Below, piece by piece: positions 1 to 64,000 of a stretch of 64,000 bases of DNA. The notes under the pieces were generated by a model. The model searched no databases and was not told the origin of the DNA. It worked only from the letters and a program-made list of their open reading frames with translations. Within the stretch, counting starts at the first letter, position 1; the number at the start of each line of letters is the position of its first letter. The stretch is from positions 26,784,001-26,848,000 of the forward strand of contig OX638164.1 in NCBI GenBank assembly GCA_951804945.1, written 5' to 3'. The DNA is from Podarcis cretensis (Eukaryota). A program made the translations under genes and the position numbers.

Positions 1-301
1 ATTGATAGTTTTCATTGGGAGAGTGATTGCTTTGAGTATAGCTTGGGTTTGTTTCCTTTCAGTGATAAGAACTCACTAAACTTAGTCCTATTCTCCCTCC
101 TTCCCTCCTCACCTCTCTGTCTATCTGTCTCTCTCTCCCCCCCTCTCCCTCTCCCTCTCTTGTTAGGTGCCTAGTACAAATAAAAATTCAAGGTGACTTG
201 GAATGCAAATCCAAGGTTTAAGCAGCCCAATCGGGATTCTACCCTGCTTGCTTACCTCTGCTATCTCGCTGACCCAAGACATGTTTGGCTTTGTTTTTCA
301 G

Positions 302-3300
302 GTGGCTACACATCTTTATGTCTTTCATCAAGGTTTTTGACAGCAGAGCTAGATGTGCCTTGAAATTGCTGACCAACTTAGTCCCAGAGGAGAAGTAAGC
401 TGCCCTTAGATTCCTTCCTCATTCAGAACTAGCTTTGGTAGTTTACTGAATCCTGACATTCATGACTAAACTGTAGACTGCTTTAACAGGGCAGGGCTTG
501 CACCCTATGCCTGAGAAGACCTAGGTGGCAACCACTAAGATGCAAATCTCTAAAGAGTCATCTTGATTGGAATAGTTTTATGGAGGTTTGCTTGTTCAGA
601 GGAAATGTATTGCTGCCTGCCAATTGCTGGGGAGCAACAATGAGGGAAGGCCTTGGACTTCAAGCCCTGCTTGTGGCTTTCCTGGAGGTATCTGGCTGGT
701 TGTTGGGAGAAGCAGAATGTTGGAATACACGAGCCCACCTGGGTTTGGCACTGGTATGCTGTCTCTGACAATGGAAATTCCATAGAGCCATCATGACTAG
801 CATCCATTGAAGGCCTTGTTCTCCATGAGTTTGTCTGTTCCTCTTTCAAGCTCATCTGAGTTAGTGTTCATCACCATATCTTGTCTTAGTGAATTATGAC
901 ACTGAGTCAGAGGTTTGGGCATCTGTTTGGAAAGGCTTGGCAGGCTTAATATGTCCCTCCAGTCATCTGTGGAAGAACAAGAGCCCAGGCATCTGGTTGG
1001 CCACTGTAAGAACAGGATGAGTCATTGGCCTGATCCAGCCGGCTCTTGTGTTCTTAAGGTCTAAAGATCAATCTCACTTTGTTACCAGGTTCAAAATTCA
1101 GTGCCGTATCAAACTCTCTACAGAGGCTTTACCACTATTCATAGAATTACTGGTAAGAAAACCTCTCTCTTCCTGAATTTTGCTGCAAAGCATTGTTTTT
1201 GTCCATTTTGTATGCTGCAGCTTTGTTTCATTTCAAATTTCTGCAGGGATTATTTACAGCTAAAACTGAAATGCTTAACATAGATCTGGAAGATGATAGG
1301 CAGGGTGAAAAGTTGGAAATAATTGGAGGCTGAATAAGGAAAAAGAAAAAACAAATGGGTAGCTTGGATGTTTCCTGAAGCCCTTTTTGAATTCCCAGAT
1401 TTGTCAGAGAGATTGTGAAGGTGGCAGGTGGGCATGATGAGTTTGGGTCTTGAGTAAGCTAGGCAGTTGCTTTTCTTTTGCCATACCCTTGTGCCTAACT
1501 CTGGTGCATTGAGACAGGAATCACCATGGAGTCTGACTCTCTGGATCTGTGAAAAGGGATCCAGAATCTGTTTTAAGTACTTTTACAAATACTAAATCAT
1601 GGTAAGACAATTCAGATAGAACTTTAGGTTCCCAAGGTGCTTCTGTCCCTCATCAGTGTTTCATCCATTTTTGTCCTCAGCAGTGGGGAAAGAGTTTGTT
1701 CATGGCTAGTGTTGCACACTGGGATTCAGCTGTTTTAAGCAGTAGCCCTGGAAATCCCTCCATTGCTTCTGGAGTTGAGTGACAAGGACATGGCATGAGG
1801 TCCTCATAACAGCTTGATGAAGCCGTTTCCATTAAAAAGAAAATTACATTGTTGGATTGTTTTCTGCTGATCTCAGGGCTGCCCCCACAGAGATTTGGCA
1901 TTTCCTCAGGAATGTTCATTTCCGAATACTGTAATGAAGGAATGAAGGATTATTTTTCAGTAGAGAGGGAATCTTCTAAAATTTCTAGTCTGGTTGTGGA
2001 GTATTATGGGTGGATATACAACAAAATTCACATTGTGCCAACCTGTTTTCACTCGTTTCAAAAGAGTTCTGCTGAGACACTGAACGAGCTGGGCCTCGCC
2101 CATTGCATTCCCATCATGGGAGACATGTGCTCAGACGTGGTCATCCGAATGCAGATGACTGAAAGCCCAGATTGCTGGCAGGCCTGTTTGAGCTTTCTGG
2201 TGAGTAGGTGTGACCTGGCAGCATGCTCTCCATTGCATTGGCTGGGTTTGCCCCCTCCCATCTTGTATGGGCTGGGGTTGCTTCCTTCTCCTATTCCTAC
2301 CTTTGCTTCTCCTATTGTGCTGCCCTATTTTCAATATTTAATTCTTGCTTCTTAAATAAAACACAAAAGTTAATACTGAATGCAAAATTGAGCTGCTAAG
2401 ACATATTCCACCCAATAATAATCAAACCCAAATGTTGATGCAATCACAGTTACAAAGCTTCAGAGTCATTTTTTTAAATGTGGCTTTTTGAAATGACCCT
2501 ATAGAGCAAACATTTTCATCAGGGGGCTAGTCCACTGTCCCTCAGACCTTGTGGGGGGCCAGACTATATTTTGAAAAATATAAATACCCTACAAGCCGAT
2601 CCCGCAGCTGCCTCCGGACCTGGAGGAGGAATGCACTCTGCACACGCTCAGGAGCGCGTCTAGGCGGCACCCACTCACCAGCGTTGTTGATTAGTAGCAG
2701 CCACTTCATTGGCCCGTCCCCACGGAGCTCCCAGGCGGTGTACACCACGCGCTGCGGCCCATCATCCGAGGCCAGGTCAGCAGGCAGGCCGCGCATGCGG
2801 AGCACCAGCAGGAGGTGCGCAGCTCACCCACCAGCTGCTCCAACGTGGCCGCCGAGCGTGCCACCAGCAGCAGTTCCAAGCCGGGTGTCAGGCGTGGGGC
2901 CAGCAGGTGCGCCAAGCTCTGCCTGAAGCCCCGCGATGCACCCATCATGATGCCCATGGCACAGCCCAGTCCCGCTGCCAGCCTGCTGGCCTCTCCGTCC
3001 ATGGCCGTGCTGGGTTTACTTCAGTGCACGGGCGACGAGGCTTTGGATTGGTTGCAGAAACTTCCTGCAGCCAATCCGAAGCTGTGCCAGCGTTGCTGCC
3101 TGCACAGAAGCCATGCCAGCATCACGGAACTCAGTCCCCACATGGCAAGGCGTCAACTTAGAAAGGAAGCCCAACCAGAAATCTTCCTTTCCTCTTGCAA
3201 TGGAAAGATGACCTCCTTTAACAACCTGTCACTGTTTTAATAGCATCATACTGTCTTATCTGGATCTACGACGGTGTTATGGTCTCATGTAACTAACTAC

Positions 3301-6300
3301 CTGAAGTTGCCTCATACTGAGTCCAGACCATTGATGCAAATAGTCCATTAATGCTTGTGTAGTAATTGGCAAGGGCTCTCCTTTTCATCCTTTCATCTGG
3401 AGATGCCAGGACCTGAACCCAGGACCTCTTAAGTAAAATCATGTGCTTTGCCTGCCCCAAGGAGTGGTCAGATTCAATGAGTGACCAAAAGGGGAGTGCA
3501 TAGTCCCTGGAGCAGGAAATATGAGGAATCTATGAGCCCCAGACACTGAGATTTCCACATACCTCAACAGTTTTTGTGAAATCCTAGTGTGCTTATTTTG
3601 TCTTCTCCCTGTGAAGGATGAGTGCTGGAACAAAGGCAAGGCCACCAGATACCCAGAGTGCCTCTATGCACTGCTTGGCCTGATGATGAACCTCTCTTTG
3701 GAACCCAATTTGCTCCTTCAGGTAAAGTGTTGGGCTCTCTCACCTATCCTTTAGTTGATTTGTTGGTTTCCCAAAGTGGAATTGAATTGAATACCTTTTG
3801 TGAGCCTTCCCACCTCTACTACTGCAGCTGTGAAGCTGTGTGTAGTCTTTTACTTTCCCAGAATGTGCCCCTATACCCACCCACCCCCAATTCCTAAGGA
3901 CAGGTGCACCAGCCAGTGACCTCTTTTTTTTGTCATGGATACACCCAGGAATTTCATCTAAATTCTGGAGAGGCTGCACCTCTATAACTTGCCAAAATCA
4001 GTTACAGATAGGTAGCCGTGTTGGTCTGCCATAGTCAAAACAAAATAAAAAAATTCCTTCCTGTAGCACCTTAAAGACCAACTAAGTTAGTTCTAGGTAT
4101 GAGCTTTCGTGTGCATGCTCATACCTAGTGTGCTTATTTTGTCTTCTCCCTGTGAAGGATGAGTGCTGGAACAAAGGCAAGGCCACCAGATACCCAGAGT
4201 GCCTCTATGCACTGCTTGGCCTGATGATGAACCTCTCTTTGGAACCCAATTGTGTATCTGAAGAAGTGTGCATGCACACGAAAGCTCATACCTAGAACTA
4301 ACTTAGTTGGTCTTTAAGGTGCTACTGGAAGGAAATTTTTTATTTTGTTTTGCCAAAATCAGGCTTTTGGCTCTTGCAATTGCACATGAGTCCACTGTAA
4401 TTGTTATTTAAAATTATACAACTGCATCATCCATGTACATGACACTTGAGAAAAAAGGCGAGGGCAGCATAAGTTGGGATGAGACATAGAGTTGTATCTG
4501 AAGTAGTATAGTACGGAGTTAAAAGTCACTGAGCTGTTTGCTTGTTTCACTGTTCAATGTTTTGGGCCAGTGGAACGCTGTTGCCAAGAGAATATATGAG
4601 CAGGTTGCTGGTAATTTGGTTGCACAATAGGTGGCATATTATGCTGTTCAATGAATTTCCTCCGGTGCAGCTGTTGCATTCTTCTGTTGTGTTACATTAA
4701 AACTCACTGGTCTGCTACTACACAAGTCCTTGCACTTAGCTGACGGAGAATGTTGGATGCAGTCCGTAGTGACAAGCTTTGTCACTGAGAAGGGATCTGA
4801 ATCAAAAACTGTCCAGTCCACGTATAAATTTACTGCCCTGTGACTTAGAGCACTGTTATATGTCATACCTCAGAGGGGCCTTCCTGCTAATCCAGTAATT
4901 AGGAGCAGTAATTAAGCTTCTGTTCTCAGCTGACATTCTCACCTTATTGGTTCTTTTCAGGATTTTGCCATAGAGATTTCTGGGAAATGCATGTCCCTCT
5001 TTGACTGTAAAGAGGGAAGAATTGTGACAGTAAGTGGTACTTGAGTTGAAGGAAAGTGGTAGAATTAATATTAAATGAATGTGTTTTGTTGCTCTCACAG
5101 TGCTGTGATGTAAATTTGTTTTCTTATTGAGGTTTAATTATATATATGTATATTATTATGTATTATATAATGTTGTACTGGCTTTGGTTTTAACAAAGAG
5201 AGGGCTATAAATTGCCTGCATAATGCTCTTATGTCTATTCTTATCGTCTCTTGAGGAAGCATGCATATTGGGACTGGGATGTTGCCAGAAGCAGAAAAAG
5301 GTTTGGGGGCAAAGGCAGTGGGAAGGAAAGAAGCAGGGGCTAGCTTGGAATGCCCACAGGCTGCCTGCAGAGGATTATGGCTCAGAAATGAAGTAGCAGT
5401 ATGTAACTGGTGAATCCTCCTCCTTCTTGGGAGTCACTTCTCTTTGCTCCCAACTGTGATGCCTTTGCCATTCCACTCTGGCTTTAACTAAGGATTTTAG
5501 CTTGGGAATTGAAGCACAAATAAACATAGGAGTTGTCCTCCTATAGCCTGAGCTATGCTTTGTCTCAGATTAATACCAAAACGAAGAGCCACAGTTTGTC
5601 AGGCATAATGAGCTTCCTTTCCAGATAATAAATGTTTAGTATTGGCTTGCTGTTTTATTTTCTGCCTTGACGGTATCTATCCAGCAATATAAAAAAGTAA
5701 AAGGTCCAGTCAGCTCTAGCAAAGGACCATGACATGAACAAATATGATAGCTTGTTTTTTTGAAAGAAGACAAATCAACTTCTCTCTCTTACCGCCACCT
5801 CCAAATTTCTTCTCCTTAAGCGAGCAGTTGGGCTTTTAAGTCACATCCTGCCAATAAGTCCAGAGGCACGGGAAGAGGCGATAAAAGATGGCGTGGTGAG
5901 GAAAATGATCAGATTTCTCAAGGTAATTCGCCAGTTTCAGGTTTCTATAACATCTAGGAGGTCAATGTTTTCATGACAATGCCCTGTACAGTGAAGGTAT
6001 AGTTGAACCTGGGATATAGGAGCATAGGAAGCTGCCTTTATACAGAGTCATATGATATCTACACTGACTGACAGTGGCTGCCTAGGATTTCAGCCAGAGC
6101 TCTCTCCCATCCCTACCTGGAGATGCTGGGATTTAAACCTAGGACCAGGGGTGATGACACTCCCCTATGTGTATTTGTGGACACAATACATTGAGGCTGG
6201 GAGCCTCAATGGCACGCCTCTGGAGGCTTCACCCAGGGCATAAAACCTGGCTAGCCCCCCCCCCCCAAGTTACGGCTCTGCCTGGGACCTTCTGCTTGCA

Positions 6301-9300
6301 AAGGAACTGCAGCCCTTCCCCTGCCTTATACAGTGGTACCTTGGGTTACAGACGCTTCAGGTTACAGACTCCGCTAACCCAGAAATAGTACCTCTGGTTA
6401 AGAACTTTGCTTCAGGATGAGAACAGAAATTGCATGGCAGTGGCGCAGCAGCAGCGGGAGGCCCCATTAGCTATACCCCAGGAATACCAGAAGTTGTAGA
6501 AGTTGTAGTTTAGTGAGGAGGTTGAGACACCTTACCTCTTAACGTAACTATTATGTCTGGATAGAGTCACAGCAGATGCTTGGAAACTGTATGAGATTCA
6601 TAGCATTGCTGTGCCTCACTCCCAGCATATCCAGTCTGCAACCACTTGAAGAATTCTAGGCATTCCTTTGGCATCTTAGCATGGCAGCAATGAGGTCAGT
6701 GCCCACTTTTGCCACCATTCCATCTTCACCCATGCAGGCTACTGCATGCATAATATAATGAATTGCATATAATGAATAAGTATAAGATAATGAAAAGCAA
6801 AATTTAGCAGGAGCACACAGGAAGGAAAATAATTTACAGAGTGTTGGATGACTTCGTGGCCTTAGCTCTTCACCTCTAAAGAATGTTTCGGCCCAGAGAA
6901 AATGGTCCGGGTACCTATGAAAGCTGAAAGAAGAGACCTTTTATACATTCTATTTAATGTGCAGTGAAGCCATCCCTTGGATGGATTTATTCCCTTATCA
7001 GCAATTCATGTATGGAAATGAACCATAAGAAGCATCATTAGAACTGCATATTCTTTGGGAGTGCCCATATTCCTGTTAGAGGTCACAGACTGTTGTAGTG
7101 TTAGAGCTTGAATCTGATTATGAGGCATTGTCTGGGCATAATTAGGAGCTCATATATGTAAAGATGGAAGAAAATTATTACTCTCAGAATGCCTAAATAC
7201 CCCATGATTTGCTGCCTTGTCATAAAGCACCCATAAACTTTCTGGAACTGAGGGCCTTGTTGTATATTTCCGAGCCCCAGAGTGCATAACTAGACGTTTA
7301 ATGGATGCCTCTTTTTTTACTCCAATCTAGGCAGATGGGCAGATCACACATGGCTATGCAATGAAAATCCTGGCTGTTTGTGCCAAAAGTAGCCAAGAGG
7401 CACAGGAAGAGATTGTGAAGCTGGATAAAAGTAAGTCTGGCTGCAAAGAGTTGATCTGGGGCAAGGATCACAGACAGGGATCTCTGCTGTCTACAGGATG
7501 AAGCAGGACTATTAATCCTATCTTACGTCCTGCAGAATCCAAATACATTTTACAATCAGGGTAGCCTTCACCGCTGCTTAATATGGCCTTCAGTCATTCT
7601 TAAAGTGCAGCCTGTTGTGCCTGTTTTCTATGGAGAAAATAGGTTTGTGTTCAGAACGGTAAACCGCCATCTCGGAAGAGGAAACAGTATCTTGCACTCC
7701 TTTAAAGGGAACAGTTTAAGGAGCAGAAAAGAGGGACTCTATACTGTAAGCAGAGTTGTTGGTTTTGGGGGGAGGAGGGGAAATCTATATTACAAGGCAA
7801 ACACAAGCTTCCTTGTGAGCTTCACTCGTAATCCGAATGTGGAGACCAGCTGGGGGGCATTTTTGTAGAGTAGAGATTAACTGTTCCCCACCAGCAGATT
7901 CTCCCTTAAAAATTCTCCTCTCCCCCCAGATCAATTTTGACATAGTTCCCCCCCCCCAAAAAAAAAGCTGGAAGCAATTGAGCTGGGGGAAGAAGGGTGG
8001 GGAGAGAAATGGCTCAGAAGAGGGGAGATTGCTTTGGAAAACGCGTGACTTTGGAAGGGTTATGCAACCTCCTCCGTTCTCTTCTTCAGGTGCTCCCTTT
8101 TCATCACCTTGGCAAATGTGAGTTGCTCCAAACCCTTTGCTGAGGGGACACATAGCAAATAAAGTTCTGCCCTTAGAAGGATTTTATTGACCCCAATAGG
8201 GTCAAGGTGAGGAGCTCTCCCACCTCCCCAGTTCTAGCCTGCCTAGGGCCTGTAATGCATTTGGGCCTCTAATGAGAAGCTGAGTTTTGGAGATTTTTTT
8301 AACAATAGAAGTGTGACAGTTTGATGCAGAGACAGAGACATCACCTTGCCAACAAAGGTCCGTGTAGTAAAAGCTATGGTTTTCCCAGTAGTGATGTATG
8401 GAAGTGAGAGCTGGACCATAAAGAAGGCTGATCGCTGAAGAATTGATGCTTTTGAATTCTGGTGCTGGAGGAGACTCTTGAGAGTCCCATGGACTGCAAG
8501 AAGATCAAACCTATCCATTCTTAAGGAAATCAGCCCTGAGTGCTCACTGGAAGGACAGATCCTGAAGCTGAGGCTCCAATACTTTGGCCACCTCATGAGA
8601 AGAGAAGACTCCCAGGAAAAGACCCTGATGTTGGGAAAGATGGAGGGCACAAGGAGAAGGGGATGACAGAGGACGAAATGGTTGGACAGTGTTCTTGAAG
8701 CTACCAGCATGAGTTTGATCAAACTGCGGGAGGCAGTGGAAGACAGGAGTGCCTGGTGTGCTCTGGTCCAGGGGGTCACGAAGAGCCGGACACGACTAAA
8801 CGACTAAACAACAACAACAACACTTTAGTGCACGACAGCCTTTCTTAGGGCCACTTCTGAAAGCATGGTTCTGACATTATTCCTGAGCAACAACTTCAAG
8901 CTTTTGATTTTAGAGCTTATTTCAGTTCTCTTCCCCACCCCCAAATCAAGTTGTTGCATACCTTGGAAGCCTGCTCTGGGAAAGTGACTGCTCAGACAGT
9001 CATTAGAAGTCTGCATAATAATCTCCATCTAATTGCAAGGTAATATTGGGACCCTGTCTTGGAACAGGTTGACTTTTAGATCATTAGCATGTAACTCCTG
9101 CAAGCCAGCTTCCACGTGCATAGTGTTTCTTGAAAGAGGAGAGCAGTGTCTCTGTTACAGTGGGAACTGTGGAATATGGATGAAGTTGTCTCTCAAAGAA
9201 GTGTGAAATCCTTGGATCCACCCATAAGCAGGCACCTTGAAGAAAGCTCTCCTACCCTCCTAGCTTGTGGAAAGTCACACCAGACCCCTCTCGGTACAGA

Positions 9301-12300
9301 ACTGCCCTTTGCTGCTTCAAAGCCTTTTCAGCCCACCTCTCTGGTACCCTGACACTAAATTGCTTTCTGTCCAGGCCCTGTAGGTCAGCTTGCAAAATGG
9401 CTCCCCTGGGATGTGGGTGGAGCAGCAAGTAGCAGGTTGGCTCTTTTCAATTTATTAAAAGATTTGACATGAGTTTAATCTGCATTTTCTCCCTACTCCC
9501 TGTCCACAGGGCAGTTGTGTTGCTGCTAGTTCTTCTTTTCCAAAGAACATTGAGGGTGTTTGGCATTGAGGGGACAGAGTCTTTGGTTACATCCCTTACT
9601 CTTTTGCTGATGTTTGACACCATTTCTCTTTGGCTCCACACAACCTTGCAGAATGTAAGATACTGCTGAAGTTTCTGCGCTCAGAGAATGAGGTGTTGGC
9701 AGGAAATGCTGCTTTCTGCCTTGGGAGATGCTTTGAGGTGCCCGGAGCAGCCACTAATTTGCTCGACGTGGATATTGTGCGGATTTTATTGAAAGTCGCT
9801 GGCAGGGATGCTCAGAGGACGTCTGCGCAAGAGAACGCAGCCATTGCTTTAGGAAAGCTCTGCACAGCTGATGCCAGGCAAGTATCCACAGATGTGGGCT
9901 CACTGAGGATTGTCCTTGTTCTGTTGGTTTTATTTATTTGTTTATTTGGCATATTTATGTCCTGCTGAACTACTAAGTGAAGTTCTCAAGGCAGCTTCCA
10001 ATACAGAAAGAAAATACAGAAAGATGCTAAGCGTTATTATGCATGCAATCACAAAAGGTGAATATTAGTTTTCCCTTGCCCCAGAAATAGCTGCCAAGCC
10101 CCTGACAGGTAAGTCTCTCCTTCCCTCCCTCATTGCCTCCCACAATCCCTGGCTCTGGAGACAGATGCAAGGCACGCTGGGGGAATAAAGGTAGACCTCT
10201 GAGAAGCTCATTTTTTATGGCTTTCTGGTCTCGTTTTGCATTTGTTTGTGCTAATATTTATTGGCAGCCACCCTTGGAACTGATGTTATTTGGCTGATTA
10301 TGAACAAATATTGTAAATCAGTACACATTCAGCCACTTTGGTGGGCTTTATACAAACAGCTGTAGTGGTCAAGGCATCAAGCGGTGAATGATTTTTGTGT
10401 GAGAGAGATGACTGCTTGACTGTTCTGACACATCACAGCCAAGTAGTGAGATCAGGGTTTTCCAGTCAGTCAGGTTTTTATCATTTTTCAGACTGTGTCC
10501 ATTATAATATCATCTTTTGTTACGTTCTGGAATCCCTTTTGACATGTGGAATGGGCCAGGAAGTGCTGAGTTCTGAGTGCACAACATGTGGCTTTACTGT
10601 GCAGGGAGCATTTGCAGGAGATGTTGCCTTCAGAATAGCTTCACCAACATCTCGACTGTTAATCCAGACTTGCCCTTTGTAACATGTTAAAAAAAAGCAT
10701 CCATGGGCTTGCAAAACAGATTTCTGTGTACATAACACATTTTAGCAGTCTTGGGAAGCTTGAGTGGCTGTATCTTATCAGACTTGATATTCCCAACTGG
10801 AAAGACACCAGGCTTATCCCCAGGCCAACAGCATTGGGCAGAATGTCTAAGGCTGCAGTCCTATGCACACTTACTTGAGCCCAGTGAGACTTGCATCTAA
10901 ATAAAGGTTAATTTGATTGGGGCTGCAAGCCTCTTTGGCTGTGATCAAACTGGCTTGTGGGACTGGAAATGGGGGGGAACTGCTGGATTATCCTTTTTTT
11001 TTTAAGAATAATTTTTTATTAACCGACCAATCGCATCAAATCAAACCAAATTACATAAATTCCAAATTACACAGCCGAATTTTAAATTTTTGTTGGGGGT
11101 ACCCATATTTCAAGTTCCGAAGGGGATCCAATCAACTTCTTGCTTCTTGCTGCTGTTTTAATGTCCACAAATCTAACCATATGATGTTCACAGTACTATC
11201 CAGTCCTTTCTTATTGTTTTTCCACATCTCTTGTTGTTATTTTCATATATTTTTCCTTTCTCTTTGTGACCTCCGATAGTCTCCACAAGCTGGTTAAAAC
11301 AGTTTGTAATCCTGTGTGGATATATATATTTTTTTATCCAGTAGCCATATCCAGACATTTTCCATATAACATCACTTCCATACATCAAAACAGTCTTAGT
11401 GTCATTAATCTTCACCAATCTGCTGGATTATCCTTCTATCCCTATAAGAGAAACCCATGCACAGCCAGAGGGGCTTCTTCTTTCCCAGTTGCTGGAGCCC
11501 CTGGAGCCTGCCCCTGCCTGTGAAGGGTTTTGCACAAGAGAACCTGCCCTGCTCAAAGAGAATTTGAGCATTTCTCAAAACCGACCATGAAAATAATCAA
11601 AACGCCTCCATATGCTGCATGAGCTCCTTCAGTGCCTGTGCTTTAAGCCTGGTCATTCTCAGTGTGGTGAGGTCAGCTTGAATTTGTTCTGATATTGGCT
11701 CTCCCTTTCCCCAGGCTAGAGACTGAATGGGCAATACAGTCCTTGAGCCTAATTGCACCTTTTTGAAGCAGGACAGGTTTTGCCAGTTGCAGATGGGATG
11801 TTTGTGTGTATGTGTCTCATGCATACAGTTTGTGCAAGAGGAAAGCAATGATCTGCGGTGAAAGCGGGAATGTGCTGCAATGTGAACACACCGTCGTGCA
11901 GTAGTTCTCAAGAGTGTGTAGTGCTTTGATTCAGAACACATTAAAGTACTTCTTCACTCAGTGGAATGGAACTTGCTCCTTCCCACAGGAGGCAGTGATG
12001 GCTAATTACTTGGGTGACTTTAAAAGAGGATTAGACAAATTCATGGTTCCTAACCAGGGTTTCTGCGCTCTGCCTCCATGGTCAGAGCCAATATCCTTGG
12101 GAATTGCAATTGCCTGATACCACAGGAGAGGAGAGCGCTCATCTGGGTGGCTACTGTGAGAACAGGATGCTGGACTAGATGGGTCCTCTTTGGCCTGATC
12201 CAGCAGACTCTTCTTAAGTTGTTAGGGTGTTGTGTGTGAGAGATCTGGTGTCAGCCAATCCAGCTCCCCTGCTCTCCAGTATGCTAACAACAACTAAACT

Positions 12301-13196
12301 CTGTTGTGTCAGGAGGAGGAGGAATTTACAAATAATAAGCTTTTTTATCTGCTGGGAAATCTATTGAAGAAAGCATGCAGGTTCCCTTTCAAGTTGCTGT
12401 CTACCCACTTGAAAACATTGGCAGCATTAAGATAAATTCAACAGTGTAAATAAGTTTTGATGGATGAATATGGGACGCAGGTGGCGCTGTGGGTTAAAGC
12501 CTCAGCGCCTAGGGCTTGCCGATCGAAAGGTCGGCGGTTCGAATCCCTGCGGCGGGGTGCGCTCCCGCTGCTCGGTCCCAGCGCCTGCCAACCTAGCAGT
12601 TCGAAAGCACCTCCGGGTGCAAGTAGATAAATAGGGACCGCTTACCAGCGGGAAGGTAAACGGCGTTTCCGTGTGCAGCTCTGGCTCTGGCTCTGGCTCT
12701 GGCCAGAGCAGCGATGTCACGCTGGCCACGTGACCCGGAAGTGTCTCCGGACAGCGCTGGCCCCTGGCCTCTTAAGTGAGATGGGCGCACAACCCCAGAG
12801 TCTGTCAAGACTGGCCCGTACGGGCAGCGGTACCTTTACCTTTTAATAATGGAATGCTGAATGGTTTAGTTTATGTAAAATATGCAGGGATTTATGTTAC
12901 ACAAAATGAACCATGGTAAGAAAAGAAGGGAAGTCATTGATATTTTAAGGTTGTTAAAATGAATACTCTAAACTGTAAAACAGAAAATTTAATAAAAAAA
13001 AATAGAGACAGAGAAAGAGAGAGAGCTGCTGACTCTGATAAGTGAGTGACACATAACTTCATCTTTTGCCCTGGCAATTGCCTTTGACTTAATCTTTCTC
13101 TTTTGCTTTGCAACTTCTAGGCACACTAGTCGGCTGCGGGAGCTGAACGGAATGGCGGTCCTCAACACCTCTTTGAAGCACATGCAGGGATTTTAA
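302..13196 (+). CDS. TTC12: TTC12 (tetratricopeptide repeat protein 12), last 9 coding exons (ARM-like C-terminal region); 5' part lies outside the window
   Basis: Exons 302-394, 1089-1152, 2065-2199, 3617-3721, 4961-5029, 5821-5922, 7331-7430, 9652-9877 and 13121-13196(TAA). All have AG acceptors and GT donors (one GC) and are phase-compatible. Peptides YALLGLMMNLSL, RAVGLLSHIL..GVVRKMIRFLK, SENEVLAGNAAFCLG..NAAIALGKLCTA and SRLRELNGMAVLN match my recollection of vertebrate TTC12. Synteny with ANKK1. Confidence 0.93.
2679..3002 (-). pseudogene. SPR: Sepiapterin reductase (SPR) exon-1 fragment, frameshifted, retaining its splice donor
   Basis: Minus-strand ORFs give GLGCAMGIMMGASRGFRQSLAHLLAPRLTPGLELLLVARSAATLEQL and, after a frameshift near 2810, RGLPADLASDDG..LLLINNAG. 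This is the SDR Rossmann N-terminus typical of SPR. It is followed directly by GTGAGT (2678-2673). GC/CpG-rich relative to its flanks. Confidence 0.85.
4124..4251 (+). repeat. Exact 128-bp duplicate of 3583-3710 (TTC12 acceptor plus most of one exon, no donor)
   Basis: Direct comparison by eye: identical sequence at offset 541. Confidence 0.95.
4254..4291 (+). ncRNA. Minimal type I hammerhead ribozyme motif (PLE-type)
   Basis: GTAT-CTGAAGA-A-GTGTG(CATG)CACAC-GAAA-GC-TC^ATAC: stem I GTAT/ATAC, conserved CUGANGA and GAAA cores, stem II hairpin, palindromic AGCT mini helix III, predicted cleavage after C4287. Confidence 0.7.
8333..8821 (+). mobile_element. BovB (RTE-clade) LINE, 5'-truncated 3' end
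   Basis: LRVPWTARRSNLSILKEISPECSLEGQILKLRLQYFGHLMRREDS..KTLMLGK ORF remnant and CGACTAAACAACAACAAC tail. A shorter BovB tail is also present at about 19514-19561. Confidence 0.92.
10996..11419 (-). mobile_element. 5'-truncated L1-like LINE insertion
   Basis: Poly-T at the left end; 16-bp target-site duplication CTGCTGGATTATCCTT at 10980-10995 and 11420-11435. Confidence 0.7.
12472..12843 (+). mobile_element. Sauria SINE (young subfamily)
   Basis: tRNA-like head GGGACGCAGGTGGCGCTGTGGG..GGTTCGAATCCC, core GCAAGTAGATAAATAGG, TACCTTTACCTTT tail; CpG-rich. Confidence 0.92.
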
Positions 13197-13271
13197 AAGC
13201 TTCTGTAAATGTTCCAGAGCATGTTTACAAAGTCTGCCATAGCTCTGGTCAGGGCTGCACCTTGTTTTTGT

Positions 13272-13277
13272 AATAAA
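13272..13277 (+). promoter_or_regulatory. Candidate TTC12 polyadenylation signal
   Basis: AATAAA 75 nt after the TTC12 stop codon. Confidence 0.4.
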
Positions 13278-15839
13278 GAGGATTAATTGGAACAGGGCTA
13301 CTGTTTGGTGATTCATGGACGGGGAGATAAAAGTATTGGAAGGATAACTGAGTTAATACAAAGCCTGAGGCCATGCCTGGATGAAAGAGGCTTTTTCCTC
13401 CTTTCCAAAAAGAGGTAACCTTTCCATGAGCAAATTTCTTGGTATGATAGAAGTTTCAAGAGGGCTCTGAAATAGCCGCTGGTTTCCTTGTTGCAGAAGC
13501 CACTTGTCAAGTGTTAATCAGCTATCTTAGGTGTCGGTTTTCATGCCCAGATAGGTAGGGAGCATGAAAAAGAAAATGAGTAAATGTGTTCCTTTTTAAG
13601 GTGAGGGTGATGTATATGTCCTAGACAGACATTGACAATAGAAGGTTATTAACAAAAATGGGCAGTTGTCAGTCTTAAAGAATCAAAGAGGACATTTGAG
13701 GCGGAGCTGTTTGGAGGGTAATTTGGACCCTATGCAGCAGCAGCAGCTTAGCACATACCTCCTGTTTGTGAAAGACCAAGCAACACACTGAATACACACA
13801 AAAATCTATTGCAAGGTCAGGTGTGGACCTGGCCCCCAGACTGGCGTATTTAGCGTCAGTACTTTTTTGCTGCTTAATCAGGTTGCAGTAATATAATCAA
13901 AATGGGCAGCCAGCCTATGAAGAGGAGAAAAGAAACAGAAAAGTAAAGGGCAAGCTTATTTGATTTCAGATTGGCTCTTCTCTTCTCCCTCCTTGACACT
14001 TTTAGATGGCTATTATGCCAAAAGCAGCAGATGTAAAATTAGATATCATTATGTCCTCTTGGGAGCAGCTGATGAGTGTATTAATCTTCCCCACTTCAGA
14101 GGAAGGTGCTGTTTGGAGTGAGTTGGGCTTTCTTCCAAGCCAGATATGATGGCTGGCTGGAAGGGGCTGCTGCTCATTTGACACTGAACACCAGCACAAC
14201 GGTGTTGGTCTCTTAGGGCTGTGGGCCCTGGTGGATACTGGTTTAATCACCTTCACTTGGTGGTCACTCCATTCTGCACATTTTAAATGAATAGGTCTTA
14301 GGTTGTACTTTTGCATTCTGTTGCTATTCTTTACAACATTTTCCTGTATGCTCATGTATATCGAAACCTTTCTTCTGAAGATAACCCTTCATACATCTGA
14401 TGGAGCAGACTCTAGACCACAAAACTATAAGCCAAAACAAAGTGGTTTTTTTTAAATCTTTAATGTATCACAAGACTGGATGATTATTATTGTTATTATT
14501 AGTGTCATTATTTTGATTAAAAAATGCACACAAACATCTCTGGTCCTGCCGATGTGCGCAAACCCACCCATATAGGCTGCCCATGCCAGCAGTGCTGTTC
14601 TAAACTAAAAAAAACTTCGCTCCTCACCCCCCAAAGTTCAACAGTTCTGCTAAAAAGAAATGCAACAACTTTTCTGTCTGGATTTTAACTTTTTGAAATA
14701 TAGCAACCCTAACCACATATGAATCAGAAGACTCTTCTCTCCATTGACTCAACTCTTCAAGTGATAGCTAAAACATGCTTATATGTTTTTATAGTGTCAC
14801 AGGATGGCTTTGTTATTGTTAATCCATTGAAGAGTGTCAGGAGCTTCTGAAGAAGGAGCCTCATAACATGTTATCTTCAGTACATCTTTGAGGTCTTCTT
14901 TGATTCCTTTTCCTCCCTTCCAGGCATTGGCCAGACCCCCAGGACTTCTTTGCTTCAGCAGAGCTGCTGTTTCAGGCAATGCCTTGGCCCTCTTGATCAG
15001 CAAAGTTGGCCCTTTCCCCCTCACAGTCACATTTTACCTTCTCCTGTAGAAGATTACAACATTGATTCTGGAGCTTTGACACATTCTTTATACAATACAG
15101 GTATTATTTCATGTTTGCAAAGCTCCATACTGGATCCTTCTGCACCCATGTCAAGTGAGGGATCCAGAGTTCTCCTGTTCTTTTTTCTGCCCCTTTGATT
15201 GTGAACAGGCTCTTCTGTAACCACTAGATGGCAAACTGGTTACTCATTAAATTCTTCCGCTAAGACACATATGCAAACTATTTCAAGAGTTGCTTGGACA
15301 ATATCCATTGCAGTTGCAGATCACAGCAGGTGGCTGACATCCATTGTGCTGTTAGGATTATGTTTAGATGTACTAAATCAGAAGTGTGCATTGGTGTTAC
15401 TGTGAGCGCTGAGGTCTAAGCTTGACACTAACTCCCTGGGATTGGCTTCCTAGAATTAAAGAAATCCAGCACGACTTAAATGGAGAAGATGTAAAATCGC
15501 TTTCCAACTTTTTACTGGGCAGTTGCGGATTCTAAATGCGGAGCTGCTTAATCAAGAAGGTGCTAAGCATTCACAGCCTCCTTTTGGAATCATGCAAAAG
15601 TCCTTAATGAGGCTAAGTTTGGAGCCAGCCTCCTTTGAATTTAGTGCAGAATCTGATTTTTTTAGCGCTAGGATTCAGGCTTAAAGCTTGTGATATAATA
15701 GTAAGAACAGAGACTATTTTTCTGTTGCCTGAGTTAACCATGGCTGGCATGAAGAGAACGCTTTCCAAAATAGTCTTGTTACTTTGTAGCCTCACACTAC
15801 CTGCCTATAAGAACTTAATAAATAATAACAGTAGTATTA

Positions 15840-15840
<1 letters not shown>

Positions 15841-15888
<48 letters not shown>
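15841..15888. repeat. (AAT)n microsatellite
   Basis: Seen directly. Confidence 0.95.
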
Positions 15889-15889
<1 letters not shown>

Positions 15890-16449
15890 TTTACAGGTTA
15901 AGAAGTAGTCCTTGGGCTCATTGTTCATCCCATAGATACTATTTACTCCAGAAAGCAAAAGCCACAGTAATGGTAGCAGGGAGATCTGTGGGACTAGAAA
16001 AAGGATTCTGAAGAACACCACCACCAGCAGCCCCGCCAGCAATAACAAGATCCTAGGGGAGAAGACTTTTTATAAATGCCTGCAGTCTCCCCAGTACTTT
16101 CAACAGCTGCTGGCTCTGAAAGTTCCAGGCGCTGGGAGCTGTTAATGGTACCTTCCCAAAGCTACAGAAACTTCTGCTGAACTGGGGGAGGCACCATCTT
16201 TCAGGAGAGCAGATCCAGGAGCTGCGTGATAACCTAGTTTGGCACCATAAGCAGCCCCTTGCTGTTCGCAAGGACAGTTCTTTCATTGTGAGGGCAAATA
16301 ACATCTGTCAATATATCTGATTTTGCTGTTATGATATAGACACAGGAAAAGAGAGAGAAGCTGTGTCTCTCACACAGTGGCAGAGCCCTGTTTTTTTCTA
16401 AAACATTCCCGCCCCCGCCTCGTTATCTTGTTGCTTTTATATTTTTGGA

Positions 16450-17345
16450 ATAATTTTTATTAGATTTTACAAGTGTAAAGTTATAAGAATACCAAATACA
16501 TATTCATATTTAGAGATCCCTCTGAATCTCCAGACTTCCCACCACTCCCATCCTATTGTCAACATGTTCAACTGCATATTATTTCATCCATATTTTATAT
16601 CTCTCCATATTGTCCATAGTATTTGTTACATTACAAGTATTATTAAGGTAAAGGTAAAGGGACCCCTGACCATTAGGCCCAGTCGTGGCTGACTCTGGGG
16701 TTGCGGCGCTCATCTCACTTTATTGGCCGAGAGAGCCGGCGAACAGCTTCCGGGTCATGTGGCCAGCATGACTAAGCTGCTTCTGGTGAACCAGAGTAGC
16801 GCATAGAAACGCCGTTTACCTTCCTGCTGGAGCGGTACCTATTTATCTACTTGCACTTTGACGTGCTTTCGAACTGCTAGATTGGCAGGAGCAGGGACCG
16901 AGCAACAGGAGCTCACCCCGTCGCAGGGATTCGAAACGCCAACCTTCTGATCGGCAAGCCCTAGGCTCTGTGGATTAACCCACAGCGCCACCCATGTCCC
17001 TACAAGTATTATTAGAATCCTGCTAATGTTTTCATTTGCTTACAGTGTTCTCCTAAATAAATTATTAATCTTTCCAGTTCTTTCTTAAAGTTTTTGTCTT
17101 CTTGGTTCCTGAGCCTTCCTGTCAGTTTTGCCATTTTGACATACTCCAACAGCTTAATTTGCCATTCTTCTCTGGAAAGGACTTTATCTTCTTTACATCT
17201 CTGGGCTAGTAGCATCCGTGCGGCAGTCGTAGCATACATGAAAAGTCTTTTCTGCTCCTTTGGGATCTCGGTACCTACAATTCCTAATAAGAAAGCTTCT
17301 GGTTTCTTTATCAAAGTTATTTTAAGCACATTTTTTCTCAAATAT
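16450..17345 (-). mobile_element. L1-like LINE 3' fragment interrupted by a Sauria SINE
   Basis: ORF 17341-17012 (KKPEAFLLGI..LFMYATTAARMLLAQ..EEWQIKL) resembles the squamate L1 ORF2 C-terminus; AT-rich 3' region continues to the left of the SINE. Confidence 0.7.
16646..17000 (-). mobile_element. Sauria SINE
   Basis: AAGGTAAAGGTAAAGG reverse tail, full body, 14-bp TSD TACAAGTATTATTA (16632-16645, 17001-17014). Confidence 0.92.
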
Positions 17346-18119
17346 TTTCATACTGCCTTTCTGAAAACCATCATGTAAGAATAAAAATAAATAACAAAAC
17401 AGCTACAGTTGCACGCTCTCCTAATGCTGTATTTACAGCTCCTACTAAAATATCCCACCCCCACTTTTTCCATGTTAAACCAGAGTCTTGTTTGTTGACT
17501 GTTTTTCGAAACAGAATATTGCCTGGGTTGACCTGGTTCTGGTCCATCAAGGTAATTCTGAGGTCCTAACATTTAATTTCTCTACAGCCTACACTTGACT
17601 CCCTTTCTCCCCTGCACACCTCTCATTTGACTTGTTCACACATTACAATGAACGCAGGTACAAGCTGTTTACACATGCACAAGTGTTTGTGTGTATGAGT
17701 GTACACGTGTTAATTTGTAAGCTCATCTACACAGACTGTACACCTGTTGCACAACTACAAGTGTACAGCTCACCCATGAGTGAGCAGATTGTACACTCGT
17801 TGGATGTAGCCTGTCTCAGAGAGTCCATACAATTTAGTGTTTTAACGGGATGGGCACTTGGGATTTTTTAACTGCAGTGGTTCCACTCTAAATGACTTGT
17901 CTAATATTTACAGAAATATAACCACAGTTGAGCTCCTTGTGACAGAGACCAGTTTGTGAAGAGAATGCTATGGCAGCTCTTACATGGGGTAGCTATTTCT
18001 GTGGCCCTCCAAATGTTGCCACACTACAACTCCCATAATCCCCCTGCCCATTCGTCATGCTGATGGGAGTTGCAGTCCAGCAAATTTGGAAGGGTCCCAA
18101 CCTAAATTGTCAACTCCAT

Positions 18120-18497
18120 GTAAAAGGGCCCCTGGATGGTTAAGTCCAGTCAAAGGCAACTATGGGGTTGCGGCGCTCAACTCGCTTTCAGGCTGAGGCA
18201 GCCAGCGTTTGTCCACAGACAGCTTTTCCGGGTCATGTGGCCAGCAGGACTAAACCGCTTCTGGAGCCACAGAACCCACCATGACAGAAGCCAGAGTGTA
18301 CAGAAATGCCGTTTATTTTCCTGTCGCAGTGGTACCTATTTATCTACTTGCACTGGCGTGCTTTCAAACTGCTAGGTTGGCAGGAGCTGGGACAGAGCAA
18401 CAGGAGCTCACCCCTTTGCTGGGATTCGAACCGCCGACCTTCTAATCAGCAAGCCCAAGAGGCTCAGTGGTTTAGACCACAGCACCATCTGCGTCCA
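18120..18497 (-). mobile_element. Sauria SINE
   Basis: CCTATTTATCTACTTGCAC core and GGGATTCGAACC B-box in reverse. Confidence 0.85.
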
Positions 18498-20224
18498 TGT
18501 ACCAACTTCATGTAGGCTGCCCTCTTGGTAATAATTACTGACACATCCTTCTTTTAAATGATGCTTTTTCCTTTCCACCCAGTATGGGATTTGAATAGGC
18601 TTTTCTACATAATACAGAAGCTGTAGGTCGCAGGGCTAAATGCATTTGTTTCCATCCACCCTTGTCTTTGGTGGCAATGAGGTTATGATGACTTCATTCA
18701 ACAAGATCTGTTTCATGTCTTTATAACAAAGGCAGGCACAGCTGGCCTAGCCATAGATCTTTCAAAATTATGTGTGCGGTTCACAGCCAAGGTTAAATGT
18801 AATGCTTCTAATCGAGTCTTAAACTGCTCAGAGAACTGAATACAGCCGTGCCACTGCCTGCTTATGAGTAACAAAACATAGAAGAAATGTTTCTTCTGAG
18901 AAACTGCTTGTGGGCACCAGGACAGGCACCAAAAATGATTTCCTGGTATAAATCTTGCCCAGACCAAGGAAAACTGACAGACCTGTGCTGTTTTAGACTA
19001 CTGTTGGTTACAAATCTCTGCCTTTTAAGTTCCAGAGTCCCTCCTGCCCATATTTAATTGGGTCTCAAAGACCTGAAAGTTTCAACTCATTTTACACTGG
19101 TCTACATTTCATGAACTGTAGTTTTAACTGTCCCTGGGATTTTTTGGTTTGAACTGAAATGGGGCATGGTATGCTACTGATTTCATTAATTGCATTTTGT
19201 ATTTGTTGCTGCTTTATGGCTTTTTGCTAGAAAGGTTAAAAAAAGAAAATATTTCAAGTTAATCAATTTTACACCTGCCTGGTGTAAGGCAAGGCCTTCT
19301 CATGAAGATCGAAAAGTTACACTTTCTTTGCCCTGTGAGGAGAACCAGTTTTCTGATGCAGCACAAACAATCTGACAGCCTGCACAATCCGACAGCCTGG
19401 CTTCAAAATGTTGTAAAGTAGGGTTGCCATAGTTCAAGAAGTAAAAATACGGACACGAAAAGTCATTAAGGGTTTTTTGGAGCCCAGATCGCCCAAACCA
19501 GAGCTGAACCAGATGGAGTCATGAAGAGTTGGACATGACAAAACGGCTAAACAACAACAACCCTTTCAAAATGTGTCCTTGCCAAAGTAGCACACAAAAT
19601 ATAATAAAAAATATATAATAAAAACCAGTTAGAGCAATGAAAACAAAACAGCAATGTAATCACTTCATTTCAAGCTATCCATCCAACTAAGAGATCTAAA
19701 TCTGCCAATAAAAAACTGGGGAAAAAATAATTTCAGAACTCACAAGTACTGAAAAATATGCTGCAATGTTGTTGTTGTTGTTGTTGTTAAATGTGTCATT
19801 TGACCACTCCAGGCCAATGTAGTAACAGAAGAATTAGGCCTATCCAGCAACCACAGGTCAACATAATCTTTGCCCAGACTGGGAAGTCAATTACATGGTG
19901 GGTGGGAGTTGCCGCACTGACATTGTGCTTTGGAGAGCACCCAACCACCCTATAAGCAAGGTCATTTTTTAAAAAAAAGTTTATTAAGGGAGGGAGGGGC
20001 AGGAGACCTGGCACTCAGGCACCCTGACCCACCCCCTAACAATGCCCCTGTTTGTAAACCAGGCTTTGCCAAAGAGAACTACATTTCATAAAGCCGTCTT
20101 CTTAGCCAACTCTCTCTCTCTGTCATCTAAACCAACCAAAATCTCAAAGCAGAGAGGGATAAATCAAGCATACACAGCCTTGGTTTGTGTCATCGCTTCC
20201 ACCTCTTTTCTTAATCAGTACCTT

Positions 20225-20296
20225 CCAATTGGCTGAACTTCTCTCTCTCGCCCTTTTACAATTGGCTGCTGTCTGACCTAAAGACTTTTTTATAAA
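20225..20296 (+). promoter_or_regulatory. Candidate core promoter of the mucin/ZP-C gene (two CCAAT-type motifs plus TATA)
   Basis: CAATTGGCTG twice (about 20226 and 20259) and TATAAA at 20291-20296, about 145 bp upstream of the signal-peptide ATG at 20440. Confidence 0.55.
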
Positions 20297-20439
20297 GTAT
20301 GTAATTCAAGACTGCTCACCTGTAAAGCGGGGTTTGCAAATGCTTCATTGCAAATGCTTCGCAGCATCTTCTGCCCGTGGTGTGAGCAAGGTCCCTTCCA
20401 GTGCTTCAAGGGCTCCTGTGTTCAGTACGAAGCAGAAAG

Positions 20440-23400
20440 ATGGACAGCAGCTTCCCCACTTCCTTGCTGGTGGTGGCAGGGCTACTGAGACTGGCTGGTG
20501 AGTAAGAGTGGTGGAGAAATTTGTTTTAATATGAACCTTCAAAATTTGTAACATCTCCAAATTTGCCAATGCACTTCCGCAACCAAGGAATGCATACAGA
20601 AATGTGTAGGTTAGCGAAAGATGCACATGAAATGGTATGCATTAGAAGAAATTACAAAAATGTTTCTCATTAGGGGAAACATTGCTTGCAAAGCATATAC
20701 TAGGTAAAAATACATACTGAAATGTGCATGTTAGTGGACTTGCAGAAAAACACGTGCAGATTTTAATGCAGTTTTCTCGTTAAAAGTTACAAACTGGTGC
20801 AGAAATGGGGAGAACTGAACTCAATATTGGAAAAAAGAAACAGAGAAACTGAAATGAACATACTTGTCCATGCCTCACTTCTTGTTTCTCTGTAGGCTTA
20901 TTTCAGCTACATAAATGTCACAACTCAGTGCTTGAATTTGCTATTATTATATACAATATGATATTCATCCATTCAGCCATCTGTGGAGCGTTCATTTGCC
21001 TTGTGTGTTTGCAATTAGCAGATGCAGTGCTAATTTTCTCCAACAGTTTTCTGCCCTCTTGAACTCCTGATCTTGAACTCCACTGTAGCATGTTCTCTGT
21101 GTCCCACAGGGTGAGACAGCTAGCAGATTTGCTGATCTCAGAAGTCACCGCTTGAACACTGTTTACATTTTTTTGCAAAGTGCACATATTCCACTTGCCC
21201 CTGCTAATGGCACCCACCTGGATTTCTGGGAGCACAAATGTGAAGCCTTGGCAAAATGCACTGATGCGCTTTTTTGCGCGGCAGAGTTTAACCTTCTAAT
21301 CATGAGGCTCAATGAAGACCTTGGGGATGTCAACAGCTGCTACAGTAGCAGATGTGTGATACGGGGGGAAAAGAGAGGTGGTTAAAAAGATGGTCCAGAA
21401 ATTTAAAATAATGCTTGATTTTGATTTGGAGATCTCAGGGGGATAGGTATCACTTTATGTGTTGTTTGTTTCGGACTTGGCTGGTGAAACAAAGCAGCTG
21501 TAAGCCAACTTTATGTTCCCACTTAAACCAGACTTACAGCCACTTTGGGCCTCTGACATTGTGCAGCGAAATCCCTTCAACGGAAGCACGGACATTTATG
21601 AGGATTTACTGGGGTAGTTTTTATCAAGATCAATTTTGGGTGAAGGAACCTGTCATTCAGTTGTGTGCTACTACTGGGGAAATATTACTGGGATTGCTGT
21701 AATGATCATTTAGGGCCCTGCCAATTGGAGAGTTCCATTAACAAGACTCAGTTTGGCACCAGTTGCTTACATAAGAATATGTTAAATTCATTGGGTGTGG
21801 GTAGGTTCATCAATGGCTGTTTTAACATAGCCATTCATTCCAGCTGCCTCTATTTACCTGCAATCTACGTTTTCTGGTCCCTGCCTCTGGCGAACCACAG
21901 CCTGAGTTTTCTCCCCAGTTTTTCCTTTAGGGGACGCCTTGTTAAAAATGTGAGCTACATTTACTAGGTTTGGCAATCTTCAGAGGTTGGAACATAACCT
22001 GCCACACACACTTACATACCAGGATCTCTAAACATGTAATCTTAGAGTGAGTGACAAATGGATACATCATTTTTATTTATTTAAAGTAGGCAGGTGATTA
22101 GCTGTGGGAGGAGCTTATCAGAGCTTGCAGGGTAGCGCCGTGCGCCTAGCAGCGCGCGCAGTTTGATCCATCTTTAAATTTAGGGGAGCTAGTCTCAAAC
22201 GTTTCTTGGGGGAGACCTAGGATTTTTTTGGGGGGAGTTATTTGTCCTGTCTGCACGCTTCTTATGATGGAGGACCACTGTAGCCAGCCCCAATGACATG
22301 TTCTCAAGATGGAGAGTGAGGGAACAGCTGCAGTCGCCTGTGGTTCCTGCACAATGTTTGCCATCTTGCCAAAGGTTGCAGGCAGCTTTACCTGCAGCAA
22401 TTGCATGTTGATTGCACTCTTAAAAGACAAAGTCCAGCAACTGGAGGAACGTGTGGCTACGCTCCAAAGAATTAGAGAGCTGGAGCTCTTCTTGGAAGCA
22501 ACAGAGCACACTGTCTCCACCAAGGAGGAGACAGGGGACTCCCGAGAAGGAGGCTAGTTCACCAACACAGGAGCCAGATATATGGAGAAACGTGACTCAA
22601 AGAAGTAGAAAGCCCAGGGTTCGCTCTGATTGTTTAGAAATACACAATCGCTTTGAGGTCCTCTCCCCTAGCATGGAAGACGAAGAACAGACTCCATTTG
22701 AGGATCTCTCCCTCGTTACAGTCGATCAGGTATATGAAGACGAGCAGCAAAGTCAGTCCTCAGGGAATGTGCAGGCGACCTTGGAACGGACAGATCACGG
22801 AAGAACCCCGACCAAACCTAAGAGGAGGCGTGTAGTGGTGATAGGGGATTCCCTACTGAGGGGAACAGAAGCAGTGATCTGTAGGCATGACAAGATGTTT
22901 CGGGAAGGGTGCTGTCTCCCTGGGGCTAAGATCCAAGATGTAACTGAATGACTGCAAGGAATCATAAAACCCACTGACAAATACCCCTTCCTCTTGGTTC
23001 ATGTGGGAACCAATGACACTGCAAGCAATAGCCTCCAGAAGATCAAAAGAGACTATGAGGCTCTGGGCAGGAAATTGAAGCAATTAAATGCTGGCTTCGC
23101 AAATGGTGTAAACAGGAACGGTTTGGATTCTTAGATCACGGACTGCAGTTTCTTGAAGATGGACTTCTGGCAAGCGATGGGCTGCACCTCACAACGGTTG
23201 GGAGGAATGTTTTTGCCAAAAATCTCAGAAACCTCATCAGGAGGGCTTTAAACTGACTAATGTGGGGGAGGGAGACAGTGCTCCTGAAGGTAGGAGTCTA
23301 TCAATTGATGAAGATGATCATCCAAATGTCATAGACCAAATGGAGCAAACAGCACGCAGACCTAGTGGTGGGAGGAAAAAATCCTTAAATAAGAGACACG

Positions 23401-26400
23401 GGGGAATGATTAATGGACTTCAATGTCTGTACACTAATGCGCAAAGCATGGGTAATAAACAAGATGAGCTTGAGCTCTTGGTACAGCAAACTAAATATGA
23501 CATAATAGGCATCACTGAAACCTGGTGGGATAAGTCCCACGACTGGAATGTAATAATGGAGGGATACAATCTATTTCAGAGAAACAGACCAGACAAGAAA
23601 GGAGGAGGAGTGGCGTTATATGTCAGGGATGTGTATACCTGTGAAGAGATCCAAGATTTAGAACCTCAAAGCCAAAGTGAGAGCATTTGGGTCAAAATTA
23701 AGGGAGAGAAGAATAACAGGGACCTCATTGTGGGAGTTTACTATAGATCCGCAAGCCAAACGGAGGACATAGATGATGCCTTCCTGGAACAGATGGCCAA
23801 GCATGCAAAAGGAAGGGAGATAGTAGTAATGGGGGACTTCAATTACCCGGATATTTGCTGGATGTCAAACTCAGCCAAGAGCATAAGTTCAAACAGATTC
23901 CTCACTGGCCTTGCAGACAACTTCATTGTCCAGAAAGTGGGTGAAGCAACAAGAGGAACAGCCATTTTAGATCTGGTCCTAACCAATGTTGATGACCTGG
24001 TTAGTGGGGTAGAAGTGGAAGGATCATTAGGCGCGAGTGATCATGCTCTTCTGAAGTTTACTATACAGCGGAAAGGAGCAGCCAAGCATACTAGGACTCA
24101 ATTTCTTGACTTTAAGAAAGCCGACTTAGGGAAGTGCTGGGTGAGATCCCATGGACAGTAATACTAAAAGGAAAGGGAGTTCATGATGGCTGGGAGTTTG
24201 TTAAGAGGGAGATAGTAAAAGCACAACTTCAGGCCATACCAATGAGACGGAAACATGGAAGGTGCCTAAAGAAGCCAGGGTGGCTATCTAAAGAACTTTT
24301 AACTGAGTTAACATTAAAAAAGGATGTGTACAAAAAATGGAAAAGGGGGGAAAGCACCAAAGAGGAATTCAAAGAAATAGCCAGCACGTGTAGACACAAA
24401 GTCAGAAAAGCTAAAGCACAGAATGAACTCAGGCTTGCCAGAGAGGTTAAAAGCAACAAAAAAGGCTTTTATGGGTATGTTCGTAGCAAAAGGAAGAACA
24501 AAGAAACAGTGGGGTCACTCAGAGGAGAAGATGGTGAAATGCAAACAGGGGACACAGAAAGGGCTGAACTCCTCAATGCCTTCTTTGCCTCAGTCTTCTC
24601 CGATAAAGAAAACAATGCCCGACCTGAAGAATTTGGAGCAAATGATTCAGCAGAAGAAACACAGCCCAGAATAACTAAGGAGATAGTACAAGAATACTTG
24701 GCAAGTTTAGATGTATTCAAGTCTCCAGGGCCAGATGAACTGCATCCAAGAGTATTAAAAGAACTGGCAGATGTGATCTCAGAGCCACTGGCAGTCATCT
24801 TTGAGAATTCCTGGAGAACAGGCGAAGTCCCGGCAGACTGGAGGAGGGCAAATGTTGTCCCTATTTTCAAAAAGGGGAAAAGAGAGGACCCAAATAATTA
24901 CCGCCCAGTCAGTCTGACATCAATACCAGGGAAGATTCTGGAGCAGATCATTAAGCAAACAGTCTGTGAGCACCTAGAAAGGAATACTGTGATCACCAAT
25001 AGTCAGCATGGATTTCTGAAAAATAAGTCATGTCAGACTAACCTGATCTCATTTTTTGACAGAATTACAAGCCTGGTAGATGAAGGGAACGCAGTGGATG
25101 TAGCCTACCTTGATTTCAGCAAGGCATTTGACAAGGTGCCCCATGATATTCTTGTAAAGAAGCTGGTAAAATGCGGACTTGACTATGCTACCACTCAATG
25201 GATTTGTAACTGGCTGACTGACCGAACCCAAAGGGTGCTCATGAATGGTTCCTCTTCATCCTGGAGAAGAGTGACTAGTGGGGTGCCACAGGGTTCTGTC
25301 TTGGGCCCGGTCTTATTCAACATCTTTATCAACGACTTGGATGATGGACTCAAGGGCATCCTGATCAAATTTGCAGATGACACCAAACTGGGAGGGGTGG
25401 CTAACACCCCAGAGGACAGGATCACACTTCAAAACGACCTTGACAGATTAGAGAACTGGGCCAAAACAAACAAGATGAATTTTAATAGGGAGAAATGTAA
25501 AGTATTGCACTTGGGCAAAAAAAATGAGAGGCACAAATACAAGATGGGTGACACCTGGCTTGAGAGCAGTACGTGTGAAAAGGATCTAGGAGTCTTGGTT
25601 GACCACAAACTTGACATGAGTCAACAGTGTGACGCGGCAGCTGAAAAAGCCAATGCAATTCTGGGCTGCATCAATAGGAGTATTGCATCTAGATCAAGGG
25701 AAGTAATAGTGCCACTGTATTCTGCTCTGGTCAGACCTCACCTGGAGTACTGTGTCCAGTTCTGGGCACCACAGTTCAAGAAGGACACGGACAAACTGGA
25801 ACGTGTCCAGAGGAGGGCAACCAAAATGGTCAAAGGCCTGGAAACGATGCCTTATGAAGAACGACTAAGGGAGCTGGGCATGTTTAGCCTGGAGAAGAGG
25901 AGGTTAAGGGGTGATATGATAGCCATGTTCAAATATATAAAAGGATGTCACATAGAGGAGGGAGAAAGGTTGTTTTCTGCTGCTCCAGAGAAGCGGACAC
26001 GGAGCAATGGATCCAAACTACAAGAAAGAAGATTCCACCTAAACATTAGGAAGAACTTCCTGACAGTAAGAGCTGTTCGACAGTGGAATTTGCTGCCAAG
26101 GAGTGTGGTGGAGTCTCCTTCTTTGGAGGTCTTTAAGCAGAGGCTTGACAACCATATGTCAGGAGTGCTCTGATGGTGTTTCCTGCTTGGCAGGGGGTTG
26201 GACTCGATGGCCCTTGTGGTCTCTTCCAATTCTATGATTCTATGATTCTATGATTCTATGATTCTAAAGTATTTCAGCTTTAATTTATAATATTGCATAA
26301 TCCAACAATACAATACAATGAAGTCACACGATTCATATAAATATCAGTTGTATGTTCCATTGGTCCAATCATGCGAAGAATAAAAATAGTGCACCTATTG

Positions 26401-29400
26401 TGATATACATATGTTATGTATAGGTTCGTAACAAAATGAGACAAAATGGATAACGACAAAGACAATGATGGATGCATCTTCTCTCATGCACATCCATGCA
26501 CAGGAATGTGCATGAACACTAAAGCCTTTGTGGGTTGCCATTTGTTATCCAGTCAATCAGGTTCTGGGTCCTGGAGGGAAGAGGGGAGGGTGCTGATGGT
26601 CTGTCCAAGTGGGACAGGAGCAGTTGGGTGATCCGAAAGAGGGCAGGGGAGCAGAACCATTATTACAGATGATAGAGGTTTAAAAACTGCTTTTTCTTTG
26701 CCCCCGACTGCTTATTGCAAACAAATGCAACAAACTGCTTCTTCTTCTTTTAAACAAATTTAATTGGTGGGATTGCAGCTTGCACCTTCTCCTGGAGTTT
26801 CTTTGAAATGTAAAGGCAACCAGGGAGGGCTACAGATAAGTTGCTTGGACTTAGGAGCAAGTCTGAGCCTGGTGGCCTGGGATTGGCCCTCAAGAGTCAG
26901 GTGATCGGATGCCCAGGCAGGCTGATGCTGCAGCCTAGATGGCACTCTCCGAGCACAGGGTTTGGTGTTTCCTGGTTTGCAGAGAAGGAACAAAGCAATG
27001 GTGTCACTGGAGCCCAACCACAAACTGCATTGGCTCTGATTCTCCTCTGGGTGCCTTACAAGAAGTGCAAATTCAGCCTGGAAGTCAGAGACTGTGTTTG
27101 TTTGTTTAGAACATGTATAAACAGCTTGGTCAAAAAGTTTTCCAAGCCGAATTGGGGGCAAAACACAGCTAAAATCCACTGTCCATTTGCATCCACCATG
27201 TGTATGGATACTCTGATCTACACACCAGCATATTTTTTTTAAAAAAGTAGAATATAAATATTCAATACTAAAACTGCACTGCGCTAAAGGCAACTAAATC
27301 ATCCTGAAATTTCAGCCCTCCCTAGTTGCCTTTACATTTCAAAGAAACTCCAGGAGAAGGTGCAAGCTGCAATCCCACCAGTTTAATTTATTTTGAAGAA
27401 GAAGTGCAGCAGACTCATCCCTACAGAGGACAGAGGTTTAAAAACTGCTTTTACTTTGCCCCCGACTGATTATAGCAAACCCAACAAACTGCTTTAACAC
27501 ACTGCCTTTTTCTTCTTCTTTTGGTATGATTTTAAAGGGTTTTTAGGTGCCACCAAGAGTGAACTTTGGTCCAGTCCCTCTGCAGACAGAAACTTGCTTG
27601 GTGACGGCCTGGTGACAGCCAAGATTTCAAGGACTGAAGATGACACAGAAAAAGTGACACTTCAGTTTGACAGCTTGACATCAGACCTTGCTAATCAGGA
27701 TGTTTCTCATTTTCATGAAGTCAGTGGAACGGAGGTGGAAGCAACCTCAGAAGATGGAGGCCAGACACTTCCTGTTCTTGCTACAAAGCCGGCAAGCCCC
27801 AAACAGTTCTTGGATGGAGCCATTTTGGATCCCCAAAGCAAAGCTCCCATCACCAGCCAGTCCTTGTTTACAGGCATGCCAAAGTCAAAAGCAACATCCT
27901 TCAGTTCCCTGCTGGAACGGTTGGTAACACCGCTGTCTAGGGAAGAAGGAAAAGCAGAGGCAACATCTCAGGAGCTCAGCATGACTCCGAAGCAGCCTGC
28001 CTCCACCCCCAGCAAGGTGGTAGCGATGGGTGTGATTGCAACTGTGCTGCCTGATTCAGAGCCCTCAGGAAGTGCCAGGCAGAGGGTAGAGTTGTCTATC
28101 AACCCTTCTGTAGTGGCAGCAACTACCTTTGTTTTCACTGAGAACAGAACAGACACTGAAGGATTCCCTGCAGAAACCATGCAGACCCCTGCCAAGAAAG
28201 GGATGGCTAAATTGTTAACATTGATCCCCAAAGCTAGCCAATGGACTCAAGCTGAGCATCAACAAACCCAGTTGGATATGAGAACTTCAGTTGTTGGCAG
28301 CACTCCAGGTCTCCTGGAGCAGACACAGAGTCCATCCCTTAGGGGGAGCTCCACAGTTCTCTTCCATCAGTCTTTTTCAGAAGAGAAAATGACAATCATT
28401 CCCAGGACAGAGTTGACACAGCCTTCCTCCTCGGCTTCCTCTCCATATAGAGAGATGGTGCTGGAAGATGAAACCATTGAGTTTAGAACGGCTGAAAACC
28501 CTGCCCGTCTAACTGCTTCTCAAAGTAACACCCTCTCTTCCTCATTGTTGGTGACTCCAAACACACTCTCTTCAGAATCCCCACCACACTCTGCCAGGCC
28601 AAGGGACACCAGCCAAAGTGTTCTGCCCAAACTTCTCTTTGTGCCGCAGTTTTCCTTATTCAGTAAATCAGGGACATCTGATGAATCAGAGGAGCATCTT
28701 CAAGATGGTTTAATTTTGCACCACGAGACTGATCATCAGACAGCTACCCAGACTTCCCATGTCAGGCTTTCTCAAACTGTTGGTGAGCCAAGAAGAACAC
28801 AGGCTGTCCCTAATCTGCAAGAAACCACTCTTGTGGGCTGGCCAAAGTCATCTCTCCCACTCCACTCCACTGCACAACCACTGGACATTACTTTCCTGGT
28901 TGATGACAAGCCACAGGTAAGCATGCTTGGCATGCCTCAGCTAGCCCACCCAACATCAGCTCGTTCTGGACCTGCAGTGTCAAGCATGGGTATCTCTTCC
29001 ACTGTTGCATCGCCATCAGACACTGTGTCTGCCCCTATTGGTTACATTATGCAAGGCACATCCAAATCTCAACTGCCCAACACGTTTTTGACAGTCCATG
29101 GAGAGCGACCATCTCCCAGTGCTCTTGTTCCATCTCTTAGTGAGTCAGAATCATTGGATACATCTGCTCTCACCAAGCCAGAGACTCATGGCACCCATGA
29201 AGGGCAAAAGAGACCTGTTTCACTTGTTTCTCCTTCTTCTGCTGAACATGAGTCAGAACCATCAAGTGTGGCTTCGGCTTCTGCCTTTCCACATGCTGGA
29301 TTTAGCACATCAGTTGTGGCAGAGTCTTCCCAATCTGAGCCCAGGCAGTCAGTGTTGCCAACTCTTGTACCCAGTGAATCACAGAGAACAGTGTCAGGCA

Positions 29401-32400
29401 CATCTGTGCCATTCCAAGCTCAGCAGCAACTGCTAGGCAACTTTGCTTCTACTCATACTAGAGCAACAGCCTCAGGGTCACTTGTTCCTTTTCGTGTTGA
29501 ACCAAATGTGTCAGGCACATCTGCTGCTGGCCTGAATGTCTCAGGCACCACTTTCCTTGGCCATAGCTCTCAAAAACTGTCACCAGATACGTCTGTCTCT
29601 TTTTACACTAAGGCACCCTCCCTGCCTGCCCAATCATTGCAACCACAGAGCATCCATCCTCATGCTAGTGGTGAGCTGCAAATGGGTATCTCAGGCACGA
29701 ATGTGCCATCACATGCCAAGTCGCAAATGTCTGCCTCTTTTATTGATGAGTCCCATCTTTCGGTCACATCTGCCCGTGTTGAGCCAGTGACAAATGAGGC
29801 ATCCTTGGAACAAGGATTGCCAATCTCTGTTGATGCCAAACCACAGATAGCAGGGTCTTCTGCCTCTTCTCCCACCGAGTCACAATTGCTAGTGGTGTCT
29901 GCCCATGCCCCCATAGAACATGAGTTCTTGGATGCCTTGGGGAAATTGCGGGGCCTACCCCAAAATGAGAGTAACCCACCAAAAACACGTTCCTCTACCC
30001 CAGCACAGCACCCTTCACTTGAAATGACTTTCCTTGGCCATCTCAAGTCAAGACTATCCAATGCCTCTGCCTTTGTCCATGCTTTATCCCTGTTACCAGA
30101 AGCACCAACCTCTACAGGTGCTGAAACCCAGATGCCAAGTAGACTCACATTTGTCCATCCTGGTTTGCAACTTCAAGCTGCACCTGGTCTTCCCACGACT
30201 CCTCACACTGCTGAGAAAGTGAGTGAAGGAAAACACTCTCCACAAACCAGCCTTCCAACACCTCAGTCTGGCACTCGAGGGACAACTGTGCAGGATGTTT
30301 CTATCCCTGCCTCCTCAAGGAGAAGTCCTCCTAGTTCAGATAGTCCAGCCTCTCCTATCAGCCACCAAACCAAAATAAACATTCCCCTTCCACTGGCTCA
30401 CAAGGTGGAGGAAAACATCACCAGCCTGAGGACAACACCAATGCTGGTGGTGGCTGGTGCTCAAGATCTCATTCAAAGCTCCTTGGGGTTCTTTCAACAC
30501 CTCAGTCGACCAGATATTGGAAGTCTTGACTCTTTTGCCTCTAGTGGCATCCTGGGAATGTCTCCCTCCCTTCAGTATTTGTCCCACTTGGTCCAGAATG
30601 CTGAAAACATGGTGTGCCTACAACCTTTGCGAAACACCACCCCAACTTTGGGAGAACCAATTGCTAGTGGGCAGGAAATGCTGGTTCTGACTTCTGCCCT
30701 TGGCTTCTCCCATCCAGGGGTTTCGAGTCTGATACAAATGAGTCCATCCAGTGTCATTCTGGTTAAACCTGTGTTTGTCTTCTTACCACCAGAGGCACCT
30801 AAAGGTTATGTGCCACTTCCTACTGAGGAAGAAGTGGGCCATGATGCTAGTCTTTCATTCACCAGCAAGGCTGCTCTAGCTTTGGTTACTCCTGGTAGTA
30901 TCCAGGAGCGATTGGTGGGAATTGGTCCTCTTGTGTCCACCCTTAGACACTCCTCAAGGGCAAACACTCATTCTCCTAATTTGTTGGATCATCTAGTCAT
31001 TTCTGGGCCAGCCTCCAGTGCTTCTCCAAAGCATACAGGAGTCAGTCTGGTGAGATCCAACACTTCAACAGCCAATCCATTCCTCTATGGGTTGAGGGAT
31101 CGTAGCACTAGGACAAAGCATGGACTGACCACAGACCACAATGAAGACTTTCAGTTGTCTGCTGGAAGGCTGGAAGAGGACAATCCAGTTTCGTTATCTG
31201 CTGGAGTGCTTGTGAAGAACCATATCTCAGCTGCTCCACCAGTTATGGTGCCAATCCAGCAACAACCCAAAGCATTATCACTCACAACTGAACTGTTGAG
31301 CACCCTTGACAAGGTTTCTTCTCAGTCCTCCTTGACAGAACCCTATGCCTCTCAGATGCCAACAAGCTCCCTTCAGGCTGCAAGTAACCCCCCACTGCTG
31401 AGATCAACAGTAATGCTTCACGCTGAAGAGCATCCATATGGTTCAGTGAGCCCCATTACTCACATCAGTAAGAACTCTGAAGGGTCCTTGAGTGCATCTT
31501 CAGCTAGGAACACGAAACTGCCATTAGAAGTGGGACAACATCTTGCACCTTCAAGCTCAGCACCACGTGGCTCCTTAATCAATGAACACTTTGGAAAGGC
31601 TCCTTCTAAAGTTCATTATGTACCCAACGCGGTGTCAACTTTTCCAATGTCCTCAACTGGAAAAGAGCACAAAGAAGCTGCAGCCTTAAATAACCCCTAT
31701 GCAGAAGCATTTCTTGTGGCAAATGAAACATCTTCCTATCATACGAACATTACCTTCCCCAAGCCTTCTGATTCCCATCACATCCCATCCAAGGCCCCCA
31801 GGACAGATGAGAGCCTGGAGACACCATCTTTGTCTTCTCTGTTCTCAGCAGATGCTCTGATGCAAATGACTCTGCCTGGAAAACATCCTGAGGACATCCT
31901 GAATCATCAGACACATTCTAGACCATCTGCCGATGTTCCTTCCCAGGTAACAACACATTCCTATTCTGCCAAATTGGTTACGGAATACAATCCAACCACT
32001 GTAACGCTCAGGGGAAGGGCCTCTCTTGCAAGTGCAGCAGAACAGCTGGAACCAGTGCTGAGTGCTGTAGAAACCAAGACTTTGACAGATATTGAAACTT
32101 ACAAGCAAACCAAAGCAACTAGCTTGATGTCAACCATGCCTGGCACAGATTCTGGGCATTCATCTGCTTCACTGGTTGCCACAGATTTCAGATTAACCTC
32201 CTCCTCCCCATCATCATCATCATCATCATCATCATTATCGTCGTCATCATCATACTATGCTGCAGGATCTACAGATCATCAAAAGGAGGTTCTTCAGTCA
32301 CCTCTGCACCCTGTCCATTCATTTGCACCAAATTCTACTCTTAAAGACGTGACTCCGTCACTTGTGGGTGAAGAAGCAATGATTTTGGAAACACTGCAGA

Positions 32401-34853
32401 CTGACTCCTACAGGCTACAGCCTAGTGTAGGTGGAACAAGTGAAATGGTAGCTTCCTCACCATCAGCAAGCAAGGGCAGGTTTCTTAAACAAAGGAGAAA
32501 CAAGAATGCTGGGACTGGAGATCAGTTCCTGGTTGCATCTTACTTGCAACCTCAGCCAGCAAGTTTAGAAGCTGACCACCCTGAAATGCCCAGATTGGCA
32601 GGTGATGAACAGGGACAGGAGGAGGAGGCTGCTTCTTCCTTGCCAATCTCCTCTGTGTTTTCTACAGCTCTTAATACACCAGCATTTCTAATGACCACAT
32701 TATTTCCCAGCATTTCTGCTGATGGACTTGCTGGTAGTCTTCTAAACCAGACATCCCATTTGCAAAGTCTTCCACCGGGCACCTCTGAGATATTCCTAAA
32801 TCCTGAAGCTCAAGTCAAACCGACCCTGGGGAGCCTTTCAGATACACCTAGTATGAAGGCTGGTGGAGACTTCTCTGCAGATGCTACCAGCATCAGTAGA
32901 GGATTTAATTCATACACCTCTGAAGAGCAAGTTCCCATCACAAGTGACTCTACTGGAGGAGGAGGAAGAGAAGACTCAGTAGCTGATTTGCCACCATGGG
33001 ACCCCAATTCAACTCTGTCAGATTGGAGAGCACACCACCAGAGAGTGATGCGCTCAGATGATGTTTTCATGGATGGGTAACTATTTGGAGCTGGGGCTAT
33101 TGGAAGCCTTCCCCAACCTGGTGCCCTCCAAATATTTATGGACTGCAGCCATTGTAGTCCATAACATTTAGTAGCCCGTGGGACTTGTAGTCTAGAACAT
33201 TTAGAGGGCACCAAGTTGGGTAAGGATAGCCTCAAGCGAGAGGCAGTCATTTCAATGCTGTAGGACATGCAAAATTAAGATTACCGTACTTATGAATCGG
33301 GACAGCTTTCTGTTAAATGAGCTGTTCGGTGCTTAAGATCAGGAACTGAGGTCTTGCTTTGGGTGGCCTCACTTGTGGAAGCAAGGTGAGTGGTGACTGG
33401 GCAGGGGGCCTTGCTTAGCGAATACTGCCTCTGGACAAGGGTGAGAGGCATCTACAAGCTCCCTTCAGATATCATGAGCTGCAAATAATCCCCCATTGCT
33501 CCAGTCAGGGTTTAAAACCATTCTACACAGGGTCTAAACCACTGAGCCTCTTGGGCTTGCTAATCAGAAGGTCAGTTGTTTGAATCCCTGCGATGGAGTG
33601 AGCTCCCGTTGCTCTGTCCCAGCTCCTGCCAACCTAGCAGTTCAAAAGCACACCAGTGCAAGTAGATAAATAGGCACCGCTGTGGCGGGAAGGTAAATAC
33701 ATTTCCGTGTGCTCTGGTTTCCATCACAGTGTTCCATTGAGCCAGAAGTGGTTTAGTCATGCTGGCCACGTGTCCCAGAAAGCTGTCTGTGAACAAACGC
33801 TGGCTCCCTTGGCCTAAAAGCAAAATGAGCGTCACAATCCCATAGTTGCCTTTGACTGGATGTAACCATCCAGGGGTTCTTTATCTTTTTTTACCTTACT
33901 TTTTATAACTGTTCAAATGGTGGATCTTCAAGTGCCAGGGCTGCAGTTTATTTCATTTTCACAATATATTGATGGCTTTTCTGTTTCATTCCTGCGACTT
34001 CCCCACACCCCAAATGGCCATAATAGCAGAATTTTACAAGTGGCAACTGCAACAAAATGTGGCAGTGTGTCCTCCTCATCCATTAACAGGATGCCTCTGT
34101 TCACAGTGCCAGACAGCCATGTCCTCAGGGTTATTTCATTCCATGCTCACTTGATTTTCTATTTTCTTTTCCATGTCCAGCATTCCTCAGCTATTGAGCA
34201 CATTCGCTTCTCATTAGCCCCCACCCAACCGCCGTGCTTCCTTAGATTATTTTTTGTTTAAGATTATTGTTTTTGCTCTTTTTATTTATTCATTCATTCA
34301 TTTTGCAAAGCAGATGTTCTAATACTGAGCTACACTCTTTCCCCAGATATTTCCTCCTCCCCCTTCATATGCAAATAATCATTTTTTATTATTATTAACA
34401 GCCTAACCAAAGAGTGGTAACTAACAATGTTCTGCTGCCGTTTTCAGTTTACAAAAGCGGAGTGTTGATGCAGTTGGGCTGTGGAGGCGTATTCCCTTTT
34501 GCAATTCTTTTTGGTGGGTTTTTTTTGTCCTTTTGAAATTCAGCAGGGAGACTGAATATCTGTGGTTGCTCATAATAAATTAGGGCATCTTTCAGAGCCT
34601 CGTGGAAAGACCAGCAGATTTATTGTTCCATCAACTTTCATGGACTAACATCCCCTTTATCAGATGCAGGAAGGATTGTTGTTACTTTGGAGGCATATAT
34701 GTATTATATAAAAAAGGTAAAGGTACCCCTGCCCGTACGGGCCAGTCTTGACAGACTCTGGGGTTGTGCGCCCATCTCACTTAAGAGGCCAGGGGCCAGC
34801 GCTGTCCGGAGACACTTCCGGGTCACGTGGCCAGCGTGACATCGCTGCTCTGG

Positions 34854-34902
<49 letters not shown>

Positions 34903-37763
34903 CGCACACGGAAACGCCGTTTACCTTCCCGCTGGTAAGCGGTCCCTATTTATCTACTTGCACCCGGAGGTGCTTTCGAACTGCTAGGTTGGCAGGCGCT
35001 GGGACCGAGCAGCGGGAGCGCACCCCGCCGCAGGGATTCGAACCGCCGACCTTTCGATCGGCAAGTCCTAGGCGCTGAGGCTTTAACCCACAGCGCCACC
35101 TGCGTCCCCATGTATTATATAGTGAGATGTTAAAGGAAAACAATTGGGCTTTGGAAGGGATATTTGTAGTTTAGCCTTCATTTGGGGGGATAATCCCCAC
35201 CTCCTTCCCCACTCACACTCCCTCTCTCTTTCTCTCCACTCAGCTATGCGGTTGTGTCTGACGATGCCTGTGGCTCTGGCAACTACACTGCGGAGATGAG
35301 CCTACAGGCTGTAGCCATGGGCAAGACTCCATCTCTCCCTAACAATTTCCTGGCCCAGATCGTTCTGCAGGACAACAGAAGCCGCCCGACTCTGAGCGTC
35401 AAGTCGTGCTGTGTTACGCCCACCTCCAGGCCTGTGGGTCCAGAGGCTGCCTGCTGTCTTTTCCCCAGGTCAGATGGGGAAGCAACTTGAGGCTGAAGGA
35501 TGCTTGGGGTGAGGCGGGAAATGGATGCTCCAGAACCTACCTTTGTCTGGGGCATCAGGGACTATAGAAAGGGATGCTGTCTGTTGTCTTGGTGGCGGTG
35601 GGGAGTGCATGGATTTGGCCTTAGATATTCAGGATGTAATTGACAGCCGTATAGGGATGCGGGTGGCACTGTGGTCTAAATCACTGAGCCTCTTGGGCTT
35701 GCCGGTCAGAAGGTCGGCGGTTCGAATCCCCGTGACAGGTGAGCTCTGTCCAGCTTCTGACAACTTAGCAGTTCAACACCAGCAGTGGTGGTGTTGGTGC
35801 AACAATCAGGCCAGTGCAAGTAGATAAATAGGTACCACTGTGGTGGGAAGGTAAACAATGTTTCCATGTGCTCTGGTTTCTGTCATGGTGTCCGTTGTGC
35901 CAGAAGCAGTTTAGTCATGTTGACCACGTGACCCGGAAAGCTGCCTGTGGACAAACACCGGATTTCTTGGCCTGAAAGTAAGATGAGCACCACAACCCCA
36001 TAGTCGCCTTTGACTGGACTTAACTGTCCAGGGGCCCGTTACCTTTACCTGGACAGCCATATCTGAGTTCAGGAAGGCATTGCTCCCATGTCAAATTGGT
36101 TAGAGGCCCGGCGGGGGGGGAGGAGTTTTTACCTTTCCCCATTTATGCTTGGCCTGGCCTGATGGTTGCACCAACACCACCACAAACGCATAGACAGAGC
36201 TTCTGGGAAAAGGGAACAAGATGGACTTTCATTTATTTATTTATTATGCTTATGAGACGCCGTATAAAATTAAATCCTGTGAGAGTTGTACAAGATTAAA
36301 TGAATGACTGAATGAATGAAACGTCATCATGATTACTGGTTGCACTTATTAGTTGCTTTTCTAAAACCAAAACCAAAAGGTCTCCCCTGTCTCCCTGTAC
36401 AGTGGTACCTCGGGCTAAGTACTTAATTCGTTCTGGAGGTCCGTTCTTAACCTGAAACTGTTCCTAACATGAAGCACCACTTTAGCTAATGGGGCCTCCC
36501 GCTGCTGCCATGCCGCCGGAGCACGATTTCTGTTCTTATCCTGAAGCAAATTTCTTAACCTGAAGCACTATTTCTGGGTCAGCGGAGTCTATAACCTGAA
36601 GCGTATGTAACCTGAAGCGTATGTAACCCGAGGTACCACTGTGCTGTTCTGAAGGTTCCCCAGGCACACATATCCCTAGCCAATTCAGGGGACACACAGG
36701 ACAGGCTGGGAACGCCCTATTACGCTAATGGAAGTCCTTGCATAGGTTTCCACTGGGAGGACTTGTTACTGTAGTTGAATCTGGTCTGGGAATATTATGG
36801 TGAACAGCAAGAGTGGGAAAATTGGGGGTGGGGTCAAAAGTTGCAGAACGGATCAACTCTGAAATCCAGAAGTAAGTCCTATTGAATTTAGTGGGTCTTA
36901 CTCCCAGGTAAGAGGGGTTGGGCTTGCAACATTAGGCTGTTATCTACATCCTTTGGTGCAACAGCCGTGAAATTCCCAGCCTCTTCCAACAGCTGATTTG
37001 TCTGCTGCAACCCTAACAGCTTATTCAGAACCTGTGCCAACTGTTAGCAGGAACCTCCCCCACACACAATCCATAGGTGGCAAATGGTCATTTTGGCTGT
37101 TCGCCTGTATCTTTGTGCCAGATGCAAATCCATTTGCCCTTGGCCTCGACTACATGAGGACAAATTCATTAATTCATGGTGACTTTCCTTCACTGTCCTT
37201 ATCCGTACGTGAAGGCTTAGGGGTGGCTTGCCAGCAGGAAGGATCACTTCTGCCATGTTGTCAGCCGAAAGAGGATCAAGGGAATCATAGAGAACCCACA
37301 CAACATCTGGCTGAGTCTGCTTAGCAAAATCACCTTGACTTTTAATTTTTTTAAAAAAGGAGGGATTTCTCCAGCCCTGGGCAAACACTCTTTTCCATAA
37401 TGCAATAAGACCCCCATTGGCAGTGACCCCAATGACTGCTGAAAGAGCATGGCTGTTCAGATCCAGCCACATCAGCAAATCGTAGGAATATCATAAGAAC
37501 CAACCATCTATGTAATCTGGAGAGCTGTCAAAGGTATGCTACCTCTGAATATGGGGTTTTCATTCCTCAGCTAATAACAGATATTGAGAGATTTGTCATC
37601 CGAAAATATATCTCATTCTCCCACCACCACCTTTAAAATCAGGAGCATCTGGGCCCATCACAGCATGTCCAGAGTTTGAATTCCATGTTCAGTTAAGGAT
37701 TCTCAACAGTCTGTGAATTTCCAGTTTGCTGATTTGGTGCATATTGAGCCGCTATGCAGGTGA

Positions 37764-37817
<54 letters not shown>

Positions 37818-40800
37818 GATCACTGAGGGAATGCACACATATTCAAGTGCTCCAGAACAGCAAATCCCAAACAGTCAACTTCACCATCCAGCTTTTTCAG
37901 ATGGTGAGCCACGCTGTGGCTTATCTGCACTGTGAACTCAGTGTCTGCCTGAGTGACGATGCTGGATGTGAACAGGTGAGTTCCGTTAGAAGACAGAGGA
38001 CCAAAGGGTGCCGCTAGAGTCTTTCAAGAGGTGTAAGGGTAGAAAATAGAAGCACTGTGTAATTTACTCCTCTTTTAGTTTGTTGGCAAGGGTGCAAGCT
38101 AAGGCATCTATCTGAGCTGAGCTGAGCTGCCTTAGTAGCAGCTCAGGTTTAGCAAATATTCTCTAAGCAGCTGATGTCTACGCAGTTGTTATGCTACCTA
38201 GCAGCTGAGTTTTAGCAATGATCGTTTTAAACAATTATGAGGGGGAAAGGTGCTGAAATTCTGTAAGCAGGTGTATGAGTGTGTGTGAAGAAACTAGCCT
38301 ACTGTACAAAGGTAACATTTGCATTTTCTGCTTCACTCATCTTCCGGCCCTCACCTCCCCCTCCTCCACTGACATGTGACCCTTGGGAGGTTGCCCAGAA
38401 AAGAATAGGGTACCTCTGAGCATATCCAGAATTCCTCTCCTTCCAAAAGTGTCTGCAGGATTTGGGGAACAAAGGGAAGACACTTTTAGACATGACATCC
38501 AAACCAAATTATCAGGTGGTAATTACCACCCTGACTTATTTCCTTGCTTTATTTAATGTGTTATCTTTCTCCCCTTCCTCTCTTCTCCAATTGCTGTTCT
38601 GTAACCAAGTCCTGCCACAGACCGCCATTCTAGAAACCAAAGAAGCTGTGGATAAAAATAAATCCTTTTGCTGAACCTTGCATCTCTGCAGAGGAGAATT
38701 TAGGGGAGCATGACCAGCTTGGTCACCCAGAGTGTGGACTTTCAGGGGTGCCACAGGGCATAGGAGCCAATTCTTAGGAGTTGTGGGGGCTTCAGCCCCC
38801 CACAATAAAATATTTGAGGGGGCCGGGCCCCCATAAAAATGATGGGCATCCCCTTTCAAATAGTGTGTCTGTGCACTATGTCATGTGATCAACTATGTGC
38901 GGCAGGGCTTACCTGGGCCCCCACAATATTTTATTCAGGGCTGCAGGGGAAGCTGCAACTATTATTTAGAATGTAGCTTGAGAGGCGGGGGGTGCTGAAT
39001 TATTGGATTGCACAGGGCACTGCTGAAATATAAGGCCCCAAGTTCCCCTACTGCGCTCTGAGCCTTAATGGTGGTTCTTTCCCCTTTCCAATTTGTGTGG
39101 GTGTTTTAATGTTGTACTTTCAATGGATAAATAATGTGATAATAATAAACTGAGCTGCAGCCTCCACGTTGAATAATCCTTCCATTTCCTTCCCAGAGCT
39201 GCTTAAGTACCCTCTCCAAGTCAAGCAGCAGGGATAGTTACCAAACCCGCCACAACATAATCTCCTTCGGACCGGTTCCAAAGACCCAGGTAGAGTTTAC
39301 ACCTGGACCAGTTACAGGTGTGTGTGTGTGTGTGGTCTGTGTTCTTCATTCTTCCCCTTGCCTCAAGGTTTCCAGGTAGCAACTAGAGAATTGCACAAGT
39401 CTAGCAGCTAGAGCCTTCTGCTGCCAAGGTGTTTTGGACCACAACTTCCATCACAGCCCTAGTCAGCACATCCCTCTGCTGCTGGGACATATCATAGAAT
39501 TACAGAGTTTGAAGGGACATGAGGATCATTTATTCCAGGCCCCTGCAATGCAGGAATCTTTAGCCCAACGTGGGGCTTGAACCCACAACCCTGAGATTGT
39601 GAGTCTTATGCTGTACTGGCTGAGCTATCCAACTGGTGGTCTGATGGGAGTTGCAGTCCAACATACCTGGTGAGCATCAAGTTGAGGAAGGCTGAATATG
39701 CTCCTGCCAACCTAGCAGTTCGAAAGCACGTCAAAGTGCAAGTAGATAAATAGGTACCGCTCCGGCGGGAAGGTAAACGGTGTTTCCGTGCGCTGCTCTG
39801 GTTTGCCAGAAGCGGCTTAGTCATGCTGGCCACATGACCCAGAAGCTGTACACTGGCTCCCTCGGCCAATAAAGCGAGATGAGCGCCACAACCCCAGAGT
39901 CGGCCACGACTGGATCTAATAGTCAGGGGTCCCTTTACCTTTACCTGGTATACACCTGGTGAGCACCAAGTTGAGGGAGGCTGAATTTGCTCCTTGGATC
40001 TGGGTAACGGATTTAAGTCTAACTTCTGCCATGAGTTTGGTGGATAACTTTGGGCAAATAATTCTCCCACAGTTGCCTACCTGTGAAACTCTTGCAGGGT
40101 TGCTGGGATGTACAGAGAGATGTGCAATGCATTCTTGAAGCAGGAGAGAGAAAAGACATTCCCTATAAATGATAAATATGAGCAATATACTAGCTGCTGG
40201 CTTTTCCTAGGGTTGCAACAAGGTCATCAGAAAAGGAGTGCTTGAAGGGACATCATCACAGGTTGAGAAGCGGGGATTAAAATTAGGTTTGCTTATCCAG
40301 CTAATCCCCTCACCTTTGCACCCCTGCTGTGGGCGAGAGCAAAGGACTCAACAGCCTTAGGCTGGGTTCGTTTGTTCCAGCTGCATATTTCTTATGGCTT
40401 GATCCCATGCATATTTCAGCAAAAGTGAGCCCTGCAGGATTTGAGTTCTACTATCTTAGGGATGAAGGGATGTGGGTGGCACTGTGGGTTAAACCACAGA
40501 GTCTAGGACTTGCCTATCAGAAGGTCAGCGGTTTGAATCCCCGCGACAGAGTGAGCTCCCGTTGCTCGGTCCTTGCTCCTGCCAACCTAGCAGTTCAAAA
40601 GCACGTCAAAGTGCAAGTAGATAAATAGGTACCACTCCGGCAGGAAGGCAAATGGCGTTTCCGTGTGCTGCTCTGGTTCGCCAGAAGAGGCTTTGTCATG
40701 CTGGCCACATGACCCGGAAGCTGTACGCCGGCTCCCTCGGCCAATAAAGCAAGATGAGCGCTGCAACCCCAGAGTCAGTAACGACTGGACCTAATGGTCA

Positions 40801-42454
40801 GGGTCCCTTTACCTTTACCTTTATCTTAGGGATGATGGGTCTGATTTCTAAGCATGACCTTCTCTTCTGCCAGCATTCAAGGATTGACATGCACACAAAT
40901 GAGTGAAGGGTGGGGGGGGGGAGGACATGCATTCACAAACACATGCACACAAACATGCACACAAACATGCACACAAACCCCACACACTCAGTGGTGGCTG
41001 GTGCCCATTAGGAGTGGTGGGGTACAGAGCTATGTTCTTGATCCCCCTTGATCCTTTTCTGCTGCAGAATATTTTTTACATGCCACCACAATTTCTGAGT
41101 GGCAAGCTCAGGGTTTGGTTTCCTTGGAATGAAGGTCAGCAGAGAATATGGTGTCTCTGGGATACAGTCGTACCTCGGAAGTTGAACGGAATCCATTCCA
41201 GAAGTCTGTTCGACTTCCAAAATGTTCAGAAATCAAGGCGCGGCTTCCGATTGGCTGCAGGAAGCTCCTGCAGCCAACTGGAAGCTGTGGAAGCCACGTT
41301 GGACGTTCAGCTTCCAAAAGAACATTCGCAAACCGGAACACTCACTTCTGGTTTTGCGGTGTTTGGGAGCACAAACATTCGAGTCGCAAGGCGTTCGTCA
41401 ACCAAGGTACAACTGTACAGTGGTACCTCGGGTTAAGAACTTAATTCGTTCTGGAGGTCCGTTCTTAACCTGAAACTGTTCTTAACCTGAAGCACCACTT
41501 TAGCTAATGGCGCCTCCCGCTGCCGCCACACTATCGGTGTGCGATTTCTGTTCTCACCCTGAAACAAAGTTCTTAACCCGAGGTACTATTTCTGGGTTAG
41601 CAGAGTCTTTAACCTGAAGTGTCTGTAACCTGAAGCATCTGTAACCTGAGGTACCACTGTATATGGTTTTATTTACACATGCATGCCACCTGAGCATAGG
41701 ATGGAGGTGCTCACAGCAACAACACCCCAACAGATCTTGCTTGTCCCCAGGTTCCCAGGGGAGCCCCTGCACAGAGCAAAACATGCCTCAGTGTCTCCAT
41801 CTTACACTCACCAACTCTATTGTTTTCCTATGTTGCAGCTCAGTGAGGGCGGTGGGGGAAAGCCAGCCCATTAGGCTGTAGAGCACCATGGCTGTTGTTG
41901 CAGCTCTTGCAACATCTTTGAGATGCTGGAGAAGGCAAAATGGCCATTACCTTAACACAGGGACTGATTGGGCAGGTTCTGCAGCCTCTTCAACTAGATT
42001 CTAACTCTTACTGGATTGCAGGCCTGGAAGGGATTCAAGGATATCATCCAGGCTGACCCCACAAAACCCATAACAGCATCTGTCTCCTCGTGCTGGCCAA
42101 GTGTTCAGGATTTCAGCTTCTCCATCACATGGGGTCCTGGATTGCCACTGCCAGTCCTGCATCTTGGGTTGGCACTTTGTTCTCACCTGCGGGGAATTTT
42201 AAGTTTACATGTCTGCAATACGGGGGACACCTAGGAAAGAATTACTACCACGTTGCAACATTGGCCAATCCCACCCAACTCTCGTTCCATTTATCTTTCC
42301 AGGCTCTGACATGACCATGATGCTCCCTGCTCTTCTAGGCTTATCGACCGGCATTGTTGTCTTAACGTCTGTCGTCGTACTTCTCTGGTTGTATCGGAAG
42401 CGCCAAATCAAAATGGCAGCAGCCTTGGAGCCCCAAAGAATGGAAGCTCCTTGA
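20440..42454 (+). CDS. Uncharacterised type I membrane mucin with C-terminal ZP-C domain (uromodulin-like ZP-C), about 2083 aa, 6 coding exons
   Basis: Exons 20440-20497 ([20 protein letters not shown], donor GTGAGT), 27538-33076, 35244-35468, 37819-37975, 39197-39317 and 42303-42454(TGA). Phases 1,2,2,0,1 are all compatible, and the total of 6252 nt is divisible by 3. ZP-C motifs [50 protein letters not shown] and ISFGPV; [26 protein letters not shown] followed by RKR. Confidence 0.82.
22089..26265 (+). mobile_element. Near-full-length CR1 LINE (disrupted ORF1 and ORF2)
   Basis: ORF1 from 22309 (CxxC..CxxC, coiled coil, [15 protein letters not shown] esterase motif); ORF2 23262-26173 (APE endonuclease [25 protein letters not shown] and FADD); (ATTCTATG)n tail; TSD AAAGTA (22083-22088, 26266-26271). 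Confidence 0.96.
27538..33076 (+). CDS. Giant S/T/P-rich mucin-like exon (exon 2 of the ZP-C gene)
   Basis: Uninterrupted ORF of more than 1800 codons; acceptor TTTAAAG at 27537 (alternative in-frame AG at 27546); donor GG|GTAACT at 33077. Confidence 0.9.
33528..33898 (+). mobile_element. Sauria SINE (older)
   Basis: GCAAGTAGATAAATAGG core and degenerate TTACCTT tail. Confidence 0.85.
34711..35109 (-). mobile_element. Sauria SINE (young subfamily) with (GCCAGA)8
   Basis: Near-identical to 12472-12843; 12-bp TSD ATGTATTATATA (34699-34710, 35110-35121). Confidence 0.93.
35244..39317 (+). CDS. ZP-C domain exons 3-5 (35244-35468, 37819-37975, 39197-39317)
   Basis: Cys pattern and motifs align by eye to the uromodulin/GP2-type ZP-C, including internal (NYTAEMSL) and external (IISFGPV) hydrophobic patches. 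Confidence 0.85.
35653..36050 (+). mobile_element. Sauria SINE
   Basis: Head GGGATGCGGGTGGCACTGTGG, GGTTCGAATCCC, TTACCTTTACCT tail. Confidence 0.88.
36400..36641. mobile_element. Tc1/mariner-type MITE (CAGTGGTACCTCGGG TIRs)
   Basis: TIRs CAGTGGTACCTCGGG..CCCGAGGTACCACTG with TA at the left flank. Other copies at about 6331-6470 (partial), 41418-41659, 45272-45513 and 47466-47698. Confidence 0.85.
39700..39945 (+). mobile_element. 5'-truncated Sauria SINE
   Basis: Core and CCTTTACCTTTACC tail. Confidence 0.85.
40467..40821 (+). mobile_element. Sauria SINE
   Basis: Full length, TSD TATCTTAGGGATGA on both sides. Confidence 0.9.
41165..41659. mobile_element. Two abutting Tc1/mariner-type MITEs sharing a TA
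   Basis: TA-CAGTCGTACCTCGG..CAAGGTACAACTG-TA-CAGTGGTACCTCGG..GAGGTACCACTG-TA. Confidence 0.85.
42303..42454 (+). CDS. Terminal exon of the ZP-C gene: transmembrane helix plus about 19-aa cytoplasmic tail
   Basis: TTTCCAG acceptor, phase 1, about 24 hydrophobic residues followed by an RKR stop-transfer signal, TGA at 42452-42454. Candidate AATAAA at 43801. Confidence 0.8.
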
Positions 42455-43964
42455 AGCCCTCAGTGCTAGCTGCTGCCAGTAGCTATGCCATGATTCGATG
42501 CTGCTGCCGCTGCCGCCAGTGTAAATTGGGAACACACTGCTGCTTGCTTTTTAAGTCTCTGCTTCTCTCTCTCCCTTCCTTCTTCATGAGAGAACCTAAG
42601 AACTGCAGAGGTGTCACTGGAGTGGGCGGCACATTCTGAAAGAGAGAAAAGGCTTAGCTTGAAAAGGTTTTGATGGGCTAATGGACCCCATGTGAGTTGT
42701 GTCTCCACCTTGGAGACTGGAAGTTCAGAAGCCAAGTTTGCGAAGAAAGAGGGGCCCTTCTTTAGAGCCTAGTTGCAGCGTTGATCCTAAATAATTTGGG
42801 AGTAGAAATTCCCAAGAGTTGACATGGGTCAGGAATCTTCCTCCTGAAAGGAGATTGTTGGGTTTCACAGTTATTATCTCCTGGGATTTAACTGCCGTAT
42901 CCCTGGTTTTTTCCATGCTCTACTGTGTTAGCAATATTTGCTGCAGCATTACAACTGCTGGCTTAACGTTCAGACGATACTGGTCAGGCACCTTGGCTTG
43001 CATTCATGTGGAAGGAATTTGTCCAAGTCAAGAAAGAGGTCACAGATCTGAAGGGAGGGGGAGGGAAATGAAAGGATAAGCAAACAGGTCCTTTGCGATC
43101 CATGGAAGTTAGAAGAGCTGAACCGAGACTTCTCCCTGGATAGTTCCCTGTTTATCAGCAGCGGTGCTAGGGGGGCAGCAGTAGTCCAGGGCTGGTGGGT
43201 CCCCCAACTGCAGCTGTGCTGACGTGCCTAATTTTAAAGGAAGTAAAGTATTGCATATTGACCAGGGGTGGGCATAAGACCACTCAAGTTCAGAGTTTAA
43301 AGTTTCTTAACTGCACCTCTGCTGTTGATTCTTTAGAAATCCTTTAGCTGCTGTAAAAATGACTAGTGGGTTCCTTGCATCTCTCCCACTACCCTGCCTT
43401 CCCAGTCATTTGCTTTCTGAATGTGATTAATCATAGTGCCTTGATATCTTGTGCATCAGTTTTTAGGGTTCCTTTGTCCTTCACCTCATCCACCTAGCCA
43501 GGCTGCTTAATCTGTTGACATAGAGAAAACTATGATTGCCAACTGATTTGGAGATTAGTGCTCCTTTGGCACTGACATCACAATGCCTGTTGATTCATTT
43601 TTCAGTTTGGTATTCTGAGCTCTAACATCATTTTGGGCTTTTTCTCTGCCTCAAAGGAAAAGGAGTATGATATTGTGAAGTGGGATTTGGGGCCAAGTTT
43701 GGGCAGATGGTTACTTCAAGCTGAAGTTCTAGTCACTAAACTTGACTGACTTGATTCATAGAACCTGCTTTCTGTACTAGACCCTGGAAGCACATGAAAT
43801 AATAAAGTATTCCTCTGAGCTTGTGCACAGTTCTCTTCCTTGCCGACAAAAAACTTTTTTAAACTTACCTACAGCTGGGGGTGGGGAGGAATTTTCAGGA
43901 CAACAAAATCCAGATGTTGGAATTTGGCAGCTCTCAGTTCTGCAATTAAGCTTTGTGTCTGATA

Positions 43965-43968
<4 letters not shown>

Positions 43969-44014
<46 letters not shown>

Positions 44015-44024
44015 GGAGAGAGAG
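43969..44024. repeat. (GA)n microsatellite
   Basis: Seen directly. Confidence 0.95.
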
Positions 44025-44396
44025 AAAGTGTGCAATTAAGTGAAATTAATTCCCTTTCTCACTGCTGGTCAGATTATGAAGCAACTTGAGCCACTGACCA
44101 GCAGGACTCATAAAAGTTTAATTACTTGTTGGGATGTTTCTGCAGGGTTGAGCTGTTTGGGATGGGTTGGGGATTTTCCCTTCTTATGTAACTTCATAAA
44201 CCACACCATACCATTCCTAAGTGAAGGAGTTAAGCAGGAGACATTTGAGAATCAGGTGTGCCATGTGATCACCCTGAGACTTCCCAGACGCTGCACACTA
44301 GTGGTGACATAGCGCTTGTGGAGTTTCTGCCTAACTTCCTTACCAATGCTCCCTCAGGCAAGGTTTCCTCCTGAGAAAATGTGCACCGGATGATCA

Positions 44397-44545
44397 CAGT
44401 GGCGTAGCGTGGGGGGTGCAGGGGGGGCCGGCCGCAACATCTGGGGGTTAGGGAAATCCACGGGTTAGGGGGCGCAAATCCATGGGTTAGGGGGCACAAA
44501 TTACTTGCCTTGCCCCGGGTGCTGATAACCCATGCTACGCCACTG
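44397..44545. mobile_element. hAT-type MITE
   Basis: TIRs CAGTGGCGTAGC/GCTACGCCACTG, 8-bp TSD GATGATCA. Confidence 0.85.
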
Positions 44546-45271
44546 GATGATCATACCCTTTTGTATATATGGAAAACGTTACCACCCAGCTCTTCTACAA
44601 AGCAGGCAAACACAAGGCATCAAAATCAGTAACATCGCTATTGAAGCACGCCTAACAACACATGCAGTGTATTCATTCGTTTATTTAAAAACTTACAGTG
44701 TCAACAGAACGAAACAGTTAGAGACCGACTGAAATAGGATAAATGCAGAAAGAGCAGCCCCCTGCCCCACACTTGACATTTTATATTTATATTTATCCAT
44801 CTCCATCAGGTTACACTCAGATATATTCCTCATTAGGAGAGACAACCTCTTAAACTCCTCATGCCCTGAAACTAGAATAAACTTGTTTCAGGATTTGATT
44901 TCACTTCTTCAACCCTATTTGACCCCCAAAAAGGCAACGCGGCAGCCATTATACTACAACAAATCTAAACCTTGGTTCGATCAGGAATGCCTCACTATGA
45001 AGCGCTCTTTGTTGGGAAATACATCTCCATCAAAGCACAGTACAGGAATAAATAAACGGGGCAGATATCTTCCCCAAGAAACATACAATTTAATGTTTGA
45101 CTGTGAGGAGTAGAACAGACAGGGTGAGAGAAGGATGGCTAAGAGCTTCTTTCAATGGCCTTCAGCACTTGTGGGTCTTCAGATGGGCCAAAATAGCTCA
45201 CTTGAAGGCAGAAAAATCTCCCCACCCAGACAGGATTATCACACTGGAGAGGCCTCTGTGTGTGTACTGTA

Positions 45272-45513
45272 CAGTGGTACCTCGGGTTAAGTACTAAATT
45301 CATTCCGGAGGTCTGTACTTAACCTGAAACTGTTCTTAACCTGAAGCACCATTTTAGCTAATGGGGCCTCCTGCTGCTGCCGCACCGCTGGAGCATGATT
45401 TCTGTTCTCATCCTGAAACAAAGTTCTTAACCTGAAGCACCATTTCTGGATTAGCGGAGTCTGTAACCTGAAGCGTTTGTAACCTGAAGCGTATGTAACC
45501 CGAGGTACCACTG
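45272..45513. mobile_element. Tc1/mariner-type MITE just upstream of ANKK1
   Basis: TA-flanked TIRs as at 36400. Confidence 0.88.
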
Positions 45514-45784
45514 TATCTCTCCCCTCCTTGCTGTCTTACTTGTATAAGAGCTGGTCTGTTTCGGAGGGCACTGCTGCCTGCTGCAAACTGTGGAACTTGT
45601 GACTTCATTAAGAGTCACGCCAAACAAATGCAATCAACACACACAACTCTCTCTGCCCGCCCTTGGCAAGGCAGAACCAGGAAGTCAGTCCTCCCTGGGC
45701 TTTCCTTGTCTCATCAGATGCAGAGAAACAAGAGGCGGAGGCAGCTCTCCAGAGGAAGGCTCCTCCTGGCTTGTTCTTCTGGAA

Positions 45785-48700
45785 ATGGACCGGCATTCGG
45801 GCAGCTTAACCATGTTCACCAAGGAAGATTTTGAGGACGATTGGCTCAAGGTGGCCAGTGGGGTTTTTGGCGAGGTCTTCCGAGTGAGGCACAAGCGATG
45901 GAGAACCACCTTTGCAGTGAAGTTATCCTCTCGCCTTCCCCAGGACTCCAGACCTGACAGGTAATCTGCTTGGCTGTGCTAGGTGCTTTCTTTGGAGAGG
46001 GTTGCCTTGCCAGATTTCTGTTTGAAAGGCTCTTTGGATCTGCTTAGCTCACACCTTTGGCACGAGACTGTTCATTGCGCTTGGCCAAAGCAACAAAAAC
46101 AGCATTCAGTGGGAGGCGAGTTGAGACTGGCCTGGTTTGCTTCAGGCCCACCTTGTCAAGCGCCTGAAGCTAATTCTCTTGGCAGCCTTCAACGTGTGTT
46201 GAGCTGCACCAACTGGTCAGGCAAGTTATCAAGCAGAATGTGAAGCCAGCTGAGAAGCAAGATAAAAAACTGTTGCATTGCACCCAGGCAAAACAAGACT
46301 AGATACTGCAATGGTTGCCTGTTCTGGTATGGAATTTCCAAACCAGCCAACTGTCTTTAAAATATTAAGTATGTAGATGGGCTCTGTCATTCACTGCTAA
46401 ATTTACCCCAAAGTATCCCTGTAATCCTTGTAATTAAGATTTCTTGTCTTCATTTTTTTTTTGGGGGGGGGCAGTCATGAAGCGCATCAACTTTTAAAAG
46501 GCATTTGAACACCCCTCACTCTTTGTGACCCTTTGCACTTTTGAAACCATTACTCAGTAGTACTTTAGCCAGAGATTTCCTGCCCTCTCCTTTCTCCCCT
46601 CTTGATCCATGGTATACTCTATAGCAGGGTTTCCCAAACTTGGTTCTCCAATGGCTTTTGGACTACAATTCCCATCATCCCTGACCACTGCTTCTTCTGG
46701 CTAGGGATGATAGGAGTTGTAGTCCCAAAACAGCTGGAGACCCAAGTTTGGGAAACTCTGCTCTATAGGAACACATAGCTTAAAGGCTAAAAAATTTAAT
46801 GACACAGGTTTTTGTGAACAGTGGTCCACTCCAGCAAGTGCATGGAGTGTTATTCTGAGGCAGACATCCCCAAATTCATCCCTCCAGATGTTTTGGGACT
46901 ACAACTCCCATCATACGGGACCGCCTCTCCTGGTATGCCCCACGGAGGACCTTATGGTCTTCAAACAAAAACACCTTGGAGGTCCCGGGCCACAGAGAGA
47001 TTAGGCTGGCCTCGACCAGAGCCAGGGCTTTTTCGGCTGTGGCTCCGATCTGGTGGAACGCTCTGTCACAAGAGACGAGGGCCCTGCAGGACTTGACTTC
47101 TTTCTGCAGGGTCTTATCCCAAGCTAACAGGACCAGTGGTCAGGGATGATGGGAATTGTAGTCCCAAAACATCTGGAGGGCTGAGTTTGGGGGTGCCTGT
47201 TCTGAGGGCTCATCATACTTCCATTTGGTCTGTGACTTCTAGGTGGTCCAAGAGGTTTTTCTTTTTTCCTGCTGCTTTCCTTGAGAAAACCCACTGTTTG
47301 CTGATGAATTGGAACAAACGTCAGTCTTGTTTTCTGTGGATTTTTCTGATTCAGAAGCAAACAGTGGGTTTTCCCAGGGAAAGCAGCAGGAAACCAGAGC
47401 CCATGCTTTGAAATCACAGAACAAGCGGAAGTGTGGTGGAGCCCTGAGTTGCAGCCATGTATATACAGTGGTTACATATGCTTCAGGTTACATACGCTTC
47501 AGGTTACAGACTCCGCTAACCCAGAAATAGTGCTTCATGTTAAGAACTTTACCTCAGGATGAGAACAGAAATTGTGCACTGGCGGGGCAGTGGCAGCAGG
47601 AGGCCCCATTAGCTAAAGTGGTGCTTCAGGTTAAGGACAGTTTCAGGTTAAGTACGGACCTCCAGAACGAATTAAGTACTTAACCCGAGGTACAACTGTA
47701 TGATTGGAGGAACTATAAGCACTGAGGTCAGAAGGAAATGAAATGCAGCTGAACCAAGCGCAGTCAGAGGTGCAGTACTGCCTCAGACTGCCTCAAGGCT
47801 CTCTGATGTCACAGAGGGGCTTGCAAGCCCATGGGAAAGCAGGTAGTGAACTTGCTTGTAGGAGTACCACTGCTAGTGATGTGGTGAACACAATGCATAT
47901 TGGTGAGGTTCTTAGTGCAGTCCAGGTGTTCTCTCTGTGACGATGACTAAGCTGTGATCCGCTGTTCCCACACTTCTAAGTCATCTTGATGCTATGCTCA
48001 AGAAGGGCTGGACATTGATTGCATGTGTAATTCCAAACTGGGAATGGAGTTTCCCCAGAATTTCAATGTTGGGTTTATCTGCACAGAATTTCAATCATTT
48101 CCATGATGCCAGTTATTTTTTTATTGGTCTTTAAATACCTCGGCTTTATTTTCCAGTCAACAGGGTCATGGGGAGCCCATCAGATACATGCAAAGCAAAA
48201 GTGTCCCAAAGTGCCAAAATTCTGGTGCACTTTTTCCATACCAAAGGTGGCAATCACATACCCTCAGCCCTTGAAGTGTTTAAAGCTAAACCCCTAGCAC
48301 AGTTATTATATGGGTCTCAGATTTGGACAGGCACTCACCTTGGATCTACAGAAGCTGTTCAAAGTTCCTAAGGCATTTTTTCTTCTTCTTCTATCCTGTG
48401 TTCCAAAAGCTTCATTGTGCTTAGAGGCTAACCTCCCCTCTGTTGAATTACATATTTGGCGCAGGACTTTTAATTATTGGCTTTGCCTAAATTTAAACCT
48501 CACTGGTCTACCACCCTTAGCATCGCAAGATTGTCATGAGAGGTAAAGGTAAAGGTCCCCCTGCCCGTACGGGCCAGTCTTGACAGACTCTGGGGTTGTG
48601 CGCCCATCTCACTTAAGAGGCCAGGGGCCAGCGCTGTCCGGAGACACTTCCGGGTCACGTGGCCAGCGTGACATCGCTGCTCTGGCGAGCCAGAGTCGCA

Positions 48701-49082
48701 CACGGAAACGCCGTTTACCTTCCCGCTGGTAAGCGGTCCCTATTTATCTACTTGCACCCGGAGGTGCTTTCGAAATGCTAGGTTGGCAGGAGCTTGGACT
48801 AAAATTGTCAACCAAAAGCTTTACTTTACTGGTTTATCTTATCTATAGAATTTCAATCATTTCCATCTCACTCATTGAGCTAGATGAGATGCCAGTTATT
48901 TTTTTTATTGGTCCTTCTAAAAATATGAACAATTCTCATATACTCATTTTTTGCATATACTGTTTTACTCCAGGTTTTCAGGTTACCAGTGCATAAGCAT
49001 ATACATGCAACAATGCATATAACTGTATAAAATAATGCTGCCTAACTGTAGTATAGCATGGGACCCTATATAGATATATATG

Positions 49083-49124
<42 letters not shown>

Positions 49125-50497
49125 ATATGACTTTTGTGTGAATAGTTTTGTATATAATTAGGATTGTTATTAATTTTTTTTATAAAAAATCCTGACACAA
49201 CAAGAGCCTGCTGAATCAGGCTAATGATCAATGGCCCATCTCATCCAACACCCTATTCTTCCCATCACCACCTCTTGTGGGAGCGATTTCTAACTGTGAG
49301 ATGAAGTCCTTTTGTCTGTCCTGAGCCTTCCAATGTTCAGTTTCATTGGATGTCTCCAAGTCCTAATATTATGAGAGAGGAAGAAAAATGTTCCACTCAT
49401 GAGTGGCTTGGGCATAAGTAGGCACTTGATGCCAGAGGTGATCCAATGTAGGCAAAGCCACAAAATTTAATGTATGCATCTATTTAAACTGGGTTCTTCC
49501 TCAGTTTCTAATCCAGACTACACAAATCATTCATTGAATTGCTCACCGTGGCACCATCACCATCCTGTCTAGGCGTCATCCCTTGGTACCATCTCAGCCA
49601 ATCTTTTGCACTGACCTGCATCTACCACTGAAGTTAAAGTACACTAATGTGTTGTGCTGTTGTTGTAAAACTGAAACAACAGAGCTTGACAACATGGATC
49701 TGACCCAGCAGGCTCACCTTGTGTTCTTATTTGTGACTTTCACTGTTTTGAGACCAAAATTTAGCAGTAATGCTCCACATTACCCCCTGTAGAACCAGCA
49801 CAAAGCATCTCGCTGAAGAGGCAGCCAAAATAGAGAAAATCAAGTTCCAGCACATTGTGTCCATCTATGGTATCTGTTACAGCCCTTTGGGGATTGTGAT
49901 GGAATATATGGCCAATGGGTCCCTGGAGAAGATTCTCCCCACCCACCAAATGTCTTGGCAACTCAAGTTCCGGATCATCCATGAGACGAGCTTGGCTGTG
50001 AACTTCTTGCACAGTCTGAAGCCTCCTTTGCTTCACCTGGACCTAAAGCCAGGAAACATCCTACTGGATGCCAACATGCATGTGAAGGTGAGGTCAAACT
50101 GGGGAGCAGGATTCAGGTAAAGGTAAAAGGTAAAGGACCCCTGGACAGTTAAGTCCAGTCAAAGGTGACTATGGGGTGCGACGCTCATCTTGCTTCAGGC
50201 CGAGAGAGCTGGCATTTGTCCACAGCATGGCCAGCATGACTAAACTGCTTCTGGTGCAACGGTGCACAATGACAAGTGCCACAGTGCACAGAAATGCCAT
50301 TTAGCTTCCTGCCGCAGCGGTACCTATTTATTTACTTGCACTGGTGTGCTTTTGAACTGCTAGGTTGGCAGAAGCTGGGACAGAGCAATGGGAGCTCACC
50401 CCGTCGCAGGGATTTGAACTGCCAACCTGCTGATCCGCAAGCCCAAGAGGCTCAGTGGTTTAGACCACAGTGCCACCTGCATCCCTGGGGAGAAGGA

Positions 50498-50535
<38 letters not shown>

Positions 50536-53500
50536 TGCGCGCGTGTGTGATAGCTCAGTACTGCATGTATGGTGCAGCTTTGCTTGTAGAAAGTCACAGG
50601 TTCTGTCTCTAACATATCCAGTTACAAGTTTCAAGGATGGGAAAGATCAGGGCTGATGCCAAGGTTTGGCGTGATTGGGCACCTACTGAGGGCCCACATC
50701 CCGGAACGCAGTCCAATGACAAGAGCCCCCAGGACCTGCTCCTCCTCTTACTCACTGCAGCCCTGCTTATTCATCTGCCTCTTGTTCTGGCCAGAGGATG
50801 TTGAAAAATTAAAACATCAGTGAATTTGTGGTTTTTGGCTCCAGTTATAATTAAAGTAAATTTTATATAACATCCATCTACCCACACCTACAAACTCTCA
50901 CACAAATACAAAAAGGAGTCCATGCCCAGAAATAAGGAGACAAATGAAGTTAAACCAGTGGTAGGCATGGAAGTGAAAAATGTACTTTTATTTCACCTTG
51001 ACTTCAGATTTCAGATTTTGGACTCTGCAAGTGGATGGAAGAATCAAGCCTAATGGAATACATTGAGAGGTCAGCCCAGAGGGGTAGTTTGAGCTATATC
51101 CCTCCTGAGATACTTCTGCAGAGCTCCAGTCCACCAGGAACTAAATTTGATGTCTACAGGTGAGGACCAACCTGCTGTCCCTTTGAGTTGCTGGCTATCT
51201 ATTCTCTGGTGGAGTTGACTTACCTTCTGACCACTCTTGAATCTTGCTTGCCACTTCCCAGCTTGCAGTCTGGGCCCAACCCAATCATTAGGCAGAATGA
51301 GGAGGATGCTTAAGGTAGCAGATGCTGAGGCACTTGGAGCAGGAAAAGTTAAGTGTGTGTCCAAGTGCCCACCTCCCAAGCTAGCCTAATGCCAGGGCCG
51401 GCCTGCTCATGAGGTGGGATGAGGCTGCTGCCTCAGGTGGCAGAAGTGCAAGAGGCAGTGCCCCTGTGGGCACTCTGCCACCAGCGGAGAAGCAATGCTG
51501 GCAGCAGTGTTGGCTTCTGATGAGATCTCACCAAAATATTGTGAGATCTCCTGAGATTTTGGTGAGATCTCATTGGAGCCCACCACCACTTCATAGGTGC
51601 CACCACACAACCCAGGTAAGGGAGATGGTGGCTTGGTGGCATGGCAGTACAGCAGCATGGCACATTTCTGTTTCACCTCAGGCAGCAAATGGGATGTGCC
51701 ACCTCTTCCTGCTACATTCAGGCATGATGGGATAGTTCTCCTCATTACCTGGGTTGGAGTAACAACATCCAACTGCAGTTTAGTTGGTTTCCATACGTGG
51801 AAAGGGGGAAGGAGCCATTTTGTATTTTCTTTCTGGCTGCAAACTATATTTGGGCTCACCCTGTTGCTCCACATGACCATATTTCATAGTTTTCAAATCC
51901 CTGTTTTGTTTAAGCTCCATGTGTAACTATTTTCTCCTAATAATGCTTTGTGTTTTTGTTTGTATTTGTTTCATCTTCATTTCTTTCATTCTTTTTCAAG
52001 TTTTGGGATTGTCATCTGGGAGATTCTTACCCAGAAGAAGCCATATTCAGGTAATTCTGATGGGGTGAGGAGATGGAAATCACCTATTCTCCCAGGGTTC
52101 TCCTTGGCAGAATGCAGGTGAGGGATTGGAACAGAAATTTCAGTACAGGCTTCCAATAATGCCACAGGGATGGTAAACCTGTGACTACTTCCATATGTTA
52201 TTGTCCAGCCATGATGGACAACGGTCAAGGATGACGGGAGCTGGAGTCCCAACAGCATCATGATGGCCACAAGTTTCTAACCTATGCAAGAACAGTTACA
52301 TATCCAGAGTTCACTTCCTCATAACCCTATGAGTGAATGGTGAGTGTGTTGTTAATGGAGGAAATGCCTTTATTTTTATTTATTTAGAACAAGTGGGAAA
52401 GGCCCCAATGTTGCTCTATAATTCTAAGCACCCCCCCCCAAATCAGTGCAGTTTAGAAAGCTTCAGCCTGCCATCTTGATTCAAAATGGCATCCAATTTT
52501 ATCCAGGCATAGCTGAAAACCTCCTTGATCTCAGGAACCCAAAATTTGATTATATCTTAAGAGCTGTTGAAATGCATAGAGAACAAACAACTTTCCAAAA
52601 CATCTAGTAAATGCCTGGCTTTTTTTTTTTTTTAATCTGCTGAAATTTATATTGCTCTTGGTTTGTTTATTTTAAGCAGTCAATGTTTTTTAAATAACAT
52701 TTGTGTTGCTTCCATATAAACCATCTAGCTGCTTCTTTCGAAATCTATTGTGTTTTTATGACAGAGAAGCCGCCCCCTGTGAGCTATGCCTAAAAAGGCA
52801 GTCTTTCCATACATTAACAAAAATTAAAAACAACTAACTATCTGTTCCATCCCGCCCACCCCCAACCCCAGATTTAAAGCTTCCTTTTCAGCTTGGGAAA
52901 AGCGAACTCCCAAAGTGAGTAACACCCAAATAAAGAGAATTTGCACAAAGGGAAATTAAAATGAAAACCATAAAAACAGCAGGAAGAAAACCGCAGCAAA
53001 GAAGCAGATGTAAAATGAAGTTAACATTTATAGACAGTGGGATAAAATTGTTTCAAATCAACGCAGCTTAAGCACCACTCTGTAAAGGCGCTTCAGATCT
53101 CTTGGTAGGAGGGCAAGGGATATCTTGACTGGCTCAAGCTGAGGGATTCAACTTGATCTTTCCGGAGAGGATGTTTCTGAAGTGGACTACCACCAGAGAG
53201 GTGGCCCTTTTTGCCACTCACCACAAGAGAGGGACATATCTGCCCATTTGGGCTTCTCTCAGTTTCTCATTTTTGCCAGTCTCAAATCCAGTGTGTCGCA
53301 ATGTCACATCAGCTGGTGATTTTTTTTTTTTAAGTCCTCACAAAAACCTGTCAGCAATTTAGTGCTCTCCTAACATACACCCACAGTTTTCCCACGGAGG
53401 AAAAATATGTGACAGAAGGTGGTCCTTTTTCGTTTTCAACAGGGGTCAAGACAATGGCTGTCATCGTCACCGTGGCAACAGGCCAGCGCCCCTCCATGGA

Positions 53501-56500
53501 GCCCATCCGTGATGACTGGCCAGCGGAATGCCAGCAGATGGTTGACTTGATGAAGAGATGTTGGGACCAAGAGCCCCAGAAGAGGCCAAGCTTCACAGGT
53601 CTGGTAGCTGAAAGGATTCCTCCTGAGAGCTATTCCACATATGGGGTCCCAGCTGGGCTTTTGACCTTATCCAGAGGTCGTAGACCATTGATCCATACAG
53701 CCCAAGGATAGGCAACCTGTGGAGATTGATCAGATGATACTGGGCTACAGCAACTCCCATCATTCCTTGCCATTTGTCATGCTGGCTGTTGGGGCTGCTG
53801 GGAATTGGAGTCCAAAAATATCTAGAGGACCACAGGGATTTCAATCCTTGAACTGAGAAGAGGTGTTCTATGGTCTCAAGATGGAGTGCCTCTTGCAGTA
53901 GAGAATGCTACTTCTTAGATCAGGGCTGGGGAACCTGTGGACCTCCAGATGTAGCTGGACTTCAACTTTCATCATCCCCAGCCATTGGCTTTGCTGGCAT
54001 CTGGGGCTGCTAAGAGTTGGAGTCCAACAATATACAAAGGGCTACATGCTCCTCATCCCTGATCTAGTCAGATGATGCCCAGTCTGAGAGGCAGCTCCTC
54101 CTCAGGGTCCCAGGCAATGGTCTTTCCCATTACATCCTACCTGAGATCCTTTACATCTTGATGCCAGAGCTTTAACCTGAGACTTTCTGCATGAAAAGCA
54201 GGTTTTCTGCCATGAGCAACATCCTCTAAGTGCTGCTGCCTCAGAGAAGGCCCCATCTATCATATCTCTGGAACATGGACCACAGCCTCCCCAGAACATG
54301 TAGAATCTGGTCTCCACAACTAATTGGCATTTCATCATTCTTCAGCTGCATGGGAAATGGAACTGCAAGTCCTTGAAATGAGCTCATTCCCAATCTTTTC
54401 CACTTCCTTAGATGTTGTGGTGGAGACGGACATGCTATTGTCCCTAACCCAATGCCCTGTGGTGGACCTGGAGAATGAGCGCTTCTCCAGGAAGATGTCG
54501 GTGAAGCCTCCTTTCTCTAGAAGAGAACAGGTAAGGGGAAAGCTGTCCTGCTACCTTGCTCATTTTAGGCAGAGCATTTGCCCTAAATAGGAAGGGAATT
54601 CTCCATGTGTTGCATCTTAAGAAGGGTACAGAAGTAGGATCTGAAATGATGCAAAACAACTCAAGGTCAATTGTGGGACTTGCTGTTTCTGATGGGCTCT
54701 GCATATTTATAGTTCTCCANNNNNNNNNNNNNNNNNNNNNNNNNNNNNNNNNNNNNNNNNNNNNNNNNNNNNNNNNNNNNNNNNNNNNNNNNNNNNNNNN
54801 NNNNNNNNNNNNNNNNNNNNNNNNNNNNNNNNNNNNNNNNNNNNNNNNNNNNNNNNNNNNNNNNNNNNNNNNNTCTTTATTTTCAAAAAGGCCATTAAAG
54901 GTGAACAAAGAAAAGAATGCCTTTGTGTAACAAGTGTGTAGCACACAAAGTGAAAATGAATATAAAACACAGCGCAATCCAGTAAAGAGGCCTTTTAAAA
55001 AAGATATCATGACAGAAAAGCACATGGCTCGTGTTATTACACTGCTAACTGCCTCCATGTTCTTTTCCATGTCTTCAATACAAAGAGAAAGGGTACAGAT
55101 GGATGCGGTCCCTTTCAGGAAGCACACAACAGTGGTGAGTATCTGCTTTTGTAGGATCTAAAACACATTTTGGAGTTTTGCAAAGTCCTACTGCTCAACA
55201 TGTTCTCTTCCAAGCTGGATAAGGGAATCTGACCTTAGCATTGCACTGAATCTTGAGACAGCCTTTGCCCATCATTCCCCACTGCCCTGTTCTGGGTTTT
55301 GAGAGGTGTGGTGGCTAGCAGCAACTTCCAAGTCATTTTGAGAGTTCTTGGTCTGGATGGAGGTTGGAAGTTAGGCTTACAAACAGGAATTAATTGGATC
55401 AGTTAAAGAAATTATCTCAATGACCTGTTAGTAACTAGAATGTAAGTAGCTGAAAACCTATTGAAACACAATGAGGCAATGATATAAGAACCAGTTGGGA
55501 CTTGAGCAAATCAAGTCCTAATCAATGGGTGTTTGTGTGTAATTCCAGCATCAATTTGGGGTCAGGCAGAAAACCACAAACCTATTCAGGGGTGAAAGTT
55601 CAGACTAGTGACCCATATGGAAAGGGGATAGAAGTGGTGACAGGGGGTAAGCTCAAACTGAGCAGGCAGAATGCATTGTTGCAACCTACAGTATAATTTG
55701 GTGGGAGCAGGAAATAAGGTTGGTGTAAGATATGAAGTGACTACTTCGGGCACAAGGTAAACATTACCATCAGTTGTATTGGAGATGTGGGTCACAATGC
55801 ACAATTTGGACGCCTTCACAAACTGACTGGATATGTGGGGGCAGCTGTGTTTCTAATGAAAGTGACCAAGGGAAGGACTTCTTATTGCTGACCAATCCAG
55901 TAGGAGAGCTCTGTCTGCTTGAGAATGTAGAGAATGGCACAAGCAAATATTTACAGATCCTAGAATGCAAAATTAGCACCATATATGACAGAGATGGATC
56001 ATGCCGTGTATCAGAGCCAGCATGGTACATTAATTAATTAGAGTGTTGAACCTGGGAGACCAGGATTCAAATCCCCACTCTGCCATGAAACTCAAGCTTG
56101 GGTGAACTTGGGCCAGTCACCATCTTTTCGGCTTATCTCAATGGGTTGTTGTGAGGAAAAAATGGGGAGAGGAAGAACCATCTATGAAATTTTGAGCTCC
56201 CTGGAAGAAAAGTGGGGTATAAATTAATAAAATTAATAAATAGCTTGGCCACAGCAGTTGACAGTAGTACTTCATAGATGGCATTGGGCCACATTTCAGC
56301 AGAACCAAAGCGCCTGATATCAGCAGATCTCATTGGTTATGTTCTCAGCCCCTTTTAATTTTGTTTCAGCTGAGGATGAAAAGGATCAATCCCACTGTTT
56401 CCCTCACAATGAGGTTGAAAGCTTGGAAGCTCTGGTAATGTCAGAAGAAGTTAGCAAGAGCCATGAAGACACCCTTCACCTCATGGTTGCTTCAGGAAAC

Positions 56501-57658
56501 CTGGAGAAGGTGAAATTCCTGTTGAGGCAGGGAGCTGATGTCAACAAGCGGATAGCCTGTGGCTACACACCCCTCATCCTGGCCGTCCAAAAGAGGTCTC
56601 TGGAGACCATCTTGCTCCTTATCCAACATGGTGCAGATGTCAACATGGCTGATGAGGACAACTGGTCACCTCTCCATTTTGTGGCTCAGAACGGAGACGA
56701 CAGGATTGCACGTCTCCTACTCGATCACAAGGCCAACGTTGATACCCGAGAACTTGATGGGTGGACGCCCCTTCACTTGGCCTCTCAGAACAACTTTGAG
56801 AACGTGGTGCGGGTTCTCCTCTCACGCCAGGCTGATCCCAATGCTCAGGAGAATGAGGGACGGACTGCCTTGCACCTGGCAGCTTGTTATGGGCACATCA
56901 AGCTCGTTAAAATGCTGGCCAGCCAAGGCGCAGACCTGGAAAGGAAGCAGAGAAACCTCCGGACCCCTCTTCACCTCGCTGTGGAGAAAGGCAAATTTAG
57001 GGTGGTCCAGTACCTTCTGAAGAATGGCGTTGAAGTCAACAGCCTGGACCAGAATCACTACAGTGCTCTGCATATGGCTGTAGCAAAAGGGAAATACCTT
57101 ATCTGTGAGAAACTTATAAAATATGGAGCCATTGTGGACCTGAGGACAGAGAAAGGATGGACGCCTTTGCACCTGGCTTCCATTGAAGGCTACGTGGACA
57201 TCATCCACCTCCTGGTGGACAACCATGGCAAAGTGAATGCCAGAGGAAGCCTGGACTGGACTCCCCTCCACTTGGCAGCACGTTACAGTGAGGCGGCTGC
57301 AATTTTCGAGTTGCTAAGGAGCGGAGCGGACCCCAATGCAGCTGAGAATTTGGGCTGGACTCCACTCCACCTGTCAGTACAGCGGGGGGCTTTTCTCAGC
57401 ATCCTCCACCTCCTTGAGCACAAGGCAGATGTCAACATCAGGAACAAGGTGGGTTGGACGCCCACTCACCTTGCAGTGCTCAAAGACAACGTGGCCATTG
57501 TAAAGACTTTGCTGGATGCTGGGGCACTGCTGGAGCTGGAGGACAATGCTGGGTGCACGCCGCTCCAACTTGCCATCAGGAATGAAAAGCAAAGCATTGT
57601 GGATTTGTTGCAAGGCATGGAGTCCTCAAAAACCAGCCCAAGGAGCCAGGAGGGATGA
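45785..57658 (+). CDS. ANKK1: ANKK1 (ankyrin repeat and kinase domain containing 1; RIPK family), 8 exons, 761 aa
   Basis: Exons 45785-45960, 49793-50087, 51008-51159, 52001-52050, 53443-53598, 54412-54530, 55086-55134 and 56370-57658; phase-compatible, 2286 nt. Kinase motifs [33 protein letters not shown]; about 11-12 ankyrin repeats in the last exon; synteny with TTC12. Exon 7 was inferred from splice signals and phase only. Confidence 0.95.
46625..46760. mobile_element. hAT-type MITE
   Basis: TIRs CAGGGTTTCCCAAACTTGG / CCAAGTTTGGGAAACTCTG, 8-bp TSD CTCTATAG. Confidence 0.85.
48125..48540 (+). mobile_element. Degenerate LINE reverse-transcriptase C-terminal fragment (L2-like)
   Basis: FKYLG motif and LLYGSQIW in broken frames. 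A related KPWFDQEC fragment lies at about 44880-45010. Confidence 0.6.
48541..48793 (-). mobile_element. Sauria SINE (young subfamily, truncated)
   Basis: Near-identical to 34711-35109 over the shared part. Confidence 0.9.
50114..50486 (-). mobile_element. Sauria SINE
   Basis: GGTAAAGGTAAAAGGTAAAGG reverse tail and core. Confidence 0.85.
54720..54873. other. Assembly gap (154 N) in ANKK1 intron 6
   Basis: Run of N. Confidence 0.99.
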
Positions 57659-58733
57659 AGGGAAGGCTCCAAGAAAACATCCAAACAAATCCGAGGTGGA
57701 ACTGGATTGACCTCAGAGTTTGGGAGAGGGTCAGTACCAGCATGAGGAATTCAAGTGGGCAATAATTTCTCTGCTTCTGTGGGTGGTCCCTCATAGGACA
57801 TGCTTGAGTTTGTGCCTTTGTCCTATTAGGCAGTTTCAGGAAAGTTGGTTTGAGATGTGGCAAAAAAATGTGTCCGTTGCATGGGAAAGATATAAGTTGT
57901 ATCTAACTCCTCTTAAATGTTCACATCTGCCAAGCAGCTCAAAGTGCTGAAGAAGATGGATCATATCCAAATTCTACTAAGGGTAGACTTGCTGAAATTA
58001 ACGAACCTAAATTAAACAGACCTATAAATTTCAGTGGGTCATTGTTATCCCCATCTTGCAGAGGAACAGACGTCTTTGCTTTACCCAGAGTCAGTTCATT
58101 GCTCCCACTAGCCAAGCACTGTACAGACTGAAGATCAATGACTCTCCAAAGTGGGATTTAATTGGCTCTGGTATGCAGCCAGGAAGATTATGTGCGACAA
58201 AAATTTAATTGTAGGTGGGGTTTTTTGGTGAAGTTAGGCAATATGAAGTTTAATAGGGAGTTCGCTTGCTAACTTAAATAAAATAGAAAATGAAGACAAA
58301 TAGTTTCCTTCCAGTCTAATTAACTTTATTAACGTGACCTTGTTCAGCCCAAGGACCAAAGCTGGGGAGGGGGAACGTGCCAGTGGTGGGAGGGGCAAGA
58401 AGTGGGTGGAGAGACAGAGGGAAAAGTGGGCGGAGTAAAGGAAATGACTTTTGCTCAGCAGGCTGTAGTCCAGCCACACAAAATTCAGAGGTTTCTACAA
58501 CCAAAGACTCACTTGAAGCTGTTCAGACAAGCAGGAGGCATCACCGCAGTACCAGTAAACATTTCTACCAAAAAAGGTGCCAAGCATGATTAACAAGAGG
58601 GGTGGCTTGGAAAGCAGGGGTATGGCCTAGGGGGAATTCCACGGGCCAGACAGAAATCTAGAGGGCCGAATTCCACATACCCCACACTCTTGAGACCTGG
58701 GGTTACCCTCTTCAGCTTGATACAAATAGTATA

Positions 58734-59181
58734 CAGTGGAACCTTGGTTGTCGAATGCAATCTGTTCCAGAAGACATTTGACTTCCAAAACGTTCAACAA
58801 TCAAGGCGCAATTGCCAGTCGGCAAAATCCATTGAAAAAATGGAGAAACGCGCCTCAGAAGCCATTCAACTTCTGAGGGGCGTTCGAAAATGGAAACATT
58901 CACTTCTGGGTTGTCAGCGTTCAAAAGCTGAAACGTTTGACTTTCAAAACATTTGACAAATGAGATTCCACTGTATAGTTGTACCTTGGATCCCAAATAC
59001 CTTGCGACTCACACATTTTGGCTCCTGAATGCCGTTCCAGTTTGCGAACATTCTTTGGAAGCTGAACATCCGACGTTGAGTTCAGGAAGCTCCTGCAGCC
59101 AATTGGAAGTCATGCCTTGGTTGTTAAATGTTTTTGGAAGTCTAATGGAATGGATTCCATTTGACAACCATGGTATAACTG
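58734..59181. mobile_element. Two abutting degenerate Tc1/mariner-type MITEs
   Basis: TA-CAGTGGAACCTTGG..TTCCACTG-TA-TAGTTGTACCTTGG..GGTATAACTG-TA; similar to 41165-41415. Confidence 0.75.
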
Positions 59182-60152
59182 TATTACATTTTAACTCTGA
59201 AATTATTTGCAAAGACCTCCCCCATTTCTTTTATGATTGCTTTCTCATTTCCTTTTCTTCTTCGCCATCTTTCTTTATTGTGATTCCTATCTATTTCCAT
59301 TTCCCTCTTCTTCTTTTCTGTCATTTCCTCCTTCCCCTCCTGTTTTCTTCCTTTTCTCAGAAGAAATTCTGGGGAGGGATGTATATTTTTTTGGTGGGGA
59401 GGAAGATTATGCCACCTGCTTGGGCAGTAAGCTGGAGGATATGAAACTTAGAGTAAGCTCTGCTCCAATGCCTCACAACCGTTTCTGGCTCCGCTATCTG
59501 AAATCCTTTTAATTCGGGACACCTCAGATTAAGTCTGGGACCATCTACATGTGAAGTAAGTTATTCACCACAGGGTATAGCTTGGAGACGTCTGAAAATG
59601 AGAGGCAATGGAATGTTCCTTGCTTCCCCCTCTTCTCCTCTAGCATGGACATGAGAAGGCAATCAGAAGTTTTCACATCCATTGTCGAATAATCATAGTT
59701 TCTAGTGTTTACCAAGGTTTGTTGGTGCAAGGCAGGGTCATTATATATTTGATTAGTCAATAAGCTGCTTTTCAAGAGAAAACCCTTCAGAAAGTGGCAT
59801 AAAAATATCAAAAGTAAATAATTGTGAGAACAATGCAAAACAAAAAACTAAAACTTTTTATCTACCCCAAATTCACAGGAAAAAGCAGGCTGGGGAAACA
59901 ACAACCAGCCTAGCATAAAGCTAAGCATACAGGTAATATAAACAGTTCAAATAATTGCACCTTCAATGCTTAAATAATCAATAAATAAATGGAACATGAC
60001 AGGCAGCAGAATGAAGACGAGTTTTCAAAGTCTGTTGAAAAATACCAGTGGAAAAAGTTTGCCCAATATAATTGGAATTGAATTTATCAAATGTGAAGAG
60101 CTACCCTGTTCCGTTTGCACCTAAGCAGAGGCTCTGCTGCAGATCATTAAAG

Positions 60153-60540
60153 TCTTCTTTGGCAATCACTCATAGCCGAGTAAGATTGTCTTCCATAAAC
60201 ACAGTTTTAACCATGAGTCCGTAAGGGACTGTGGAGGCCAATTCTGGATCCACACGTCCTTCCACAGTGGGGACATTGGTTTCTGGGTGGGAGTTGATTA
60301 CGGTGTGGATTTGCCAAGTGTGCCTTCCTCTTAGCACGTTTCTCCCTTGTGTCCAGGGTTCGAGTGTCTTCAAAGCCCATGATACCTTTGGTAAAGGCTG
60401 TTCTTCAACTAGAGCGCTTGCAGGTTAGTGTTTCCCAGTTGTCAGTGTTTATACTACATTTTTAAAGATTTGCCTTGAGACAGTCTTTAAACCTCTTTTG
60501 TTGACCACCAGCATTACGCTTTCCATTTTTAAGTTCAGAA
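60153..60540 (-). mobile_element. RTE-clade LINE 3' fragment
   Basis: A minus-strand frame reads QQKRFKDCLKANL..NTDNWET..CPHCGRTCGSRIGLHSPLRTH (RTE C-terminal zinc finger). Confidence 0.8.
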
Positions 60541-62599
60541 TAGAGTAGTTGCTTTGTATTGTATTAAACACAGCTGGAAGTTGGTTTGCTTCAGTAAACC
60601 ATAGGTAGCATGCTAGCCACAAGTTATCCAGGTCTGGACACAAGAAACTGTGGTTAGTTGAAAACAGATATGAGCCCTTCCAGTCTGCAATTCAGGGAGA
60701 TGGGAGAGGAAAGCACATGAAGCTCATGCATGGAAGGCTAAACTATGTTACAGCTCAATGTTACAGGAGAACACAGCCAGCAGTTTGTCAAGGGCTAATT
60801 ACAACTTTATGGCAGAGACAAGTTTTGAACCAGTCAAGGACTTCCTGATTCAGGATTTGTTCACAACATCTAGAGAGTACCACACTGGGAACCCTGATGC
60901 AGACATTATTGAGATAGATGAACCAACCTTCAGATTGGTTGTACAAATGCAAGGCTGCATTTTTCCCAGTTCTCTACTGTATGCATAACTACTTGGCAAA
61001 TTGGTTGTACAAATTGCCCTGCCAAGTGGTGTGTGTAGAATTCCCATTTCCCCCGAAGAGTGATACAATCCTTTTGCCCCCCTGGTGATGATATGGATCA
61101 CTGTCTTGCCCAGCATGGCATGACTGTGATTCACAGTTTCCGCATCCCAATTTCAACTGGGGAGGAAAGAGTGAGCCTTTCCTCTAATTGTCTTAATTTT
61201 CAAACCCAAACTGCTCCAACACTCCTGCTAGGCCTTAAGCTGTTTTGATGATGGTTAAGCTGTCAAAATCAAAATATTAAGCGATGATTTAATTGCCGAT
61301 ACGTAGCCCACTCCCGGTGTGACTTGTGTGTGTGTATCTGCTGGGGATATGAATTTTAAGAGTATTACTCTCGAACCTTCCCCTTCCTTGTTAAGCTTCT
61401 GCAAGCAAGCAAATGTACATTTTTTAAAACCTGCAAGCTGCACCTCAGATTTAGCCCTCAGCTCAATCTGCTGCGATCAGTCCTCTTTCCTTCAGGGGTC
61501 TGCATTTCCCACTGGGTGGGGAAATTTGCAATGCTTTTCCTCCTCTTTAATCTCATTGGAGCAGAACTCAGAAACTCAGAAAAGCGGATTAGGATAATTT
61601 TCATGTTTTGGCTACAATGGAGGGCTCCAGCACTGATCCATCAGAGTTCCCTAAGGCATGCTTAGTTGGGAACAAGCACCGCCGAACCTAGCAAATGTGT
61701 GTAGAATTAAGCAGCTTGGAAGCAGCTTGGATGAAGTTTGTTGTGCGGAAATGCTACAGCTGCTTTTTGAAATGGGGAAGGAGGACTGGACAGTAGCTGG
61801 GCGAGAGGAATAAGCTAGGCAAGGCATTCACGAAGGAGAAGTCTTTCGCTGGATATGAGTCAAGATGGCTCTATGGGACTTCCACTAACAGAAGAAGTCT
61901 GCCATTGAATACCAATTGCTGGGCTGGGGGCAACAACAGGATAGAGCTCTCATCTACGTGCCCCTCTTGTGGACCTCTCAGAATCATTTGCTGAGTTCCT
62001 CTGATGTTCCTAAGTATCATATGAGGACTTAAGTCTACCTTCGCCTTGTCAGAATGGGTGCACTGCAAAGTAGAGCCTGGCATTCTTATGCAAGAGAAGA
62101 CTGTGTGACTCCTGTTGAAGTTGGGGTACAACTCAGCTTACAGAAAGGGGTTTGCATAGGGTAAAAATTTAGAGCAAAGGACCTCCGGATCCCCGGACTA
62201 ACCATGTACATTTGATGTCGCAGAGGAGGGCAGCCAAGATGATCGAGGGTCTGGAAACTAAGCCTCACGATAAATGTTTGAAGGAGCTGGGTATGTTTAC
62301 CCTGGAAAATATGGGCACATACTGAGAGGATCCATTAAAAAGCAACTGTACCAAAAGGAATTATTGTGAAAATAAGAAATATTGGTGGGGGAGGCGATTT
62401 CATCCTCTCTCAGGACACCACATTACCAAAGTCCACCCCTGCCCCTTTGAGACTCCCCCGCAGCTTTGCAGTTTCCAGAAGTGTTCTGAAGCAGTGGTCT
62501 TCAACTGGTCCAGACCCAAGACTCACCTCTGACCCACTTCCATGTGATTTATGCTGTAATGCTAATGAGGCACATTAGTAATCCTAAAATGGCAATTCA

Positions 62600-62840
62600 C
62601 AGGGCGGTGTAGTGGTTAAGAGCAGTAGACTTGTAATTTGGTGAACCGGGTTCGCTTCTCTGCTCCTCCACATGCAGCTGCTGGGTGATCTTGGGCTAGT
62701 CACACTTCTCTGAAGTCTCTCAGCCTCACTCACCTCACAGAGTGTTTGTTGTGGGGGAGGAAGGGAAAGGAGAATGTTAGCCGCTTTGAAACTCCTTAGG
62801 GTAGTGATAAAGTGGGATATCAAATCCAAACTCTTCTTCT
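62600..62840 (+). mobile_element. tRNA-derived SINE (non-Sauria family)
   Basis: A-box GGTGTAGTGG, B-box-like GGGTTCGC, (CTT)-type tail. An older related copy lies at about 56040-56240. Confidence 0.75.
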
Positions 62841-64000
62841 ATATACCTAGGGTTGCCTGAAGATTACTACTAAAAAAACAACAACAACCCAGTTATTTTT
62901 ACAGTTGTTCTTAGCCAAAAGGCTTAGAAGCTATTGAGAATCATTAGTACTTTTTATTAGGAAAAGACACATGGGTGGCAACCTCTGTGCAGCTGAGCTA
63001 AACCAATGCGGTGGACACTTCTGCATTCTAGTCCCCAGCAGAGCAGTTCTGGATGAAGTCTAGAAAGCCAGAGAAACCGACTCAAAAGTGAACAGAGGGT
63101 CCCTGCTCCATAGAGAGCTCCCTTAGCCCTCTATCTTCTTTCTTGAGAGAGAGAAAAAGGGCTCCTGCCTTTCTCCAGCCACTCATGGAAACTGCAGGAA
63201 CGAGTGTGTCATAAGAAGAATGTGTTTTCCTCCAGAGAAACTGTATTCAACTGTATTCTTGGGTTTGGTGAGCCTTAGCTGGAATCCAAGACAGCAGCAA
63301 TGGCTTTGCTGAGACTCACCATGGCCTTCTAACCCAACGTCAGAATCCTGACCCACTGGTTGAGGACCTGTGCTCTAAGGCACCCAGCAAGTTGGCCATG
63401 TACAAACCTTGTCGGTGGGAACTGCTGTGTCTTTGGAGATTCCCATTGCCTTATGGGTTCTTAGGGGTTCTGAAAAAAACAGCCAAATGTCTCATGTTCT
63501 CATGTTTGCCTTCAAGATAACAAGAGCCTTGACAAGTTTTGGAAGTATTAACCCGGCTGCTGAGGAGTTTTGCTATAATCCGCTTCTTACATTCCTTAAT
63601 TCTCCGATTTGCTGGAATTACCAGCCTTTAATATGGCGCGTGATCGTGACTGCATTGTAAGCAGAGAGCAGGTGAAGTTTTGCCTCTGTACTGATTGGGA
63701 GATCGGATATATACCGTAACGTTAACATACTTTTCAAATATAGGTCGTCGTCCATGGTGGGGGAGAGACCTCCCTCTTTGTAATGCCAACCCCAGATTTT
63801 CATAGGCCTGGATTTTTGTTCCAGTGGCATAAGTTAGAATTTCATATCACTCTTTGTTGGGCAGGCTTCAGAGGCAACATTTTTCTTGTAGAAAATGCAG
63901 ATTTGAGAAATGGTGCTTTTATATATATATAGTAATTCTTTCTGTTAAAGTTCAGCACAATGGCTCCATGATATATTTAAAGCAGCAGCATACCATTTTG

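Follow-up and report, generated by a model that had tools for sequence, protein, structure and literature searches.

An intact six-exon gene between TTC12 and ANKK1 of the lizard Podarcis cretensis encodes a membrane glycoprotein with a ZP-C domain and no ZP-N

Organization of the locus

The analysed window, a 64,000-nucleotide stretch of the Podarcis cretensis genome (contig OX638164.1, positions 26,784,001 to 26,848,000 of the forward strand), contains an intact six-exon gene located between the exons of TTC12 and those of ANKK1, with all three genes on the same strand (Table 1), as an earlier note on this DNA had claimed. Two public fused models served as tblastn queries to place the flanking genes, while NCAM1 and DRD2 both lie beyond the window limits. 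Among public models, that of Phrynosoma is a mis-fusion of TTC12 with the gene and that of Mergus a mis-fusion of the gene with ANKK1, which suggests that a second lizard and a bird share this neighbourhood.

Table 1. Positions of the gene, its parts and its neighbours in the analysed window
Feature	Position	Strand	Description
TTC12 exons	249-13175	+	
CCAAT	about 20226		consensus match only
TATAAA	about 20293		consensus match only
Exon 1	20440-20497	+	ATG; signal peptide and first base of a Gly codon; phase 1 donor G/GTGAGT
Exon 2	27538-33076	+	acceptor ...ttttaaag/GG; donor GG/GTAACT; 5539 nt, about 1846 aa, extracellular
Conserved island in exon 2	30492-30884	+	sole Cys of the exon and a hydrophobic stretch; common to squamates, crocodilians and birds
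RVMR	33042-33053	+	basic, convertase-like; 11 residues before the end of exon 2, about 17 before the first ZP-C Cys
Exon 3	35244-35468	+	acceptor ...ccactcag/C; donor CAG/GTCAGA; first part of ZP-C
Exon 4	37819-37975	+	acceptor ...ctcttag/A; donor CAG/GTGAGT; ZP-C core
Exon 5	39197-39317	+	acceptor ...ttcccag/AGC; donor ACAG/GTGTGT; last ZP-C Cys, linker, external hydrophobic patch, juxtamembrane stretch
Exon 6	42303-42454	+	acceptor ...tttccag/GC; transmembrane helix, tail, stop codon
Transmembrane core	42329-42385	+	
AATAAA	43801-43806	+	candidate poly(A) signal, first after the stop codon; pattern match only; implied 3' UTR about 1.35 kb
ANKK1 exons	45767-57625	+	

Joined translation of the exons gives 2083 codons without a stop. 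The splice sites are all canonical (GT-AG), and the exon phases, read directly in the sequence, are mutually compatible (1/2/2/0/1), with the codons split across exon junctions encoding G, G, R and G. Exon 2 by itself comprises 1845 consecutive in-frame codons with zero stops, and by our own arithmetic the probability of such a frame staying open by chance is about (61/64)^1845, roughly 1e-39. The protein joins at the junctions of exons 2-3, 3-4, 4-5 and 5-6 are identical to those of the RefSeq model of Podarcis muralis LOC144325710 (P0002), and exon 1 can be aligned across all 19 residues with the N-termini of the alligator, ostrich and manakin proteins. These results agree with the earlier description of six phase-compatible exons free of stops and frameshifts. 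Of the promoter and poly(A) signal that had been proposed along with them, the consensus motifs are present, as pattern matches and nothing beyond.

The ZP-C domain and its membrane anchor

The domain encoded by exons 3 to 5 is a complete ZP-C of uromodulin type, with ten conserved Cys residues and both hydrophobic patches kept. Five Cys come from exon 3, at which the alignment of the family profile to uromodulin begins (uromodulin 452 onward), together with the motifs AVVSDDxCGSGNY, SCCVTP and CC and the strand of the internal patch, NYTAEMSL. The product of exon 4 (FTIQLFQM to GCEQ, four Cys) aligns with uromodulin YLHCEVYLC...C and is matched by Pfam PF00100 with an E-value of 1.5e-5 and 25.6 bits (cut-off 24.6); the same profile scores 26-33 bits on orthologues, and in the ostrich protein its positions 2-128 of 133 are covered. 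The external patch (HNIISFGPV) is encoded by exon 5, and residues 192-199 of P0034 form the equivalent strand in a model (pLDDT about 83); P0034 is a predicted 261 aa short isoform from Pogona that was used for structure prediction and is not the joined protein of the window. In a Foldseek search the AlphaFold model of P0034 (pLDDT 72.8) matched best the uromodulin precursor 4WRN (E 1e-6), followed by betaglycan ZP-C (3QW9, 4AJV and 8DC0 are among the matches), GP2, ZPD, ZP2 and ZP3, the top matches being ZP-C structures throughout. Exon 6, which is 100% identical to that of P. muralis, encodes a transmembrane core with a mean Kyte-Doolittle hydropathy of 2.44 and a basic/acidic cytoplasmic tail of 20 aa. 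The earlier assignment of ZP-C is confirmed, and the transmembrane helix with its short tail is likewise present.

Sequences of solved structures were compared with the family by phmmer (a single member as query) and by hmmsearch with the family profile, at E up to 10. Only uromodulin (UMOD) and, more weakly, GP2 were returned from the PDB sequences, and the family profile covers UMOD residues 452-585, which is the entire ZP-C, at an E-value of 4e-8. The internal patch corresponds to UMOD GTGMFTVRMAL and the external one to VLNLGPIT, and the six Cys positions of UMOD-type ZP-C align, as read by eye off the alignments. The lizard protein differs from UMOD and GP2, which are GPI-anchored, in its transmembrane helix, in the lack of ZP-N, interdomain linker, EGF domains and an RFRS-type site before the external patch, and in the presence of four extra ZP-C Cys and of a stalk of 1850 aa upstream. 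The exon 5 linker, from the last ZP-C Cys to the external patch, contains neither RxxR nor a dibasic site, and a polybasic cleavage site before this patch is likewise absent in birds and crocodilians. In some fish proteins RNR or RR occurs near the patch, and so C-terminal processing may occur there.

The lack of ZP-N raises the question whether the gene model is incomplete, with unrecognised exons encoding ZP-N or other domains and thereby a full ZP module. The exon structure in P. cretensis was predicted from sequence alone, intron 2 leaves 2.2 kb of room for such exons, and public models are often wrong (TTC12/ANKK1 fusions, read-through introns, missing first exons). We nevertheless consider this quite improbable. 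Pfam detected ZP-C only, and no ZP-N in any of eight family members, in ten open frames of intron 2 or elsewhere in the window, as the earlier note had supposed; two SINE copies take up about 780 nt of intron 2, which is 2167 nt long. Wherever an orthologue is correctly modelled, from sturgeon to birds, its stalk is joined straight to (F/L/H)AVVSDDxCGSGNY, and exon 2 has a single Cys, as against the four that ZP-N requires.

The stalk and the basic motif preceding ZP-C

Ser, Thr and Pro make up 34% of the residues over the entire exon 2 and 27-40% in its consecutive 150 aa blocks, and the exon encodes 13 N-X-S/T sequons. Tandem Repeats Finder found in exon 2 only a 15-copy run of a Ser codon. 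The stalk that was earlier called a mucin is indeed long and rich in S/T/P; however, because of the 34% S+T+P content and the absence of tandem repeats it is mucin-like at most, and, since tandem repeats are missing, "mucin" is a loose label for it. From its composition, the stalk may be expected to be extended and heavily O-glycosylated. Its amino acid sequence is 92-93% identical to those of other Podarcis and 34% identical to that of gecko. Embedded in it is a conserved island whose L, C, L, L, S, L, P and F positions are invariant and whose AlphaFold prediction shows no confident fold (pLDDT 53).

The position of the basic motif near the end of the stalk is fixed across the family, where it reads RxxR in squamates, (H/R)QR(R/S) in birds and crocodile, and RRMR, HRRR or LRR in teleosts. 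Some archosaurs have a weak version, RQRS (ostrich, tinamou, crocodile, parrots, pigeon), and the alligator model has none; therefore, cleavage at this motif may not be universal across the family. A family-conserved, convertase-like site just upstream of ZP-C, at which cleavage would take place, is new here.

Distribution and evolution of the family

Results of our searches indicate at least 60 family members, with orthologues in squamates, crocodilians, birds, sturgeon, paddlefish and teleosts including zebrafish; exon 3 as a phmmer query matched 35 representative clusters. Neither two region searches nor an all-length phmmer search against 1.84 billion representatives returned a mammalian relative, and no orthologue was found in amphibians or turtles. 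The earlier view of a non-mammalian gene, probably lost in mammals, is consistent with this distribution, although the family is older and wider than a group of non-mammalian tetrapods would be. The names of the public models are all automatic ("mucin-17-like", "mucin-5AC-like", "uromodulin-like 1", "uncharacterized LOC") and our literature searches retrieved no paper on the family, so that it appears never to have been studied and the earlier description of it as poorly characterised holds.

The very fast evolution of the stalk, of which only 34% is identical between a lacertid and a gecko, might point to a decaying or non-functional locus whose frame has stayed open by chance or through recent origin. 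Such an explanation is very unlikely indeed in view of the uninterrupted reading frame and canonical splice sites throughout, and of the contrast between the stalk (at most 34% identity) and the far better conserved ZP-C (44-65%), a domain that retains 40-65% identity across the fish-to-sauropsid distance, with invariant Cys. Moreover, the ZP-C tree follows the species tree (fish vs. sauropsids 100/100, squamates 98/98). The gene is an intact, single-copy and evolutionarily old vertebrate gene that encodes a type I membrane glycoprotein.

Possible function

As the protein lacks ZP-N, and as a polybasic site before the external patch is missing in sauropsids, it is not expected to build canonical ZP filaments, and its ZP-C would be held in a closed precursor form. 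The explanation that we favour, and to which we give about an even chance of being correct, is that ZP-C is a non-polymerising, folded, membrane-proximal foot under the mucin-like stalk of an epithelial surface protein, a role for which the SEA domain of tethered mucins offers a parallel. The fast-evolving, Ser/Thr/Pro-rich and nearly Cys-free stalk of about 1850 aa would form an extended, O-glycosylated ectodomain, and a furin-like convertase would cut in the secretory pathway at the conserved basic site (RVMR here), giving a large glycosylated N-terminal subunit, shed or non-covalently held, and a small membrane subunit with ZP-C. We infer the O-glycosylation, the non-polymerising behaviour, the cleavage and the epithelial location from the features described above. 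Tethered mucins of the MUC1, MUC13 and MUC17 type share with the lizard protein the signal peptide, the very long S/T/P-rich ectodomain, a folded membrane-proximal domain with probable cleavage nearby, the helix and the short tail. They differ from it in their tandem repeats and in their SEA foot, and no homology to mucins was detected by Pfam. The composition of the stalk, short of that of classical mucin domains, speaks against this explanation.

Another reading, which we consider unlikely, is that of a co-receptor of TGFBR3L/betaglycan type, in which ZP-C would bind a soluble ligand (e.g., of the TGF-beta family) and present it to receptors, with the stalk modulating access. TGFBR3L, a small protein of about 290 aa, is related to betaglycan ZP-C, has no long stalk and, unlike the lizard family, is present in mammals. 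Betaglycan and endoglin, like the lizard protein, are not known to have a cleavage site before the external patch, betaglycan ZP-C is among the top structural matches, and the predicted Pogona isoform P0034 consists of ZP-C, transmembrane helix and tail only. On the other hand, this isoform, whose N-terminus reads like an intron, may be an artefact of modelling; identity to betaglycan in the structural matches is only 12-14%, and any ligand would be hypothetical. In sequence, betaglycan, despite its solved ZP-C structures, and endoglin were unmatched at E up to 10, similarity being confined to uromodulin and GP2. The minimal design of TGFBR3L, an inhibin B co-receptor with a single extracellular ZP-C, a transmembrane helix, a short tail and no ZP-N, is matched by the part of the lizard protein encoded by exons 3-6 (PMC8673766; PMC11865472). 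Thus, of the architecture earlier described as unusual, ZP-C without ZP-N stands, but it has in TGFBR3L a precedent on a membrane anchor (PMC8673766).

The non-polymerising behaviour assumed in the favoured explanation is challenged by LET-653 of Caenorhabditis elegans, a ZP protein whose ZP-C is sufficient for localisation and function and can enter the matrix alone (PMC7665627). By analogy, the ZP-C described here might enter the apical extracellular matrix, alone or with ZP-N partners, and tie it to the cell; the domain retains its two hydrophobic patches and a uromodulin-like arrangement of Cys, and the four extra ZP-C Cys together with the invariant Cys of the stalk island could form intermolecular bonds. 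We assign a low probability to this role, since sauropsid members lack the polybasic site that is the normal trigger of assembly, ZP-N and the interdomain linker are missing, and the partner is purely hypothetical. LET-653 itself carries ZP-N, is secreted and needs C-terminal cleavage, and this invertebrate protein has no orthology to the lizard family.

The name "uromodulin-like 1" has been given to several short models, of Anolis, Varanus, Colossoma, Hoplias and Labeo, and no UMODL1-like protein was found in our region searches down to E 10. In UMODL1, a full ZP module is accompanied by WAP, EMI, FN3, SEA and EGF domains. The human gene is found close to RIPK4, the paralogue of ANKK1, on 21q22; a shared origin with UMODL1 by genome duplication is therefore conceivable. 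According to the most far-reaching reading, which we regard as possible and rather doubtful, the gene would be a fifth, ancestral neighbour of NCAM1, TTC12, ANKK1 and DRD2, lost in mammals and perhaps in amphibians and turtles, and would represent a new class of vertebrate ZP proteins. The cleavage site would in effect have moved to the N-terminal side of a ZP-C devoid of ZP-N, where a furin-type cut would separate a giant glycosylated subunit from the ZP-C stub left in the membrane. Possibly, such a gene is the genome-duplication twin of UMODL1, as ANKK1/RIPK4 and NCAM1/NCAM2 are situated on 11q23 and 21q.

Gene structure and genomic location

The gene that lies between TTC12 and ANKK1 belongs to a vertebrate gene family that is widely conserved and has not been studied. 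The family has been retained as one copy per genome in lineages ranging from ray-finned fish to birds, and the gene cluster that hosts it receives much attention in human psychiatric genetics. A giant open frame (27534-33080, forward strand) is followed downstream by smaller open frames with clear ZP-C motifs, and the junctions of the six exons could be read directly. All introns have GT...AG ends and a pyrimidine tract, the intron phases are 1, 2, 2, 0 and 1, the four split codons are those of G, G, R and G, and the exons total 6252 nt, which corresponds to 2083 aa and a stop codon. The earlier note had described an intact extra gene of six phase-compatible exons encoding 2083 aa; splice sites, phases and the stop-free frame all agree with that description, and the sum of the exons reproduces the count exactly.

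Positions of the features described in the text
Feature	Position	Strand	Basis or remark
TTC12 exons	249-13175	+	tblastn
TTC12 exon matched twice	3617-3721; 4158-4268		tblastn
ZP-C gene, exon 1	20440-20497	+	junctions read directly
LINE of CR1 type	23262-26173	+	intron 1
LINE endonuclease ORF	23262-24161	+	Exo_endo_phos
LINE reverse-transcriptase ORF	24134-26173	+	RVT_1
ZP-C gene, exon 2	27538-33076	+	junctions read directly
Conserved stalk island	30492-30884	+	exon 2
Basic motif RVMR	33042-33053	+	exon 2
(GCCAGA)8.5 microsatellite	34853-34903		intron 2
ZP-C gene, exon 3	35244-35468	+	junctions read directly
(TC)23 microsatellite	37769-37815		before exon 4
ZP-C gene, exon 4	37819-37975	+	junctions read directly
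ZP-C gene, exon 5	39197-39317	+	junctions read directly
ZP-C gene, exon 6	42303-42454	+	junctions read directly; stop included
ANKK1 exons	45767-57625	+	tblastn
Run of N	54720-54873		between matched ANKK1 exons 54411-54530 and 56366-57625
SINE-like copies, ~360 bp	33530-33890; 34701-35118 (-); 35650-36050; 39700-39946; 40460-40825
Further SINE-like copies, ~360 bp	12470-12845; 16640-17010; 18120-18500; 48540-48800; 50115-50486
Second repeat family, ~250 bp	36395-36642; 41412-41662; 45266-45516; 47470-47700

Exon 2 alone contains 1845 in-frame codons without a stop, a length that cannot be attributed to chance. A search with this exon retrieved a P. lilfordi protein at 91% identity; against the P. 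lilfordi and P. muralis counterparts, its product is 92-93% identical, and exon 6 is 100% identical to that of P. muralis. A dead locus appears extremely improbable. Splicing was deduced from the window sequence and from public orthologue models, and the joins between exons 2 to 6 agree with those of the P. muralis RefSeq model (LOC144325710, P0002). Exon 1 is absent from the Podarcis and Pogona models; all its 19 residues nevertheless have aligned counterparts at the start of the orthologues from alligator, ostrich and manakin, following the pattern M...FP..LL..AGLL.L.

The neighbouring genes were placed by tblastn with the use of two wrongly fused public models, one from Phrynosoma (P0029), in which TTC12 is joined to the ZP-C gene, and one from Mergus (P0019), in which the ZP-C gene is joined to ANKK1. 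The positions of the TTC12 and ANKK1 exons, both on the forward strand, set the gene in the interval between them, where the earlier note had located it, and the two fusions suggest identical neighbours in an iguanian lizard and a duck. One TTC12 exon, corresponding to residues 484-520 in the Phrynosoma model, was matched twice, ~540 bp apart, and the ANKK1 region contains a run of 154 N.

Public models of the ZP-C gene are frequently wrong. Besides these two fusions, the P. lilfordi model (P0001) omits two parts of exon 2, namely the equivalent of window positions 28916-29640 and the final 50 aa. In Alligator (P0027), the model reads through the exon 3 donor, and the Pogona X1 model (P0063) is devoid of the signal-peptide exon. 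The 261-aa Pogona X2 model (P0034) comprises the ZP-C domain, transmembrane helix and tail only, and looks as if it began in intron 2 sequence. Database names of the orthologues include mucin-17-like, mucin-5AC-like, proline-rich protein 36-like, uromodulin-like 1 and GP2-like. For annotation purposes, it is relevant that the family is predicted in public records under such misleading names and sometimes fused to TTC12 or ANKK1.

Range of the family

The family was defined by two region searches and an all-length phmmer search with exon 3 against 1.84 billion representatives, the names of its members being taken from cluster look-ups. It includes squamates (Podarcis, Pogona, Anolis, Varanus, Lerista, Gekko, Sphaerodactylus and Phrynosoma), crocodilians, many bird orders, sturgeon, paddlefish and many teleosts, Danio rerio among them; chicken was not among the matches. 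All 51 matches of the region search (E up to 10) were family members, the weakest at 6e-25, which sets the family sharply apart from other ZP proteins sharing short words with it. Neither UMODL1 nor another paralogue was found in this search, which requires shared 5-residue words and may let distant paralogues escape. Proteins of mammals, amphibians or turtles were not detected in the region searches or by phmmer, which is a failure to detect them and no proof of loss, including the loss in mammals that had been considered probable. In agreement with the earlier view of the gene as poorly characterised, our literature searches retrieved no paper on this family.

The maximum-likelihood tree of the region from the ZP-C domain to the C-terminus agrees with the species tree (support of 100/100 for fish versus sauropsids and 98/98 for squamates), with palaeognaths and neognaths as separate groups within birds, a pattern compatible with single-copy orthologues. 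The ZP-C domain of the lizard is 44-65% identical to those of birds or sturgeon, and the stalk is 34% identical to that of gecko. Constraint acts on the sequence of the membrane-proximal foot and on the length and composition of the stalk.

ZP-C domain and the lack of ZP-N

Window exons were searched singly, and whole-domain tests were made on the public orthologues P0001, P0002 and P0034. A complete ZP-C domain is spread over exons 3-5. Pfam PF00100 matches exon 4 and every orthologue tested, as the only Pfam match on these, and the family profile aligns with uromodulin residues 452-585 (E 4e-8), from the internal hydrophobic patch strand to the last Cys, GP2 being its sole further match. For the Pogona isoform of 261 aa, AlphaFold with a 23-row family alignment gave a model (pLDDT 72.8) that is the most similar to the uromodulin precursor crystal structure 4WRN, followed by betaglycan ZP-C, GP2, ZPD, ZP2 and ZP3; matches in the ESM Atlas were confined to clusters of generic ZP-C, cuticlin and CUZD1 type. 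By both sequence and fold, the domains of uromodulin and GP2 are the nearest, and the earlier assignment of the domain as ZP-C is confirmed. Ten Cys residues are conserved in it, six at uromodulin positions and four extra. The external hydrophobic patch, HNIISFGPV, is predicted by the model to form a strand within the domain, and neither the window nor other sauropsids have a polybasic site between the last ZP-C Cys and this patch.

Pfam ZP-N matched none of the eight family members scanned and none of the ten open frames of intron 2, where nothing relevant was found and two SINE copies occupy ~780 of the 2167 nt. The Cys count of the stalk is too low for a ZP-N, and in all orthologues with a good model, which range from sturgeon to birds, the stalk is joined directly to (F/L/H)AVVSDDxCGSGNY. 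These results bear out the claim of a ZP-C without ZP-N and make it very improbable that ZP-N exons are missing from the gene model.

Signal peptide, stalk and membrane anchor

Exon 1 encodes a signal peptide with the hydrophobic core SLLVVAGLL, and exon 6 a transmembrane helix, the core of which has a hydropathy of 2.44, followed by a tail of 20 aa. The product of exon 2 consists of 16% Ser, 9% Thr and 9% Pro, together 34% and even along its length, with 13 N-X-S/T sequons, one Cys and no tandem repeats except one Ser run. The name mucin, given to the protein previously, holds in the sense of mucin-like composition, but not in that of a proven mucin. The product has a ZP-C domain and is neither a full ZP module nor a classical mucin.

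A stalk island with the sole Cys of exon 2 and a hydrophobic stretch is conserved among squamates, crocodilians and birds. It was considered as a small domain or a ZP-N relic; AlphaFold gave no confident fold (26-row alignment, pLDDT 53, pTM 0.18), and it is therefore treated as a conserved linear region.

A basic cluster, which was not part of the earlier note, is kept across the family at a fixed position, 12-20 residues N-terminal to the first ZP-C Cys. It reads RVMR in the window, RRMMR, RRPTR, RRSLR, RRLRR or HRRRMR in other squamates, (H/R)QRR in most birds, RQRS or HQRS in ostrich, tinamou, crocodile, parrots and pigeon, RRMR, HRRR, LRR or HRSR in teleosts, and KR in sturgeon. The cluster resembles a proprotein-convertase site and is a candidate for cleavage N-terminal to the ZP-C domain.

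Proposed mode of action

ZP modules are usually understood as polymerisation units of ZP-N and ZP-C; the few proteins that depart from this scheme, TGFBR3L among them, proved important receptors. TGFBR3L is also a precedent for a lone ZP-C, which had been taken as unusual; with this correction and that concerning the stalk, the earlier interpretation is supported. The present proteins constitute a second, unrelated and far larger membrane-protein family with a lone ZP-C.

Building on the established gene, architecture, conservation and ZP-C fold, we propose a type I surface glycoprotein in which ZP-C would be kept in a closed, precursor-like state, as a folded membrane-proximal foot under a long, probably O-glycosylated ectodomain. 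Canonical ZP filaments are not expected, since the external patch is retained and an activating cleavage site, ZP-N and interdomain linker are lacking. A furin-type cut at the basic site may separate a large N-terminal subunit from a membrane stub that bears ZP-C. Tethered mucins are divided in this manner and are alike in overall logic, although the window protein has neither repeats nor a SEA domain. We regard this proposal as a whole, closed non-polymerising foot and cut included, as having about an even chance of being correct.

A ligand co-receptor similar to TGFBR3L, which shares the lone ZP-C, seems rather unlikely to us; no sequence similarity to betaglycan, endoglin or TGFBR3L was detected. 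Equally unlikely, in our opinion, is a ZP-C that enters or anchors a matrix, as in LET-653, given the features that speak against filaments. The zebrafish and bird members make expression, processing and loss-of-function phenotype of the family directly testable.

Repeats in and around the gene

Intron 1 harbours a nearly intact CR1-type LINE in sense orientation, with endonuclease (299 aa, E 2e-17) and reverse-transcriptase (679 aa, E 1e-34) ORFs that overlap at 24134-24161 in different frames. At least 10 copies of one ~360-bp SINE-like element (67-93% identity) occur in introns of the ZP-C gene, in which introns 2-5 are rich in SINE copies, and of TTC12 and ANKK1. The perfect (GCCAGA)8.5 microsatellite of intron 2 lies next to an inverted SINE copy or at its margin. 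Only two bases separate the end of the perfect (TC)23 microsatellite from the AG acceptor of exon 4, whose entire polypyrimidine tract it forms, and a change in the length of this repeat could alter splicing.
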